From assembly GCA_950097015.1 (NCBI GenBank), contig CATNEN010000008.1, forward strand, positions 682,001 through 746,000: a stretch of 64,000 nucleotides of DNA. Reading direction: 5' to 3'. The notes beneath the pieces were generated by a model that worked only from the letters and a program-made list of their open reading frames with translations, had not been told where the DNA came from and did not search any database. Shown piece after piece: positions 1-64,000 of this stretch. A program made the translations under genes and the position numbers. Source of the stretch: Macrostomum hystrix. Its lineage: Eukaryota > Animalia > Platyhelminthes. Every line of letters begins with the position of its first letter. The first letter of the stretch is position 1.

Positions 1-3000
1 AATCACAAGTAACTGAATGCTTGGCTTGATGCTCTCTTAATAAAAAATCATCCTCCTGAATCACTTTGTCGATGAGTTAAGGACAAATTAGCTAAACACA
101 AAAAACACATAATTTCGTGTTTTTGTGTTTCTACCTAATAAGCATCCTTGTCATTTGTATGCACAATCACAAGTAACTGAATGCTTGGCTTGATGCTCTC
201 TTAATAAAAAATCATCCTCCTGAATCACTTTGTCGATGAGTTAAGGACAAATTAGCTAAACACAAAAAACACATAATTTCGTGTTTTTGTGTTTCTACCT
301 AATAAGCATCCTTGTCATTTGTATGCACAATCACAAGTAACTGAATGCTTGGCTTGATGCTCTCTTAATAAAAAATCATCCTCCTGAATCACTTTGTCGT
401 TGAGTTAAGGACAAATTAGCTAAACACAAAAAACACATAATTTCGTGTTTTTGTGTTTCTACCTAATAAGCATCCTTGTCATTTGTATGCACAATCACAA
501 GTAACTGAATGCTTGGCTTGATGCTCTCTTAATAAAAAATCATCCTCCTGAATCACTTTGTCCATGAGTTAAGGACAAATTAGCTAAACACAAAAACACG
601 AAATTATGTGTTTTTTGTGTTTAGCTAATTTGTCCTTAACTCATCGACAAAGTGATTCAGGAGGATGATTTTTTATTAAGAGAGCATCAAGCCAAGCATT
701 CAGTTACTTGTGATTGTGCATACAAATGACAAGGATGCTTATTAGGTAGAAAACACAAAAACACGAAATTATGTGTTTTATGTGTTTAGCTAATTTGTCC
801 TTAACTCAACGACAAAGTGATTCAGGAGGATGATTTTTTATTAAGAGAGCATCAAGCCAAGCATTCAGTTACTTGTGATTGTGCATACAAATGACAAGGA
901 TGCTTATTAGGTAGAAACACAAAAACACGAAATTATGTGTTTTTTGTGTTTAGCTAATTTGTCCTTAACTCAACGACAAAGTGATTCAGGAGGATGATTT
1001 TTTATTAAGAGAGCATCAAGCCAAGCATTCAGTTACTTGTGATTGTGCATACAAATGACAAGGATGCTTATTAGGTAGAAACACAAAAACACGAAATTAT
1101 GTGTTTTTTGTGTTTAGCTAATTTGTCCTTAACTCAACGACAAAGTGATTCAGGAGGATGATTTTTTATTAAGAGAGCATCAAGCCAAGCATTCAGTTAC
1201 TTGTGATTGTGCATACAAATGACAAGGATGCTTATTAGGTAGAAACACAAAAACACGAAATTATGTGTTTTTTGTGTTTAGCTAATTTGTCCTTAACTCA
1301 ACGACAAAGTGATTCAGGAGGATGATTTTTTATTAAGAGAGCATCAAGCCAAGCATTCAGTTACTTGTGATTGTGCATACAAATGACAAGGATGCTTATT
1401 AGGTAGAAACACAAAAACACGAAATTATGTGTTTTTTGTGTTTAGCTAATTTGTCCTTAACTCATGGACAAAGTGATTCAGGAGGATGATTTTTTATTAA
1501 GAGAGCATCAAGCCAAGCATTCAGTTACTTGTGATTGTGCATACAAATGACAAGGATGCTTATTAGGTAGAAACACAAAAACACGAAATTATGTGTTTTT
1601 TGTGTTTAGCTAATTTGTCCTTAACTCAACGACAAAGTGATTCAGGAGGATGATTTTTTATTAAGAGAGCATCAAGCCAAGCATTCAGTTACTTGTGATT
1701 GTGCATACAAATGACAAGGATGCTTATTAGGTAGAAACACAAAAACACGAAATTATGTGTTTTTTGTGTTTAGCTAATTTGTCCTTAACTCATGGACAAA
1801 GTGATTCAGGAGGATGATTTTTTATTAAGAGAGCATCAAGCCAAGCATTCAGTTACTTGTGATTGTGCATACAAATGACAAGGATGCTTATTAGGTAGAA
1901 ACACAAAAACACGAAATTATGTGTTTTTGTGTTTAGCTAATTTGTCCTTAACTCAACGACAAAGTGATTCAGGAGGATGATTTTTTATTAAGAGAGCATC
2001 AAGCCAAGCATTCAGTTACTTGTGATTGTGCATACAAATGACAAGGATGCTTATTAGGTAGAAACACAAAAACACGAAATTATGTGTTTTATGTGTTTAG
2101 CTAATTTGTCCTTAACTCATGGACAAAGTGATTCAGGAGGATGATTTTTTATTAAGAGAGCATCAAGCCAAGCATTCAGTTACTTGTGATTGTGCATACA
2201 AATGACAAGGATGCTTATTAGGTAGAAACACAAAAACACGAAATTATGTGTTTTTTGTGTTTAGCTAATTTGTCCTTAACTCAACGACAAAGTGATTCAG
2301 GAGGATGATTTTTTATTAAGAGAGCATCAAGCCAAGCATTCAGTTACTTGTGATTGTGCATACAAATGACAAGGATGCTTATTAGGTAGAAACACAAAAA
2401 CACGAAATTATGTGTTTTTATGTGTTTAGCTAATTTGTCCTTAACTCATCGACAAAGTGATTCAGGAGGATGATTTTTTATTAAGAGAGCATCAAGCCAA
2501 GCATTCAGTTACTTGTGATTGTGCATACAAATGACAAGGATGCTTATTAGGTAGAAACACAAAAACACGAAATTATGTGTTTTTTGTGTTTAGCTAATTT
2601 GTCCTTAACTCATGGACAAAGTGATTCAGGAGGATGATTTTTTATTAAGAGAGCATCAAGCCAAGCATTCAGTTACTTGTGATTGATGCATACAAATGAC
2701 AAGGATGCTTATTAGGTAGAAACACAAAAACACGAAATTATGTGTTTTTTGTGTTTAGCTAATTTGTCCTTAACTCAACGACAAAGTGATTCAGGAGGAT
2801 GATTTTTTATTAAGAGAGCATCAAGCCAAGCATTCAGTTACTTGTGATTGATGCATACAAATGACAAGGATGCTTATTAGGTAGAAACACAAAAACACGA
2901 AATTATGTGTTTTTTGTGTTTAGCTAATTTGTCCTTAACTCATCGACAAAGTGATTCAGGAGGATGATTTTTTATTAAGAGAGCATCAAGCCAAGCATTC

Positions 3001-3913
3001 AGTTACTTGTGATTGTGCATACAAATGACAAGGATGCTTATTAGGTAGAAACACAAAAACACGAAATTATGTGTTTTTTGTGTTTAGCTAATTTGTCCTT
3101 AACTCATCGACAAAGTGATTCAGGAGGATGATTTTTTATTAAGAGAGCATCAAGCCAAGCATTCAGTTACTTGTGATTGTGCATACAAATGACAAGGATG
3201 CTTATTAGGTAGAAACACAAAAACACGAAATTATGTGTTTTTTGTGTTTAGCTAATTTGTCCTTAACTCAACGACAAAGTGATTCAGGAGGATGATTTTT
3301 TATTAAGAGAGCATCAAGCCAAGCATTCAGTTACTTGTGATTGTGCATACAAATGACAAGGATGCTTATTAGGTAGAAACACAAAAACACGAAATTATGT
3401 GTTTTTTGTGTTTAGCTAATTTGTCCTTAACTCATGGACAAAGTGATTCAGGAGGATGATTTTTTATTAAGAGAGCATCAAGTCAAGCATTCAGTTACTT
3501 GTGATTGTGCATACAAATGACAAGGATGCTTATTAGGTAGAAACACAAAAACACGAAATTATGTGTTTTTTGTGTTTAGCTAATTTGTCCTTAACTCAAC
3601 GACAAAGTGATTCAGGAGGATGATTTTTTATTAAGAGAGCATCAAGCCAAGCATTCAGTTACTTGTGATTGTGCATACAAATGACAAGGATGCTTATTAG
3701 GTAGAAACACAAAAACACGAAATTATGTGTTTTTTGTGTTTAGCTAATTTGTCCTTAACTCATCGACAAAGTGATTCAGGAGGATGATTTTTTATTAAGA
3801 GAGCATCAAGCCAAGCATTCAGTTACTTGTGATTGTGCATACAAATGACAAGGATGCTTATTAGGTAGAAACACAAAAACACGAAATTATGTGTTTTTTG
3901 TGTTTAGCTAATT
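1..3913. repeat. 164-bp AT-rich tandem satellite array (~24 units) with an orientation switch at ~600-607
   Basis: aatcacaagtaactgaatgc recurs at 1, 165, 329, 493 (period 164). From ~608 the same monomer runs as its reverse complement until ~3913. Confidence 0.97.
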
Positions 3914-6498
3914 GTCATTATCTGACTAAACAAAGGGACACAGAGAAGTGGTTTCTTGTTAAGAAATTTAAGAATGTTTGTTATTCTTTGCAATCAAGCC
4001 TTTGGGTATGAGTGATTGAGTATACAATTGACTATTAAGTAAATAAAGGTGAACATATCAAACACAGTTTAATATATATAACAACTTGAAAATAGCTAGT
4101 ATATGACTATTTGGTATAGTATTTGCCTAATTTATATATCCTAATATCTATAATTGGCACTAAATATTGACAGTAAAATTAAAAGTCAGTAATTTGTGCA
4201 CAGAAATGGAAGCTAAACATAATAGATGAGACAGATTCAAAAATTAAAATACTTGTAGAAATCCTATGTAAAAATAGTAAACTTTCTTTAATTTATTGAT
4301 TGGTTCTACAAGAATTAATAGAATAGAATAGTTCTAGCTTGACAGCCAACCCAAAACCTTCTAGGACTAGGCCTAGCAACTTTTGAATGTTTCTTGCCTA
4401 ATAATGTCACGGATCAAGCCTGAGTTTCCCAATAGTCAGCTATGACCTATCATAGGCTAAATAAAAAGTAACTACATTTATTATTTACATATGCACTTTT
4501 TGTACACACCAGCTTGTTTGTATTGTAATGTACAAGCTTGGGAAATAAGTGCATGGGCTTAATTGCATGCAATATGTAAATATTGATAGTGCAAATCAAA
4601 CAGATTTTCATAGCTAAAGTAGGCCTATATTTATAATTGTTTAATTTGACAATGATGAGAAGAAGGAATGAACTTTCAAAAAAGTATTTTCTTTAATTTT
4701 AGTAATATCCGTTGGTATTACTACGAGACTGTTTCTTAAAAATTAAATATTAGACTCAAACTCAATGAACTAAATTAAAGTCAAGTCAATGAACTCAATT
4801 AAATATTTAGATAGTTGACATATATTATGAATTATGTTCTGATAACTAGTTCTAGTCATTACTGCAGTGCATCATGGTTTCTGAGAATCAGAATTTTAGA
4901 CTAACTAAATCAATAAATATACATTTTATTCCATAATGCATTCACTAGCTTGAAGGAAGCGATAGATCTTTTCTGTTAATACACGTGCAGGACACTGGCT
5001 TAAAAAACCGCACTTTTACGTAACGTAAACAACCGCTTAGAAACTATGGAAGGTGGAAACTAAAAGCGGAATATCTTTGCAACAACAAATTGAATCGAGC
5101 CAGTTTTTTATTATGCACCAGTTATAAGACTTTGCTTTCTGGCCCAAAACTTGGCCCAGGATTTCCTTCGTCTTTTGTGTGAGAACTGCCACGAAGTAGA
5201 TCCCTGTTGCATTTTTTGAAACTTTGAAGAGTTGTAAAAAGCTTATTACAGAATATTAAATGTGCCTCATTGTCTTAAAAGATGAGATTTCTATTGCAGT
5301 TTTAGGAAAATGAAATGGCCCAGGATTCCCTTTTAAACCAAGAGCACTAGAGCTCAGCCGCATGTCAGCCGCATGCCAGCCGCATATGGTCTGAGTTTAA
5401 TCACCTCATTTTTTTTTCATCCATGTCCGGCTTAATTGGAAATGTGTGGCCCAGAGAAATTTTGATTAGTTTAATAAAATTTGATAGGTTTTATTGCTGG
5501 CCCAAGCTGCTTTCAAAATCGATGCGGCTGAGGTGCGGCTAGCTTTTGGTCAGTGAAGATTAGCCATAAATTAAAAAAATGTTTGTGCCTTTAAGCAAGT
5601 AACAAAAACACTTAAAGAACGAGAAGCATTTTCAACCAATAGTTTTATTAATCAATAGATTTTTATTTTAAGGTTTAATATTAGTGTGATCAAATGACCA
5701 AGATTTGTTATGCAAATTAACTTTCCGGATTTAAAATTCACCCGCTTTTAATGGAGTGCATCGAAAAATATGTGCAGTAAATATTTACATATTTACTGCA
5801 CATATTTACACTGCGTAAATTGCATTAAATTACATAAATAAAAGCTGCTAAAATAATTAGCAGCCTAATTTGGCCTTCCGACATAAATTGTCTGCCTTTA
5901 ATGTTGTATCAGGGCTGCGGCATCTTATGTATTCTAGATCCTACTGGAAGTCAATGTAAAATTACATTTATTGAAGTTTGTAAAAAATGTTCCTCTTAGT
6001 AATTCCTTTAGGTCGGGTTAGCCCCTGCAGCTAATTTAAGTCAGTCAATTTTAAAGATTAATTAAGGGCTAGCAAAACGAACCTAATAGTGATTTATATT
6101 AGTCCGGCGCGATAAGTTGACTTTCGCTTGTCCATGGTAATTAATAAGTATTGGAAATTCATCTCTAGAATAAAAAAGTTATAACCAAATTTTATTTTTT
6201 AGAAACCAACGTAACACAAAAAATCGCTATAACCAGGTTCTGAAGCCAGCAAAAACATATGCAACGGTAAATAAAAATAAATTACTGCATAGATTAAGAA
6301 ACATAGATCGAATGTTTATTTTGACCTTGGCATATTCAGAACGATGCATGCTATTGGGGAGCAGAAACATTACATGTTAAAAATGTTGGAATGCATCGGC
6401 TGCATTTGAATGAAATATATTAAGCAGAGCTAAATGTAGACAGTCTTTTATGAATGTAAGTCTGAATGCTTTATTTAAACTCAGAAATATATGTTTCC

Positions 6499-6765
6499 TT
6501 AATCGATGAGGCGCGGTCTTGGATCTCGGTTTCCAGTCGGTCGGTTGCTGAAATAGTCGTACAAAGCGCTCTCAAGCGGCATTCCACCGAACGCTTTGGC
6601 CTGTTGATTCTCCTGTCCGTGTTCATCTCCAGATGAATCGTAATCGTCTTCGCTGCTCATGTCGTACTCTTCTTTTCTCAGCGATCGACCCTTTGCCAGG
6701 CTTACCTGATGACTTAGCAGGACTATTACGAGAATTCCTACCGACTTTGTGTAAGAACCACGCAT
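6499..6765 (-). CDS. Intronless 88-aa secreted acidic peptide precursor, unknown family
   Basis: N-terminal basic + hydrophobic signal-like segment (MRGSYTKSVGILVIVLLSHQVSLA), RK site, acidic tract. TATATAAA on minus strand at 6858-6865; AATAAA on minus strand at 6470-6475, ~24 nt past the stop. Confidence 0.7.
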   Translation of the reverse strand: MRGSYTKSVGILVIVLLSHQVSLAKGRSLRKEEYDMSSEDDYDSSGDEHGQENQQAKAFGGMPLESALYDYFSNRPTGNRDPRPRLID

Positions 6766-6857
6766 ATCTATTCAGATGTGAACAAGCTGCCAAAGTATAG
6801 GCTCTCTACAGAAAAGATAACCAAATATAGCTTAAGAGCTCAATGCAGGAGAGTTAA

Positions 6858-6865
6858 TTTATATA
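6858..6865 (-). promoter_or_regulatory. TATA box of the peptide gene
   Basis: Plus tttatata = minus TATATAAA, ~95 nt upstream of the ATG at 6765. Confidence 0.5.
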
Positions 6866-7609
6866 TTTTAAATAGTGAACGCATAAATCCATGATGTACT
6901 GGCTTGGCCATGCAGAACGGCGTACTTATTTCTCCAAAGCTGCTTTACGATGCGTGTGGTGAATTTGAGATCCGTCATTTCTATATTTTTATAGACGCCA
7001 ACACCATGCAAGCACATCATTGCATTTTGCTTTCTTATAAACTGAGCCTATATAACCGTGGGAGACTTTTGAGCAGAAGACAAATGACTGCTGTGCAATT
7101 AATTGGCTAGTTTTATTATGCTCAAGCTCTGCTTTCTGCCGAGGCATATGATGAGCACATAATAACACAATATAGCTAGTCGAAGCCTGATCACTATATA
7201 ATTAACTTTCGAAAATCTTTACAGAATCTTTACAGCATAATAAATACCCTTTAAACCCAGGAGAGATAAGATCTGTCGTGTAAACCTTTTCGGTTGCGAA
7301 AACACGTTTAATTTGGCAGTAGAGCTTCTGAAGAGCTAAAGACTTCTAAGCCTATTGAATCCCCCTTACACGAGATGGAATGTCAGACAACTCTCTGTTG
7401 GTTGATGGTGCAAGAATAAATGCTCACTTTGCTTGCAAGGCGGGACTAAAAAGCTGCATGGGCTCTAGTACTGAGGGGCGGCCATAGACTATTGTGTGTT
7501 TTTTAGTCTCCTCGGGGCGTTGGAACCATTCAACGGTATAAAGCTATATGTATATACTCCAAACTATATTAAAATCATACAATCAATTCACATCATATCT
7601 TTCAAAGCA

Positions 7610-8368
7610 ATGTCCTCCAAAGCAGACAGAAAAGTTGTTGAAGTTGACTTGGCCAACTCGATAAAAGATCTGTCACGGCTGATCACTGAAGAAAGCACCT
7701 CGGAAGAGGAGGACAATGACGACGAAAAAGAGCCGCGAGAGAGCCACTCATCGCAGCCAGAGATCGACAAAAAATTTGTCGATGCTGAGAGAGGCCTATT
7801 TGGCTTCAAGCGATGGTTGGTCCACACGCATCAGCTTGGCAGGCGCGCCAACCGACTGCTTCAGGCGGTGAAATCGATGCAGGTGTCACGAGAGCACCGT
7901 GATCGCCTATCCGATATGGTGCGACTGAATCTTCTACTTGAGTGCAACAATTCCATTGGATTGAACGCCGATGGAAGTCTGCGCAAATCGGATGTGGAGA
8001 CTATTACCACCCGATCTGACTGGAACAGCGAGTTCAATGCCGATGAAGAAGATGCGATGCAGGACGACGCCGAGATTCTCATGATAAAGGAGAGCATGCT
8101 GAAGGGTTCATCGCGCAGTCACAGCCTGCTATATTTCACGCTGCTCCTGCTAGCCGCTTCCGTTGTAGCTTCGGTGATGGCGCCGTTGTGGCTCAAATGG
8201 CACGCCGATTGGCTGATCCTGGTCACGTCGACGACTGCGAGCCTGATGATCTCCGTGGCGGTGTTTGTTCGAGCTGGTCGCAGACGATGCTCCTTAGCGG
8301 CCTATCGCGAGATGGGCAAAGAGCTGCAGAGCAATCGCATCATGATCAGCACGATTCGCCACGGCTGA
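7610..8368 (+). CDS. Intronless 252-aa protein with acidic N-terminus and two C-terminal hydrophobic (TM) segments; unknown family
   Basis: First true ATG at 7610, GC-richer coding-like composition versus AT-rich flanks, TATAAA at 7537-7542, AATAAA at 8424-8429. Hydrophobic runs LLYFTLLLLAASVVASVMAPLWL and WLILVTSTTASLMISVAVFV followed by RAGRRR. Confidence 0.75.
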   Translation: MSSKADRKVVEVDLANSIKDLSRLITEESTSEEEDNDDEKEPRESHSSQPEIDKKFVDAERGLFGFKRWLVHTHQLGRRANRLLQAVKSMQVSREHRDRLSDMVRLNLLLECNNSIGLNADGSLRKSDVETITTRSDWNSEFNADEEDAMQDDAEILMIKESMLKGSSRSHSLLYFTLLLLAASVVASVMAPLWLKWHADWLILVTSTTASLMISVAVFVRAGRRRCSLAAYREMGKELQSNRIMISTIRHG

Positions 8369-8626
8369 GCATGCAACGACCGATTGCAGATAAACAAACT
8401 TATTATGAAAGCCAAGCTTATTTAATAAACTGCAGATTTCACAAGATCTTTAATTCTTCTGCTGTAAAATAAATTACATTTTTTAAGTATTCAGAAGTAT
8501 TTTTGAAGTATTTTTGCTCACGCAGGTAGACTTCGAAGGGACCTTAGGAAACGAGGTTGAATTTTCGCTTCCCAGAAATTTCAAATTCAAAGCCACCCAA
8601 TTTCATAAATCCCAACACTTCATGTA

Positions 8627-8952
8627 GGGGGCTGAATGGCAGAGCGGTTAACGCGTTTGCCTATCGCACCAAGGTACCTGAGCTCGATTCCGCGGCGAGG
8701 CCACACTAAATTGGCTTGGAAGCTTGGAGGCTTGATGTACAATTTGCGTCCTTAACAACTAAGAACCTCAAAGGCACAATGAGAGTGTACACTGCCTGAC
8801 GATGAGAAAGTCAGGGTAGATGTACACACCTGTGCGCGTGTGTGCTCAGGAGTCAGTGAAATGGGCAGAATTGCCTCCTCGCTGGCTGCAGGTCTAGTAT
8901 AGTGTCACCAAAAGATGTGCCGTCCTGCAATTACGAGCGTATAATTAACATT
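8627..8952 (+). mobile_element. Full-length tRNA-derived SINE (family 1) with 13-bp target-site duplication
   Basis: Pol III A-box TGGCAGAGCGG and B-box-like GAGCTCGATTCC; AT-rich tail; direct repeat aacacttcatgta at 8614-8626 and 8953-8965; homologous copies at 56849-57090 and 49159-49190. Confidence 0.88.
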
Positions 8953-9970
8953 AACACTTCATGTAATAAATTTCAGCCTCCCAGAATCCAGAATTACGCC
9001 CTTCAATAATGGAAAATACGTATTTATCAAGGATACCAAGGACATCACGGTCGGTAATTAAACCTCTGACTAAAAGCTATCATAAACAGATTAAGGCTAT
9101 AAAATCTTAATTTTACATTCATGAAATTCATTCATTCATAGTATTAGAAGCTATTTGATAGTTAAACTAGTGTTAAGCCAGATCCGAAAAATGAATGTAA
9201 TTTAATTTAAAATCTATACAATATAAAAAAGCAAAACGAAAAAGCTTGTAACTTCCATGGAATAATGTATTTGCCTTTGATAAATAAAATTACAGGTAAC
9301 AGAATTTTAATTATTGCTACTTTAAGTACAGTAATTATAACTGGAGTAATTATAACTGGAGCTATCGGCAGGCATAGAATAAAAAATGATAAATTCAAGA
9401 TGTGAGCTTACATAAAGTGACTCATCTTGAAAGAGCTAATTTATAGGAATAGTAGAACTATATCCGGAAAAAATTCCGGAATTATTCGCATTACAGATTC
9501 TACAACTAGAGCCAGTTAATTGATTGTTTCGTTTTTTAATGCTATCAGTCGGGGTTCTGGCTGTGGCTGCTTGAATCGTTTAAAATTATATTTTCGATAC
9601 AATTAGATTTTAGATTTTTCAAATATGTTGAGAAGAAATTGAATGCAATAATTAATATGCAATAAAACAAGACGCAATAACTAGATAACCCGGAGTACTT
9701 TTTGTTAGTTTTAAGGATTTTCTATCTTTTTTGTTGTAGAATAGATGGAAATGGAAGCCAAATTTATACTCAAGTATTTCTACCCTAATTTATATTCCCC
9801 GATTCGACTTCCGACCACTTAGTCAAAAGTCTAAATCTTTAATCACTGGGTTGATTAAACCAGTTGAACTAGCAGCTGTGCTATATAATTCAAGCACAAT
9901 CCTAACACTCGAATTAAAGTCTCAATAATTAATATCGGGTAATACTTCTGAAGTAGTAAAATTAGTAATA

Positions 9971-10173
9971 CAGGTTGTAGCCTAGTGCTTATAGCGCGTC
10001 GGACTCACGACTTGAAGGTCGGGGGTTCGAGTCCCGACTGAAATGGAACAATTTGTGTCCTTTAAAGCAAGACACTTAACTCTGCATTGCTTCAGTTCAC
10101 CAAGCTCTTAATTTGGTACCAGCATTAGCTGGGGCTGTGCTGTCTGCCGTACATCTGGCCCGATCGGGCAGGT
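9971..10173 (+). mobile_element. tRNA-derived SINE (family 2) with CORE/Meta-type central domain
   Basis: A-box TAGCCTAGTGC, B-box GGTTCGAGTCC, then tgtgtcctttaaagcaagacacttaactctgcattgcttcagttcacc, resembling the conserved CORE/Meta SINE domains (recalled consensus, not aligned). Candidate 6-bp TSD gtaata at 9965-9970 and 10174-10179. Confidence 0.72.
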
Positions 10174-10248
10174 GTAATAAATATATTCTTTTATCATTCC
10201 TATTTTTTTACTATAATTAGGTCTTCCCAATCGGCCATCACCATCACA

Positions 10249-10775
10249 TCATCGGCACACCTGCACTGGCCTCACAATGCCTTTCTCAACCAGACTGGAA
10301 TAGTAGGTCGGATTGTTAGCAGCGATGAAGGACTGCACGCTGGGATTCTCCAGGTTAAAGGCGAAGTGGACCCGCTTGTGAGCCTGGCCCCTGCCGTCGC
10401 GCAGCATAACTCCGTAATATCTGTTAGCTGGCCTAGTGAAATAGTCCCGAATGCAGCGACTCATCTTCTCGTAGCTCATGTTCCGATTGCGCTTATAACC
10501 GCCCCATAGTCGGGCAACCTCGTTGGTGTCGTTGAATCGGAACACGCCCGAGTGAGTCCACTGGTCGGCGGACCAGGCCAGGCCGGAGTGGCCGCGGAGC
10601 AGCAGCAGCAGCAGAAACTGCCACAGCAGCATCGGTCGCTGCTTCTTTGGCCTGCTGGGGATCGACTTCTGCTGTTTGGCTTCCGCTACTGCTGCTGCTG
10701 CTACTGCTGCTGCTGCTGCTGCTCCCGACTGCTGGTCGGTATAAATCATGTTAGCGTCTAGGTAGCATGGCGACT
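10249..10775 (-). CDS. Divergent ETS-domain transcription factor (terminal/main coding exon; in-frame ATG at 10749)
   Basis: LLWQFLLLLL...W...FRF.D..EVARLWG..K.N.NMSYEKMSR.IR.YF...KRVHFAF matches the ETS winged-helix signature; acceptor-like tttcag ending at 10776 on the minus strand. Confidence 0.88.
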
Positions 10776-11513
10776 CTGAAAGCAATTTGATGGGCGGTTG
10801 TTTGATTAACGAAGATTACGAGCGTATTGTCTCATTTTGCTTTGTACAGAACAGGGCGTCTATTAGTTGTGCGAAATCTATTTTTAAAAACAGCTTTTGC
10901 ACCCCCTGCATGTACTGAAAAAACCGGATCCGTTTTTTTTAAACTCGCCTGCGACCGATGTACAATGCTATCTTTTAACAACCTTCGTAAGGAGCTATTG
11001 TACTCGACAGTTTTTTGCACCTAATAACACTCACACGTACTCAATGAAGAATACAGCAGTCACAGGGTATATTCAAGTTTACAGCAGTAGAAAGGCCTAA
11101 TTTAAGTTTTGAAAAATCTTTCAAAGCCGTTGTTTCATCGGATAGACCGGAAAATGTTGGCTCGTGTTCTGGATTTTCAAATGTGGCTATTTGAAATACC
11201 CCCGCTGAAATACTGCTAGCACTTTGAGGACATAATGGCAAGCAAAGCTCACCAAACTCAGCGAGCCAATCATGCTCGCTAAACATCGCAGGCTCATGCC
11301 TCTTACAATCCGGCTGCAGCATTAGGTTGTCTTGGCGCCACTGGTGCTGGTTTGTTGCTTCTCCACTACATGATGGGACTGACGTGTAATCCCCTCTGGG
11401 ATCTGAAACCGTGCATACCGAGTGAATTTTCAATACATCATTCTCTCGGATTGCATTTATGGGATTGATAAATTAAATGGATTTAATGGGTTAATGGATT
11501 AGTCGGGAGGACT

Positions 11514-12899
11514 AAGATGGTCGGGGATGGATTCAGATGGTCGGGGATGGATTCAGATGGTCGGGGATGGATTCAGATGGTCGGGGATGGATTCAGATGG
11601 TCGGGATGGATTAAGATGATAAAGAAGAATTAAGATGGTCGGGACGGATTAAGATGGTCGGGGATGGATTCAGATGGTCGGGATGGATTAAGATGGTCGG
11701 GATGGATTTAGATGGTCGGGATGGATTAAGATGGTCGGGGATGGATTCAGATGGTCGGGATGGATTCAGATGGTCGGGATGGATTAAGATGGTCGGGGAT
11801 GGATTAAGATGATAAAGAAGAATTAAGATGGTCGGGAAGGATTAAGATGGTCGGGATGGATGAAGATGGTCGGGGATGGATTTAGATGGTCGGGGATGGA
11901 TTCAGATGGTCGGGATGGATTAAGATGATAAAGAAGAATTAAGATGGTCGGGATGGATTTAGATGGTCGGGGATGGATTCAGATGGTCGGGATGGATTAA
12001 GATGATAAAGAAGAATTAAGATGGTCGGGACGGATTAAGATGGTCGGGGATGGATTCAGATGGTCGGGATGGATTAAGATGGTCGGGATGGATTTAGATG
12101 GTCGGGATGGATTAAGATGGTCGGGGATGGATTCAGATGGTCGGGATGGATTCAGATGGTCGGGATGGATTAAGATGGTCGGGGATGGATTAAGATGATA
12201 AAGAAGAATTAAGATGGTCGGGAAGGATTAAGATGGTCGGGATGGATGAAGATGGTCGGGATGGATTAAGATGGTCGGGGATGGATTAAGATGATAAAGA
12301 AGAATTAAGATGGTCGGGAAGGATTAAGATGGTCGGGATGGATGAAGATGGTCGGGGATGGATTAAGATGGTCGGGGATGGATTAAGATGATAAAGAAGG
12401 ATTAAGATGGTCGGGAAGGATTAAGATGGTCGGGATGGATGAAGATGGTCGGGGATGGATTAAGATAGTCAGAGATGGATTAAGATGGCTGAGATGGATT
12501 AAGAAAGTCAGAGATGGATTAAGATGGTCGGGAAGGATTAAGATGGTCGGGGATGGATTAAGATGGTCGGGGATGGATTAAGATGATCGGGGATGGATTC
12601 AGATGATCGGGGATGGATTAAGATGGTCGGGGATGGATTAAGATGATCAAGAAGGATTAAGATGGTCGGGAAGGATTAAGATGGTCGGGCATGGATTCAG
12701 ATGGTCTGGGATGGATTCTGATGGTCAGGGATGGATTAAGATGATCAAGAAGGATTAAGATGGTCGGGAAGGATTAAGATGGTCGGGGATGGATTAAGAT
12801 GGTTGGGGATGGATTAGGATGGTTGGGGATGGATTAAGATGGTCGGGGATGGATTAAGATAGTCGGGGATGGATTAAGATGTTCGGGATGGATTAAGAT
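11514..12899. repeat. 19-20-bp minisatellite (gatggtcggggatggatt[a/c]a) with interspersed gatgataaagaagaattaa variant
   Basis: Direct tandem repetition visible throughout. Confidence 0.95.
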
Positions 12900-13658
12900 C
12901 CGTGCTGTTAACTATATTGCGGATGTGTTTATGATGGCCGATACATATAACAGTGGTGGGTCAGACAAGACTGGAAGGATACTGGTAAGGACTTCAAATT
13001 TGAAGTCAATTTCAAACTCTGACTGACCGTGCTCGTAGGTAGCTGTGGCATAGTACTTGCGAGAACAGATGCTTTGGTCCATCACACCGAAGTCGCCGCC
13101 CAGCTGACTGTCCATGTTTGAAATAAACACAGCGCTGTGAATCTCCATGCACCAGGCTGCAGTTTTTTGCGCTGTTCTGTTTCTAAGCTTGGAGAACGAT
13201 AATAAAGCTACGTAATTTTACTTTTACTACTATCAAACCAATGGCCTTTCAACTTGAACCTGGCGATTACTCAGACTAATATTTATACAGTTTGGCAGCG
13301 TTATACTAATATTTTATGCTCCGTAGCCAGCCAACCACAATTGTCTTTACTAACTTGCCACTTAGCGCATATAAGCAATCATAGCGCGACATCCAGTTTG
13401 GAGGCCTAACTGCATCTCCCAGATGTGAAGTTGCGCATCCATACTCTAACTAGGCGCTCAAGAATCCTAGAATTGCAGGCGGATGCATTTAAAAAAAAAA
13501 GGCACGGACAATGCAAAAGAGACTGTCTTTTAATTAATTTGCTCCCTCGGTTCATTGTCATTAACGTTCGTTGCTGTGCAGAACAATTTTAGTTATATTT
13601 TGCCCCCTAGGTCATTTTGTGAAGACTATTGGTTTAGGGGTTTCATTGACAGCTGAGA

Positions 13659-15063
13659 GACTGTGAGGTGTCTTCAAGGACTGTGAGGTGTCTTCAAGGA
13701 CTCTTCTTCAAGGACTGTGAGGTGTCTTCAAGGACTCTTCTTTAAGGACTGTGAGGTGTCTTCAAGGACTCTTCTTCAAGGACTGTGAGGTGTCTTCAAG
13801 GACTCTTCTTCGAGGACTGTGAGGTGTCTTCAAGGACTCTTCTTCGAGGACTGTGAGGTGTCTTCAAGGACTCTTCTTCGAGCACTGCTAGGTGTATTCG
13901 AGGACTGCTAGGTGTCTTCGAGAACTGTGAGGTGTCTTCGAGCACTGCTAGGTGTCTTCGAGGACTGCTAGGTGTCTTCGAGCACTGCTAGGTGTCTTCG
14001 AGGACTGCTAGGTGTCTTCGAGGACTGTGAGGTGTCTTCGAGAACTGTGAGGTGTCTTCGAGCACTGCTAGGTGTCTTCGAGGACTGCTAGGTGTCTTCG
14101 AGCACTGCTAGGTGTCTTCGAGGACTGCTAGGTGTCTTCGAGGACTGTGAGGTGTCTTCGAGAACTGTGAGGTGTCTTCGAGCACTGCTAGGTGTATTCG
14201 AGGACTGCTAGGTGTCTTCGAGAACTGTGAGGTGTCTTCGAGCACTGCTAGGTGTCTTCGAGGACTGCTAGGTGTCTTCGAGCACTGCTAGGTGTCTTCG
14301 AGGACTGCTAGGTGTCTTCGAGCACTGCTAGGTGTCTTCGAGGACTGCTAGGTGTCTTCGAGGACTGTGAGGTGTCTTCGAGAACTGTGAGGTGTCTTCG
14401 AGCACTGCTAGGTGTATTCGAGGACTGCTAGGTGTCTTCGAGAACTGTGAGGTGTCTTCGAGCACTGCTAGGTGTCTTCGAGGACTGCTAGGTGTCTTCG
14501 AGCACTGCTAGGTGTCTTCGAGGACTGCTAGGTGTCTTCGAGCACTGCTAGGTGTCTTCGAGGACTGTGAGGTTTCTTCGAGGACTGTGAGATGTCTTTG
14601 ATGGACTGTGAGGCTTCATCTTCGAGGACTGTGAGATGTCTTCGTGCACTGCTAGGTGTCTTCGAGGACTGCTAGGTGTCTTCGAGCACTGCTAGGTGTC
14701 TTCGAGGACTGCTAGGTGTCTTCGAGGACTGTGAGGTTTCTTCGAGGACTGTGAGATGTCTTTGATGGACTGTGAGGCTTCATCTTCGAGAACTGTGAGA
14801 TGTCTTCGAGGACTGTGAATTGTCTTCGAGGACTGTGAGGTGTCTTCGAGGACTGTGAGGTGTCTACGAGGACAGTGAGGTTTCTTCAAGGACTGTGAGG
14901 TGTCTTCGAGGACTGTGAGGTGTCTTCAAGGACTGTAAGGCTTCGTATTCAAGGAATGTGAGGCTTCGTATTCAAGGAATGTGAGGCTTCGTATTTGAGG
15001 ACTGTGATGTGTCTTCGTGGACTGTGAGGTGTCTTCGTGGACTGTAAGATGTCTTCAAGGACG
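13659..15063. repeat. 20-bp minisatellite (gaggactg[ct/tg]aggtgtcttc) with longer variants at the 5' end
   Basis: Direct tandem repetition. Confidence 0.95.
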
Positions 15064-15837
15064 AGCTGTAGCATCATATGGATTATTTCAAAAATAGTTC
15101 TTTTAATTGAGCTAGCACTTGATCGGACAGTACGCAACGATATAGATATGGAGGAAGGCTGGCTTTAGTAGGTTGGTGTTTAGAAAGTTAGAACTGTCAA
15201 ACTTAGTTTTAATGAACTGCAGGATCTAATATTATCTCTGGCACGATCAACTCTAAATAGTGTTTTGGTTTGTTCTCTTATTAGAATATTGTTTAAGTCG
15301 TCCCTTAACGCTAAAGCCATACAATACTATTGTGTGTTACTCCAAGCTATAGTCCATAATTACTCTACCAAGAGACAAAGAGCGTATTGTTAAGTAAGCT
15401 AACGATAGCGTACTAGTTCAAACTAGTATTTTGACAGTCCGAGCAGGCCTTAGAAGCCTACTCGGACAACAGAGTCTATCTTGTTGTTTTCTAACCAATG
15501 CACTTCAATGCCATTCTAATTGTTAGTTTTAATAATTTTTTGCATCTCAGATTGTATATTAGCAAAGGCAGTCTGAGAATAGGCAAGCAGGATGTCTTTT
15601 GTTAGAAAAAAATTGTCATGAGCAATGCTTTTTCATACATATACATTATACATCATACATTTTTTGAATGAGCAATGCTTTATATGAAGCGAATTCAAAA
15701 ACAAAAGCTGCAGTAAGACTAGTAGAAAACTAAGCAATGCGTCTTACTATTTTTGACACTTTGAAAGTACATAACTGCAATAATACGTTGAAGTTTAAGC
15801 TCTTAAAATGTACGCCTGAATCTCTGCCAGGTATCAC

Positions 15838-16156
15838 ATCTCCCGTCTCATCTCTCTCTTGTCTCATCTCTCTCTCCTGTCTCATCTCTCAGCTGTCTCA
15901 TCTCTCTTGTGTCTCATCTCTACCCTGTCTCATCTCTCCCCTGTCTCATCTCTCCCCTGTCTCATCTCTCCCCTGTGTCATCTCCCCTGTGTCTCATCTC
16001 TACCCTGTCTCATCTCTCCCCTGTCTCATCTCTCCCCTGTCTCATCTCTCCTGTGTCTCATCTCTACCCTGTCTCATCTCTCCCCTGTCTCATCTCTCCC
16101 CTGTGTCATCTCCCCTGTGTCTCATCTCTCCTGTGTCTCATCTCTCCACTGTCTCA
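15838..16156. repeat. 16-bp minisatellite (ctcatctctcccctgt)n
   Basis: Tandem repetition; the reverse complement of the same unit occurs at 33310-33500. Confidence 0.9.
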
Positions 16157-18959
16157 TATTTTTAAAAGAATTAAAAATGATCCTAGTGCTATCGGAAAAA
16201 ACTATTGAATAAAAATGCTAAAGAAAACATAATAATACGATGTTCACTCTATAAGCAGCATTCGTTGAGTGCAACAACACGTCGTAGAATATCCATTTGA
16301 ACAGTCTTGTCGCAATTGGACAAAACTACTTATTTGAAAGTAGAAATGAAAGCGTTAAGGAAAAGTTATATTTTAACATATTATTTGACTGCATGAGTGC
16401 ACGCTTTTGTCGAACAACATGGACCTGCGCCGAGAAAGGAATTGTACGTCAACACCAATTTATAAAGACCGATGGACCGATGGGGCGGCGCATATGGGCA
16501 GAGTCTTATAATAATTATATGAACTAATTAAAATGAAGAAGCAATCCAACCCTCATAAAAATTTCACGAAAACGTAAGGTAGATTCTGGAGGAAACAGTT
16601 CCGACATTTGATCATAGCATATATATGCATGCACTTTTTGTTGAAGGCCGATTGTGCATCATGTAGCTTGCATTTTGCTTCTTGTAAATAATAGCGTTGT
16701 TAGCATTGCATAAAAACAAGCATGTAAAAAGACTCCATGGAGTGCTTTGTCAACATCTTTTTGTTCACAGTCTTCTTGTCAACATTCATTTTAACAGTCA
16801 AGTTGTCGCAGTCAAATTGGTCACAATCATTTTCCCACTGTCGTTTTGTCAACAGTCGAATAGCTCAGCAGTCTATTTTACCTAGCAAAAATAGGCGCCA
16901 GTCAATCGTAGCAATCACGCAACTCACAATTCATTCTATTCAACGGGGGCGCTAGCATAACCGATTTGCTTTATTTCAGAAAGACCAATCATAACAAACA
17001 GACGCTTATTCACTTAAACTGCTTAGAAAAGTTTTAATTACTTTATAATTAATATCATATTCGTATTTTTATATTGTAATGTGTAGTGATATGTAATTCA
17101 AAACCAACAGAATATTATTTATTATTCGATTTATAGTCGTTGATTTTATGTAAATCGATTACTCAGTATTATCTGATCTATTATACATCGAGTTAAGAGG
17201 TTTGGATATAATTGTGCATGGATAACATTTTTAATTATTTTATCCCATGTTTGTAAAGTTAGGCCTAGTGCTGAACTAAAAACTATTATATTATTATTCA
17301 ATGGCTCGGTCAGCATCGTCACTTATTTCCTGATCGAAAGCAAACATGGTCTTGTTTATCAAGAATTTGCATGCTACGACACTAACAACAGCATTTCACA
17401 AACTGCGGATTGATGAAGCCTTAACTTATCCAGTACATGGATGCTCTTTTTTTAAGAATTAAAATGAAAATAAAGAACGCACGGTGCTTTAGACTTAGTT
17501 AAGTGTATTTTATCCGCCTTTTAGCTGATCCAGCCTTTGATTACAGCTAACTGACAAATTGGGGGCCTATGGCTATGCATTAATTATTGCTGTTTAAATT
17601 GTATAAGTATATATTATATTTATGCCTTATAAACTTAATCTAATCTAGTGACTTACTAGTGTCTTTTGACTTGGTCCTATATTGTATGTTCATTTCTTTC
17701 TCATTTTCTGCATGAGTTTTAATTTTAGGGGTCCTAATCATAGGATCCTGAGATCTTATGTTATTTCAATGTTGAGGATCTGATAAAAATGGGATTAAAC
17801 TTGGAAGTTAGAACTCATGCTTTGCAGAGCAGAAGTGACATTTTTGTCATACAGATTGCACTTTAGCAATTATTAGCAACTATAGTTAGCAAATAGTCAG
17901 TAAGAGCTCACTCTTCAAGTCTAAGTGTCATAAGTTAAGTAACTATCTAAGTGATTCAATCCCTCAACCTCAGTGCCTCCTTGGCAATAGGCAATGGCCT
18001 GGGTAGATATTACAGCATTTAGAACTAATATGTACAACATAGGTATTCAATGGACATTTATTCATGTTGAACATTGAACAAGTAGCAACAATAGAACCAA
18101 TACTTCTATTATTATTAATTTGGCTATAATTAAATTTTTATAATCACACTTGTTTATATGATAAGCTAAATAAGATTTAAAATTGAATACAGAATTAAAT
18201 AAGTTGTTAACCAATATCAAGCATTTGTATTTACCCAACTTTCAGATAATTAGTTTTTTTCACTTGTTGCAAGCAAAAAACTGCAAAAGTAATAGTAAAA
18301 GTATAAAGTAAAAGTGTTGTATAGCATCACACTAAAGGACTATATTTTTATGATTTTAGGATAGTGTTTTGTACCTGTGCTACATATGTAAGTTTTTTGA
18401 AAATTATTCCAACAGGGCTTTAATATGTATATCAAGTTTATATATATATATATATGGCTCTAGATTTAGGAACATTTTACATTAACTAGCTACAAATATT
18501 GACTGTTGCAGATTTTTTCACTACTATAAAAAACTAAAAACATAGAAATCTACTGAGAGCATGTTAGTCCAGAAAAATGTTTTCATTGCAGACAACAGAA
18601 AAATATAGATTTGTTAGATCAATCCTGGGATAGAAAAATATCAGGGATTTCAGACCAATAATTTGTCTATATCATATCATATAGAAAAAGTCTAGACATT
18701 TAGTTACCTATGTTTGAAATTGTTTCTCAATCTCCAATTTGTCTACTTTGATGGTGATTACTTTTCCATAAATGTTTACAAATTTGAATAAAGCTAATGT
18801 TAACTTCAATTATACAGTTAATAAAGTGTAAAATAAAGTGTATTTTTAGTTATTATGTATCTAAACTAAAAGTGTCTATAAATAGTTTAAAATGTTGGAT
18901 CAAAATGCAATAATAAACTCTATTTTCATTCCATGACTTAACACAAATATCCAATAGCC

Positions 18960-19160
18960 ATGCAGACAGCGCGACAGTGCCAGTTTAAGCTTGTGCTTCT
19001 AGGCGAGTCGGCCGTGGGCAAGTCGTCCTTAGTGTTGAGATTTGTCAAAGGCCAGTTTCACGAATACCAAGAGTCCACTATTGGTGCGGCCTTCCTAACA
19101 CAGACAGTTGTTGTTGACGATGTCACAGTTAAATTCGAAATCTGGGACACAGCCGGACAA
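18960..19160 (+). CDS. Rab5: Rab5 GTPase, coding exon 1
   Basis: [58 protein letters not shown] is the Rab5 signature; donor caa|gtaagt at 19161 (phase 0). Confidence 0.97.
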
Positions 19161-19176
19161 GTAAGTTTACATGTAG

Positions 19177-21826
19177 TCTGTTCAGTTTTAGGACCATCAT
19201 TCTCCCCAGAATCTGTTCAGTTTTAGGACCATCATTCTCCCTCAGAATCTGTTCAGTTTTAGGACCATCATTCTCCCCAGAATCTGTTCAGTTTTATGGC
19301 TCTTTTTCTCCCCAGAATCTGTTCAGTTTTAGGACCATCATTCTCCCCAGAATCTGTTCAGTTTTAGGACCATCATTCTCCCCAGAATCTGTTCAGTTTT
19401 AGGGACCATCACATACATTCTCCCCAGAATCTGTTCAGTTTGAGGTCCATCATTCTCCCCAGAATCTGTTCAGTTTTAGGTCCATCATTCTCTCCAGAAT
19501 CTATTCAGTTTTAGGACCATCATTCTCCCCAGAATCTGTTCAGTTTTAGGGCCATCATTCTCCCCAGAATCTAGTTCAGTTTTAGGGACCATCATTCTCC
19601 CCAGAATCTGTTCAGTTTTAGGACATCATTCTCCCAGAATCTGTTCAGTTTTAGGACCATCATTCTCCCCAGAATCTGTTCAGTTTTAGGACCATCATTC
19701 TCCTCAGAATCTGTTCAGTTTTAGGACCATCATTCTCCCAGAATCTGTTCAGTTTTATGGACCACATTTCTCCCCTAGAATCTGTTCAGTTTTAGGACCA
19801 TCATTCTCCCCAGAATCTGTTCAGTTTTAGGACCATCATTCTCCCCAGAATCTGTTCAGTTTTAGGACCATCATTCTCCCCAGAATCTGTTCAGTTTTAG
19901 GACCATCATTCTCCCCAGAATCTGTTCAGTTTTAGGACCATCATTCTCCCCAGAATCTGTTCAGTTTTAGGACCATCATTCTCCCCAGAATCTGTTCAGT
20001 TTTAGGACCATCATTCTCCCCAGAATCTGTTCAGTTTTATGGCCATCATTTCTCCCCAGAATCTGTTCAGTTTTAGGACAATCATTCTCCCCAGAATCTG
20101 TTCAGTTTTAGGACCATCATTCTCCCCAGAATCTGTTCAGTTTTAGGTACCATCATTCTCCCCAGAATCTGTTCAGTTTTAGGTCCATCATTCTCCCCAG
20201 AATCTGTTCAGTTTTAGGACCATCATTCTCCCCAGAATCTGTTCAGTTTTAGGACCATCATTCTCCCCAGAATATATTCAGTTTTATGGCTCGTTTTCTC
20301 CCCAGAATCTGTTCAGTTTTAGGACAATCATTCTCCCCAGAATCTGTTCAGTTTTAGGTCCATCATTCTCCCCAGAATCTGTTCAGTTTTAGGACCATCA
20401 TTCTCCCCAGAATCTGTTCAGTTTTAGGACCATCATTCTCCCCAGAATCTGTTCAGTTTTAGGACCATCATTCTCCCCAGAATATATTCAGTTTTATGGC
20501 TCGTTTTCTCCCCAGAATCTGTTCAGTTTTAGGACCATCATTCTCCCCAGAATCTGTTCAGTTTTAGGTCCATCATTCTCCCCAGAATCTGTTCAGTTTT
20601 AGGACAATCATTCTTCCCAGAATCTGTTCAGTTTTAGGACCATCATTCTCCCCAGAATCTGTTCAGTTTTAGGTCCATCATTCTCCCCAGAATCTGTTCA
20701 GTTTTAGGACCATCATTCTCCCCAGAATATATTCAGTTTTATGGCTCGTTTTCTCCCCAGAATCTGTTCAGTTTTAGGACAATCATTCTCCCCAGAATCT
20801 GTTCAGTTTTAGGTCCATCATTCTCCCCAGAATCTGTTCAGTTTTAGGACCATCATTCTCCCCAGAATCTGTTCAGTTTTATGGCTCTTTTTCTCCCCAG
20901 AATCTGTTCAGTTTTAGGACAATCATTCTCCCCAGAATCTGTTCAGTTTTAGGACAATCATTCTCCCCAGAATCTGTTCAGTTTTAGGACCATCATTCTC
21001 CCCAGAATGTGTTCAGTTTTAGGTCCATCATTCTCCCCAGAATGTGTTCAGTTTTAGGACCATCATTCTCCCCAGAATATATTCAGTTTTAGGTCCATCA
21101 TTCTCCCCAGAATGTGTTCAGTTTTAGGACCATCATTCTCCCCAGAATCTGTTCAGTTTTAGGTCCATCATTCTCCCCAGAATGTGTTCAGTTTTAGGAC
21201 CATCATTCTCCCCAGAATATATTCAGTTTTAGGTCCATCATTCTCCCCAGAATGTGTTCAGTTTTAGGACCATCATTCTCCCCAGAATCTGTTCAGTTTT
21301 AGGTCCATCATTCTCCCCAGAATGTGTTCAGTTTTAGGACCATCATTCTCCCCAGAATGTGTTCAGTTTTAGGTCCATCATTCTCCCCAGAATGTGTTCA
21401 GTTTTAGGACCATCATTCTCCCCAGAATATATTCAGTTTTAGGTCCATCATTCTCCCCAGAATCTGTTCAGTTTTAGGACCATCATTCTCCCCAGAATAT
21501 ATTCAGTTTTAGGTCCATCATTCTCCCCAGAATGTGTTCAGTTTTAGGACCATCATTCTCCCCAGAATGTGTTCAGTTTTAGGTCCATCATTCTCCCCAG
21601 AATCTGTTCAGTTTTAGGACCATCATTCTCCCCAGAATATATTCAGTTTTAGGTCCATCATTCTCCCCAGAATCTATTCAGTTTTAGGACCATCATTCTC
21701 CCCAGAATCTGTTCAGTTTTAGGTCCATCATTCTCCCCAGAATCTGTTCAGTTTTAGGTCCATCATTCTCCCCAGAATCTGTTCAGTTTTATGGCTCTTT
21801 TTCTCCCCAGAATCTGCTCAGTCTTA
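19177..21826. repeat. 35-bp minisatellite (agaatctgttcagttttaggaccatcattctcccc)n, ~75 copies, filling the Rab5 intron
   Basis: Period 35 (e.g. tcatt at 19801 and 19836). Confidence 0.97.
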
Positions 21827-21878
21827 GGCCTAGGAAATATAATGTATTCCATCAAATCCTGACTGCTCTGCCAAACAG

Positions 21879-22307
21879 GAGCGGTATCACTCGCTGGCCC
21901 CAATGTACTACCGCGGCGCCCAGGCGGCCATAGTGGTGTACGATGTAACCAGTGCAGATTCGTTTCAACGCGCCAAATCGTGGATTCGCGAACTAAACGA
22001 GAAGGCCACCGCAGTTAAAGTCGTGGCCTTAGCTGGCAACAAAGTGGACTTGCAGCAGCAGCGCCTGGTTGATTTGGCTGAGGCGCAACAGTTTGCTGAA
22101 GACAAAGGTCTCATCTTCATGGAGACTAGCGCCAAGACCGCTATGAATGTCAACGATTTATTTCTATCCGTTGCTAAGCGACTGGCCCAGCTTGGCGACG
22201 CCGCCGGCGGCATCGGCGCCGGAGCTGGCGGGGCCGGCGGCCAACGGCTTCAACAGGGCGCCGGCGGCTCTGGGGACTCCAGCCGCAGCGGATCCTGCTG
22301 CAAGTAG
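21879..22307 (+). CDS. Rab5: Rab5 GTPase, coding exon 2
   Basis: Acceptor ccaaacag|GAG gives [22 protein letters not shown]...ALAGNKVDL...FMETSAKT; Gly-rich hypervariable tail ending CCK (prenylation cysteines). Confidence 0.97.
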
Positions 22308-22469
22308 AACTCCGTACCACTGACACTGCCGCCATGCCGCCTAAGCTCTGCCTCTGCAACTTCGCTTATTTGATTCTGCTGTTTGTTGTTTGTGGGTAAC
22401 ACGTCTGCTGGATCTGAGAAAGCTTGAACGACTTTTGGGATGGGAGAAGCTAACATTTGATCAATTTGG

Positions 22470-22920
22470 GATTAGGATTTGGAATATTGAGATCAAAATA
22501 GATTGTGATTTTGAAATTTTAGGAAAAAAATATATTAGGATTTACAATTTAGGGATCAAAATCGATCGATTAGGATTTAGAATTTTGGGATCAAAATTGA
22601 TTAGGATTTAGAATTTTGGGATCAAAATCGTTTAGGATTAGAATTTTGGGATCAAAATCGATCAGGATTTAGATTGTTAGGGATCAAAATAGATTGGGAT
22701 TTAGAATTTTGGGATCATAATAGCTTGGGATTTTGAACTCAGGATCACAATCGATCGGGTCTTGTGAGACGGTGAGATATCTTTTTACAGGTTTTCTGGT
22801 GAGATTAGAGTTTTTGGATCATTATAGATAGGTATGAATTAGTATTTTGGAATCATATTAAACTGCTTTTTAGTTTTAGGATAATCATAATAGATTCAGG
22901 ATTTTCAATTTATGGGTTTT
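22470..22920. repeat. Degenerate ~30-35-bp repeat (gggatcaaaatcgat...taggatttagaatttt) in the Rab5 3' region
   Basis: Repeated gggatcaaaat / ggatttagaatttt motifs. Confidence 0.65.
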
Positions 22921-24133
22921 GGGATTAAAAAATTCTTATTCTGTCACTGAAAACATGTTACTTACATGTTTAATAACTCTATTATTGCTGTCGGATTCGA
23001 TAACCAGCGCATTGTCGTTTGACCCGCTTTTCCCCAAGCTGTTTGTTATTTTTCTTGTCGATTTAAGTTTTTTGTGTCATTTAGTTAGTAATTCATCATT
23101 CAGAATATTGTTAATTAACTATTCTTAAAATACCCAACTTTTCTATATCTTCAAGAGCTACAAGTAAAATTTGTTGTGACCATAAAATGAAGGAAATACT
23201 GTTTTTGCTATTAGCTTTTATGATTGTTCCGGTTTTTTAAACATATTTCACTCTCCAAATATATATGAAGGCTAACAGAGTTACAAAAATGTGCATGAAC
23301 TTATATTAAGCTTTGATTTCAGTAAATTGTAATAGTAATTGAGTTCTATAAGCAAGAAAACCTGCGTGCACTTTTACTGCCTGTTAGAAGCAAGCAGTGA
23401 GCAGTGAGCTTCGGTAAAAACAATTGTTTGTTCATTTTTGCTCTCAAATTTTTCTTTTTAAAATATGTCTCTTTTACTACTTCTATTACTATCTTGTCAT
23501 CTCCACACAATCAGTATCAAAACAATATATTTTTGGTTATATTTTAGTAAGTTCACTAAAAAAGGAAAAATTTCATTAAGGACTACTTAGGCAGTTTTAA
23601 ACATAATATATTCTTTGCGTACTACTCGAAAGTAGACTGATTAGCGCATTATTTCCAGCCAGTTATTTGTTATTACCTCTGATGCTGACCCAACTTCAAA
23701 CAAGTAAATTATACTGTGCTTATATTCTGCTATACTGTAGTGTGTATATGCGTGTTCTGTTGTGTTTATTCCGAATTTGTGTTCAAATTTTCTCTAACTG
23801 TAAGTCACTCTTATTTTCGATGTTTTGTTACTCCAGAGAATATCTTTGTTCGTCTTAATTTGCTCTTTATTGTTCCTAAATCTGATGGCTACAATATTAT
23901 ATAGATTATGTACAAATAATATGAAGCACTAATATTTGCTTTTATATTAGGCCTATTGTTAACTAGTAAGCTAATCAACAAAAAGCTTGGTTTCTTGATG
24001 CCAGTAAAATATGTTTAGTTTTTGTTCTTTTTTTGCATCTTTACTTAAGCTTCTTAGATTCTGATTATATTGTTTGTACACCAATAATTAAGTCCCCTTC
24101 GCGTTAACCCATTGACCTAATTATGTTGATTTC

Positions 24134-24164
<31 letters not shown>

Positions 24165-24367
24165 CGTACAATTTTATTGAACAGAAATCTGATGTGTTAC
24201 AGTTATTAAAACAGGCAATCTTAATAAATTAATGCCACATATAGGATAACAAGACAGGCAATGGGTGTGCATATATTCTATTCGCCTATTCTATTCCTTT
24301 ATCGTTTAACAAAAATGCCTTCATTAAAAAATAACTACTTTGTTTTTCTTCCTTTAAACATTTTGTA

Positions 24368-25022
24368 GCTTGTTTGAGTTCATGTTAATGAGTGTTTGAG
24401 TTCATGTTAATGATTGTTTGAGTTCATGTTAATGATTGTTTGAGTTCATGTTAATGAGTGTTTGAGTTCATGTTAATGATTGTTTGAGTTCATGTTAATG
24501 ATTGTTTGAGTTCATGTTAATGATTGTTTGAGTTCATGTTAATGATTGTTTGAGTTCATGTTAATGATTGTTTGAGTTCATGTTAATGATTGTTTGAGTT
24601 CATGTTAATGATTGTTTGAGTTCATGTTCATGAGTGTTTGAGTTCATGTTAATGATTGTTTGAGTTCATGTTAATGATTGTTTGAGTTCATGTTAATGAT
24701 TGTTTGAGTTCATGCTCATGGGTGTTTGAGTTCATGTTAATGATTGTTTGAGTTCATGTTAATGATTGTTTGAGTTCATGCTCATGGGTGTTTGAGTTTA
24801 TGTTAATGATTGTTTGAGTTCATGCTCATGGGTGTTTGAGTTTATGTTCATGATTGTTTGAGTTCATGTTCATGAGTGTTTGAGTTTATGTTAATGATTG
24901 TTTGAGTTCATGTTAATGATTGTTTGAGTTCATGCTGGGAGTCTTTGAGCTCATGCTCATGAGTGTTTGAGTTCATGTTAATGATTGTTTGAGTTCATGT
25001 TCATGAGTGTTTGAGTTCATGC
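24368..25022. repeat. 22-bp minisatellite (tgtttgagttcatgttaatgat)n
   Basis: Period 22 (24481, 24503). Confidence 0.95.
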
Positions 25023-25550
25023 TCAGGATTGTGGTGTCCTAATCGAGCTGACAGTGCCAGTATTTGAGTTCATTTCGCTCGACTAAGCAATGATGCGCCC
25101 AAGACCCTATCAGACCCTGAAATCGCAGTTGCTCAATCTATAACCCCCCAATATCTGATCTATCACCCATAGTGCACTTTTGTAACAACTGGCTGGCTTG
25201 TTTGTTGCAAATAACCCTGGACTATAGGTGCATGTTTCCAAATCATTTTCACCTCGGCTAGAAAATGCATCCTTGTGCACGAGCCGGAGGTTGGGCCTGT
25301 TGACGGAGTGCCACGAAGCACTTGACCGCGCCGAGTGGCGATCGAGCGGCTTCCATCCAAAAAAACTGGCTCGGATTATATATAAGACTTCTCAAAGCCT
25401 TTCTGCGGGAACTGCGAATCGTCATAGGCATTGCTATGCAAATTTTTTACTTGACCCTTAAATCCTGTTTGCGTGCAAAAGTTTTTGCCGGCAAATCTTT
25501 GCTTTTAATGCATTTCCACACATTTTTAGAGAAATGATCGAAAATCGTCT

Positions 25551-28500
25551 TCTACCCTCTGTGGAGTAGCTTCCATCACAGCCATTAAAACATTCTACTC
25601 TCTGTGGAGTAGCTTCCATCACAGCCATTATAACATTCTACCCTCTGTGGAGTAGCTTCCATCACAGCCATTATAACCTTCTACCCTCTGTGGAGTAGCT
25701 TCCATCACAGCCATTATAACCTTCTACCCTCTGTGGAGTAGCTTCCATCACAGGCATTATAACCTTCTACCCTCTTGGAGTAGCTTCCATCACAGCCATT
25801 ATAACCTTCTACCCTCTGTGGAGTAGCTTCCATCACAGCCATTAAACATTCTACTCTCTGTGGAGTAGCTTCCATCACAGCCATTAAAACATTCTACCCT
25901 CTGTGGAGTAGCTTCCATCACAGCCATTATAACATTCTACCCTCTGTGGAGTAGCTTCCATCACAGCCATTATAACATTCTACCCTCTGTGGAGTAGCTT
26001 CCATCACAGCCATTATAACATTCTACCCTCTGTGGATTAGCTTCCATCACAGCCATTAAAACATTCTACTCTCTGTGGAGTAGCTTCCATCACAGCCATT
26101 ATAACATTCTACCCTCTGTGGAGTAGCTTCCATCACAGTCATTATAACATTCTACCCTCTGTGGAGTAGCTTCCATCACAGCCATTATAACCTTCTACCC
26201 TCTGTGCAGTAGCTTCCATCACAGCCATTATAACACTCTACCCTCTGTGGAGTAGCTTCCATCACAGCCATTATAACATTCTACCCTCTGTGGAGTAGCT
26301 TCCATCACAGCCATTATAACCTTCTACCCTCTGTGGAGTAGCTTCCATCACAGCCATTATAACCTTCTACCCTCTGTGGAGTAGCTTCCATCACAGCCAT
26401 TATAACCTTCTACCCTCTGTGGAGTAGCTTCCATCACAGCCATTATAACCTTCTACCCTCTGTGGAGTAGCTTCCATCACAGCCATTAAAACATTCTACT
26501 CTCTGTAGAGTAGCTTCCATCACAGCCATTAAAACATTCTACTCTCTGTGGAGTAGCTTCCATCACAGCCATTATAACATTCTACCCTCTGTGGAGTAGC
26601 TTCCATCACAGGCATTATAACATTCTACCCTCTGTGGAGTAGCTTCCATCACAGGCATTATAACATTCTACCCTCTGTGGAGTAGCTTCCATCACAGCCA
26701 TTATAACATTCTACCCTCTGTGGAGTAGCTTCCATCACAGCCATTAAAACATTCTACCCTCTGTGGAGTAGCTTCCATCACAGCCATTATAACCTTCTAC
26801 CCTCTGTGCAGTAGCTTCCATCACAGCCATTATAACACTCTACCCTCTGTGGAGTAGCTTCCATCACAGCCATTATAACCTTCTACCCTCTGTGGAGTAG
26901 CTTCCATCACAGCCAATATAACCTTCTACCCTCTGTGGAGTAGCTTCCATCACAGCCATTATAACCTTCTACCCTCTGTGGAGTAGCTTCCATCACAGCC
27001 ATTATAACCTTCTACCCTCTGTGGAGTAGCTTCCATCACAGCCATTAAAACATTCTACTCTCTGTGGAGTAGCTTCCATCACAGCCATTAAAACATTCTA
27101 CTCTCTGTGGAGTAGCTTCCATCACAGCCATTAAAACATTCTACTCTCTGTGGAGTAGCTTCCATCACAGCCATTAAAACATTCTACCCTCTGTGGAGTA
27201 GCTTCCATCACAGCCATTATAACCTTCTACCCTCTGTGGAGTAGCTTCCATCACAGCCATTATAACATTCTACCCTCTGTGGAGTAGCTTCCATCACAGG
27301 CATTATAACATTCTACCCTCTGTGGAGTAGCTTCCATCACAGCCATTAAAACATTCTACTCTCTGTGGAGTAGCTTCCATCACAGCCATTAAAACATTCT
27401 ACTCTCTGTGGAGTAGCTTCCATCACAGCCATTATAACATTCTACCCTCTGTGGAGTAGCTTCCATCACAGCCATTATAACCTTCTACCCTCTGTGGAGT
27501 AGCTTCCATCACAGGCATTATAACATTCTACCCTCTGTGGAGTAGCTTCCATCACAGCCATTATAACCTTCTACCCTCTGTGGAGTAGCTTCCATCACAG
27601 CCATTATAACATTCTACCCTCTGTGAAGTAGCTTCCATCACAGCCATTATAACCTTCTACCCTCTGTGGAGTAGCTTCCATCACAGCCATTATAACATTC
27701 TACCCTCTGTGGAGTAGCTTCCATCACAGTCATTATAACATTCTACCCTCTGTGGAGTAGCTTCCATCACAGCCATTATAACCTTCTACCCTCTGTGCAG
27801 TAGCTTCCATCACAGCCATTATAACCTTCTACCCTCTGTGGAGTAGCTTCCATCACAGCCATTATAACCTTCTACCCTCTGTGGAGTAGCTTCCATCACA
27901 GCCATTATAACCTTCTACCCTCTGTGGAGTAGCTTCCATCACAGCCATTAAAACATTCTACTCTCTGTGGAGTAGCTTCCATCACAGCCATTATAACCTT
28001 CTACCCTCTGTGGAGTAGCTTCCATCACAGCCATTATAAACATTCTACTCTCTGTGGAGTAGCTTCCATCACAGCCATTATAACATTCTACCCTCTGTGG
28101 AGTAGCTTCCATCACAGCCATTATAACCTTCTACCCTCTGTGGAGTAGCTTCCATCACAGGCATTATAACATTCTACCCTCTGTGGAGTAGCTTCCATCA
28201 CAGCCATTATAACCTTCTACCCTCTGTGGAGTAGCTTCCATCACAGGCATTATAACATTCTACCCTCTGTGGAGTAGCTTCCATCACAGCCATTATAACC
28301 TTCTACTCTCTGTGGAGTAGCTTCCATCACAGCCATTATAACATTCTACCCTCTGTGAAGTAGCTTCCATCACAGCCATTATAACCTTCTACCCTCTGTG
28401 GAGTAGCTTCCATCACAGCCATTATAACCTTCTACCCTCTGTGGAGTAGCTTCCATCACAGGCCATTATAACCTTCTACCCTCTGTGGAGTAGCTTCCAT

Positions 28501-28850
28501 CTCAACCTTGATAATCGCTGTCTACCCTACGTGGAGTAGCTTCCATCACAGCCATTATAACCTTCTACCCTCTGTGGAGTAGCTTCCATCACAGCCATTA
28601 TAACATTCTACCCTCTGTGGAGTAGCTTCCATCACAGGCATTATAACATTCTACCCTCTGTGGAGTAGCTTCCATCTCAACCTTGATAATCGCTGTCTAC
28701 CCTACGTGGAGTAGCTTCCATCACAGCCTTGATAATTAGTGTCTACCCTCTGTGGAGTAGCTTCCATCACAGCCTTGATAATTACTGTCTACCCTCTGTG
28801 GAGTAGCTTCCATCTACATCCTTGATAATCGCTGTCTACTCCACGGAGAA
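25551..28850. repeat. 43-bp minisatellite (ctaccctctgtggagtagcttccatcacagccattataacctt)n, ~76 copies
   Basis: Direct tandem repetition with minor variants; no unique spacers. Confidence 0.97.
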
Positions 28851-29376
28851 GCTTTCATGAAACTTTCTACCTAAAGCAATTTCATGCGATCCGATTGAGA
28901 TCAGATTATATGATTTTGCTTTTTGCCTGCAGCACTGTGGCCCTATATTAACACCTACAGCTTTTAATGTTTCATCTGTAGACTATTGTCAGTAGCAGTC
29001 ACTCCCGTTAATAAGTGTCACTGAATTCTGTTTCAGCATCCTCCCTGCGCCACTTCCGGCCTCAAATAGACCCGTGTAATGTTTAATAAGCCCAATCAAA
29101 TACGGATAGAAGTACACAGGTTATAGGTGACTGCTGGCTGTGTGAGGTGCGACCGTGCCGAGTTCTGAGAGAGACTGGTAGATGAGATTCGATTCGATAA
29201 AGAGAGATAGATTCTGCAAGTATTCTCCAATTGGTCAATTCGCTTAGCCAATAGGAAGTGAGATGTGAGTTCTGTAGTCATGAAGCCAGTAAACTGCACG
29301 GATGTTTATATCAAAGATAGTAAATCACAGAAAGTTTTTTTAACTTAGAAAAAGTGAACTGATTACATTTGAAAAT

Positions 29377-29750
29377 ATGGCGTTTCTGTTGCCATTTTTA
29401 TTGTTGCTATGGCAACAGCCTCCAATCTGTCACTGTCTGCTTCATCGGAGCTGCACAGAAGAGCTGAACCTGTACGTGGTAGTTCCCAGATCCACCGCCT
29501 ATTTCGTGAATGCCGCCCTGATTGAACCGGCTTACAGGTTGGGCTGGCAGGTTGTGAGGCGGAAACGGGCCGATCTGCACCCGTTGCTAACGGGAAACCG
29601 GGTCAAGCACACCTTCATATTCGAGGATGTCAAATGGTACGAGAAGGTGCTGGCCGGTCTAGCGAAAGACTGGCCAGCTGAGCTCGAGACCGTGGATCCC
29701 TACTATCTCAATTATAGGATGAACGCCTACTTCTACAATGTGTCCGTGGG
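29377..29750 (+). CDS. Receptor guanylyl cyclase variable cassette A, exon 1 (signal peptide + start of ANF-receptor-type ectodomain)
   Basis: MAFLLPFLLLLW signal, LNLYVVVP beta-strand/helix start typical of the NPR ectodomain; donor GG|gtgagc at 29751 (phase 2) matches the phase-2 acceptor at 36667. Confidence 0.78.
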
Positions 29751-29789
29751 GTGAGCTGGTTTGGCGCATTGCTTTTACTTGCTTTCTGG

Positions 29790-30525
29790 CAGAGAGAGGG
29801 AAGATAAGAGAGTGAGGGAAGATAAGAGAGTGAGGGTTAGATAAGAGAGTGAGGGAAGATAAGAGAGTGAGGGAAGATAAGAGAGTGAGGGTTGATAAGA
29901 GAGTGAGGGAAGATAAGAGAGTGAGGGAAGATAAGAGAGTGAGGGAAGATAAGAGAGTGAGAGAAAGATAAGAGAGTGAGAGAAGATAAGAGAGTGAGGG
30001 AAGATAAGAGAGTGAGGGAAGATAAGAGAGTGAGGGAAGATAAGAGAGTGAGGGAAGATAAGAGAGTGAGGGAAGATAAGAGAGTGAGGGAAGATAAGAG
30101 AGTGAGGGAAGATAAGAGAGTGAGGGAAGATAAGAGAGTGAGGGAAGATAAGAGAGTGAGAGAAGATAAGAGAGTGAGGGAAGATAAGAGAGTGAGGGAA
30201 GATAAGAGAGTGAGGGAAGATATGAGAGTGAGGGTTGATAAGAGAGTGAGGGAAGATAAGAGAGTGAGGGAAGATATGAGAGTGAGGGAAGATAAGAGAG
30301 TGAGGGAAGATATGAGAGTGAGGGTTGATAAGAGAGTGAGGGAAGATAAGAGAGTGAGGGAAGATAAGAGAGTGAGGGAAGATAAGAGAGTGAGGGAAGA
30401 TAAGAGAGTGAGAGAAGATAAGAGAGTGAGGGAAGATAAGAGAGTGAGAGAAGATAAGAGAGTGAGGGAAGATAAGAGAGTGAGGGAAGATAAGAGAGTG
30501 AGGGAAGATAAGAGAGTGAGGGAAG
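29790..30525. repeat. 18-bp purine minisatellite (gagagtgagggaagataa)n
   Basis: Tandem repetition; source of the REDKRV ORF. Confidence 0.95.
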
Positions 30526-31006
30526 GTGTGCAGATAGTGGGGAAGGTGGGAGAGAGTGAGGACAGGTTGCAGAGTGTGAGAGTATTTTTTTGTGCTGGAG
30601 AGTAGAGAGTTCAAATTGTTTTAAATCGATTTGTAAATATATATATGGTTACTTTTTTGAAGCACAAAGGCAGTGTATATTTAACAGTGCATACTGTTGT
30701 TTTTTAAGTGTACTCGCCGCAATAGTTACTAATGTTACTATGGTGATAAGATACGAGTAACAACAATTAAATTTCTAAACTGGCTGGCTAGCTGAGTTCT
30801 GTAGTGAGGGGATTATTTGCCTGATTGGCATTCTGGTGCAGAGACCCCCAGTCACAGGCGGTCCACAGTTGAAATTGGACCGATCTATCAAAGAGACCGA
30901 TTCGAGCTTGGGTCAGAGGCGCAAACTAAAAGAATTGTAGCTAAATTTGTAGCCATATTTTATTTAACGGTAGGACTACCAAGCCATTTTGCCGCCCGTT
31001 TTTATA

Positions 31007-31552
31007 CCAAGGGGGGGATTTCCCCCCTGACAATTTTTTTTGGCAGCGCCCGAATGCCAACAGCGTTGGGTGGTGACTGATTGGTTGACAGACTAGGCGA
31101 TGGTGTCCTGTGGTTGAGCTGCGCCTAATATTTTGGCTTGAGCATTGAAATTTGAGAAATTCGCGTCAGGGTGTCCATAGTAGCTTAGTTCCACCTGTTG
31201 TAGCCCTTGAAGGTCCAGCAGTCTGTCTAGATAAAGGTAGGTGACCACCGAAGACGGAGATGATGCAGGAACACTCGGGTGACATGCTGATAAATTATGA
31301 AGGCCTGGCAAGGCCGCACTGAGGCGCAGTGCAAATTCGTGTATAGGGGTGTATGAAATACACTAGCTCTTATGGGAAAAATCTGACCTTCGGCCAGAAA
31401 CATTGAATATCTCGACGGTCTGAAGAGCTGGCGACTTGTTTCTTGTCTCAGAAGATGCGCAACACAAAGTTGGCCCGTGTTCTTGAGTTTCGTGTGCTTG
31501 CATTGTTCCGTTCGGGTGCAGCAAAACAAAATTGTCAGGGGCCCCCCCTTGG
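31007..31552. mobile_element. Non-autonomous DNA transposon/MITE (~546 bp) with ~45-bp terminal inverted repeats and TA/TATA flanks
   Basis: Left tata|ccaagggggggatttcccccctgacaattttttttggcagcgcccgaa; right ttcgggtgcagcaaaacaaaattgtcaggggcccccccttgg|tata. Confidence 0.78.
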
Positions 31553-32833
31553 TATACTTCTACTGTTAAAGTACAGTTTATCAATGAGCGGCAGAGTTTT
31601 ATGCAAAGCTTTCATACGACCTTTGCCACAATTAGCATTAGGGCGTATATTACACACATCAAGAAATATTGTTCTAGCAAGATTGGCTGATCGATCTTTT
31701 CGTTCAAAAAAGTTTAATATTTTGCTTATACGCTCGTATGTAACGATAAATGTACATCCGGTGAGTGGGAAATAATGGAAGTGATGTACTACGTAGAATT
31801 AGAGAAATAAAATTAATTTGCTACTTCTGTTGAATTTAGTTGTTGCTATTTTTAGAACATTCAGTTTAGAAGCCTACTTATCTAACCACCCCAAACCCCA
31901 AGCGCGTGACTCGTAAATTCAGCCAATAAAGTTTTTCAGCAAGAACAACCACCTCACTCCATATATCGATCGCAAAGCTAGCTTGCTTAAAAATTGTTAC
32001 TATCTAGCTTGCTTAGAGCTAAAAGCTTAGCTTAAAGCTAGCTTGCTTAAAAATTTTTACTATCTAAAAGACTCATACTGCTATTAACGAAATTTCATAT
32101 ATGTTTATCGTCTCTAAAAGTCTAAAGAAAAGAACGTCAGTAACATACGGCTGTGATGTATAACTATAATATATTTGTTTGCTTTCGGATTTACGCGCAA
32201 GAATGGCGGACGCAGGCAAATAGAGAAAGAAAATGGACGACACTAGGCTGTTATACACGCTCATGGCCATCTGTACACAATCTAAGTCCACTCTCTCTCT
32301 TCTATTTTAACTTGACCAAGATTTCTTTGACTGCGTTCCTCTTTAAACAAGCAAATTAGTTGTCTGAGCAGAGCTGGGCCGGAGGCCTGGATATAATCAA
32401 ATAAATCAGAGCTGCACAAAATGAAGTCGAACCGCTAAACAAGAGGCATGTTGTCTTCCGACTTCCCTTGGCTCCTTCATCGATCGTACGGAAGCGCGAG
32501 TTTGTCTCTTGCATCTTTATTCCGAGTCTTCACTCACTGCAGATCGCACTATATATTTTTAGCCCATACTTCTCTCGCCTGCAGTCACTATAATGTCTCG
32601 AGGCAGTGTAGGCTGAGGGAGGGGGGCATTGCGTGACTTCCGCGTCAAGAGATCCATGCGATTCCTACCTGAGCAGACTCAAACTAGCTCTAGCAACTGC
32701 TAAACAGACAGCTGAGAAAAATCTGCATGTATATATATGCATTACTGATTCTGCGAATGATCAATGAATTCGAGAAATGCTGCCACATCAGAGCTGTTGA
32801 TCTATTTCTGACACCTTTGATCAGCTGACTTTA

Positions 32834-33300
32834 CTCATTCCATTCGACGCATCGCTCATTCCATTCGACGCATCGCTCATTCCATTCGACGCATCGCTCA
32901 TTCCATTCGACGCATCGCTCATTCGATTCGACGCATCGCTCATTCCATTCGACGCATCGCTCATTCCATTCGACGCATCGCTCATTCCATTCGACGCATC
33001 GCTCATTCCATTCGACGCATCGCTCATTCGATTCGACGCATCGCTCATTCCATTCGACGCATCGCTCATTCCATTCGACGCATCGCTCATTCCATTCGAC
33101 GCATCGCTCATTCCATTCGACGCATCGCTCATTCCATTCGACGCATCGCTCATTCGATTCGACGCATCGCTCATTCGATTCGACGCATCGCTCATTCGAT
33201 TCGACGCATCGCTCATTCGATTCGACGCATCGCTCATTCGATTCGACGCATCGCTCATTCCATTCGACGCATCGCTCATTCGATTCGACGCATCGCTCAT
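32834..33300. repeat. 21-bp minisatellite (ctcattccattcgacgcatcg)n
   Basis: Tandem repetition. Confidence 0.95.
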
Positions 33301-33309
33301 TCTCATTCC

Positions 33310-33500
33310 AAAGGAAAGAGATGAGACAGTGGAGAAACGAGACAGGGGAGAGATGAGACAGTGGAGAAACGAGACAGGGGAGAGATGAGGCAGGGGAGAG
33401 ATGAGACAGTGGAGAAACGAGACAGGGGAGAGATGAGACAGGGGAGAGATGAGACAGGGGAGAGATGAGACAGGGGAGAGATGAGACAAGGGAGAGATGG
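33310..33500. repeat. 16-bp minisatellite (gagatgagacagggga)n
   Basis: Tandem repetition; reverse complement of the 15838-16156 unit. Confidence 0.85.
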
Positions 33501-33704
33501 GACTCTCCATCTCCAGATAAGAGAGGAGACAGGAGAAAGATAAGACAGGATACTGTTTGTGTTGGAAGATGGCAACGGGCCAGATTTGGGAGCTTCGAGG
33601 GCCGCATCTGGCCCCCCCGACCCGACCCTTGCCGACCCCAGCTTGGGACAGTTCGTAACGAATGAATTTAGAAGAACATATTGAAAAGTAAAAAAGTGCA
33701 CAGA

Positions 33705-35210
33705 GATGATGCTGGTTAGTGCTGAATGATGCTGGTTAGTGCTGGATGATGCTGGTTAGTGCTGGATGATACTGGTTAGTGCTGAATGATGCTGGTTAGT
33801 GCTGAATGATGCTGGTTAGTGCTGGATAATGCTGGTTAGTGCTGAATGATGCTGGTTAGTGCTGGATAATGCTGGTTAGTGCTGAATGATGCTGGTTAGT
33901 GCTGAATGATGCTGGTTAGTGCTGGATGATGCTGGTTAGTGCTGGATGATGCTGGTTAGTGCTGAATGATGCTGGTTAGTGCTGAATGATGCTGGTTAGT
34001 GCTGGATGATGCTGGTTAGTGCTGGATGATGCTGGTTAGTGCTGGATGATGCTGGTTAGTGCTGAATGATGCTGGTTAGTGCTGGATGATGCTGGTTAGT
34101 GCTGGATGATGCTGGTTAGTGCTGGAATGATGCTGGTTAGTGCTGGATGATGCTGGTTAGTGCTGGATGATGCTGGTTAGTGCTGGATGATGCTGGTTAG
34201 TGCTGAATGATGCTGGTTAGTGCTGGATGATGCTGGTTAGTGCTGAATGATGCTGGTTAGTGCTGAATGATGCTGGTTAGTGCTGGATGATGCTGGTTAG
34301 TGCTGGATGATGCTGGTTTAGTGCTGAATGATGCTGGTTAGTGCTGGATGATGCTGGTTAGTGCTGGATGATGCTGGTTAGTGCTGGATGATGCTGGTTA
34401 GTGCTGAATGATGCTGGTTAGTGCTGGATGATGATGGTTAGTGCTGGATGATGATGGTTAGTGCTGGATGATGATGGTTAGTGCTGGATGATGCTGGTTA
34501 GTGCTGGATGATGCTGGTTAGTGCTGGATGATGATGGTTAGTGCTGGATGATGATGGTTAGTGCTGGATGATGCTGGTTAGTGCTGGATGATGCTGGTAG
34601 TGCTGAATGATGCTGGTTAGTGCTGAATGATGCTGGTTAGTGCTGGATGATGCTGGTTAGTGCTGGATGATGCTGGTTAGTGCTGGATGATGCTGGTTAG
34701 TGCTGAATGATGCTGGTTAGTGCTGGATGATGATGGTTAGTGCTGGATGATGATGGTTAGTGCTGGATGATGCTGGTTAGTGCTGGATGATGCTGGTTAG
34801 TGCTGAATGATGCTGGTTAGTGCTGAATGATGCTGGTTAGTGCTGGATGATGCTGGTTAGTGCTGGATGATGCTGGTTAGTGCTGGATGATGCTGGTTAG
34901 TGCTGAATGATGCTGGTTAGTGCTGGATGATGATGGTTAGTGCTGGATGATGCTGGTTAGTGCTGGATGATGCTGGTTAGTGCTGAATGATGCTGGTTAG
35001 TGCTGATGATGCTGGTTAGTGCTGGATGATGCTGGTTAGTGCTGGATGATGCTGGTTAGTGCTGGATGATGCTGGTTAGTGCTGAATGATGCTGGTTAGT
35101 GCTGAATGATGATGGTTAGTGCTGGATGATGCTGGTTAGTGCTGGATGATGATGGTTAGTGCTGGATGATGCTGGTTAGTGCTGGATGATGCTGGTTAGT
35201 GCTGGATGAC
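33705..35210. repeat. 20-bp minisatellite (gatgctggttagtgctg[g/a]at)n, ~75 copies
   Basis: Tandem repetition. Confidence 0.97.
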
Positions 35211-35704
35211 TGGGTAATCCTGCATGACTGGGTAATGCTGGGTGATTTCGGTTCGTGCTGGAGTGTCTAAATGAATGTAAGATAACTTCAGTGGCATTTT
35301 CAGTTAAATTAATGATTATCAGTTATTACAGTCTCATTGTGGCGTTCACATATTTGCATGAGAAGAATTTCTTTCAATAAAGGATTTCTACTCAACTCCA
35401 CCTCACACACTGCTCAGCAAGAAGCCAAATTACAGCTCCGCGTGTGCTTATGGGGGTTATTAGAGTCATTCCTTTCACCCTCTGAGCTCATTGTCTCACC
35501 TGCCTGTAATTATTGACCGCCTCTGACAAAGCCGATAAGAATGAAAGTAGAACACATAGCGATAGTCTATTTTTATAACCTACTTTTTTTCTATTTTTAA
35601 AACAAGAATTGAATGCCGAAAAAAGGAAAATTAGTTCAACCCTGTAGTTAAAAATAAGACAGCAAGCAAAAATTCCTGCCATCGATGCACATAAATACAC
35701 ATTG

Positions 35705-36570
35705 GGTGAGACAGGGAGAGATGGGGTGAGACAGGGAGAGATGGGGAGAGACAGGGAGAAATGGGGAGAGACAGGGAGAGATGGGGAGAGACAGGGAGAG
35801 ATGGGGAGAGACAGGGAGAAATGGGGGGAAGACAGGGAGAGATGGGGAGAGACAGGGAGAGACAGGGAGAGATGGGGAGAGACAGGGAGAAATGGGGGGA
35901 AGACAGGGAGAGACATGGAGAGATGGGGAAGACTGGGAGAGACAGGGATGGACAAGGAGAGATGGGGAGAAACAGGGAGGGACAAGGAGAGATGGGGAGA
36001 GACAGGGAGAGATGGGGGAAGACAGGGAGAGATGGGGGAAGACAGGGAGAGATGGGGGAAGACAGGGATAGATGGGGAGAGACAGGGAGAGATGGGGAGA
36101 GACAGGGAGAGATGGGGAGAGACAGGGAGAAATGGGGGGAAGACAGGGAGAGACAAGGAGAGATGGGGAAGACTGGGAGAGACAGGGATGGACAAGGAGA
36201 GATGGGGAGAAACAGGGAGGGACAAGGAGAGATGGGGAGAGACAGGGAGAGATGGGGGAAGACAGGGAGAGATGGGGGAAGACAGGGAGAGATGGGGGAA
36301 GACAGGGAGAGATGGGGGAAGACAGGGAGAGATGGGGGGAAGACAGGGATAGATGGGGAGAGACAGGGAGAGATGGGGTGAGACAGGGAGAGATGGGGAG
36401 AGACAGGGAGAGACAAGGAGAGACAGGGAGAGACAAGGAGAGATGGGGAGAGACAGGGAGAGACAAGGAGAGATGGGGAGAGACAGGGAGAGACAAGGAG
36501 AGACAGGGAGAGACAGGGAGAGATGGGGAGAGACAGGGAGAGACAAGGAGAGATGGGGAGAGACAGTGAG
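35705..36570. repeat. Purine-rich 10/20-bp repeat (gagacagggagagatgggga)n
   Basis: Tandem repetition. Confidence 0.93.
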
Positions 36571-36666
36571 AGTCTGGGTAATTTGAGAGAGATGCTGATT
36601 TAGAAAGCATCTGACAGCAGCCCTTCAGTTTCTGCCACCACCGCACCACCCCCGTCAATGCCACAG

Positions 36667-37082
36667 GCGCCTGTGCATCCACGCCTTCTTCGGGCCCGTG
36701 TCGGACTACTCGGTGACGCAGTTCCTGCCGTTCACCTTCCACAACCAGATCCCGCTGATCACACCGGGCGCCATTCACCGGGCATTCGGCAGCAAGAGTG
36801 GAGGCTCCCTGACTCGGGTAGCACCGCTGCTGGTGCAGGATCTCGGCAGCGTCATCGAGTCCCTGATGCTGAAGTACAGCTGGCGCAGGGTTGCTGTGCT
36901 CTATAACGAGCCCAACTACCGCCCGAGGGGCGACTTGCCCAGCAGCCCGGCTCCTGGCCAGAAGCTGCTCATCTGGTGCACCGGCGAGTCAAAATTAGCC
37001 GGCATCGACTGCGTCTTCGAGGTGGCCGCCTCTGCCACTCTCGTCACCACGCTGAAGCAAAAGATTGGCCTGACTCGGGCCT
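36667..37082 (+). CDS. Receptor guanylyl cyclase variable cassette A, exon 2
   Basis: ccacag|G CGC...: RLCIHAFFGPVSDYSV...IPLITPGA...SLTRVAP...YSWRRVAVLY (AFFGP, PLIT.GA, LTRV.P and W..V.VLY are NPR ectodomain motifs); donor T|gtaagt at 37083 (phase 1). Confidence 0.88.
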
Positions 37083-37088
37083 GTAAGT

Positions 37089-37361
37089 TTGAGGTAGACA
37101 ACTGTGGTAGGTTGTGCGGCTCGTGAGGTAGACAACTGTGGTAGGTTATGCGGCTAGTGAGGTAGACAACTGTGGTAGGTTGTGCGGCTCGTGAGGTAGA
37201 CAACTGTGGTAGGTTATGCGGCTAGTGAGGTAGACAACTGTGGTAGGTTATGCGGCTAGTGAGGTAGACAACTGTGGTAGGTTATGCGGCTAGTGAGGTA
37301 GACAACTGTGGTAGGTTGTGCGGCTAGTGAGGTAGACAACTGTGGTAGGTTGTGCGGCTAG
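37089..37361. repeat. 34-bp minisatellite (gaggtagacaactgtggtaggtt[a/g]tgcggct[a/c]gt)n starting 6 nt after the donor
   Basis: Period 34 (37141, 37175). Confidence 0.92.
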
Positions 37362-37554
37362 GGAGACTGGAACTGTATTGTTTGCGTTTTGGCAGAACAT
37401 CTAACCTTAATTGTTCAGAATGAACTACTTGAAGTAGAATCTAAAACTGTTATCAAGTGAGACAGAACTCGTACTATTTCCTAGTATTATTCTTCTTTTT
37501 TAAGTACTATTTGTTGTATTAATTATTGAAAGAAAATATCAGTATTTCCCTGTA

Positions 37555-37975
37555 TAAGACGTTCGATTTCCCTGGTCTAAAAAGCTCCATTTTCCTGTCT
37601 AACACGTCAGACTTCCGTGTCTAACATGCTGACTTTCCCTTCTAACACGCTGGATTGCCCTATCCAACACGTCGGATTTCCCTGTCGAACACGTCGGGTT
37701 TTCCTGTCTAACACGTCGGATTTCCCTGTCTAACACGTTGGATTTCCCTGTCTAACACGTCGGATTTTCCTGTCTAACACGTCGGATTTCCCTGTTGAAC
37801 ATATCGGATTTACATGTCTAACACGTCGGATTTCCCTGTCTAACACGTCGGATTTCCCTGTCTAACACGTCGGATTTCCCTGTCGAACACATCGGATTTC
37901 CCTGTCTAACACGTCGGATTTCCCTGTCTAACACGTCGGATTTCCCTGTTGAACACATCGGATTTATATGTCTAA
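37555..37975. repeat. 22-bp minisatellite (ctaacacgtcggatttccctgt)n
   Basis: Tandem repetition, degenerate at the 5' end. Confidence 0.88.
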
Positions 37976-38309
37976 CTGTAATGAGTTGTTAAAAACACAT
38001 TAGGGTTTATCATAGATTTCTCATGAACTCATTATTGAATCCTTCAATCATTTCGTATATTAGTATTTAGCTCGCTAGACAAACTCAGTGACTATTAAAA
38101 AGTGTGACCAATTGCGCAGAATGCAATATTCGAGATTCGAGAATAAAATCACTAATAAATTAGTAATCAACTTCCACTGAAAAATCCTGCTCACCTGCTC
38201 TCTCAGTGCTACGCAGTTTCTATGACCTACTCAAACTCAGTGAGTCTATTTTCTGCAATTTCTCTACAGGACTAATGTAGATTTTTTCGCTTTGCCCTCG
38301 ATTCCACAG

Positions 38310-38333
38310 TCGTGTCTGCAGATAACAGCCAGA
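38310..38333 (+). CDS. Putative 24-nt phase-1/phase-1 micro-exon completing cassette A (xVSADNSQ + A of Ile)
   Basis: Branch-point-like gactaat (38270-38276), pyrimidine tract ttttttcgctttgccctcgattccacag, donor A|gtatgg at 38334; frame-preserving. Confidence 0.4.
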
Positions 38334-38544
38334 GTATGGTTGGGTTCATGCTTTGCTATTATTATCTAAATCAAAAAATCAACAAGAGTTATATTCGCAC
38401 TAAGAGCTGCTCATTTCGACATTGCGAAGCCAACAAAAAGTTATTCAAATTTAAGTTAAAATTTCATTAGAAAAAGTGCTAAAATATGCATTTTGATATG
38501 CTTTAGCTAGGCTAAAGTATACTTCACTCGCTTGTCTATCGAAT

Positions 38545-39143
38545 GGTCTACTAATCCATGCTTACTCATTCATCTATGAGATAGATTAGCAATCCATGCT
38601 ACTCATTCATCGATGAGATAGATTAGCAATCCATGCTACTCATTCATCTATGAGATAGATTAGCAATCCATGCTACTCATTCATCTATGAGATAGATAAG
38701 CAATCCATGCTACTCATTCATCTATGAGATAGATTAGCAATCCATGGTACTCATTTATCTATGAGATAGATTAGCAATCCATGGTACTCATTCATCTATG
38801 AGATAGATTAGCAATCCATGCTACTCATTTATCTATGAGATAGATTAGCAATCCATGCTACTCATTCATCTATGAGATAGATTAGCAATCCATGCTACTC
38901 ATTCATCCATGAGACAGATTAGCAATCCATGCTACTCATGCATCTATGAGATAGATTAGCAATCCATGCTACTCATTCATCTATGAGATAGATTAGCAAT
39001 CCATGCTACTCATTCATCTATGAGATAGATTAGCAATCCATGCTACTCATGCATCTATGAGATAGATTAGCAATCCATGCTACTCATTCATCTATGAGAT
39101 AGATTAGCAATCCATGCTACTCATTCATCTATGAGATAGATTA
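38545..39143. repeat. 37-bp minisatellite (ctactcattcatctatgagatagattagcaatccatg)n
   Basis: Period 37 (38581, 38618). Confidence 0.95.
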
Positions 39144-39852
39144 ACAATCAGATTGGACAGGTGAGACTGGGAGCTGGGGAATATTGGACAGGTGAGATTA
39201 GGGAGCTTGGGAATATTTAACAGGTGAGACTTGGGAGTTGGAGAATATTGGACAGGATGAAGGATACTGAGTGGGAACTTGTCCTCACACCTGATTCCCT
39301 AAACGCAGACTCCTTTACAAAAGTGCATCAGCTCCGTTAGCGCCAGTATAAAAATGTATTGAGAAACAAGAAAATATCCGAACAAGATATTTTAAGGCAA
39401 GACAGAGAGAGAGAAAGACTCGAATCCCACAGAGGTAAAGGAAAAGATTGTCTGTCATGCAGGTGTGGAGCTAGTTGAGTTGGGTAGGCAATACAAGAGA
39501 AGTCGAATATAGCTCGTTTATCTTATCAACCGCACCTGTGTGGTATGTGTGTGTGTGCCCCATCCCGCCATATGGCCTCGCCACCTGAATGACTGAGTGC
39601 CGACCCTGCTAGCTATTCCTACCCCTCCGGCTGTCCTAATTGGTTGAGCCGTTGCTCAGCTGCTCAACCTCAGAAGGGCCGAGCGAGAGAAAAAAAATCG
39701 AGAATCTACGAATTCATTTTGATTTTTTGCGACATTTGACTCGCCACATGCTCGATGTGGAGATTTTCAACATAAAAAAGCAACTCTTGAGTCTATATAT
39801 TTTCGCCTCATCAATCATGCTGCATCAAGCTTGACACTCCGCATTGACGATT

Positions 39853-39871
39853 ATGAGACACGTCCTGCTGA

Positions 39872-39902
<31 letters not shown>

Positions 39903-40654
39903 CCCCACCGCTGAATCTGTTCAAAACCGTTCCAACGTTAGCACACCGGAGGCAACCATTTTTCTTCTGGCGCCAAAGTTTGAACCGCTTCGCGAGCTGG
40001 TGAGTCCACTGGAGCTGCTCAGCGCTACTCTAGACATTGCTCTGGACAGCGCTCTGGTTCGATCTGTGCCGGCGCAGCTGACAGCCGAGTCCAACGAGCT
40101 CGGCTGCGACTTCAAGGAGTCCATGGAGAGCATTATCGAGCTGCGGTGTCGTCAGCGAATCAGCGACAACAGAGCTCGCCTGCTTGTGGGGCCTCTCTGC
40201 TCCTACGCCGTCAACAATCTGTTCCTGTGGTTTAAGTCCCAGTCGGACGTCACCGTGACTGCCGGGGCCAGCTCCGTGGGATTCAACGAAAGGCAATACT
40301 CGGACCTCATCCGGATTGGGGCCACCTCCGATCAGGACTCGAACGCCTTCTTGGCCATTTTCAAAGCGCTGTCACCTTCCAAAGGTCGATGGAGACAGGC
40401 ATTTTACATATTCGAAGGCATGTCAAGGACACTGTCTGAGAAGTCCGACAAGCGACACGACGCTTGGTACTATGTAGACAATATCCAGTGCAAAAACCTC
40501 AACAGCGCGCTGAGACAGGCTCTGCGAAACGGCTACGGGTACAAGTGGTTCGACCTGAAGCCAAACGTTAACGAGGACCATCCGCAAACAGAGGAAGAGA
40601 AGAGAGGCCTCATTAATAGCACTCTATTGAATCGGGTGGGAAGTGACCATGCCG
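39853..40654 (+). CDS. Receptor guanylyl cyclase variable cassette B (single exon: signal peptide + ectodomain N-terminal part)
   Basis: MRHVLLMLLLLLQLLLL signal; TIFLLAP, LGCD, LLVGPLCSYA, VTAGASS, LIRIG, WRQAFYIF, IQCKNL motifs; donor G|gtgagt at 40655 (phase 1). Confidence 0.9.
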
Positions 40655-40789
40655 GTGAGTGTAGGGCTCCGTTATTGTCAAGAACCTGTCATTGCTTGAT
40701 GAGCTGAGTACAGTCAAACATGGATGACCACAATGATATTGAAACAATATGGATTCCTGATATTTTTCGCTCAAAAGTGAGGCTCACCT

Positions 40790-41395
40790 CCCTGAGAATC
40801 TTAAGATTGGTGTCCCTTAAGAATCGTGAGATTGATTTCCTTGAGAATCGTGAGATTGACCTCACCCGAGAATCGTGAGATTGACCCGAGAATCGTGAGA
40901 TTGACCTACATGAGAATCGTGAGATTGACCTACCTGAGAATCGTGAGATTGACCTACCTGAGAATCGTGAGATTGACCTACCTCAGAATCGTGAGATTGA
41001 CCTACCTGAGAATCGTGAGATTGATCTCTCTAAGAATCGTGAGATTGTTCACCCTGAGAATCGTGAGATTGATCACCCTGAGAATCGTGAGATTGATCAC
41101 CCTGAGAATCGTGAGATTGATCACCCTGAGAATCAATCCGTGTGATTAATGTCCTTGAGCATCGTGAGATTGATGTCCTTGAGAATCGTTAGATTGATGT
41201 CCTTGAGAATCGTTTGATTGATTTCCCTGAGAATCGTTAGATTGATGTCCCTGAGAATCGTTAGATTGATGTCCTTGAGAATCGTTAGATTGATGTCCTT
41301 GAGAATCGTTAGATTGATGTCCTTGAGAATCGTTAGATTGATATCCTTGAGAATCGTTTGATTGATTTCCCTGAGAATCTACCCAAGAGTCCTGA
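40790..41395. repeat. 24-bp minisatellite (ctgagaatcgt[g/t]agattga....)n
   Basis: Tandem repetition. Confidence 0.92.
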
Positions 41396-42049
41396 GTTTA
41401 AATTCGCTGCTCATAGAAAGTCTTGGAGGAGAATAAATACATTTTTGTACTTTAATTCCTAAAAGTTTCATGAAGCGAACTCATGACTGAATCTGAGATC
41501 AGGCTCTGGATGCAAAATTCACAAAATCTTATCGTATCCCATTTTGTTTCTCAAACATTTAGTTTTGAAAAGAAGAATACAATAGACTCTATCATCAATG
41601 ATCGATTTTTCCAGCCTGGCTTCCTTAACTTTTAGCAACTACAACGAGTCCAATAATCTTTTAACACCCTACTGGATTATCCGAGCTGCAATTTTATGTT
41701 TACAATTTCTCCTTCTTTTTTAGCTTAGGCAAAGAAAATTGGGAAAAAAACTTTTTTAGTAAGAAGTTTTCAGTTTTTCCCTTATCTTTAAAAGTTGCTA
41801 ATCTGTCTTTCTCCAAATTTTCTTACTATCGATACTAGTAGTATGTATTGCATTTTCCTGGGCTGCATTCTTCACTTGCAAAACTATAGCGATAATCTGG
41901 GAGCTATATGTGAGTTTGTGCTTGTGTGTGCATGTTCTCAACAATGATTCTCATCAGTGTGTTAAATATTATATTTTGGTTCTCTAACTCTATAAATCTA
42001 TCGATAACTTTGGACTCTAGATCTCACTGTGGGTTTCTCCGTGTTCATA

Positions 42050-43245
42050 TTCGCATTGACACCCTCTACTGACACCCGCTGATGTCATTTTATGACGAAC
42101 GCTGAATCCTCTTCTGACACCTGCTAACATCTTCTTCTGACACCTACTGACATACTCTTCTGACACCCACTGAATCCTTTTCTGACAACCCTGACATCAT
42201 CTTCTGACATCCTCTTCTGACACCCACTGACATCAGCTTCTGACACCCACTGAATCCTCTTCTGACACCCCTGACATCATCTTCTGACATCCTCTTCTGA
42301 CATCCTCTTCTGACATCCTCTTCTGACACCCACTGACATCAGCTTCTGGCACCTACTGATATCCTCTTCTGACATCCTCTTCTGACATCCTCTTCTGACA
42401 CCCACTGACATCAGCTTCTGGCACCTACTGATATCCTCTTCTGACATCCTCTTCTGACATCCTCTTCTGACACCCACTGACATCAGCTTCTGACACCTAC
42501 TGACATCCTCTTCTGACACCCACTGACATCAGCTTCTGGCACCTACTGATATCCTCTTCTGACATCTACTGACATCCTCTTTTGACACCCACTGACATCC
42601 TCTTTTGACACCCACTGACATCCTCTTCTGACACCTACTGACATCCTCTTTTGACACCCACTGACATCCTCTTTTGACACCCACTGACATCCTCTTTTGA
42701 CACCCACTGATATCCTCTTCTGACACCTACTGACATCCTCTTCTGACACCTACTGACATCCTCTTCTGACACCCCTGACATCCTCTTCTGACACCTACCG
42801 ACATCCTCTTTTGACACCCACTGACATCCTCTTCTGACACCTACTGACATCCTCTTTTGACACCCACTGACATCCTCTTCTGACACCCACTGACATCAGC
42901 TTCTGGCACCTACTGATATCCTCTTCTGACACCTACTGACATCCTCTTCTGACACCCACTGACATCAGCTTCTGGCACCTACTGATATCCTCTTCTGACA
43001 CCTACTGACATCCTCTTTTGACACCCACTGACATCCTCTTTTGACACCCACTGACATCCTCTTCTGACACCTACTGACATCCTCTTCTGACACCTACTGA
43101 CATCCTCTTCTGACACCTACTGACATCCTCTTCTGACACCTACTGACATCCTCTTCTGACACCTACTGACATCCTATTTTGACACCTACCGACATCCTCT
43201 TCTGACACCTACCGACATCCTCTTCTGACACCCTCTTCTGGCACC
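42050..43245. repeat. Compound minisatellite built from ctgacatcctctt / ctgacac(c)ta modules
   Basis: Tandem repetition. Confidence 0.92.
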
Positions 43246-43974
43246 AGCCGAGATGTCTACTGACAACTTGTTTGGAAAAATTGGCTTAGACTCTATACTG
43301 CCACTGCCGCTGACCAACGAACATTTGGCACGTGACTTCGCTGACTTCGCTGATTATATTCTTGAAGCATTGGATTTCTGTCTCTTGTTCAATAGATGAC
43401 ATTGTGGGCTTCTTTTACCCGCCCTTCCCACAAATTATCGGTCAGATCCCATTCGCACTCGAAAAGCCCTACTAAAGGTTTAACATTTTAAGGAGTATTT
43501 TTACCTCGTGTTTAAAAAAAATAATTCATAACTATTTGCCCGCACACGCTGTGCCGTGGCCTGCGAATCTAAAAGTGAGGTCTTCCCTCTCAAACCCTCT
43601 GCTCAAATATTTCCTTTTCTATAAGTCACGGGGAACGGAATTCTAGAACTAGTGCAGGGGATTGTGTTTGGCCAAACGAGTCCCAGTCTCCTCTATGCTT
43701 CATCATTCTGTCTAAACCCTATCCCTGGCAAGCAGTGCAAGCAGGAAGGACTCAAGCTGGACCAGTTGATGCTAGAAGCACCTCTTATCTTTGGACTGTG
43801 CCATCTCATATCTCAGCTAGCGAATTCACCAGTACTCAGACATACTGGCCTCATGCCGTCCGCTATAGTGCTTTGATTACACTTCTCTGCTCCTCTGACA
43901 ATTCCCAACTGTCCCTTTGTCAACTGCTCTATCAACCGTTAGTTAGATACACTTCCCTTCTTACATTGTTCCCC

Positions 43975-44690
43975 CCCTGCTATCTTCCTCCCCTCTGCTA
44001 TCTTCCTCCCCCTCTGCTATCTTCCTCCCCCTCTGCTATCTTCCTCCCCTCTGCTATCTTCCTTCCCCCTGCTGTCTTCCTCCCCTCTGCTATCTTCCTT
44101 CCCCCTGCTGTCTTCCTCCCCCTCTGCTATCTTCCTCCCCCTCTGCTATCTTCCTCCCCCTCTGCTATCTTCCTCCCCCTCTGCTATCTTCCTCCCCCTG
44201 CTATCTTCCTCCCCTCTGCTATCTTCCTCCCCTCTGCTATCTTCCTTCCCCCTGCTGTCTTCCTCCCCTCTGCTATCTTCCTCCCCTCTGCTATCTTCCT
44301 CCCCTCTGCTATCTTCCTCCCCCCTGCTATCTTCCTCCCCCCTGCTATCTTCCTCCCCTCTGCTATCTTCCTCCCCTCTGCTATCTTCCTCCCCCTCTGC
44401 TATCTTCCTCCCCCCTGCTATCTTCCTCCCCTCTGCTATCTTCCTCCCCTCTGCTATCTTCCTCCCCTCTGCTATCTTCCTCCCCTCTGCTATCTTCCTC
44501 CCCCTCTTTTCCTCCCCTCTGCTATCTTCCTCCCCTCTGCTATCTTCCTCCCCTCTGCTATCTTCCTCCCCCTCTTTTCCTCCCCCTCTGCTATCTTCCT
44601 CCCCTCTGCTATCTTCCTCCCCCTCTTTTCCTCCCCCTCTGCTATCTTCATCCCCCTCTTTTCCTCCCCCTCTGCTATCTTCCTTCCCCT
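43975..44690. repeat. 18-19-bp pyrimidine minisatellite (tgctatcttcctcccctc)n
   Basis: Tandem repetition. Confidence 0.93.
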
Positions 44691-45279
44691 CGGAACTGCC
44701 TCTAATCGGCAGTCGAACCCAGCCTCAGTAAACGCCAAGCCGCACGCAGATTCCCCCACCATTTGACAAGGCGCGCACTCTTGACTGAGTGAACTTACTC
44801 AGCTGGCCTCTCAAGGCAGCTCGCCAGGGCGGCGGATGCGGAACCCAGCAAGGTTTGCTCTAGGAGGAGAGGAGCATGACGACTCAAATATTGCCAGTGT
44901 CAGGGGGGTATCTTGGGTGGCAGCGGCAGTCAGTGTTTGCGCAGACTGGAGGGACAAGGGGAGGGGTCAGTGACGCCCGCACGGGGGCGCAAATCTAAAG
45001 GAAGTCACGGGGCAGCAGTCAGCTGGTGACGGACATTTCAGCCTCTCTATCTGGCCGATGAAGGCTTGGCTCTGACGGCCTACGAGAAACTGAATGTACA
45101 GTGCAGTGCAGTTTTTTCTGCTTTTGGCTTGCTTGTTGGAGAAACCAGAAGGCTGGTAGCTATCGTGTCATCGATTGAAACCTTATTCTAATTTTTGTTT
45201 GTATTCAATAAAAAAATTTTTTTGTTTTCAAAGCGCACTCTAATTTTACATCTCAATGGCAAACCACTTACTTTTACTC

Positions 45280-45530
45280 TCCTCTCCCTGCCTCTCTCCC
45301 TGTCTCCCTCCCTGCCTCTCTCCCTGCCTCTCTCCCTGCCTCTCCGCCTGTCTCGCTCCCTGCCTCTCTCCCTGTCTCCCTCCCTGCCTCTCTCCCTGTC
45401 TCCCTGCCTCTCTCCCTGTCTCCCTCCCTGTCTCTCTCCCTGTCTCTCTCCCTGTCTCTCTCCCTGTCTCCCTCCGTGCCTCTCTCCCTCTCTCTCTCTG
45501 CCTCTCTCCCTGCCTCTCCCCCTGCCTCTC
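45280..45530. repeat. 12-bp pyrimidine repeat (tctctccctg[c/t]c)n
   Basis: Tandem repetition. Confidence 0.88.
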
Positions 45531-46431
45531 TATTACTGCCCTCCCTACATCTGAAGCTGTCCAGCTACCTCTAAGAATTTCTTCCAGAGCCTTCATCCGT
45601 AATTCTGTGTCAATCCAAAGTGTATGAAACATTTTTGTAAATAACAATCCGAACAGTAAAAAATTTCGTACGCGTGGTGAAGAGAGAGACTGAGAGAGAA
45701 AGAGAGAGAGGTTGAGATAAGACTCCAGGAAAATTCACCTGTACTAATAGCTGATTCGAAACGCCGAAATATTCTGAGTTCGGGTGACCTCTCTCTCAGT
45801 CTGTCGGCCTACCGGTTCCACCACTCCGAGATAAAGAACTCCGAACAGGCGGGCGCGCGAAGCCCTCCGAGTTCTCCCTTATTCAGCGGCGGAGAGGTGG
45901 CCAAGCGTTTATTGCTCAGTTGAGTTTGCTTTAAAAAGAAAAATCGTACAGCCCGCCCCAATCCCTCTCCGGCCCAACTGATAGGCAAACGGGACCGCCT
46001 TGGCCCCAACCCCAAAGCCGAGAACAGCGCCAGGCTGATTCTATAAGAACTCCTGCCGGTTGGGGCCCAAGCTTTTTATCCTGCACCCCCAGTCAACCAG
46101 AAACACAATTAATACAATCCCACCCACTGCTAACCCACCCCAAATTGCTCAGTGTTCTCAACTACACCCGACACTTCAAGATCGCTGGAATTTAAACACA
46201 GCAAAGCCAATCAGACTAAGGAATTTACTTCCTTCGAGTCGGGAACTCATTGGCTGAGCAGAGAAGCCAGATCTCCTTACCGCCCCTAACAGTGTTTCTG
46301 TTTTCACACGCTTCATTGAAAAGTCTCAGCCGTCCTTCTTGTCTCGGCGGGAATTATTCGGCGGGAAATCCTATTCCGTAGGGTTTCTTCATTCCGAAAT
46401 CCTTGCCTCGCATCGGAACTGAACAATCGAC

Positions 46432-46441
46432 ATGCGACACT

Positions 46442-46472
<31 letters not shown>

Positions 46473-46784
46473 AGTTCAAAAGTCTGTGAGCCTGTCGGAC
46501 AGTCGTGACAGTCGGGTGACCTTTCGACTGCTCTGCCTGCTGCCACAGAACAGCCGCTACCAGTTCGATCAAAGTCTTGTGGCTCCGAGCACGGCGCTGG
46601 TTGCTGACACACTGACAAGACTTGGCTTCAACCAGCACTTCAGCCTGAACATTAGCTTTGAGAACTCCACCTGCTCAAACAAGGCCGCCCTGCCAGCCAT
46701 GGAGTATTATTACTCGGGTCAGGTGGACGGATTCGTTGGACTAGCCTGCCCCGAGAGTTGCAGCCAGATTGTACAATACTCTGG
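46432..46784 (+). CDS. Receptor guanylyl cyclase variable cassette C, exon 1
   Basis: MRHLLLLLLLLLLLV signal; RLLCLLPQNSRYQF, ENSTCS, VDGFVGLACPESC motifs; donor GG|gtgagt at 46785 (phase 2). Confidence 0.9.
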
Positions 46785-46984
46785 GTGAGTAGCTATGATG
46801 AAACTGAATCTCTATTTAATAGTTCTCAAATAGCTAGTTCTCAAGAAACACTTTCAATTTCTTGTCAAACGCGTAGAAGTGCTCGATAAAATCTGACAGC
46901 AAAATTTTTGTTGAGATTAACAAAATCGAATATAATATAGTGGTTTTTTAATCTATTGACAAATATAGTGGGATTTACAATCAG

Positions 46985-47180
46985 GGTAGACTTTGCAATG
47001 ATCAATTTTCGGTGCACATTCAGCCATAGAGTGGGGATGTACATTCGGGGTAGACTTTGCAATCATCAATCATGGGTGCACTTTCAGCCATAGAGTGGGG
47101 ATGTACATTCGGGGTAGACTTTGCAATCATCAATCATGGGTGCACTTTCAGCCATAGAGTGGGGATGTACATTCGAGGTA
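46985..47180. repeat. ~64-bp repeat, about three copies
   Basis: cagccatagagtggggatgtacattcg and gggtagactttgcaat recur. Confidence 0.8.
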
Positions 47181-47994
47181 GAGAGTGTAAACGGTGAGTC
47201 ATCCGAGTGTACACCTCAGATGCGAGGATTAGCTATATAATGAGTTATCAAAAGTATGTTACAGGGCTTGCGAAGTTTGACTTAACTAAAAGGTATAATA
47301 TATAAAAAAATGCACTTTAGTTGCAGACTTTCATGATTTAATTATTATAGCTAATGTTATTAACTAACAGTGCTTGTAGTACTTTCAAATAACAGTTGAA
47401 ACGCGGTCGTGGTTAATGCAGCTAGTGGGTCGCCTTTTAAATAAAATTGAAAACATACGTATCCAAGCTAATTGGCAGTCTGGCAGTATCTCATTCCCTC
47501 ACAATCTACTTAACACACTAGCCTATTTACTTCACAGGAAAGTAGCTTGTATCATTTAAGAAACTTTATTGTTGTATGGCTCGTAGTTAGTTTAGTGAAA
47601 ATGGTGCAAAAATTTATTAAACTCTGCCTCAAAATGAGCCGAGTTAGGGTCGCGTACTACATTAAGTGAAAATCCGAAAAGAAATTAATTTTCTGAATTA
47701 TAAACTTCATATAGTGTGCACCTTAGCAGTCCTGCTTGAATTTCACGATTGAGAATTCAAGATCTCATGATTTAGCGCCACGTATTTAGTAATTTTATTT
47801 ACTTTGCGTGCTCAATTGTTGAGCACAGAATAGACAGGCAAGTTTAATTTTCACAACTAGCAGAGTTCCTTTTATAGGAAACAGAAAACAGATCATTGGA
47901 GGCTATAATGACAGATAGACAGGGGGCAGTATGAATTAGACAGTAATGAATTTTACAATTCAGTAACCAATCCTTGAACTGAGTCCTTGAATCC

Positions 47995-47996
<2 letters not shown>

Positions 47997-48027
<31 letters not shown>

Positions 48028-48045
48028 GGTTAGTTAGTTAGTTAT

Positions 48046-48129
<84 letters not shown>

Positions 48130-48175
48130 CTAGCTAGCTAGCTAGCTAGTTAGTTAGTTAGTTAGTTAGTTAGTT
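47997..48175. repeat. (TAGT)n/(TAGC)n microsatellite
   Basis: Direct observation. Confidence 0.95.
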
Positions 48176-48257
48176 TATAATGAGCTCATTAACTTTCTAC
48201 TGTCAGTAGTATATGCCATAGAATTTAAAGCACATAAGAACATTTCCCAAATACCAG

Positions 48258-48613
48258 GGAGCGCTGGAACAAGCCCGTGGTGAGCATAGGCGCAGTCGAG
48301 ACTGGTTTCCGAGACAGCAGCAAGATCCAGTACAGGCACAACATATTCGTTAGGGTAAGCTTCGACAGCGGCCAGCTCATGAGCTCGATCCTGCAGTCAA
48401 TTTTCCTGTCCAACGGTTGGAGAAATTTCTTCGGCATGTTCACCTGGAGCCACGGCTACGCAAAGGAGGCGTGCGGCCTGCTAATGAACGACCTGAGCAA
48501 GATAAGACAGAGGATGAATATGAAGGCCGACTTCTTTGACACCTGGAATCGGACATTCACCCGGGAGGAGATTGCTAGCGCGTTTAGGAAAAAGATTGCC
48601 ACAGTCTACTCTG
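48258..48613 (+). CDS. Receptor guanylyl cyclase variable cassette C, exon 2
   Basis: ataccag|G GAG CGC TGG: ERWNKPVVSIGA...FVRVS...NGWRNFFGMF...EACGLL; donor G|gtaagg at 48614 (phase 1). Confidence 0.9.
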
Positions 48614-48714
48614 GTAAGGCTTCGTCAGCCTCTAACGTCAGGCTGGAAACAAAAGTGCAACACGACATGTCAGAGCAGCTCGACTTTCTGAAACTCCCAA
48701 CTGCCTTTAGGTCT

Positions 48715-49150
48715 AAATTCTTATCTACCTCCCAAACTACCGTCTTATCTACTCTCCAACCTACCTTCTTATCTACTCTCCGACCTACCTTCTTATCTAC
48801 TCTCCAACCTAGCTTCTTATCTACTCTCCAATCTACCTTCTTATCTACTCTCCGACCTAGCTTCTTATCTACTCTCCAACCTAGCTTCTTATCTACTCTC
48901 CAACCTAGCTTCTTATCTACTCTCCAACCTACCTTCTTATCTACTCTCCAACCTAGCTTCTTATCTACTCTCCAACCTAGCTTCTTATCTACTCTCCAAC
49001 CTAGCTTCTTATCTACTCTCCGACCTAGCTTCTTATCTACTCTCCAACCTAGCTTCTTATCTACTCTCCAACCTAGCTTCTTATCTACTCTCCAACCTAG
49101 CTTCTTATCTACTCTCCAATCTACCTTCGTATCTACCTTCCCACCTAACT
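48715..49150. repeat. 24-bp minisatellite (ttcttatctactctccaacctagc)n
   Basis: Tandem repetition (LSTLQPSF when read through). Confidence 0.93.
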
Positions 49151-49158
49151 TCCAAGGA

Positions 49159-49190
49159 GGGGGTGAGTGGCAGAGCGGTTAATGCGTTTG
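49159..49190 (+). mobile_element. 5' head fragment of SINE family 1
   Basis: gggggtgagtggcagagcggttaatgcgtttg versus gggggctgaatggcagagcggttaacgcgtttg at 8627. Confidence 0.6.
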
Positions 49191-49876
49191 ATGCGCAATT
49201 GCCCGCGGCCCTATTGCAGTTATTATCATTGTTATAACCTACCTTATAATTTCCCTTCCACTGTACATTTCAAAGTTTAAGGGGTCGATTTTAAACGAAA
49301 ATCAAATTCGCAGATAAAAGAAACAAACTTTACTAAACACTGTAATAACAGTAGTACTTAGACACTCAAGTAAAAAACTTTGTCTCAGATAAAAAAATGA
49401 CATCAATCGCTTGTAAGAGTTTTCAAAATAATCTTTCTTATTAAATTGCATCTAAGCAATGCTTCTTAATATTCATCTAGATAAGCACATTTACTAATCT
49501 ACCCTAGCAACAAAAAACACGGGATTCCACAAAACACCAGAGCTAGCTGCTCTTAATCATGCGGCACCCAGCAACTCAGGGCCAGGCGGAGGGTGGGTGC
49601 AAATGGCGACTTAATTAATGGCATAAATAGAACCCAGTGTGTTCCAAGGCATTCTTTGCAAAAACCTGGGGGTGGTAGTATGAGTGCGGGCTATGGGCCC
49701 AGTTTTTTTTCTGCGGAGTCGCTTCGCCTCGCTTGCTCACTGCTCACATTACTATATAGGAAATATTTGTGCATATTTCACTCGGGCATTCCACTTTTAT
49801 TAGATTGGTCATTGCGAGCTGTCAGGCCAAGGGTGACACTGGAGGATTTTGAGTGGGGAAGAGGAATGACTCTAGC

Positions 49877-49909
<33 letters not shown>

Positions 49910-50089
49910 TGCTTTATCTGGCTTCACTTCGTCCAGCGCGAGTCTCATTTGTCTCCAAGGCTAACGCGTCGCATAATTTTCATCCATCTGCGTCCCAAAT
50001 TTTTAATATTTCAACTTCATTAATGCTCCAAAACTCAATGTATCTATCTAGATCCTCAGCCTACAGCCTCTCATTCTGCCACTTTTTCT

Positions 50090-50530
50090 GCCCCATGCTT
50101 CTCCCCATATCCTTCTCCCCTATCTTTCTGCCCGATCATTCAACCCTGTCCTTCTCCCCTATCCATCCCCCTATCTGTCTCTCCCCTATGCTTCTCCCCC
50201 TCTCATTCTCCCCTGTCATACTCCCTTATCCTTCTCCCCCAACCCTTCTCCCCAATTCCTCTCCCCTATCCTTCTCCCCTTATCATTCTCCCCTATCACT
50301 CTCCCCTATCATTCTCCCCTATCATTCTCCCCTGTCCTTCTCCCCTATCATTCTCCCCTATCATTCTCCCCTGTCCTTCTCCCCTATCATTTTCATATAT
50401 CCTTCTCCCCTATCATTCTCCCCTTATCCTTCTTCCCAATCATTCTCCCCTGTCCTTCTCCCCTATCATTTTCATCTATCCTTCTCCCCTATCCTTCTCC
50501 CTATCATTCTCCCTATCATTATCCCCTTAC
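50090..50530. repeat. Degenerate ~13-bp pyrimidine repeat (ttctcccctatca)n
   Basis: Tandem repetition. Confidence 0.85.
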
Positions 50531-50872
50531 TCTCCTTCAACTTTTTTCCAGTTTTTTTTCCAGACAGCGCCGGGCTTCTGTTGTGTAGAAAATGATTGGT
50601 CCACGCATTAGCCAATCGCAGACCAGCATGACTCGATTTCATATTCTACTCTTTCAAATATAAATCTTTATACTCTGCTGACAAATCTAAGCTAAAACTC
50701 TGGGCTCTAAGATAGCAGGGATAGCCAAATATTCTGAATTCATTCTAATGAAATCAGATGGCTAAGAATTTTGCATAGCAGTTTAATCTTGAAAAAAAAC
50801 TCCTAAATACTGACTGACCCGGAATGGAAGTTGAGCAGTGAGGTGCAGTTGCAGAATCTGCGGGAAGTGGGA

Positions 50873-51176
50873 ATGTGCCATCGTCAGGTGGTGCCGCAGC
50901 AGCTGCTGCTACTGCTGCTGCTGGTCGGCTTCAGCGCCCAAGGCGCAGATCGCACGCTGAAGATCTCTGTTCTGCTGCCGGAATCTCGGCACAATATCTC
51001 CCAGATGAGTCTGGAGCGCGTTCTCCCCGTAGTGGACGTTGCTGTGGCGACCGCGAAAGCCTCCGGCCTGCTCTCCGGCGTCACTGTGCGGTTGCTTAGC
51101 AACGACAGCGAGTGCGACTACTCGGTGGCGCCGGTGATTGGCATGCTGATGCTGAAAGAGGTCGACCTCATGCTGG
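50873..51176 (+). CDS. Receptor guanylyl cyclase variable cassette D, exon 1
   Basis: MCHRQVVPQQLLLLLLLVGFSAQG signal; LKISVLLP, SLERVLPVVDVAV, NDSECDYSVAP, VDLMLG; donor G|gtgagt at 51177 (phase 1). Confidence 0.92.
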
Positions 51177-51248
51177 GTGAGTTTGAAGCTGCTGATGATC
51201 TGCATATACCTACTTTGCTTTTTGTGCTAGATGTTGAAGACCCAGGGA

Positions 51249-51589
51249 TGTGAGACTTCAGGGAAGTTGTGAAACTTCAGGGAAGTTGTGAAACTTCAGG
51301 GAAGTTGTGAAACTTCAGGGAAGTTGTGAAACTTCAGGGAAGTTGTGAGACTTCAGTGAAGTTGTGAAAATTCAGGGAAGTCGTGAAACTTCAGGGAAGT
51401 TGTGAGACTTCAGGGAAGTTGTGAAAATTCAGGGAAGTTGTGAAACTTCAGGGAAGTTGTGAGACTTCAGGGAAGTTGTGAAACTTCAGGGAAGTTGTGA
51501 GACTTCAGGGAAGTTGTGAAACTTCAGGGAAGTTGTGTGACTTCAGGGAAGTTGTGAAACTTCAGGGAAGTTGTGAAACTTCAGGGAAG
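51249..51589. repeat. 19-bp minisatellite (gttgtgaaacttcagggaa)n
   Basis: Tandem repetition; reverse complement of the 53681-55812 array. Confidence 0.93.
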
Positions 51590-52444
51590 AAAGAAAACTG
51601 AAGGAAAGAGGGGAAACTTCAGGGAAGAAATTCCTTCGCTAGTTTGGATGGTCACGTGACACTAGGACTCAGCGGCCAGGCCTCCTGTCTCCTGTTGCTC
51701 TCGATTCATCAGCCATTTTGTTAAATTTTGTCTGCTATGCCTTCCTGCCTGACGCGGATGAAATATTTCATGCATAGAAATGTAATTCCTGAATTCAAAC
51801 ACGCTTCCTGAGGCTCGCACCTTCCATATCCTGTCTGTGCCAGGTCGGGGAGCCGGGGCTGGGTAGAATTAATCAGTGCGGTGAAGCCTGGGCAGTCGAA
51901 ACTACCCGCTAGGAAACTGATGCTGGAAAAGATGGAGCCGCTGTCCAATTCCCCGAGATTGAAATGGCCGCTGCGGAGAAATGTTAGCGCGGATAAGAAG
52001 GGGGCATTAGTGACCTGGGCTAGAGGTACTGCAAACCCAATCAATGCCCACAGGATATGCCAGACTATTCCTATTTGAGCCCAGAAAGCTTGCTCAGCTA
52101 TATAGTAACTCGGGTTGAGACTGGCTTGTCAATCGTCAAACTGGTAATTCGGCCGCTGAATATTAATTGAAGTATGTAAATACGCCAGCTTGATTGATGC
52201 CATTCAGCTGCCCTTTTGAGTTGGGGGGGGGGGCAAGTTTTGGCGGCCTTGAACATCTGCGCTACCTGGGCTTTCTTGTGAGCTCAGCGGATATTAATGA
52301 ATTGACTGGTCCTACATGCATGCCTTCTCTCTCCTTTCTTCTCCTCTCCGTCTTCTCACTCTAATCACTCTTCTTCTGAGCCTCCTCATCCCTCTGAATA
52401 TTTTACTGCTACAGTGATTTTTGTCACCTTCCCTGTATCCTTCA

Positions 52445-53250
52445 GAAGTTCTCTCTCCGTCTCTCCGTCTCTCCCTCTCTACCTATCTTGTTCGTTCTCT
52501 ATCCTTATCTCTCTCCTTATCTCTCTCCTTCTCACTTTCCTTCTCTCCCTCTCTCCCTCTCTCCTTCTCTCCTTCTCCCCCTCTCTCCTTTTCTCCTTTT
52601 CTCCTTCTCTGCCTCTCTCCTTCTCTCCTTCTCTCCCTCTCTCTCCTTCTTTCCCTCTCTCCCTCTCTCCTTCTCTCCTTCTCTCCTTCTCTCCCTCTCT
52701 CTCCTTCTCTCCTTCTTTCCCTCTCTCCCTCTCTCCTTCTCTCCTTCTTTCCCTCTCTCCCTCTCTCCTTCTCTCCTTCTTTCCCTCTCTCCCTCTCTCC
52801 TTCTCTCCTTCTTTCCCTCTCTCCCTCTCTCCTTCTCTCCTTCTTTCCCTCTCTCCCTCTCTCCCTCTCTCTCCTTCTCTCCTTCTCTCCTTCTCTCCCT
52901 CTCTCTCCTTCTCTCCTTCTTTCCCTCTCTCCCTCTCTCCTTCTCTCATTCTTTCCCTCTCTCCCTCTCTCCTTCTCTCCTTCTTTCCCTCTCTCGCTCT
53001 CTCCTTCTCTCCTTCTTTCCCTCTCTCCCTCTCTCCCTCTCTCTCCTTCTCTCCTTCTCTCCCTCTCTCCCTCTCTCTCCTTCTCTCCTTCTCTCCCTCT
53101 CTCCCTTTCTCTCCTTCTCACTTTCCTTCTCTCCCTCTCTCCCTCTCTCCTTCTCTCCTTCTCCCCCTCTCTCCTTTTCTCCTTTTCTCCTTCTCTGCCT
53201 CTCTCCCACTCTCGTTTTCTCCCTCTCTCCCTCTCTGCTTCCATCTCCTA
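52445..53250. repeat. TC-rich low-complexity microsatellite
   Basis: Direct observation. Confidence 0.93.
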
Positions 53251-53680
53251 AACTTTCTGTCCATCTGTCAGTCAGAGTGAGTTGTCAGTTGCTATGCAAG
53301 CGTGGAAACTCCCCCAGTTGATCAGAATGCAGAAAGCATCACTGGTTTCAAATTCGGTGATTTATTAAGCCCCGCGCGACAACTTCAGCCTCGTAGGCTC
53401 AACGAGCCCCATCGCGGAAGGTCTCAAAATCGAATCCGCACAAGCCGGTCACTAGGCCGGGCACAATGACACTCAGTGACCGTCATCTCCCTTTTATTGT
53501 TTCGCATGACTGGACAAATGAAATGAGAAAATAATTAGGAAATAATCCGGCCCTGAGCAAGCCAGAAAATTGGGATTTCGAAATGGCTGGGATCCTCATC
53601 ACAGCTGAGTTACAAATCTGATGGCTTACTATTTAGTGTACTATTAAGCTTCTGTAAATCAAGAAATATTAAGATAAGAT

Positions 53681-55812
53681 AAGTTTCACAACTTCCCTGA
53701 AGTTTCACTTCCCTGAAGTTTCACTTCCCTGAAGTTTCACTTCCCTGAAGTTTCATAAATTCCCTGAAGTTTCACTTCCCTGAAGTTTCACTTCCCTGAA
53801 GTTTCACTTCCCTGAAGTTTCACTTCCCTGAAGTTTCATAACTTCCCTGAAGTTTCACTTCCCTGAAGTTTCATAACTTCCCTGAAGTTTCACTTTCCTG
53901 AAGTTTCACTTTCCTGAAGTTTCACTTCCCTGAAGTTTCACAACTTCCCTGAAGTTTCACTTTCCTGAAGTTTCACAACTTCCCTGAAGTTTCACAACTT
54001 CCCTGAAGTTTCACTTCCCTGAAGTTTCATAAATTCCCTGAAGTTTCACTTCCCTGAAGTTTCACTTCCCTGAAGTTTCACTTCCCTGAAGTTTCACTTC
54101 CCTGAAGTTTCACTTCCCTGAAGTTTCACTTCCCTGAAGTTTCACTTCCCTGAAGTTTCACTTCCCTGAAGTTTCACTTCCCTGAAGTTTCACTTCCCTG
54201 AAGTTTCACTTCCCTGAAGTTTCATAACTTCCCTGAAGTTTCACTTTCCTGAAGTTTCACTTTCCTGAAGTTTCACTTCCCTGAAGTTTCACAACTTCCC
54301 TGAAGTTTCACTTTCCTGAAGTTTCACAACTTCCCTGAAGTTTCACTTTCCTGAAGTTTCACTTCCCTGAAGTTTCACAACTTCCCTGAAGTTTCACAGC
54401 TTCCCTGAAGTTTCACAACCTCCCTGAAGTCTCACAACTTCCCTGAAGTTTCACAACTTCCCTGAAGTTTCACAACTTCCCTGAAGTTTCACAACTTCCC
54501 TGAAGTCTCACAACTTTCCTGGAAGTTTCACTTCCCTGAAGTTTCACAACTTCCCTGAAGTTTCACAACTTTCCTGAAGTTTCACTTTCCTGAAGTTTCA
54601 CTTCCCTGAAGTTTCACAACTTCCCTGAAGTTTCACAACTTCCCTGAAGTTTCACAGCTTCCCTGAAGTTTCACAACCTCCCTGAAGTCTCACAACTTCC
54701 CTGAAGTTTCACTTCCCTGAAGTTTCACTTCCCTGAAGTTTCACTTTCCTGAAGTTTCACTTCCCTGAAGTTTCACTTCCCTGAAGTTTCACTTCCCTGA
54801 AGTTTCACTTCCCTGAAGTTTCACTTCCCTGAAGTTTCACTTCCCTGAAGTTTCACTTCCCTGAAGTTTCATAACTTCCCTGAAGTTTCACTTTCCTGAA
54901 GTTTCACTTTCCTGAAGTTTCACAACTTCCCTGAAGTTTCACAACTTCCCTGAAGTTTCACTTCCCAGAAGTTTCACTTTCCTGAAGTTTCACAACTTCC
55001 CTGAAGTTTCACAACTTCCCTGTAGTTTCACTTCCCAGAAGCTTCACTTTCCTGAAGTTTCACTTGCCTGAAGTTTCACTTTCCTGAAGTTTCACTTTCC
55101 TGAAGTTTCACTTGACTCAAGTTTCACAACTTCCCTGAAGTTTCACTTTCCTGAAGTTTCACTTTCCTGAAGTTTCACTTCCCCGAAGTTTCACTTTCCT
55201 GAAGTTTCACTTCCCTGAAGTTTCACAACCTCCCTGAAGTCTCACAACTTCCCTGAAGTTTCACAACTTCCCTGAAGTTTCACAACTTCCCTGAAGTTTC
55301 ACTTTCCTGAAGTTTCACTTTCCTGAAGTTTCACTTCCCTGAAGTTTCACTTTCCTGAAGTTTCACTTCCCTGAAGTTTCACAACTTCCCTGAAGTTTCA
55401 CAACTTTCCTGAAGTTTCACTTTCCTGAAGTTTCACTTCCCTGAAGTTTCACAACTTCCCTGAAGTTTCACAACTTCCCTGAAGTTTCACAGCTTCCCTG
55501 AAGTTTCACAACCTCCCTGAAGTCTCACAACTTCCCTGAAGTTTCACAACTTCCCTGAAGTTTCACAACTTCCCTGAAGTTTCACAACTTCCCTGAAGTT
55601 TCACAACTTCCCTGAAGTCTCACAACTTTCCTGGAAGTTTCACAACTTCCCTGAAGTTTCACAACTTCCCTGAAGTTTCACAACTTCCCTGAAGTTTCAC
55701 AACTTCCCTGAAGTTTCACAACTTCCCTGAAGTCTCACAACTTTCCTGGAAGTTTCACTTCCCTGAAGTCTCACAACTTCCCTGAAGTTTCACAACTTCC
55801 CTGAAGTTTCAC
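53681..55812. repeat. 16/19-bp minisatellite (ttccctgaagtttcac[aac])n
   Basis: Tandem repetition. Confidence 0.96.
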
Positions 55813-56323
55813 TCTTATCACTTAGCAAACTTCCTTTAGAATATTGAAACACCAGGTTGGGATGTGTTAGTAGCTATCAAATAATTTTTCTAACCTGGGC
55901 AGCTTTGCCAAAGTTTTTAGGTGGGAAAAGTACACACACACTGACAAACAATGTAAGTCATGAAAAAGCGACAAAGCCATGCCCCGCTATCTCCGGGTAT
56001 CACCGCCCATTGCGGGCGCGTGTTGGCGGGTTGGGCTTTTAAATCCCAACACATTTTGGCAGTGTGGGATTCTGGTGACGAGGGAAGACAGGACGGATGG
56101 GGTGAGAGTCAATAAGTGGAAAACTTTCAGTCCAGTGAGCCGGGCCGCAGTCATACATAACTTCATCCATCACTTTCTCACTTCTCCCTGTCAGTCAGTC
56201 AGTCTGTCTGCATCTCTATTTGCTATTTAGAAAATCAAGAATATGCATTGCAACTCATTTGAAATGCTGTCATTCGAATGTATCACGTGACTTAACTACC
56301 AGTCGCATTGTTGCAACTCACAG

Positions 56324-56749
56324 GTCCGTACTGTTCATTCTGCCTGGGCGCGGTGGCTCGCTACAATCGTTATCACCTGTACCAGCGGCCAATTATCACC
56401 TCTGGCGGCGGAGCCAGCGTCCTTAACAACAAGCGCGAGTACTTCAATTTGATTCGAGTTGGCCCAAATCACATGCAAATCGAAGAGATGCTTCTCAAAA
56501 TATTCGCCTATTACAATTGGAAGCCTAGGCCTGTACAGACTGTGCTCATTGTTGGCCCGGCTGATGAGATGAACTCAAGACGGCAACAGTCTGAGTCTAT
56601 CAACTCAGAGGCTCTGGTGATGAGTGTCGGTATTGAGCGCATGCTGACACAGCCGAATGTCAGCTATATCGCCCGCCGGCTAACTTACAAGCCGGGTGTG
56701 CCACACCTGGCCAATCAGCTGTTCAAGGTGCTCAGAGAAGAGGTTCGAC
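56324..56749 (+). CDS. Receptor guanylyl cyclase variable cassette D, exon 2
   Basis: ctcacag|GT CCG TAC TGT: GPYCSFCLGAVAR...RPIITSGG...NKREYFNLIRVGP...YYNW; donor C|gtaaga at 56750 (phase 1). Confidence 0.92.
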
Positions 56750-56848
56750 GTAAGATTCCGCGAGCATTCACCAGTGGATTGATAACCGTTGATTGAAACT
56801 GCAGCTGTTCAGTCTGCGGACTGGGTGGGGACCGCCATGGACATCATG

Positions 56849-57090
56849 GAGCTCGATTCCGCGGCGAGGCCACATTCATTTAATCGCAGGCTTGGGGCTC
56901 GTCGTGCACTTCACGCCCTATAGTTAAATTGTACTCTGCCTGACGATGAGAAAGTCAGGGCAGATGTACACACCTGTGTGAGCGTGTGCTTAGGAGTCAG
57001 CGAAATCGGCAGAATTGCCTCCTCGCTGGCTGCGGGTCTGGTGTCACCAAATGATGTGCCACTGCCCGCAGCCCTCCAGCAACTATTATT
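56849..57090 (+). mobile_element. 5'-truncated copy of SINE family 1
   Basis: gagctcgattccgcggcgaggccaca and ctgcctgacgatgagaaagtcaggg...ggcagaattgcctcctcgctggctgc shared with 8627-8952; tattattat tail. Confidence 0.85.
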
Positions 57091-57589
57091 ATGAATAGAA
57101 TGCTCATACTCGTGCTTCTATTCTGAAAATTCAGTGAAAAATATTATAGCCGAACATTACCACAGGCTGAATCATTGACAGTATCGAACCCGGCTAGCCA
57201 CCAGATCATCGCTTTGATGGCAACCCGTGGCTGATGCATAATTCAAGGCCTTCTTTGCCAGGGCTTCCTAGCGTTGCCCCGCTTCCAACTACTGCCAGGG
57301 GATTAAACTCCGCAGCACACGGAATCCCACCCAATCTTGCCGTGTGTCAGATTTTTCCCAGGGGGATTAATGCCCAGCCGGGGGAGCAATTCGAGACGAA
57401 TTTGACGGCGAAGAGCTTCAAACGATTGAGGCTCTGGGTTCCTGATCTTGGACTTCCGTGTGTGTGTTCGTGTGAGCGGGGGTTTCATTCGGCGGTCCAT
57501 CGCATATAAATAGCAAGAATGTTAAATCGAGTGCATCGGCCAGTTCTGTGCCTGTGACTTTTTGAATCTTCCAATGCGCTATTCCTCTC

Positions 57590-57590
57590 C

Positions 57591-57624
<34 letters not shown>

Positions 57625-58370
57625 TACTCTCCTTTTCACTCTCTCACTCTCACTCTCACTCTTACTCTCACTCTCACTCTCCTTCTCACTCTCAATCTCA
57701 CTCTCCCTCTCACTCTCGCTCTCACTCTCCTTCTCGCTCTCACTCTCCTTCTCGCTCTCACTCTCACTCTCCTTCTCCTTCTCACTCTCACTCTCACTCT
57801 CACTCTTACTCTCACTCTCACTCTCCATCTCACTCTCACTCTCCTTCTCCTTCTCACTCTCACTCTCACTCTCACTCTTACTCTCACTCTCACTCTCCAT
57901 CTCACTCTCACTCTCCTTCTCCTTCTCACTCTCACTCTCCATCTCACTCTCACTCTCACTCTCCTTCTCACTCTCAATCTCACTCTTACTCTCACTCTCA
58001 CTCTCCTTCTCACTCTCGCTCTCGCTCTCGCTCTCACTCTCACTCTTACTCTTACTCTAAACTCTCAATCTCCCCCTCTCTCTCTCCCTCTCCCTCTCCC
58101 TCTCACTCTCACTCTCCTTTTCACTCTCACTCTCACTCTTACTCTCACTCTCACTCTCCTTCTCACTCTCAATCTCGCTCTCACTCTCACTCTTACTCTT
58201 TCTCTAAACTCTCAATCTCCCCCCCTCTCTCTCCCTCTCCCTCTCCCTCTCACTCTCACTCTCCTTTTCACTTTCACTCTCACTCTCAGTCTCACTCTCA
58301 CTCTCCTTCTCCATCTCCCTCTTACTCTCAGTCTCCGTCTCACTAGCACTCTCTTTCTCCCTCTCCCTTT
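57590..58370. repeat. (ctcact)n-type microsatellite
   Basis: Direct observation. Confidence 0.93.
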
Positions 58371-59725
58371 CCCTCAGCCCCGCCTCAAGCAGCAATTCAA
58401 TTGCGCATACATTAAATTTCCGGCTTAAAATTATAAAACTCCAAATTCGGTTGGGTCTACAAAGGGATACGAAACCTTATATTGATGTTCTATTTATTTA
58501 ATTGGTCATTTCCGGCTTTGAATTATTACTGAGGAAATTCTTTGGCGATTGAGAGACTTGGGATTCAAAAAAGTCTAGGATAATACGAGAATTGAATTGA
58601 AGCCACAACGCAGCGAACTAAATGAGGTTTTCTGGGATTAGACCGATGTGAGAACAGATCCCTCTTCTTCCCTCTCCTTATCTATCCAGTCCTTTCCCTG
58701 GTAGTAAAAGCAGCAAACCAAAGCTGAATCTTCCCTGCTCTCATTTCCCACATTTGCCCGGCTGGAATTCCGCCTCCCCGTTTCCTGGGCGGATAAAAAA
58801 GCGATAGGCCGTGATTCCCGGGGCGGTAGTTTAGTGGATGGCATTAACCTCGGCATCGCGGCTACTACTGGGCCAGGCCAATTAGTGTGTGGCTCAGGTT
58901 TACAAAAATGTTGCTATGTGGTGTGCTTTGCTGCCTGTTGCTTGTAAAATAAAATGCTGTGTGGCGCCCAAGCTTACAGGCTTGGCACTCACTAGTCCCA
59001 GTCTCTTCAACGAGCAGCCCAGAGCTCGTAGTTCAGACTCCGATGGGAGGGAAATGGAAATCGATTTCCACAAGAAGATAATCAACCCGGATTTTTATAC
59101 CGCCTGCCGAGAGCGCAGATGAGGAGGAGGAAGAAGCAAATTTCTTCTTCTTGTGAGCTGCACTGGAGCCGCAGCGCAGATTTCATAGCACTCACCTGAG
59201 CTGGACTGGACACTGCTCAGGGTCTTCTGTATGCCCTTAGCTCGTGTTTCTTTTTACTTTATTGCTAAAAAATCGTTCTTTGCCTCATTCCACCGGTCAG
59301 GTAATCCCAACTCTAAAAAGAAAACAGTTGCTATGCTTGTCTCGAACAGTCTGCAATCCCGTGTGCCATCGACCGACTAATCTTTCTTCCTGAAAGAATG
59401 CCATATTGCTTTTACCGACAGCTGACTCCATTTAATTCCGAATAAAGGCGCAAAGTTAAAAGTGCAAGCGGAAAAGATGCCATTCTTTTAGGGGAGACAA
59501 TTTCTTGTGAAAGTAGAGAGTAGGAGAACTGGATTATGAAAAAGCGATAATAAGCTATGGTGGAAGATTGTAGCTAATTTAGTGAAAAACGAGAAAACCA
59601 TTTGTTCCTTTATCTAGCAATAGAAGCTTCCCAGTGATTGTCTCCCATCTGAATTAATTTAGCCGCGCAGGAAGCCACACAAGACGAGCCTAAATCTCAG
59701 GATAAGCAACAAAAATCTATTTCAG

Positions 59726-59837
59726 TTGTGGTTCTGTGCGCCGATCCCGACACGGTGAGGGACATCATGATTCAGGCCGAAGAACTCGGCTTCATCAATG
59801 GCGAGTACGTTTTCTTCAACATTGACCTCTTCAGCAG
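59726..59837 (+). CDS. Receptor guanylyl cyclase constant exon 1
   Basis: atttcag|TT GTG: xVVLCADPDTVRDIMIQAEELGFINGEYVFFNIDLFS, the classical NPR VxxC...GEYVFF.ID motif; phase 1 in, phase 2 out (AG|gtgagc). Confidence 0.93.
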
Positions 59838-60025
59838 GTGAGCAATTCCGGCCTCGCTCCGGTTTCCATATTGTCTAATTATTACTATGCGGGCTTCGAG
59901 GATCACGGAAGCAAGTGCTTTTGGACTTAGAAATTTAGTGCAGCTGCACTGATAAGATATGCACTATACAGCATTAGCACAGTAATGGTATCTAATAATA
60001 TCTTATCTGCTCTTTGATCCACCAC

Positions 60026-60565
60026 CCCATTCTCCGCCCAGCGATAAGCTGACACTATTCACCCACCACCCCATCCTCCGCCCAGCGATAAGCTGACACT
60101 ATTCACCCACCACCCCATCCTCCGCCAAGCGATAAGCTGACACTATTCACCCACCCCATCCTCCGCCCAGCGATAAGCTGACACTATTCACCCACCCCAT
60201 CCTCCGCTCAGCGATAAGATGACACTATTCACCCACCACCTACCCCATCCTCCGCCCAGCGATAAGCTGACACTATTCACCCACCACCCCATTCTCCGCC
60301 CAGCGATAAGCTGACACTATTCACCCACCACCCCATCCTCCGCTCAGCGATAAGCTGACACTATTCACCCACCACCCCATCCTCCGCCCAGCGATAAGCT
60401 GACACTATTCACCCACCCCATCCTCCGCCCAGCGATAAGCTGACACTATTCACCCACCCCATCCTCCGCTCAGCGATAAGATGACACTATTCACCCACCA
60501 CCTACCCCATCCTCCGCCCAGCGATAAGCTGACACTATTCACCCACCACCCCATTCTCCGCCCAG
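60026..60565. repeat. 41-49-bp minisatellite made of duplicated 3' splice-site sequence (ccccatcctccgcccagcgataagctgacactattcacccacca)n
   Basis: 12 upstream units containing ag|cgataagctg; the last unit supplies the real acceptor cag|cgagaagctg. Confidence 0.92.
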
Positions 60566-61128
60566 CGAGAAGCTGCGACTGCGGCCCTGGAATCGATCTG
60601 GCGACACAGCCGAAAGAAACGAGAAGGCCAGGCGGGCCTACCGCTCGCTGATGACAATCACCCTTCGAACTCCAAATTCTGAGGCCTATCGCAACTTTAG
60701 TCACCAGGTGAAGGCCCTGGCTGCTCAAAAGTACAATTTCACTTATCCGGAGAACGAAGTGAATAGTTTTGTCGGCGCCTTCCACGACGCCGTGCTGCTG
60801 TACGCTTTAGCCATCAACGACACGCTGCGAGACCACGGCAGCGAAGGCATTCGCAACGGCTCCCTCGTCACCGAGAAGATGAAATCGCGGAGCTTCGAGG
60901 GCATCACCGGCACCGTAATTATCAACGAGAATGGCGATCGAAATGCCAGCTACTCATTGTTGGACATGAACAAGGACACCGGAGACTTCGAGGTAGTGGC
61001 TCACTACAATGGCAATAATCGCACCTACGAGCCAGTCAATGGGCGAGACATCGACTGGAACAACGAGGACAACTTGCCACCGCCGGACATCCCCAAGTGC
61101 GGATTCGACTACTCGCGATGCAAGAAGG
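60566..61128 (+). CDS. Receptor guanylyl cyclase constant exon 2 (remainder of ectodomain)
   Basis: PW...AY.SLMTIT...FVGAFHDAVLLYALA...FEGITG.V.I.ENGDR..YSL...IDW...PPPDIPKCGFD.S.C; phase 2 in, phase 1 out (G|gtgagt at 61129). Confidence 0.96.
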
Positions 61129-61129
61129 G

Positions 61130-61890
61130 TGAGTGGATGGGATAGGCAGTGTGGGAAATACTGTGTGGGGGATGAGTGTACCGTGTGGGATAAGGAGTCT
61201 AGGGATGTGGATAGGGAGTGTAGGGATGAGTTTACAGTGTAGGAAACGGAGAGGAGGGATGAGTGTACAGTGTGGGATAGTGAGTGGAAGGATGAGTGTA
61301 CAGTGTGGGATAGTGAGTGGAAGGATGAGTGTACAGTGTGGGGTAGTGAATGGAGGGATGAGTGTACAGTGTGTGATAGGGAGTGCAGAGATGAGTATAC
61401 AGTGTGGGATAGGGAGTGCAGAGATGAGTGTACAGTGTGGGATAGGGAGTGCAGAGATGAGTATACAGTGTGGGATAGGGAGTGCAGAGATGAGTGTACA
61501 GTGTGGGATAGGGAGTGCAGAGATGAGTGTACAGTGTGGGATAGGGAGTGCAGAGATGAGTATACAGTGTGGGATAGGGAGTGCAGAGATGAGTGTACAC
61601 AGTATTAAAGGCAGTGCATAGATGATTATACACAGTATTAAAGGCAGTGCATAGATGAGTGTACACAGTATTAAAGGCAGTGCATAGATGATTATACACA
61701 GTATTAAAGGCAGTGCATAGATGAGTGTACACAGTATTAAAGGCAGTGCATAGATGATTATACACAGTATTAAAGGCAGTGCATAGATGAGTGTACACAG
61801 TATTAAAGGCAGTGCATAGATGAGTGTACACAGTATTAAAGGCAGTGCATAGATGAGTGTACAGTGTGGGATAGGCAGTGCATAGATGAG
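61130..61890. repeat. Two adjacent related 33-bp minisatellites (gatgagtgtacagtgtgggatagggagtgcaga and gatgagtgtacacagtattaaaggcagtgcata)
   Basis: Period 33. Confidence 0.92.
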
Positions 61891-61989
61891 TGTTCTCGGT
61901 TGAGGAAAACAGCACCATTTTTTAATCTATTCTTGGAAAACCTTTTGGCACCAAGAAAATCGCGTAGCTTTTCCCCTCCTCTGCGTCAG

Positions 61990-62849
61990 ACCTGTCCGAG
62001 ATAACCCTGTACGTGGTGGTGGTCCTGCTAGTCCTTATCTGCTTCATGACAGTCCTGATCTTCGTGATCTATCGGAAGCTGCGGCTAGAGAGCGAGCTGC
62101 ACGGCATGAACTGGCGCATCTCCTGGGAGGAGCTAGAGCCCACTGAGCGCGTTGCCGCTCGGAGACGCAGCATGGCTCAGCAGCAGCCTGTGCCAACGCG
62201 CCAGCAACAGCAGCAGCAGCTACCGCAGCCTCAGACTACAAGCAAGAAGAAACGATCTCAATCCAATGCTAAGAATCAGCAGCAGCAGCAGCAGCAGCAT
62301 CAGCAGGGTCATCGCAGATCAGATAGCGGCTGCCTGTTCTTTCCGAATCACCGCGCCTCCAGACGGTCGAATCGCGGCGATGACGCCAACGATGCGGCCG
62401 CTGAAACCCTGCCGCTGCGAGCATCGTCAGGAGCCGGCGTTGTCGCCGACGACAACCAGAGCGGCGGCCTGGTGGCCATCGGCATGGAACCGGATGGGGC
62501 CAGCATGGAATCGGTTGAGACCATCGCTGGAGTCCCGCTTAGCCAGATGTCCACAGCCCAGCTATTCGCCAAGACCGCCTACTACAAGGGCTCGCTGGTG
62601 GCCCTGAAGCGGCTGCATTTGAAAAACAAGCGCATTGAAGTCAGCAATCGCCTGCTGATGGAGGTGAAGCGAGTGAAAGATTTGGCGTCGGACAATGTTG
62701 TGAGATTCATTGGCGCCTGCTTGGACTCGCCACACGAGTGCCTGGTTACAGAGTACTGCCCCAAGGGTTCGCTGCAGGACATACTGGAGAATGACAACCT
62801 CAACTTGGACTGGATGTTCAAGATGTCCCTCATGGCCGACATCTGTCGG
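61990..62849 (+). CDS. Receptor guanylyl cyclase constant exon 3 (TM helix, juxtamembrane poly-Q insert, start of kinase-homology domain)
   Basis: gcgtcag|AC: ITLYVVVVLLVLICFMTVLIFVIY RK, ELHGMNWRI, YKGSLVALK, EVKRVKDL..DNVVRFIGAC, TEYCPKGSLQDILEN, LDWMFKMSLM.DI; donor CGG|gttggt (phase 0). Confidence 0.96.
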
Positions 62850-62892
62850 GTTGGTTTTTTAATCGAATTTTACTGTTTTTACTGTTCAGTTA

Positions 62893-63145
62893 CTGTGGGA
62901 GAAGGGGTGAGAGAAGAGCTGCAATGTGTGGGAGAAGGGGTGAGAGAAGAGCTGCAATGTGTGGGAGAAGGGGTGAGAGAAGAGCTGCAATGTGTGGGAG
63001 AAGGGGTGAGAGAAGAGCTGCAATGTGTGGGAGAAGGGGTGAGAGAAGAGCTGCAATGTGTGGGAGAAGGGAAGAGAGAAGAGCTGCAATGTGTGGGAGA
63101 AGGGGAAGAGAGAAGAGCTGCAATGTGTGGGAGAAGGGGTGAGAT
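62893..63145. repeat. 33-bp minisatellite (tgtgggagaaggggtgagagaagagctgcaatg)n
   Basis: Period 33 (62941, 62974). Confidence 0.92.
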
Positions 63146-63210
63146 AGGCGTTTTGTGTAATGTACGACTCGTAGAATACTGAATGCAAAACTTCTGCCCC
63201 TCTTACTCAG

Positions 63211-63382
63211 GGCATGATCTATCTGCATCACTCGTTCGGTTCCCATGGCAACCTGAAGTCTTCAAATTGCATGGTGGACTCGCGGTTCAGCCTGAAGATT
63301 GCGGACTTCGGCCTGCGCACCCTGCGCAGTCACAAGGTCGACTACAAGGACAAGGAGGACAGCGAATACTCCACCTACAGAA
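63211..63382 (+). CDS. Receptor guanylyl cyclase constant exon 4 (kinase-homology domain)
   Basis: ttactcag|GGC ATG: GMIYLH...[24 protein letters not shown] (pseudokinase HGN motif typical of rGCs); donor A|gtgagt at 63383. The cyclase domain lies beyond the window. Confidence 0.96.
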
Positions 63383-63392
63383 GTGAGTTCCC

Positions 63393-63770
63393 TAACCCTG
63401 TCTAACAGGTCCATAATCCTGCCTAACAGGTCCATAACCCTGTCTAACAGGTCCATAACCCTGTCTAACAGGTCCATAACCCTGTCTAACAGGTCAATAA
63501 CCCTGTCTAACAGGTCCATAACCCTGTCTAACAGGTCCATAACCCTGTCTAACAGGTCCATAATCCTGCCTAACAGGTCCATAACCCTGTCTAACAGGTC
63601 AATAACCCTGTCTAACAGGTCCATAACCCTGTCTAACAGGTCCATAACCCTGTCTAACAGGTCCATAACCCTGTCTAACAGGTCCATAACCCTGTCTAAC
63701 AGGTCCATAACCCTGTCTAACAGGTCCATAACCTATTTAACAGGTGTATAACCTGTCTAACAGGTCCCTG
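63393..63770. repeat. 21-bp minisatellite (ctaacaggtccataaccctgt)n
   Basis: Tandem repetition. Confidence 0.94.
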
Positions 63771-63978
63771 ACCTTGTCTAGTTCTAGACCAGTCACTTGT
63801 CTAACAATAAACCGTAGATTTCTATCACGTGATTACCTAATTAAACTTATAAGACGAGTTTTAAATTTTATATTTGCCTAAAATGCGATCGGCTGTGTTT
63901 TGAGTTTTGAGTTCGAGCTTGAGGTTTTCATTTCATCTCATAATCGAATGCGTACATTATATACTTTCCGATTTGCAG

Positions 63979-63990
63979 AAAAATTCTATG
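63979..63990 (+). CDS. Putative 12-nt phase-1/phase-1 micro-exon of the guanylyl cyclase
   Basis: tactttccgatttgcag|AAAAATTCTATG|gtaaga; frame-preserving, at the window edge. Confidence 0.35.
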
Positions 63991-64000
63991 GTAAGAACTT

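What the first reader, a model, noticed from the sequence alone, without database searches (positions are those of the whole stretch)
29377..63990. Protocadherin/UGT1A-like variable-constant architecture in a receptor guanylyl cyclase: four alternative ligand-binding cassettes, one shared signalling body
Seen: four tandem, same-strand, highly divergent but intact NPR-type ectodomain N-termini. A is 29377-29750 + 36667-37082 (790 nt), B is 39853-40654 (802 nt), C is 46432-46784 + 48258-48613 (709 nt), D is 50873-51176 + 56324-56749 (730 nt). Each has its own ATG, signal peptide and N-glycosylation sequons. All four lengths are 3n+1 and end at strong GT donors at the homologous position. I found no VVLC exon, TM or kinase exon between them; the only continuation is the phase-1 exon at 59726, giving TRA-F/DHA-V/VYS-V/EVR-L + VVLCADPDTVR in frame. 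Established: this junction corresponds to the position just before VIYIC in vertebrate NPR-A, and the upstream part holds the dimer interface and many hormone-contacting residues; rGCs act as dimers. Inference: promoter choice swaps ligand specificity onto one cGMP output, with up to 10 homo/heterodimer combinations. I am not aware of this design being described for rGCs.
Basis: partly seen in the sequence, partly recalled or inferred. Interest (0 to 1): 0.93.

Follow-up and report, generated by a model that had tools for sequence, protein, structure and literature searches.

The report
Receptor gene with four swappable fronts
A Macrostomum-type flatworm has one hormone-receptor (guanylyl cyclase) gene with four very different, conserved alternative front halves of its ligand-binding domain upstream of a single shared body; RNA data indicate a distal one is joined to that body, so one gene probably makes several receptors with different sensing parts.

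Summary
Four same-strand 5' cassettes (A-D) each have an ATG, a signal peptide and an open frame of 236-267 codons. All are 3n+1 long, end at GT donors and join in frame to one phase-1 exon at 59726. No second copy of the constant exons lies among them. RNA contigs correct the constant exons: 59726-59837, 60566-61128, 61990-62849.

The cassettes are 17-24% identical to each other. Each type has a counterpart in Macrostomum lignano gene models (A 50%, B 51%, C1 77%, D 51%; constant ectodomain 60%), so all four are under selection.

An RNA contig from another relative joins a B-type cassette to VVLCADPDTVR at the same junction, and that chimera models as a complete NPR-A-type ectodomain.

In this species the contig ends at the acceptor fit a partner exon ending in G (B or C), not D or A. 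D1>D2 is spliced, but no D>constant junction was seen. "Only D is used" is therefore contradicted, but use of all four is unproven, and so is promoter choice.

Two-exon cassettes create an acceptor-skipping problem that Pcdh/UGT1A clusters lack. C. elegans gcy-28 has isoform-specific promoters, a partial precedent.

Verdict: a new variant of the variable-first-exon design; interest 0.62.

The parts
29377..29750 (+). Cassette A, exon 1: ATG, signal peptide, N-terminal part. Its donor is phase 2.
   Evidence: Open frame, GT donor. In-frame stop 36 nt upstream of the ATG. An M. lignano A-like model reads across the A1|A2 junction.
36667..37082 (+). Cassette A, exon 2. Its terminal donor is phase 1 and its last base is T.
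   Evidence: Pfam ANF_receptor 1.2e-7, profile positions 52-131. 49.5% identical to M. lignano A0A1I8JKT3 over 212 aligned residues.
39853..40654 (+). Cassette B, a single exon: ATG, signal peptide, 267 codons. Its terminal donor is phase 1 and its last base is G.
   Evidence: Held at 1.00 of sampled words in RNA runs X3 and X6. B-type orthologues P0001 (51%) and P0002 (33%) form a 100/100 clade with it. P0002 joins the B type to the constant body in RNA contig L001.
46432..46784 (+). Cassette C, exon 1: ATG, signal peptide. Its donor is phase 2.
   Evidence: Pfam ANF_receptor 1e-3, profile positions 18-69. 77% identical to the C1-like part of M. lignano A0A1I8F652.
48258..48613 (+). Cassette C, exon 2. 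Its terminal donor is phase 1 and its last base is G.
   Evidence: AG acceptor, GT donor, in frame with C1 and const1. It aligns with the other cassettes.
50873..51176 (+). Cassette D, exon 1: ATG, signal peptide. Its donor is phase 1.
   Evidence: Pfam ANF_receptor, profile positions 2-54, weak. The D cassette is 51% identical to M. lignano A0A1I8IW40.
56324..56749 (+). Cassette D, exon 2. Its terminal donor is phase 1 and its last base is C.
   Evidence: RNA contigs of X3, X5 and X6 start matching exactly at 56323/4 and carry off-stretch letters upstream, so the acceptor is used. Contigs of X5 and X6 read through the donor. Pfam profile positions 57-120.
59726..59837 (+). Constant exon 1 (VVLCADPDTVR...). 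It is the single phase-1 acceptor shared by all cassettes.
   Evidence: Joint 59837>60566 in contigs of all four runs. The constant contig begins at 59725 'G' and the intron contig ends at 59754 in X3 and X5. This pattern is reproduced only with a partner exon ending in G. Pfam profile positions 182-213.
60566..61128 (+). Constant exon 2: the C-terminal half of the ectodomain.
   Evidence: Spliced in all four runs. Matches NPR-A residues 258-427 at E 2.6e-38. Pfam ANF_receptor 1.7e-21.
61990..62849 (+). Constant exon 3: transmembrane helix, Q-rich juxtamembrane stretch, start of the kinase-homology domain.
   Evidence: The loose end behind 61128 reads ACCTGTCCGAG..., which is 61990 onward. Pfam PK_Tyr_Ser-Thr 1.6e-11.
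63211..63383 (+). Constant exon 4: kinase-homology domain ([15 protein letters not shown]...).
   Evidence: In frame after const3. Pfam PK_Tyr_Ser-Thr 3.5e-8, profile positions 114-164.
63979..63990 (+). Putative 12-nt constant micro-exon ((R)KILW). The gene runs on beyond the window.
   Evidence: Read from the sequence only: AG acceptor, GT donor, frame fits. Not tested.

Best explanation
This is one NPR/GCY-28-type receptor guanylyl cyclase gene of a Macrostomum-type flatworm. It is built as a cluster of variable 5' cassettes in front of one constant body.

The four ancient, paralogous cassettes are A, B, C and D. Each encodes a signal peptide plus the part of the ligand-binding ectodomain that matches NPR-A residues 1-208. 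Each ends in a phase-1 donor.

All cassettes are meant to be spliced to one constant acceptor at 59726. The constant exons supply the rest of the ectodomain, the transmembrane helix, the kinase-homology domain and, beyond the window, presumably the cyclase.

Shown: the layout, the intactness and cross-species conservation of every cassette type, a B-type>constant join in a relative's RNA, and a join of a G-ending exon (B or C) to the constant exon in this species' RNA.

Inferred: all four cassettes are used; the choice is made by separate promoters, as in Pcdh/UGT1A; and the swap changes ligand or dimer specificity while the cGMP output stays the same.
For: Layout and frames.

Cassette homology to the ANF_receptor N-terminal half.

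Constant part is NPR-A-like.

Conservation against M. lignano: A 49.5%, B 51%, C1 77%, D 51%, constant ectodomain 60%. Orthologue pairs have 99-100% support on long stems. Cassettes within the window are only 17-24% identical. The array therefore predates the species split and every type is under purifying selection.

M. lignano models place A-like before D-like+constant, and B-like before C1-like.

RNA contig L001 from a relative has a 5'UTR, an ATG and a B-type cassette, then ...CTGTCG|GTTGTGGTCCTATGCGCC, then const1 and const2, with the next intron retained. Its protein is a full Pfam ANF_receptor. It models as an NPR-A/NPR-C ectodomain, target-normalised TM-score 0.86.

In this species const1>2>3 are spliced. 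In X3 and X5 the intron contig ends at 59754 and the constant contig starts at 59725. X6 shows the same contig start behind an allelic bubble. A k=31 simulation gives this pattern only for pre-mRNA plus B and/or C, never with D or A.

Constant-exon depth is 2.5-5.6 times D2 depth in four runs. B is fully present in RNA runs X3 and X6, while the intron stretch 56250-56322 has zero depth. B's presence is therefore unlikely to be mere pre-mRNA.
Against: No read or contig directly showing A2>59726, C2>59726 or D2>59726 was obtained. The B/C inference rests on contig end points, not on a listed joint.

Contigs of X5 and X6 read through the D2 donor, and no D junction survives in the cleaned graphs. 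In X2 the contig runs from the intron into const1 with no branch.

C2 and D2 have working-looking acceptors, and B>D2, A2>D2, C2>D2 and A1>C2 would be in frame. Productive long-range splicing from upstream cassettes therefore needs an unexplained skipping mechanism.

Start sites and promoters are untested. The M. lignano proteins are gene predictions that chain cassettes wrongly, so they show the presence and order of the cassettes, not splicing. The relative's cassette is only 33% identical to B and may be a different B-type paralogue.
Confidence: 0.7

Rival explanations
1. Only one or two cassettes are productively joined to the constant body. The others would be expressed as short secreted half-domains or non-productive transcripts that end in the downstream intron, or be used only rarely.
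For: Contigs read through the D2 donor, which gives a stop 15 codons on. No A or D junction survives in the contig graphs. No transcript evidence for A or C was obtained in any species.
Against: All four cassette types are kept open and about 50-77% identical between two species whose constant ectodomain is only 60% identical. All four keep a phase-1 GT donor at the homologous position. Half of a two-lobed binding fold is unlikely to be stable alone (inference).
Confidence: 0.17
2. Assembly artefact. Four tandem full-length paralogous genes would have had their near-identical 3' bodies collapsed into one copy.
For: Every intron is packed with tandem repeats, which makes assembly hard.
Against: Independent M. 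lignano gene models also chain A-like with D-like+constant, and B-like with C1-like, with no constant exons between them. Cassette spacing is regular at 5-10 kb with unique flanks. Collapse would have to cut exactly between each donor and the next promoter. Constant depth is only 2.5-5.6 times D2 in RNA, which is not informative for DNA copy number.
Confidence: 0.04
3. Cassette exons are combined in series or mixed, for example C1-C2-D2-constant or A1-C2. That would give chimeric or tandem ectodomains rather than one cassette per mRNA.
For: The phases allow it: D2's acceptor and all terminal donors are phase 1, and A1 and C1 donors and C2's acceptor are phase 2. The X6 contig carries 713 letters upstream of D2, close to C1+C2 at 709 nt. 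M. lignano model A0A1I8F652 fuses B-like to C1-like in frame.
Against: The internal introns are at non-homologous positions, so mixed products would delete or duplicate core strands. The 713 letters fit D1 plus upstream sequence running to the tandem array at 50527 equally well. The M. lignano fusion is a predicted model. The relative's RNA contig has exactly one cassette.
Confidence: 0.07

Closest known systems
Clustered protocadherins and UGT1A (multiple variable first exon clusters; see PMC1885805, PMC7811963)
   Same: A tandem same-strand array of paralogous 5' coding units. Each has its own start codon and a donor. All face one set of constant exons. The variable part carries the recognition function and the constant part the shared output.
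   Different: Here three of the four units are two exons with an internal intron, so downstream units expose acceptors. The variable/constant boundary cuts through a single two-lobed fold rather than between domains or repeats. There are only four units, 17-24% identical. One promoter per unit and stochastic or tissue-specific choice are untested.
C. elegans gcy-28 isoforms .c and .d (PMC9249223, citing Tsunozaki 2008 and Shinkai 2011, which I could not read)
   Same: The same NPR-like branch of receptor guanylyl cyclases; hits of the constant part are named gcy-28-like. Isoforms have separate promoters (3.2 and 2.9 kb), different ATG-containing 5' ends and a common 3' end. Expression differs: broad for .c, AIA neurons for .d.
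   Different: The papers I could read describe two promoter-specific isoforms, not a four-unit array. How much of the ectodomain differs between .c and .d, and whether the join is at the same VVLC/IILC boundary, could not be checked here.
Chelicerate sDscam clusters (PMC9258826)
   Same: An invertebrate receptor gene with arrays of 5' variable cassettes chosen by alternative promoters and joined to constant exons. Mis-joining and trans-splicing between cassettes are documented issues.
   Different: It is an Ig-domain adhesion receptor with tens of cassettes and homophilic recognition. It is not a peptide-receptor enzyme.
Vertebrate NPR-A/GC-A (PDB 1DP4, 1T34, 8TG9)
   Same: The constant ectodomain half is alike at E 2.6e-38. 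The full D-like and B-type chimeras align or model over the whole ectodomain. The junction is at R208|V209 just before VIYIC.
   Different: To my knowledge (not tested here) vertebrate NPR genes have one first exon. Diversity comes from separate genes (NPR1/2/3).

Membership tests
NPR/GCY-28-type receptor guanylyl cyclase | Periplasmic-binding-protein type I (ANF_receptor) ectodomain | tested here: met
   Pfam hits on the cassette pieces and on const1 and const2 at collinear positions. NPR-A E 2.6e-38. The relative's chimera models onto 1DP4 with target-normalised TM-score 0.85-0.86.
NPR/GCY-28-type receptor guanylyl cyclase | Single transmembrane helix followed by a kinase-homology domain | tested here: met
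   Hydrophobic stretch ITLYVVVVLLVLICFMTVLIFVIY at the start of const3. PK_Tyr_Ser-Thr on const3 (1.6e-11) and const4 (3.5e-8).
NPR/GCY-28-type receptor guanylyl cyclase | C-terminal class III cyclase catalytic domain | not testable with these tools
   It lies beyond the window's end at 64000. Longer homologues found with the constant part carry PF00211.
Multiple-variable-first-exon cluster (Pcdh/UGT1A type) | Tandem paralogous 5' units on one strand, each with its own start codon, and a single set of constant exons | tested here: met
Multiple-variable-first-exon cluster (Pcdh/UGT1A type) | Variable units have a donor but no acceptor, so downstream units are skipped automatically | tested here: not met
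   A, C and D are two-exon units. C2 (48258) and D2 (56324) have AG acceptors, and D2's is used in RNA. Only B is a single exon.
Multiple-variable-first-exon cluster (Pcdh/UGT1A type) | Each variable unit is joined to the first constant exon in mRNA | tested here: inconclusive
   A B-type>constant join is seen in a relative's RNA contig. In this species contig end points fit B or C. A and D junctions were not seen.
Multiple-variable-first-exon cluster (Pcdh/UGT1A type) | A separate promoter and start site in front of each unit | not tested
   No 5'-end data. The only support is an in-frame stop 12-69 nt upstream of each ATG and a 153-nt leader without upstream coding sequence in L001.

The most novel reading that the evidence does not exclude
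All four cassettes are used, one per mRNA, from their own promoters in different cells or states. A single flatworm guanylyl cyclase gene would then make four receptors with different ligand-binding and dimer-interface halves on one cGMP-producing body. This array is conserved across Macrostomum, and a so far unknown mechanism makes upstream transcripts skip the acceptors of downstream two-exon cassettes.
Probability: 0.45. Interest if true: 0.78.

Novelty: new variant of a known kind. Interest (0 to 1): 0.62.

Why it matters
Receptor guanylyl cyclases are thought to diversify by whole-gene duplication: 27 genes in C. elegans, NPR1/2/3 in vertebrates. Here diversity would instead come from swapping half of the ligand-binding fold onto one signalling body.

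That would be a natural domain-swap experiment. It would show that the NPR ectodomain tolerates very divergent N-terminal halves (17-24% identity) against one C-terminal half.

It gives a handle on orphan flatworm peptide signalling in a model that allows RNAi and transgenesis.

The two-exon cassettes pose a clean splice-choice problem: how are competent acceptors skipped over 3-22 kb? A related problem may have been solved by RNA pairing in another gene of the same genome, according to an unchecked scan note.

It also flags that current M. lignano gene models for this locus chain the cassettes wrongly.

Tried and rejected
1. The search for homologous proteins with B found nothing in the allowed length range.

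2. The same tool with the A-like region of the M. lignano model returned only two predicted models and no A>constant transcript.

3. The single read-laying run covered D2 to const2. The junction-bearing short contigs and the loose letters at 56323 and 59725 were not among the rows shown, so partners had to be inferred from contig end points.

4. An allelic SNP as the cause of the contig break at 59724/5 was considered and rejected for X3 and X5. Their intron contigs run unbroken from 58383 or 58858 to 59754. The known A>C haplotype bubble (59702, 59715) closes at 59745.

5. P0001, a B-like part fused to a C1-like part, first looked like a real B>C1 splice. It is an M. lignano predicted model, so it counts only for gene order.

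6. A search for docking/selector RNA pairing between terminal-donor flanks and the intron before const1 timed out or gave uninterpretable long duplexes.

7. Rfam found nothing in the window.

8. Tsunozaki 2008 and Shinkai 2011 are not held in the library, so the extent of the gcy-28 isoform difference is unverified.

9. Literature searches for alternative first exons in guanylyl cyclases or natriuretic peptide receptors found nothing relevant.

10. No further cassette and no further constant exon were found in 1-29376.


Full report
**Observation.** The four cassettes exist exactly as described.

- A is 29377-29750 + 36667-37082 (790 nt).
- B is 39853-40654 (802 nt).
- C is 46432-46784 + 48258-48613 (709 nt).
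- D is 50873-51176 + 56324-56749 (730 nt).

All are on the + strand and all are 3n+1 long. Acceptors are AG and donors are GT(A/G)AG. Each reads in frame into VVLCADPDTVR at 59726. Each ATG has an in-frame stop 12-69 nt upstream. Each cassette has a leucine-rich N-terminus and 1-3 N-glycosylation sequons. An open frame of 236-267 codons has a chance of about 1e-5 or less in random sequence.

Pfam places A2, C1, D1, D2 and the constant exon on the ANF_receptor profile in collinear order: 52-131, 18-69, 2-54, 57-120 and 182-213. B has no Pfam hit by itself but is significantly similar to D (tblastn 5e-8 and 3e-6). All four share the GP.C, P..T.GA and L.R[VI] motifs in a MAFFT alignment, with pairwise identity of only 17-24%. 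tblastn with the constant protein finds each constant exon once and nothing else below E=1. So there is no hidden VVLC, transmembrane or kinase exon between the cassettes, and no fifth cassette upstream. Upstream neighbours are a Ras/Rab-type last exon at 21903-22307 (+) and an Ets-domain exon on the other strand.

**What the gene is.** const2 matches the NPR-A hormone-binding domain, residues 258-427, at E 2.6e-38. const3 opens with a transmembrane stretch and, together with const4, hits the protein-kinase profile, including the rGC-typical [15 protein letters not shown]. The cyclase domain is beyond the window. Longer homologues of the constant part carry it and are annotated as NPR1-like or gcy-28-like. 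An alignment of a full D-like ectodomain to rat NPR-A puts the variable/constant junction at R208|V209, just before VIYIC. The cassettes therefore encode the equivalent of NPR-A 1-208. From my knowledge of the NPR-A structures (not tested here), that part contains the chloride site, the distal-lobe dimer helices and many ANP contacts.

Predicted isoforms in Haliotis, Gigantopelta, Saccoglossus and Ancylostoma start 10-22 residues before the same V[IV]LCAS motif. This suggests an old intron at this boundary.

**Organism.** Earlier scan notes call the genome Macrostomum-type. My hits to M. lignano proteins at 50-77% identity fit a congener or near relative, not M. lignano itself.

**RNA evidence in this species.** I had one read-laying run on 56250-61200 with four runs kept as Logan contigs. 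The runs are RNA.

- *Constant exons.* All four runs show the joint 59837>60566 (GT..AG). Two runs show the continuation from 61128 to ACCTGTCCGAG..., which is 61990 onward. This corrects the constant exon ends.
- *D cassette.* In X3, X5 and X6, contigs start matching at D2's acceptor (56323/4) and carry 491, 38 and 713 further letters upstream. The intron stretch 56250-56322 has zero depth in all four runs. So D1>D2 is spliced, and pre-mRNA from upstream promoters is below detection there. In X5 and X6, contigs read through the D2 donor into the intron.
- *The acceptor.* In X3 and X5 the unspliced-intron contig ends at 59754 and the constant contig begins at 59725, the G before the exon. That is a k-1 overlap and therefore an in-branch in the de Bruijn graph. 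X6 shows the same constant-contig start behind an allelic bubble.
- *Simulation.* I simulated k=31 unitigs for mixtures of transcripts. Pre-mRNA plus B and/or C, whose last base is G, reproduces both end points. With D (last base C) or A (last base T) the constant unitig would start at 59726. With pre-mRNA alone there is no break.
- *SNP alternative.* A SNP does not explain the break, because the intron contigs are unbroken for 0.9-1.4 kb up to 59754.
- *Depth.* Constant-exon depth is 3.2, 3.9, 5.6 and 2.5 times D2 depth in X3, X5, X6 and X2. D can account for only a minority of constant-containing RNA.
- *B in RNA.* B is held at 1.00, 1.00, 0.84 and 0.82 of sampled words in X3, X6, X7 and X5.
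- *X2.* X2 has the lowest depth and shows no branch.

Together these results contradict "only D splices to 59726" and point to B (or C) as the main partner in these samples. They are indirect: no listed contig bridges the junction.

**Evidence from relatives.** An exhaustive HMMER search with B found two relatives. P0002 comes from Logan RNA contig L001. The contig has a 153-nt leader, an ATG and a B-type cassette (33% identical to B). The join reads ...AAACTGTCG|GTTGTGGTCCTATGCGCC, and const1 and const2 follow (76% identical to the window's). It ends in the retained next intron (GTGAGT). This is a partly processed mRNA in which a B-type cassette is joined to the constant body at the same phase-1 junction. 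Its protein is a complete Pfam ANF_receptor domain (profile 4-352). With a 29-sequence alignment it models (pLDDT 78.6, pTM 0.79) as an NPR-A/NPR-C ectodomain: Foldseek E 7e-34, target-normalised TM-score 0.86.

The other hits are M. lignano UniRef gene models.

- A0A1I8F652 has a B-like part (51%) chained to a C1-like part (77%).
- A0A1I8JKT3 has an A-like part (49.5%) chained to part of a D-like cassette plus the constant exons.
- A0A1I8FNK8 is A-like only.
- A0A1I8IW40 has a D-like cassette (51%) plus the constant exons (60%).

These are predictions that chain exons wrongly, so they say nothing on splicing. They do show that all four cassette types exist in a second species, in the same order (A before D, B before C), with no constant exons between them. 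A maximum-likelihood tree pairs each window cassette with its counterpart at 99-100% support on long stems. The array is thus much older than the species split. Cassettes that diverged to about 20% from each other are held at 50-77% between species, close to the 60% of the constant ectodomain. Neutral relics would not stay open at that distance.

**How it most likely works.** Each cassette is a first coding unit. Its terminal phase-1 donor is joined to the single acceptor at 59726. This gives receptors that share everything from NPR-A position 209 onward but differ in the N-terminal half of the binding domain. Choice by separate promoters is the default by analogy with Pcdh, UGT1A and sDscam, and with gcy-28.c/.d of C. 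elegans, which have separate promoters and start codons and a common 3' end (PMC9249223). It is not shown here, and choice by spliced-leader addition on a long precursor is an untested alternative.

A real difference from the classical clusters is that A, C and D each have an internal intron. The three introns sit at non-homologous positions, so they were gained after the cassettes duplicated. C2 and D2 therefore expose acceptors that upstream transcripts must skip. B>D2, A2>D2, C2>D2 and A1>C2 would even be in frame. What enforces one cassette per mRNA is unknown, and my crude pairing search gave nothing.

**Rivals.**

1. Only a subset is productive (0.17). This is favoured by D2 read-through and the lack of A, C and D junction evidence. 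It is disfavoured by conservation of frames and donors.
2. Assembly collapse of four full genes (0.04). This is disfavoured by the independent M. lignano models.
3. Serial or mixed use of cassette exons (0.07). The phases allow it and the 713-letter contig tail is compatible. But the relative's RNA has one cassette, and mixed products would break the fold.

**Novelty.** The variable-first-exon design is well known (PMC1885805, PMC7811963, PMC9258826), and promoter-specific isoforms exist in gcy-28. I found no description of an array of alternative ligand-binding half-domains in a receptor guanylyl cyclase. The boundary inside one fold and the two-exon cassettes are unusual. I rate it a new variant of a known kind, interest 0.62. 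An unchecked first-reader note (s1-286128) reports a similar battery of phase-1 first exons in another gene of this genome, so the design may recur there.

Noticed in passing
window 29750-63800 (all introns of the gene): In 10 of 11 introns a different minisatellite array (units of 12-64 nt) begins 6-182 nt after the donor. The array 60019-60575 runs right over the acceptor of const2 (60564-5), so the acceptor AG is part of the last repeat unit. It looks like a systematic feature of introns in this gene, and perhaps in this genome.
   Followed up: partly
window 56850-57082: A dispersed repeat inside the D2-const1 intron has RNA-contig depth above 5000 in all four runs and many divergent copies (loose ends, small joints). 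No Rfam family matches it.
   Followed up: partly
window 59702 and 59715: Two linked A>C differences in the intron just before const1 form an allelic bubble in runs X6 and X2. There are thus two haplotypes in the sampled worms. In X2 the C-C haplotype contig runs unspliced into const1.
   Followed up: no
window 58383-59754: The last 1.3 kb of the intron before const1 has slightly more RNA depth than exon D2 in all four runs, whereas the intron just before D2 has none. This may be slow removal of the shared intron end, or an internal start that gives N-terminally truncated transcripts. The short-first-exon isoforms predicted in Haliotis, Gigantopelta, Saccoglossus and Ancylostoma start 10-22 residues before the same motif.
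   Followed up: partly
M. lignano UniRef models A0A1I8F652, A0A1I8JKT3, A0A1I8IW40, A0A1I8FNK8 (P0001, P0006, P0004, P0094): The public gene models of the orthologous M. lignano locus chain different cassettes into one protein (B-like+C1-like; A-like+part of D-like+constant) or start in translated repeats. These look like annotation errors caused by this architecture.
   Followed up: partly
window 21903-22307 (+) and 10252-10785 (-): Neighbouring genes: a Ras/Rab-family last exon (Pfam Ras 2.4e-28) 7 kb upstream of cassette A, and an Ets-domain exon on the opposite strand.
   Followed up: partly
window 62150-62310: The juxtamembrane region of const3 carries long glutamine runs (QQQQQQ..., a weak TFIIA-like low-complexity hit) between the transmembrane helix and the kinase-homology domain. 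This spacer is unusually long for this receptor family.
   Followed up: no
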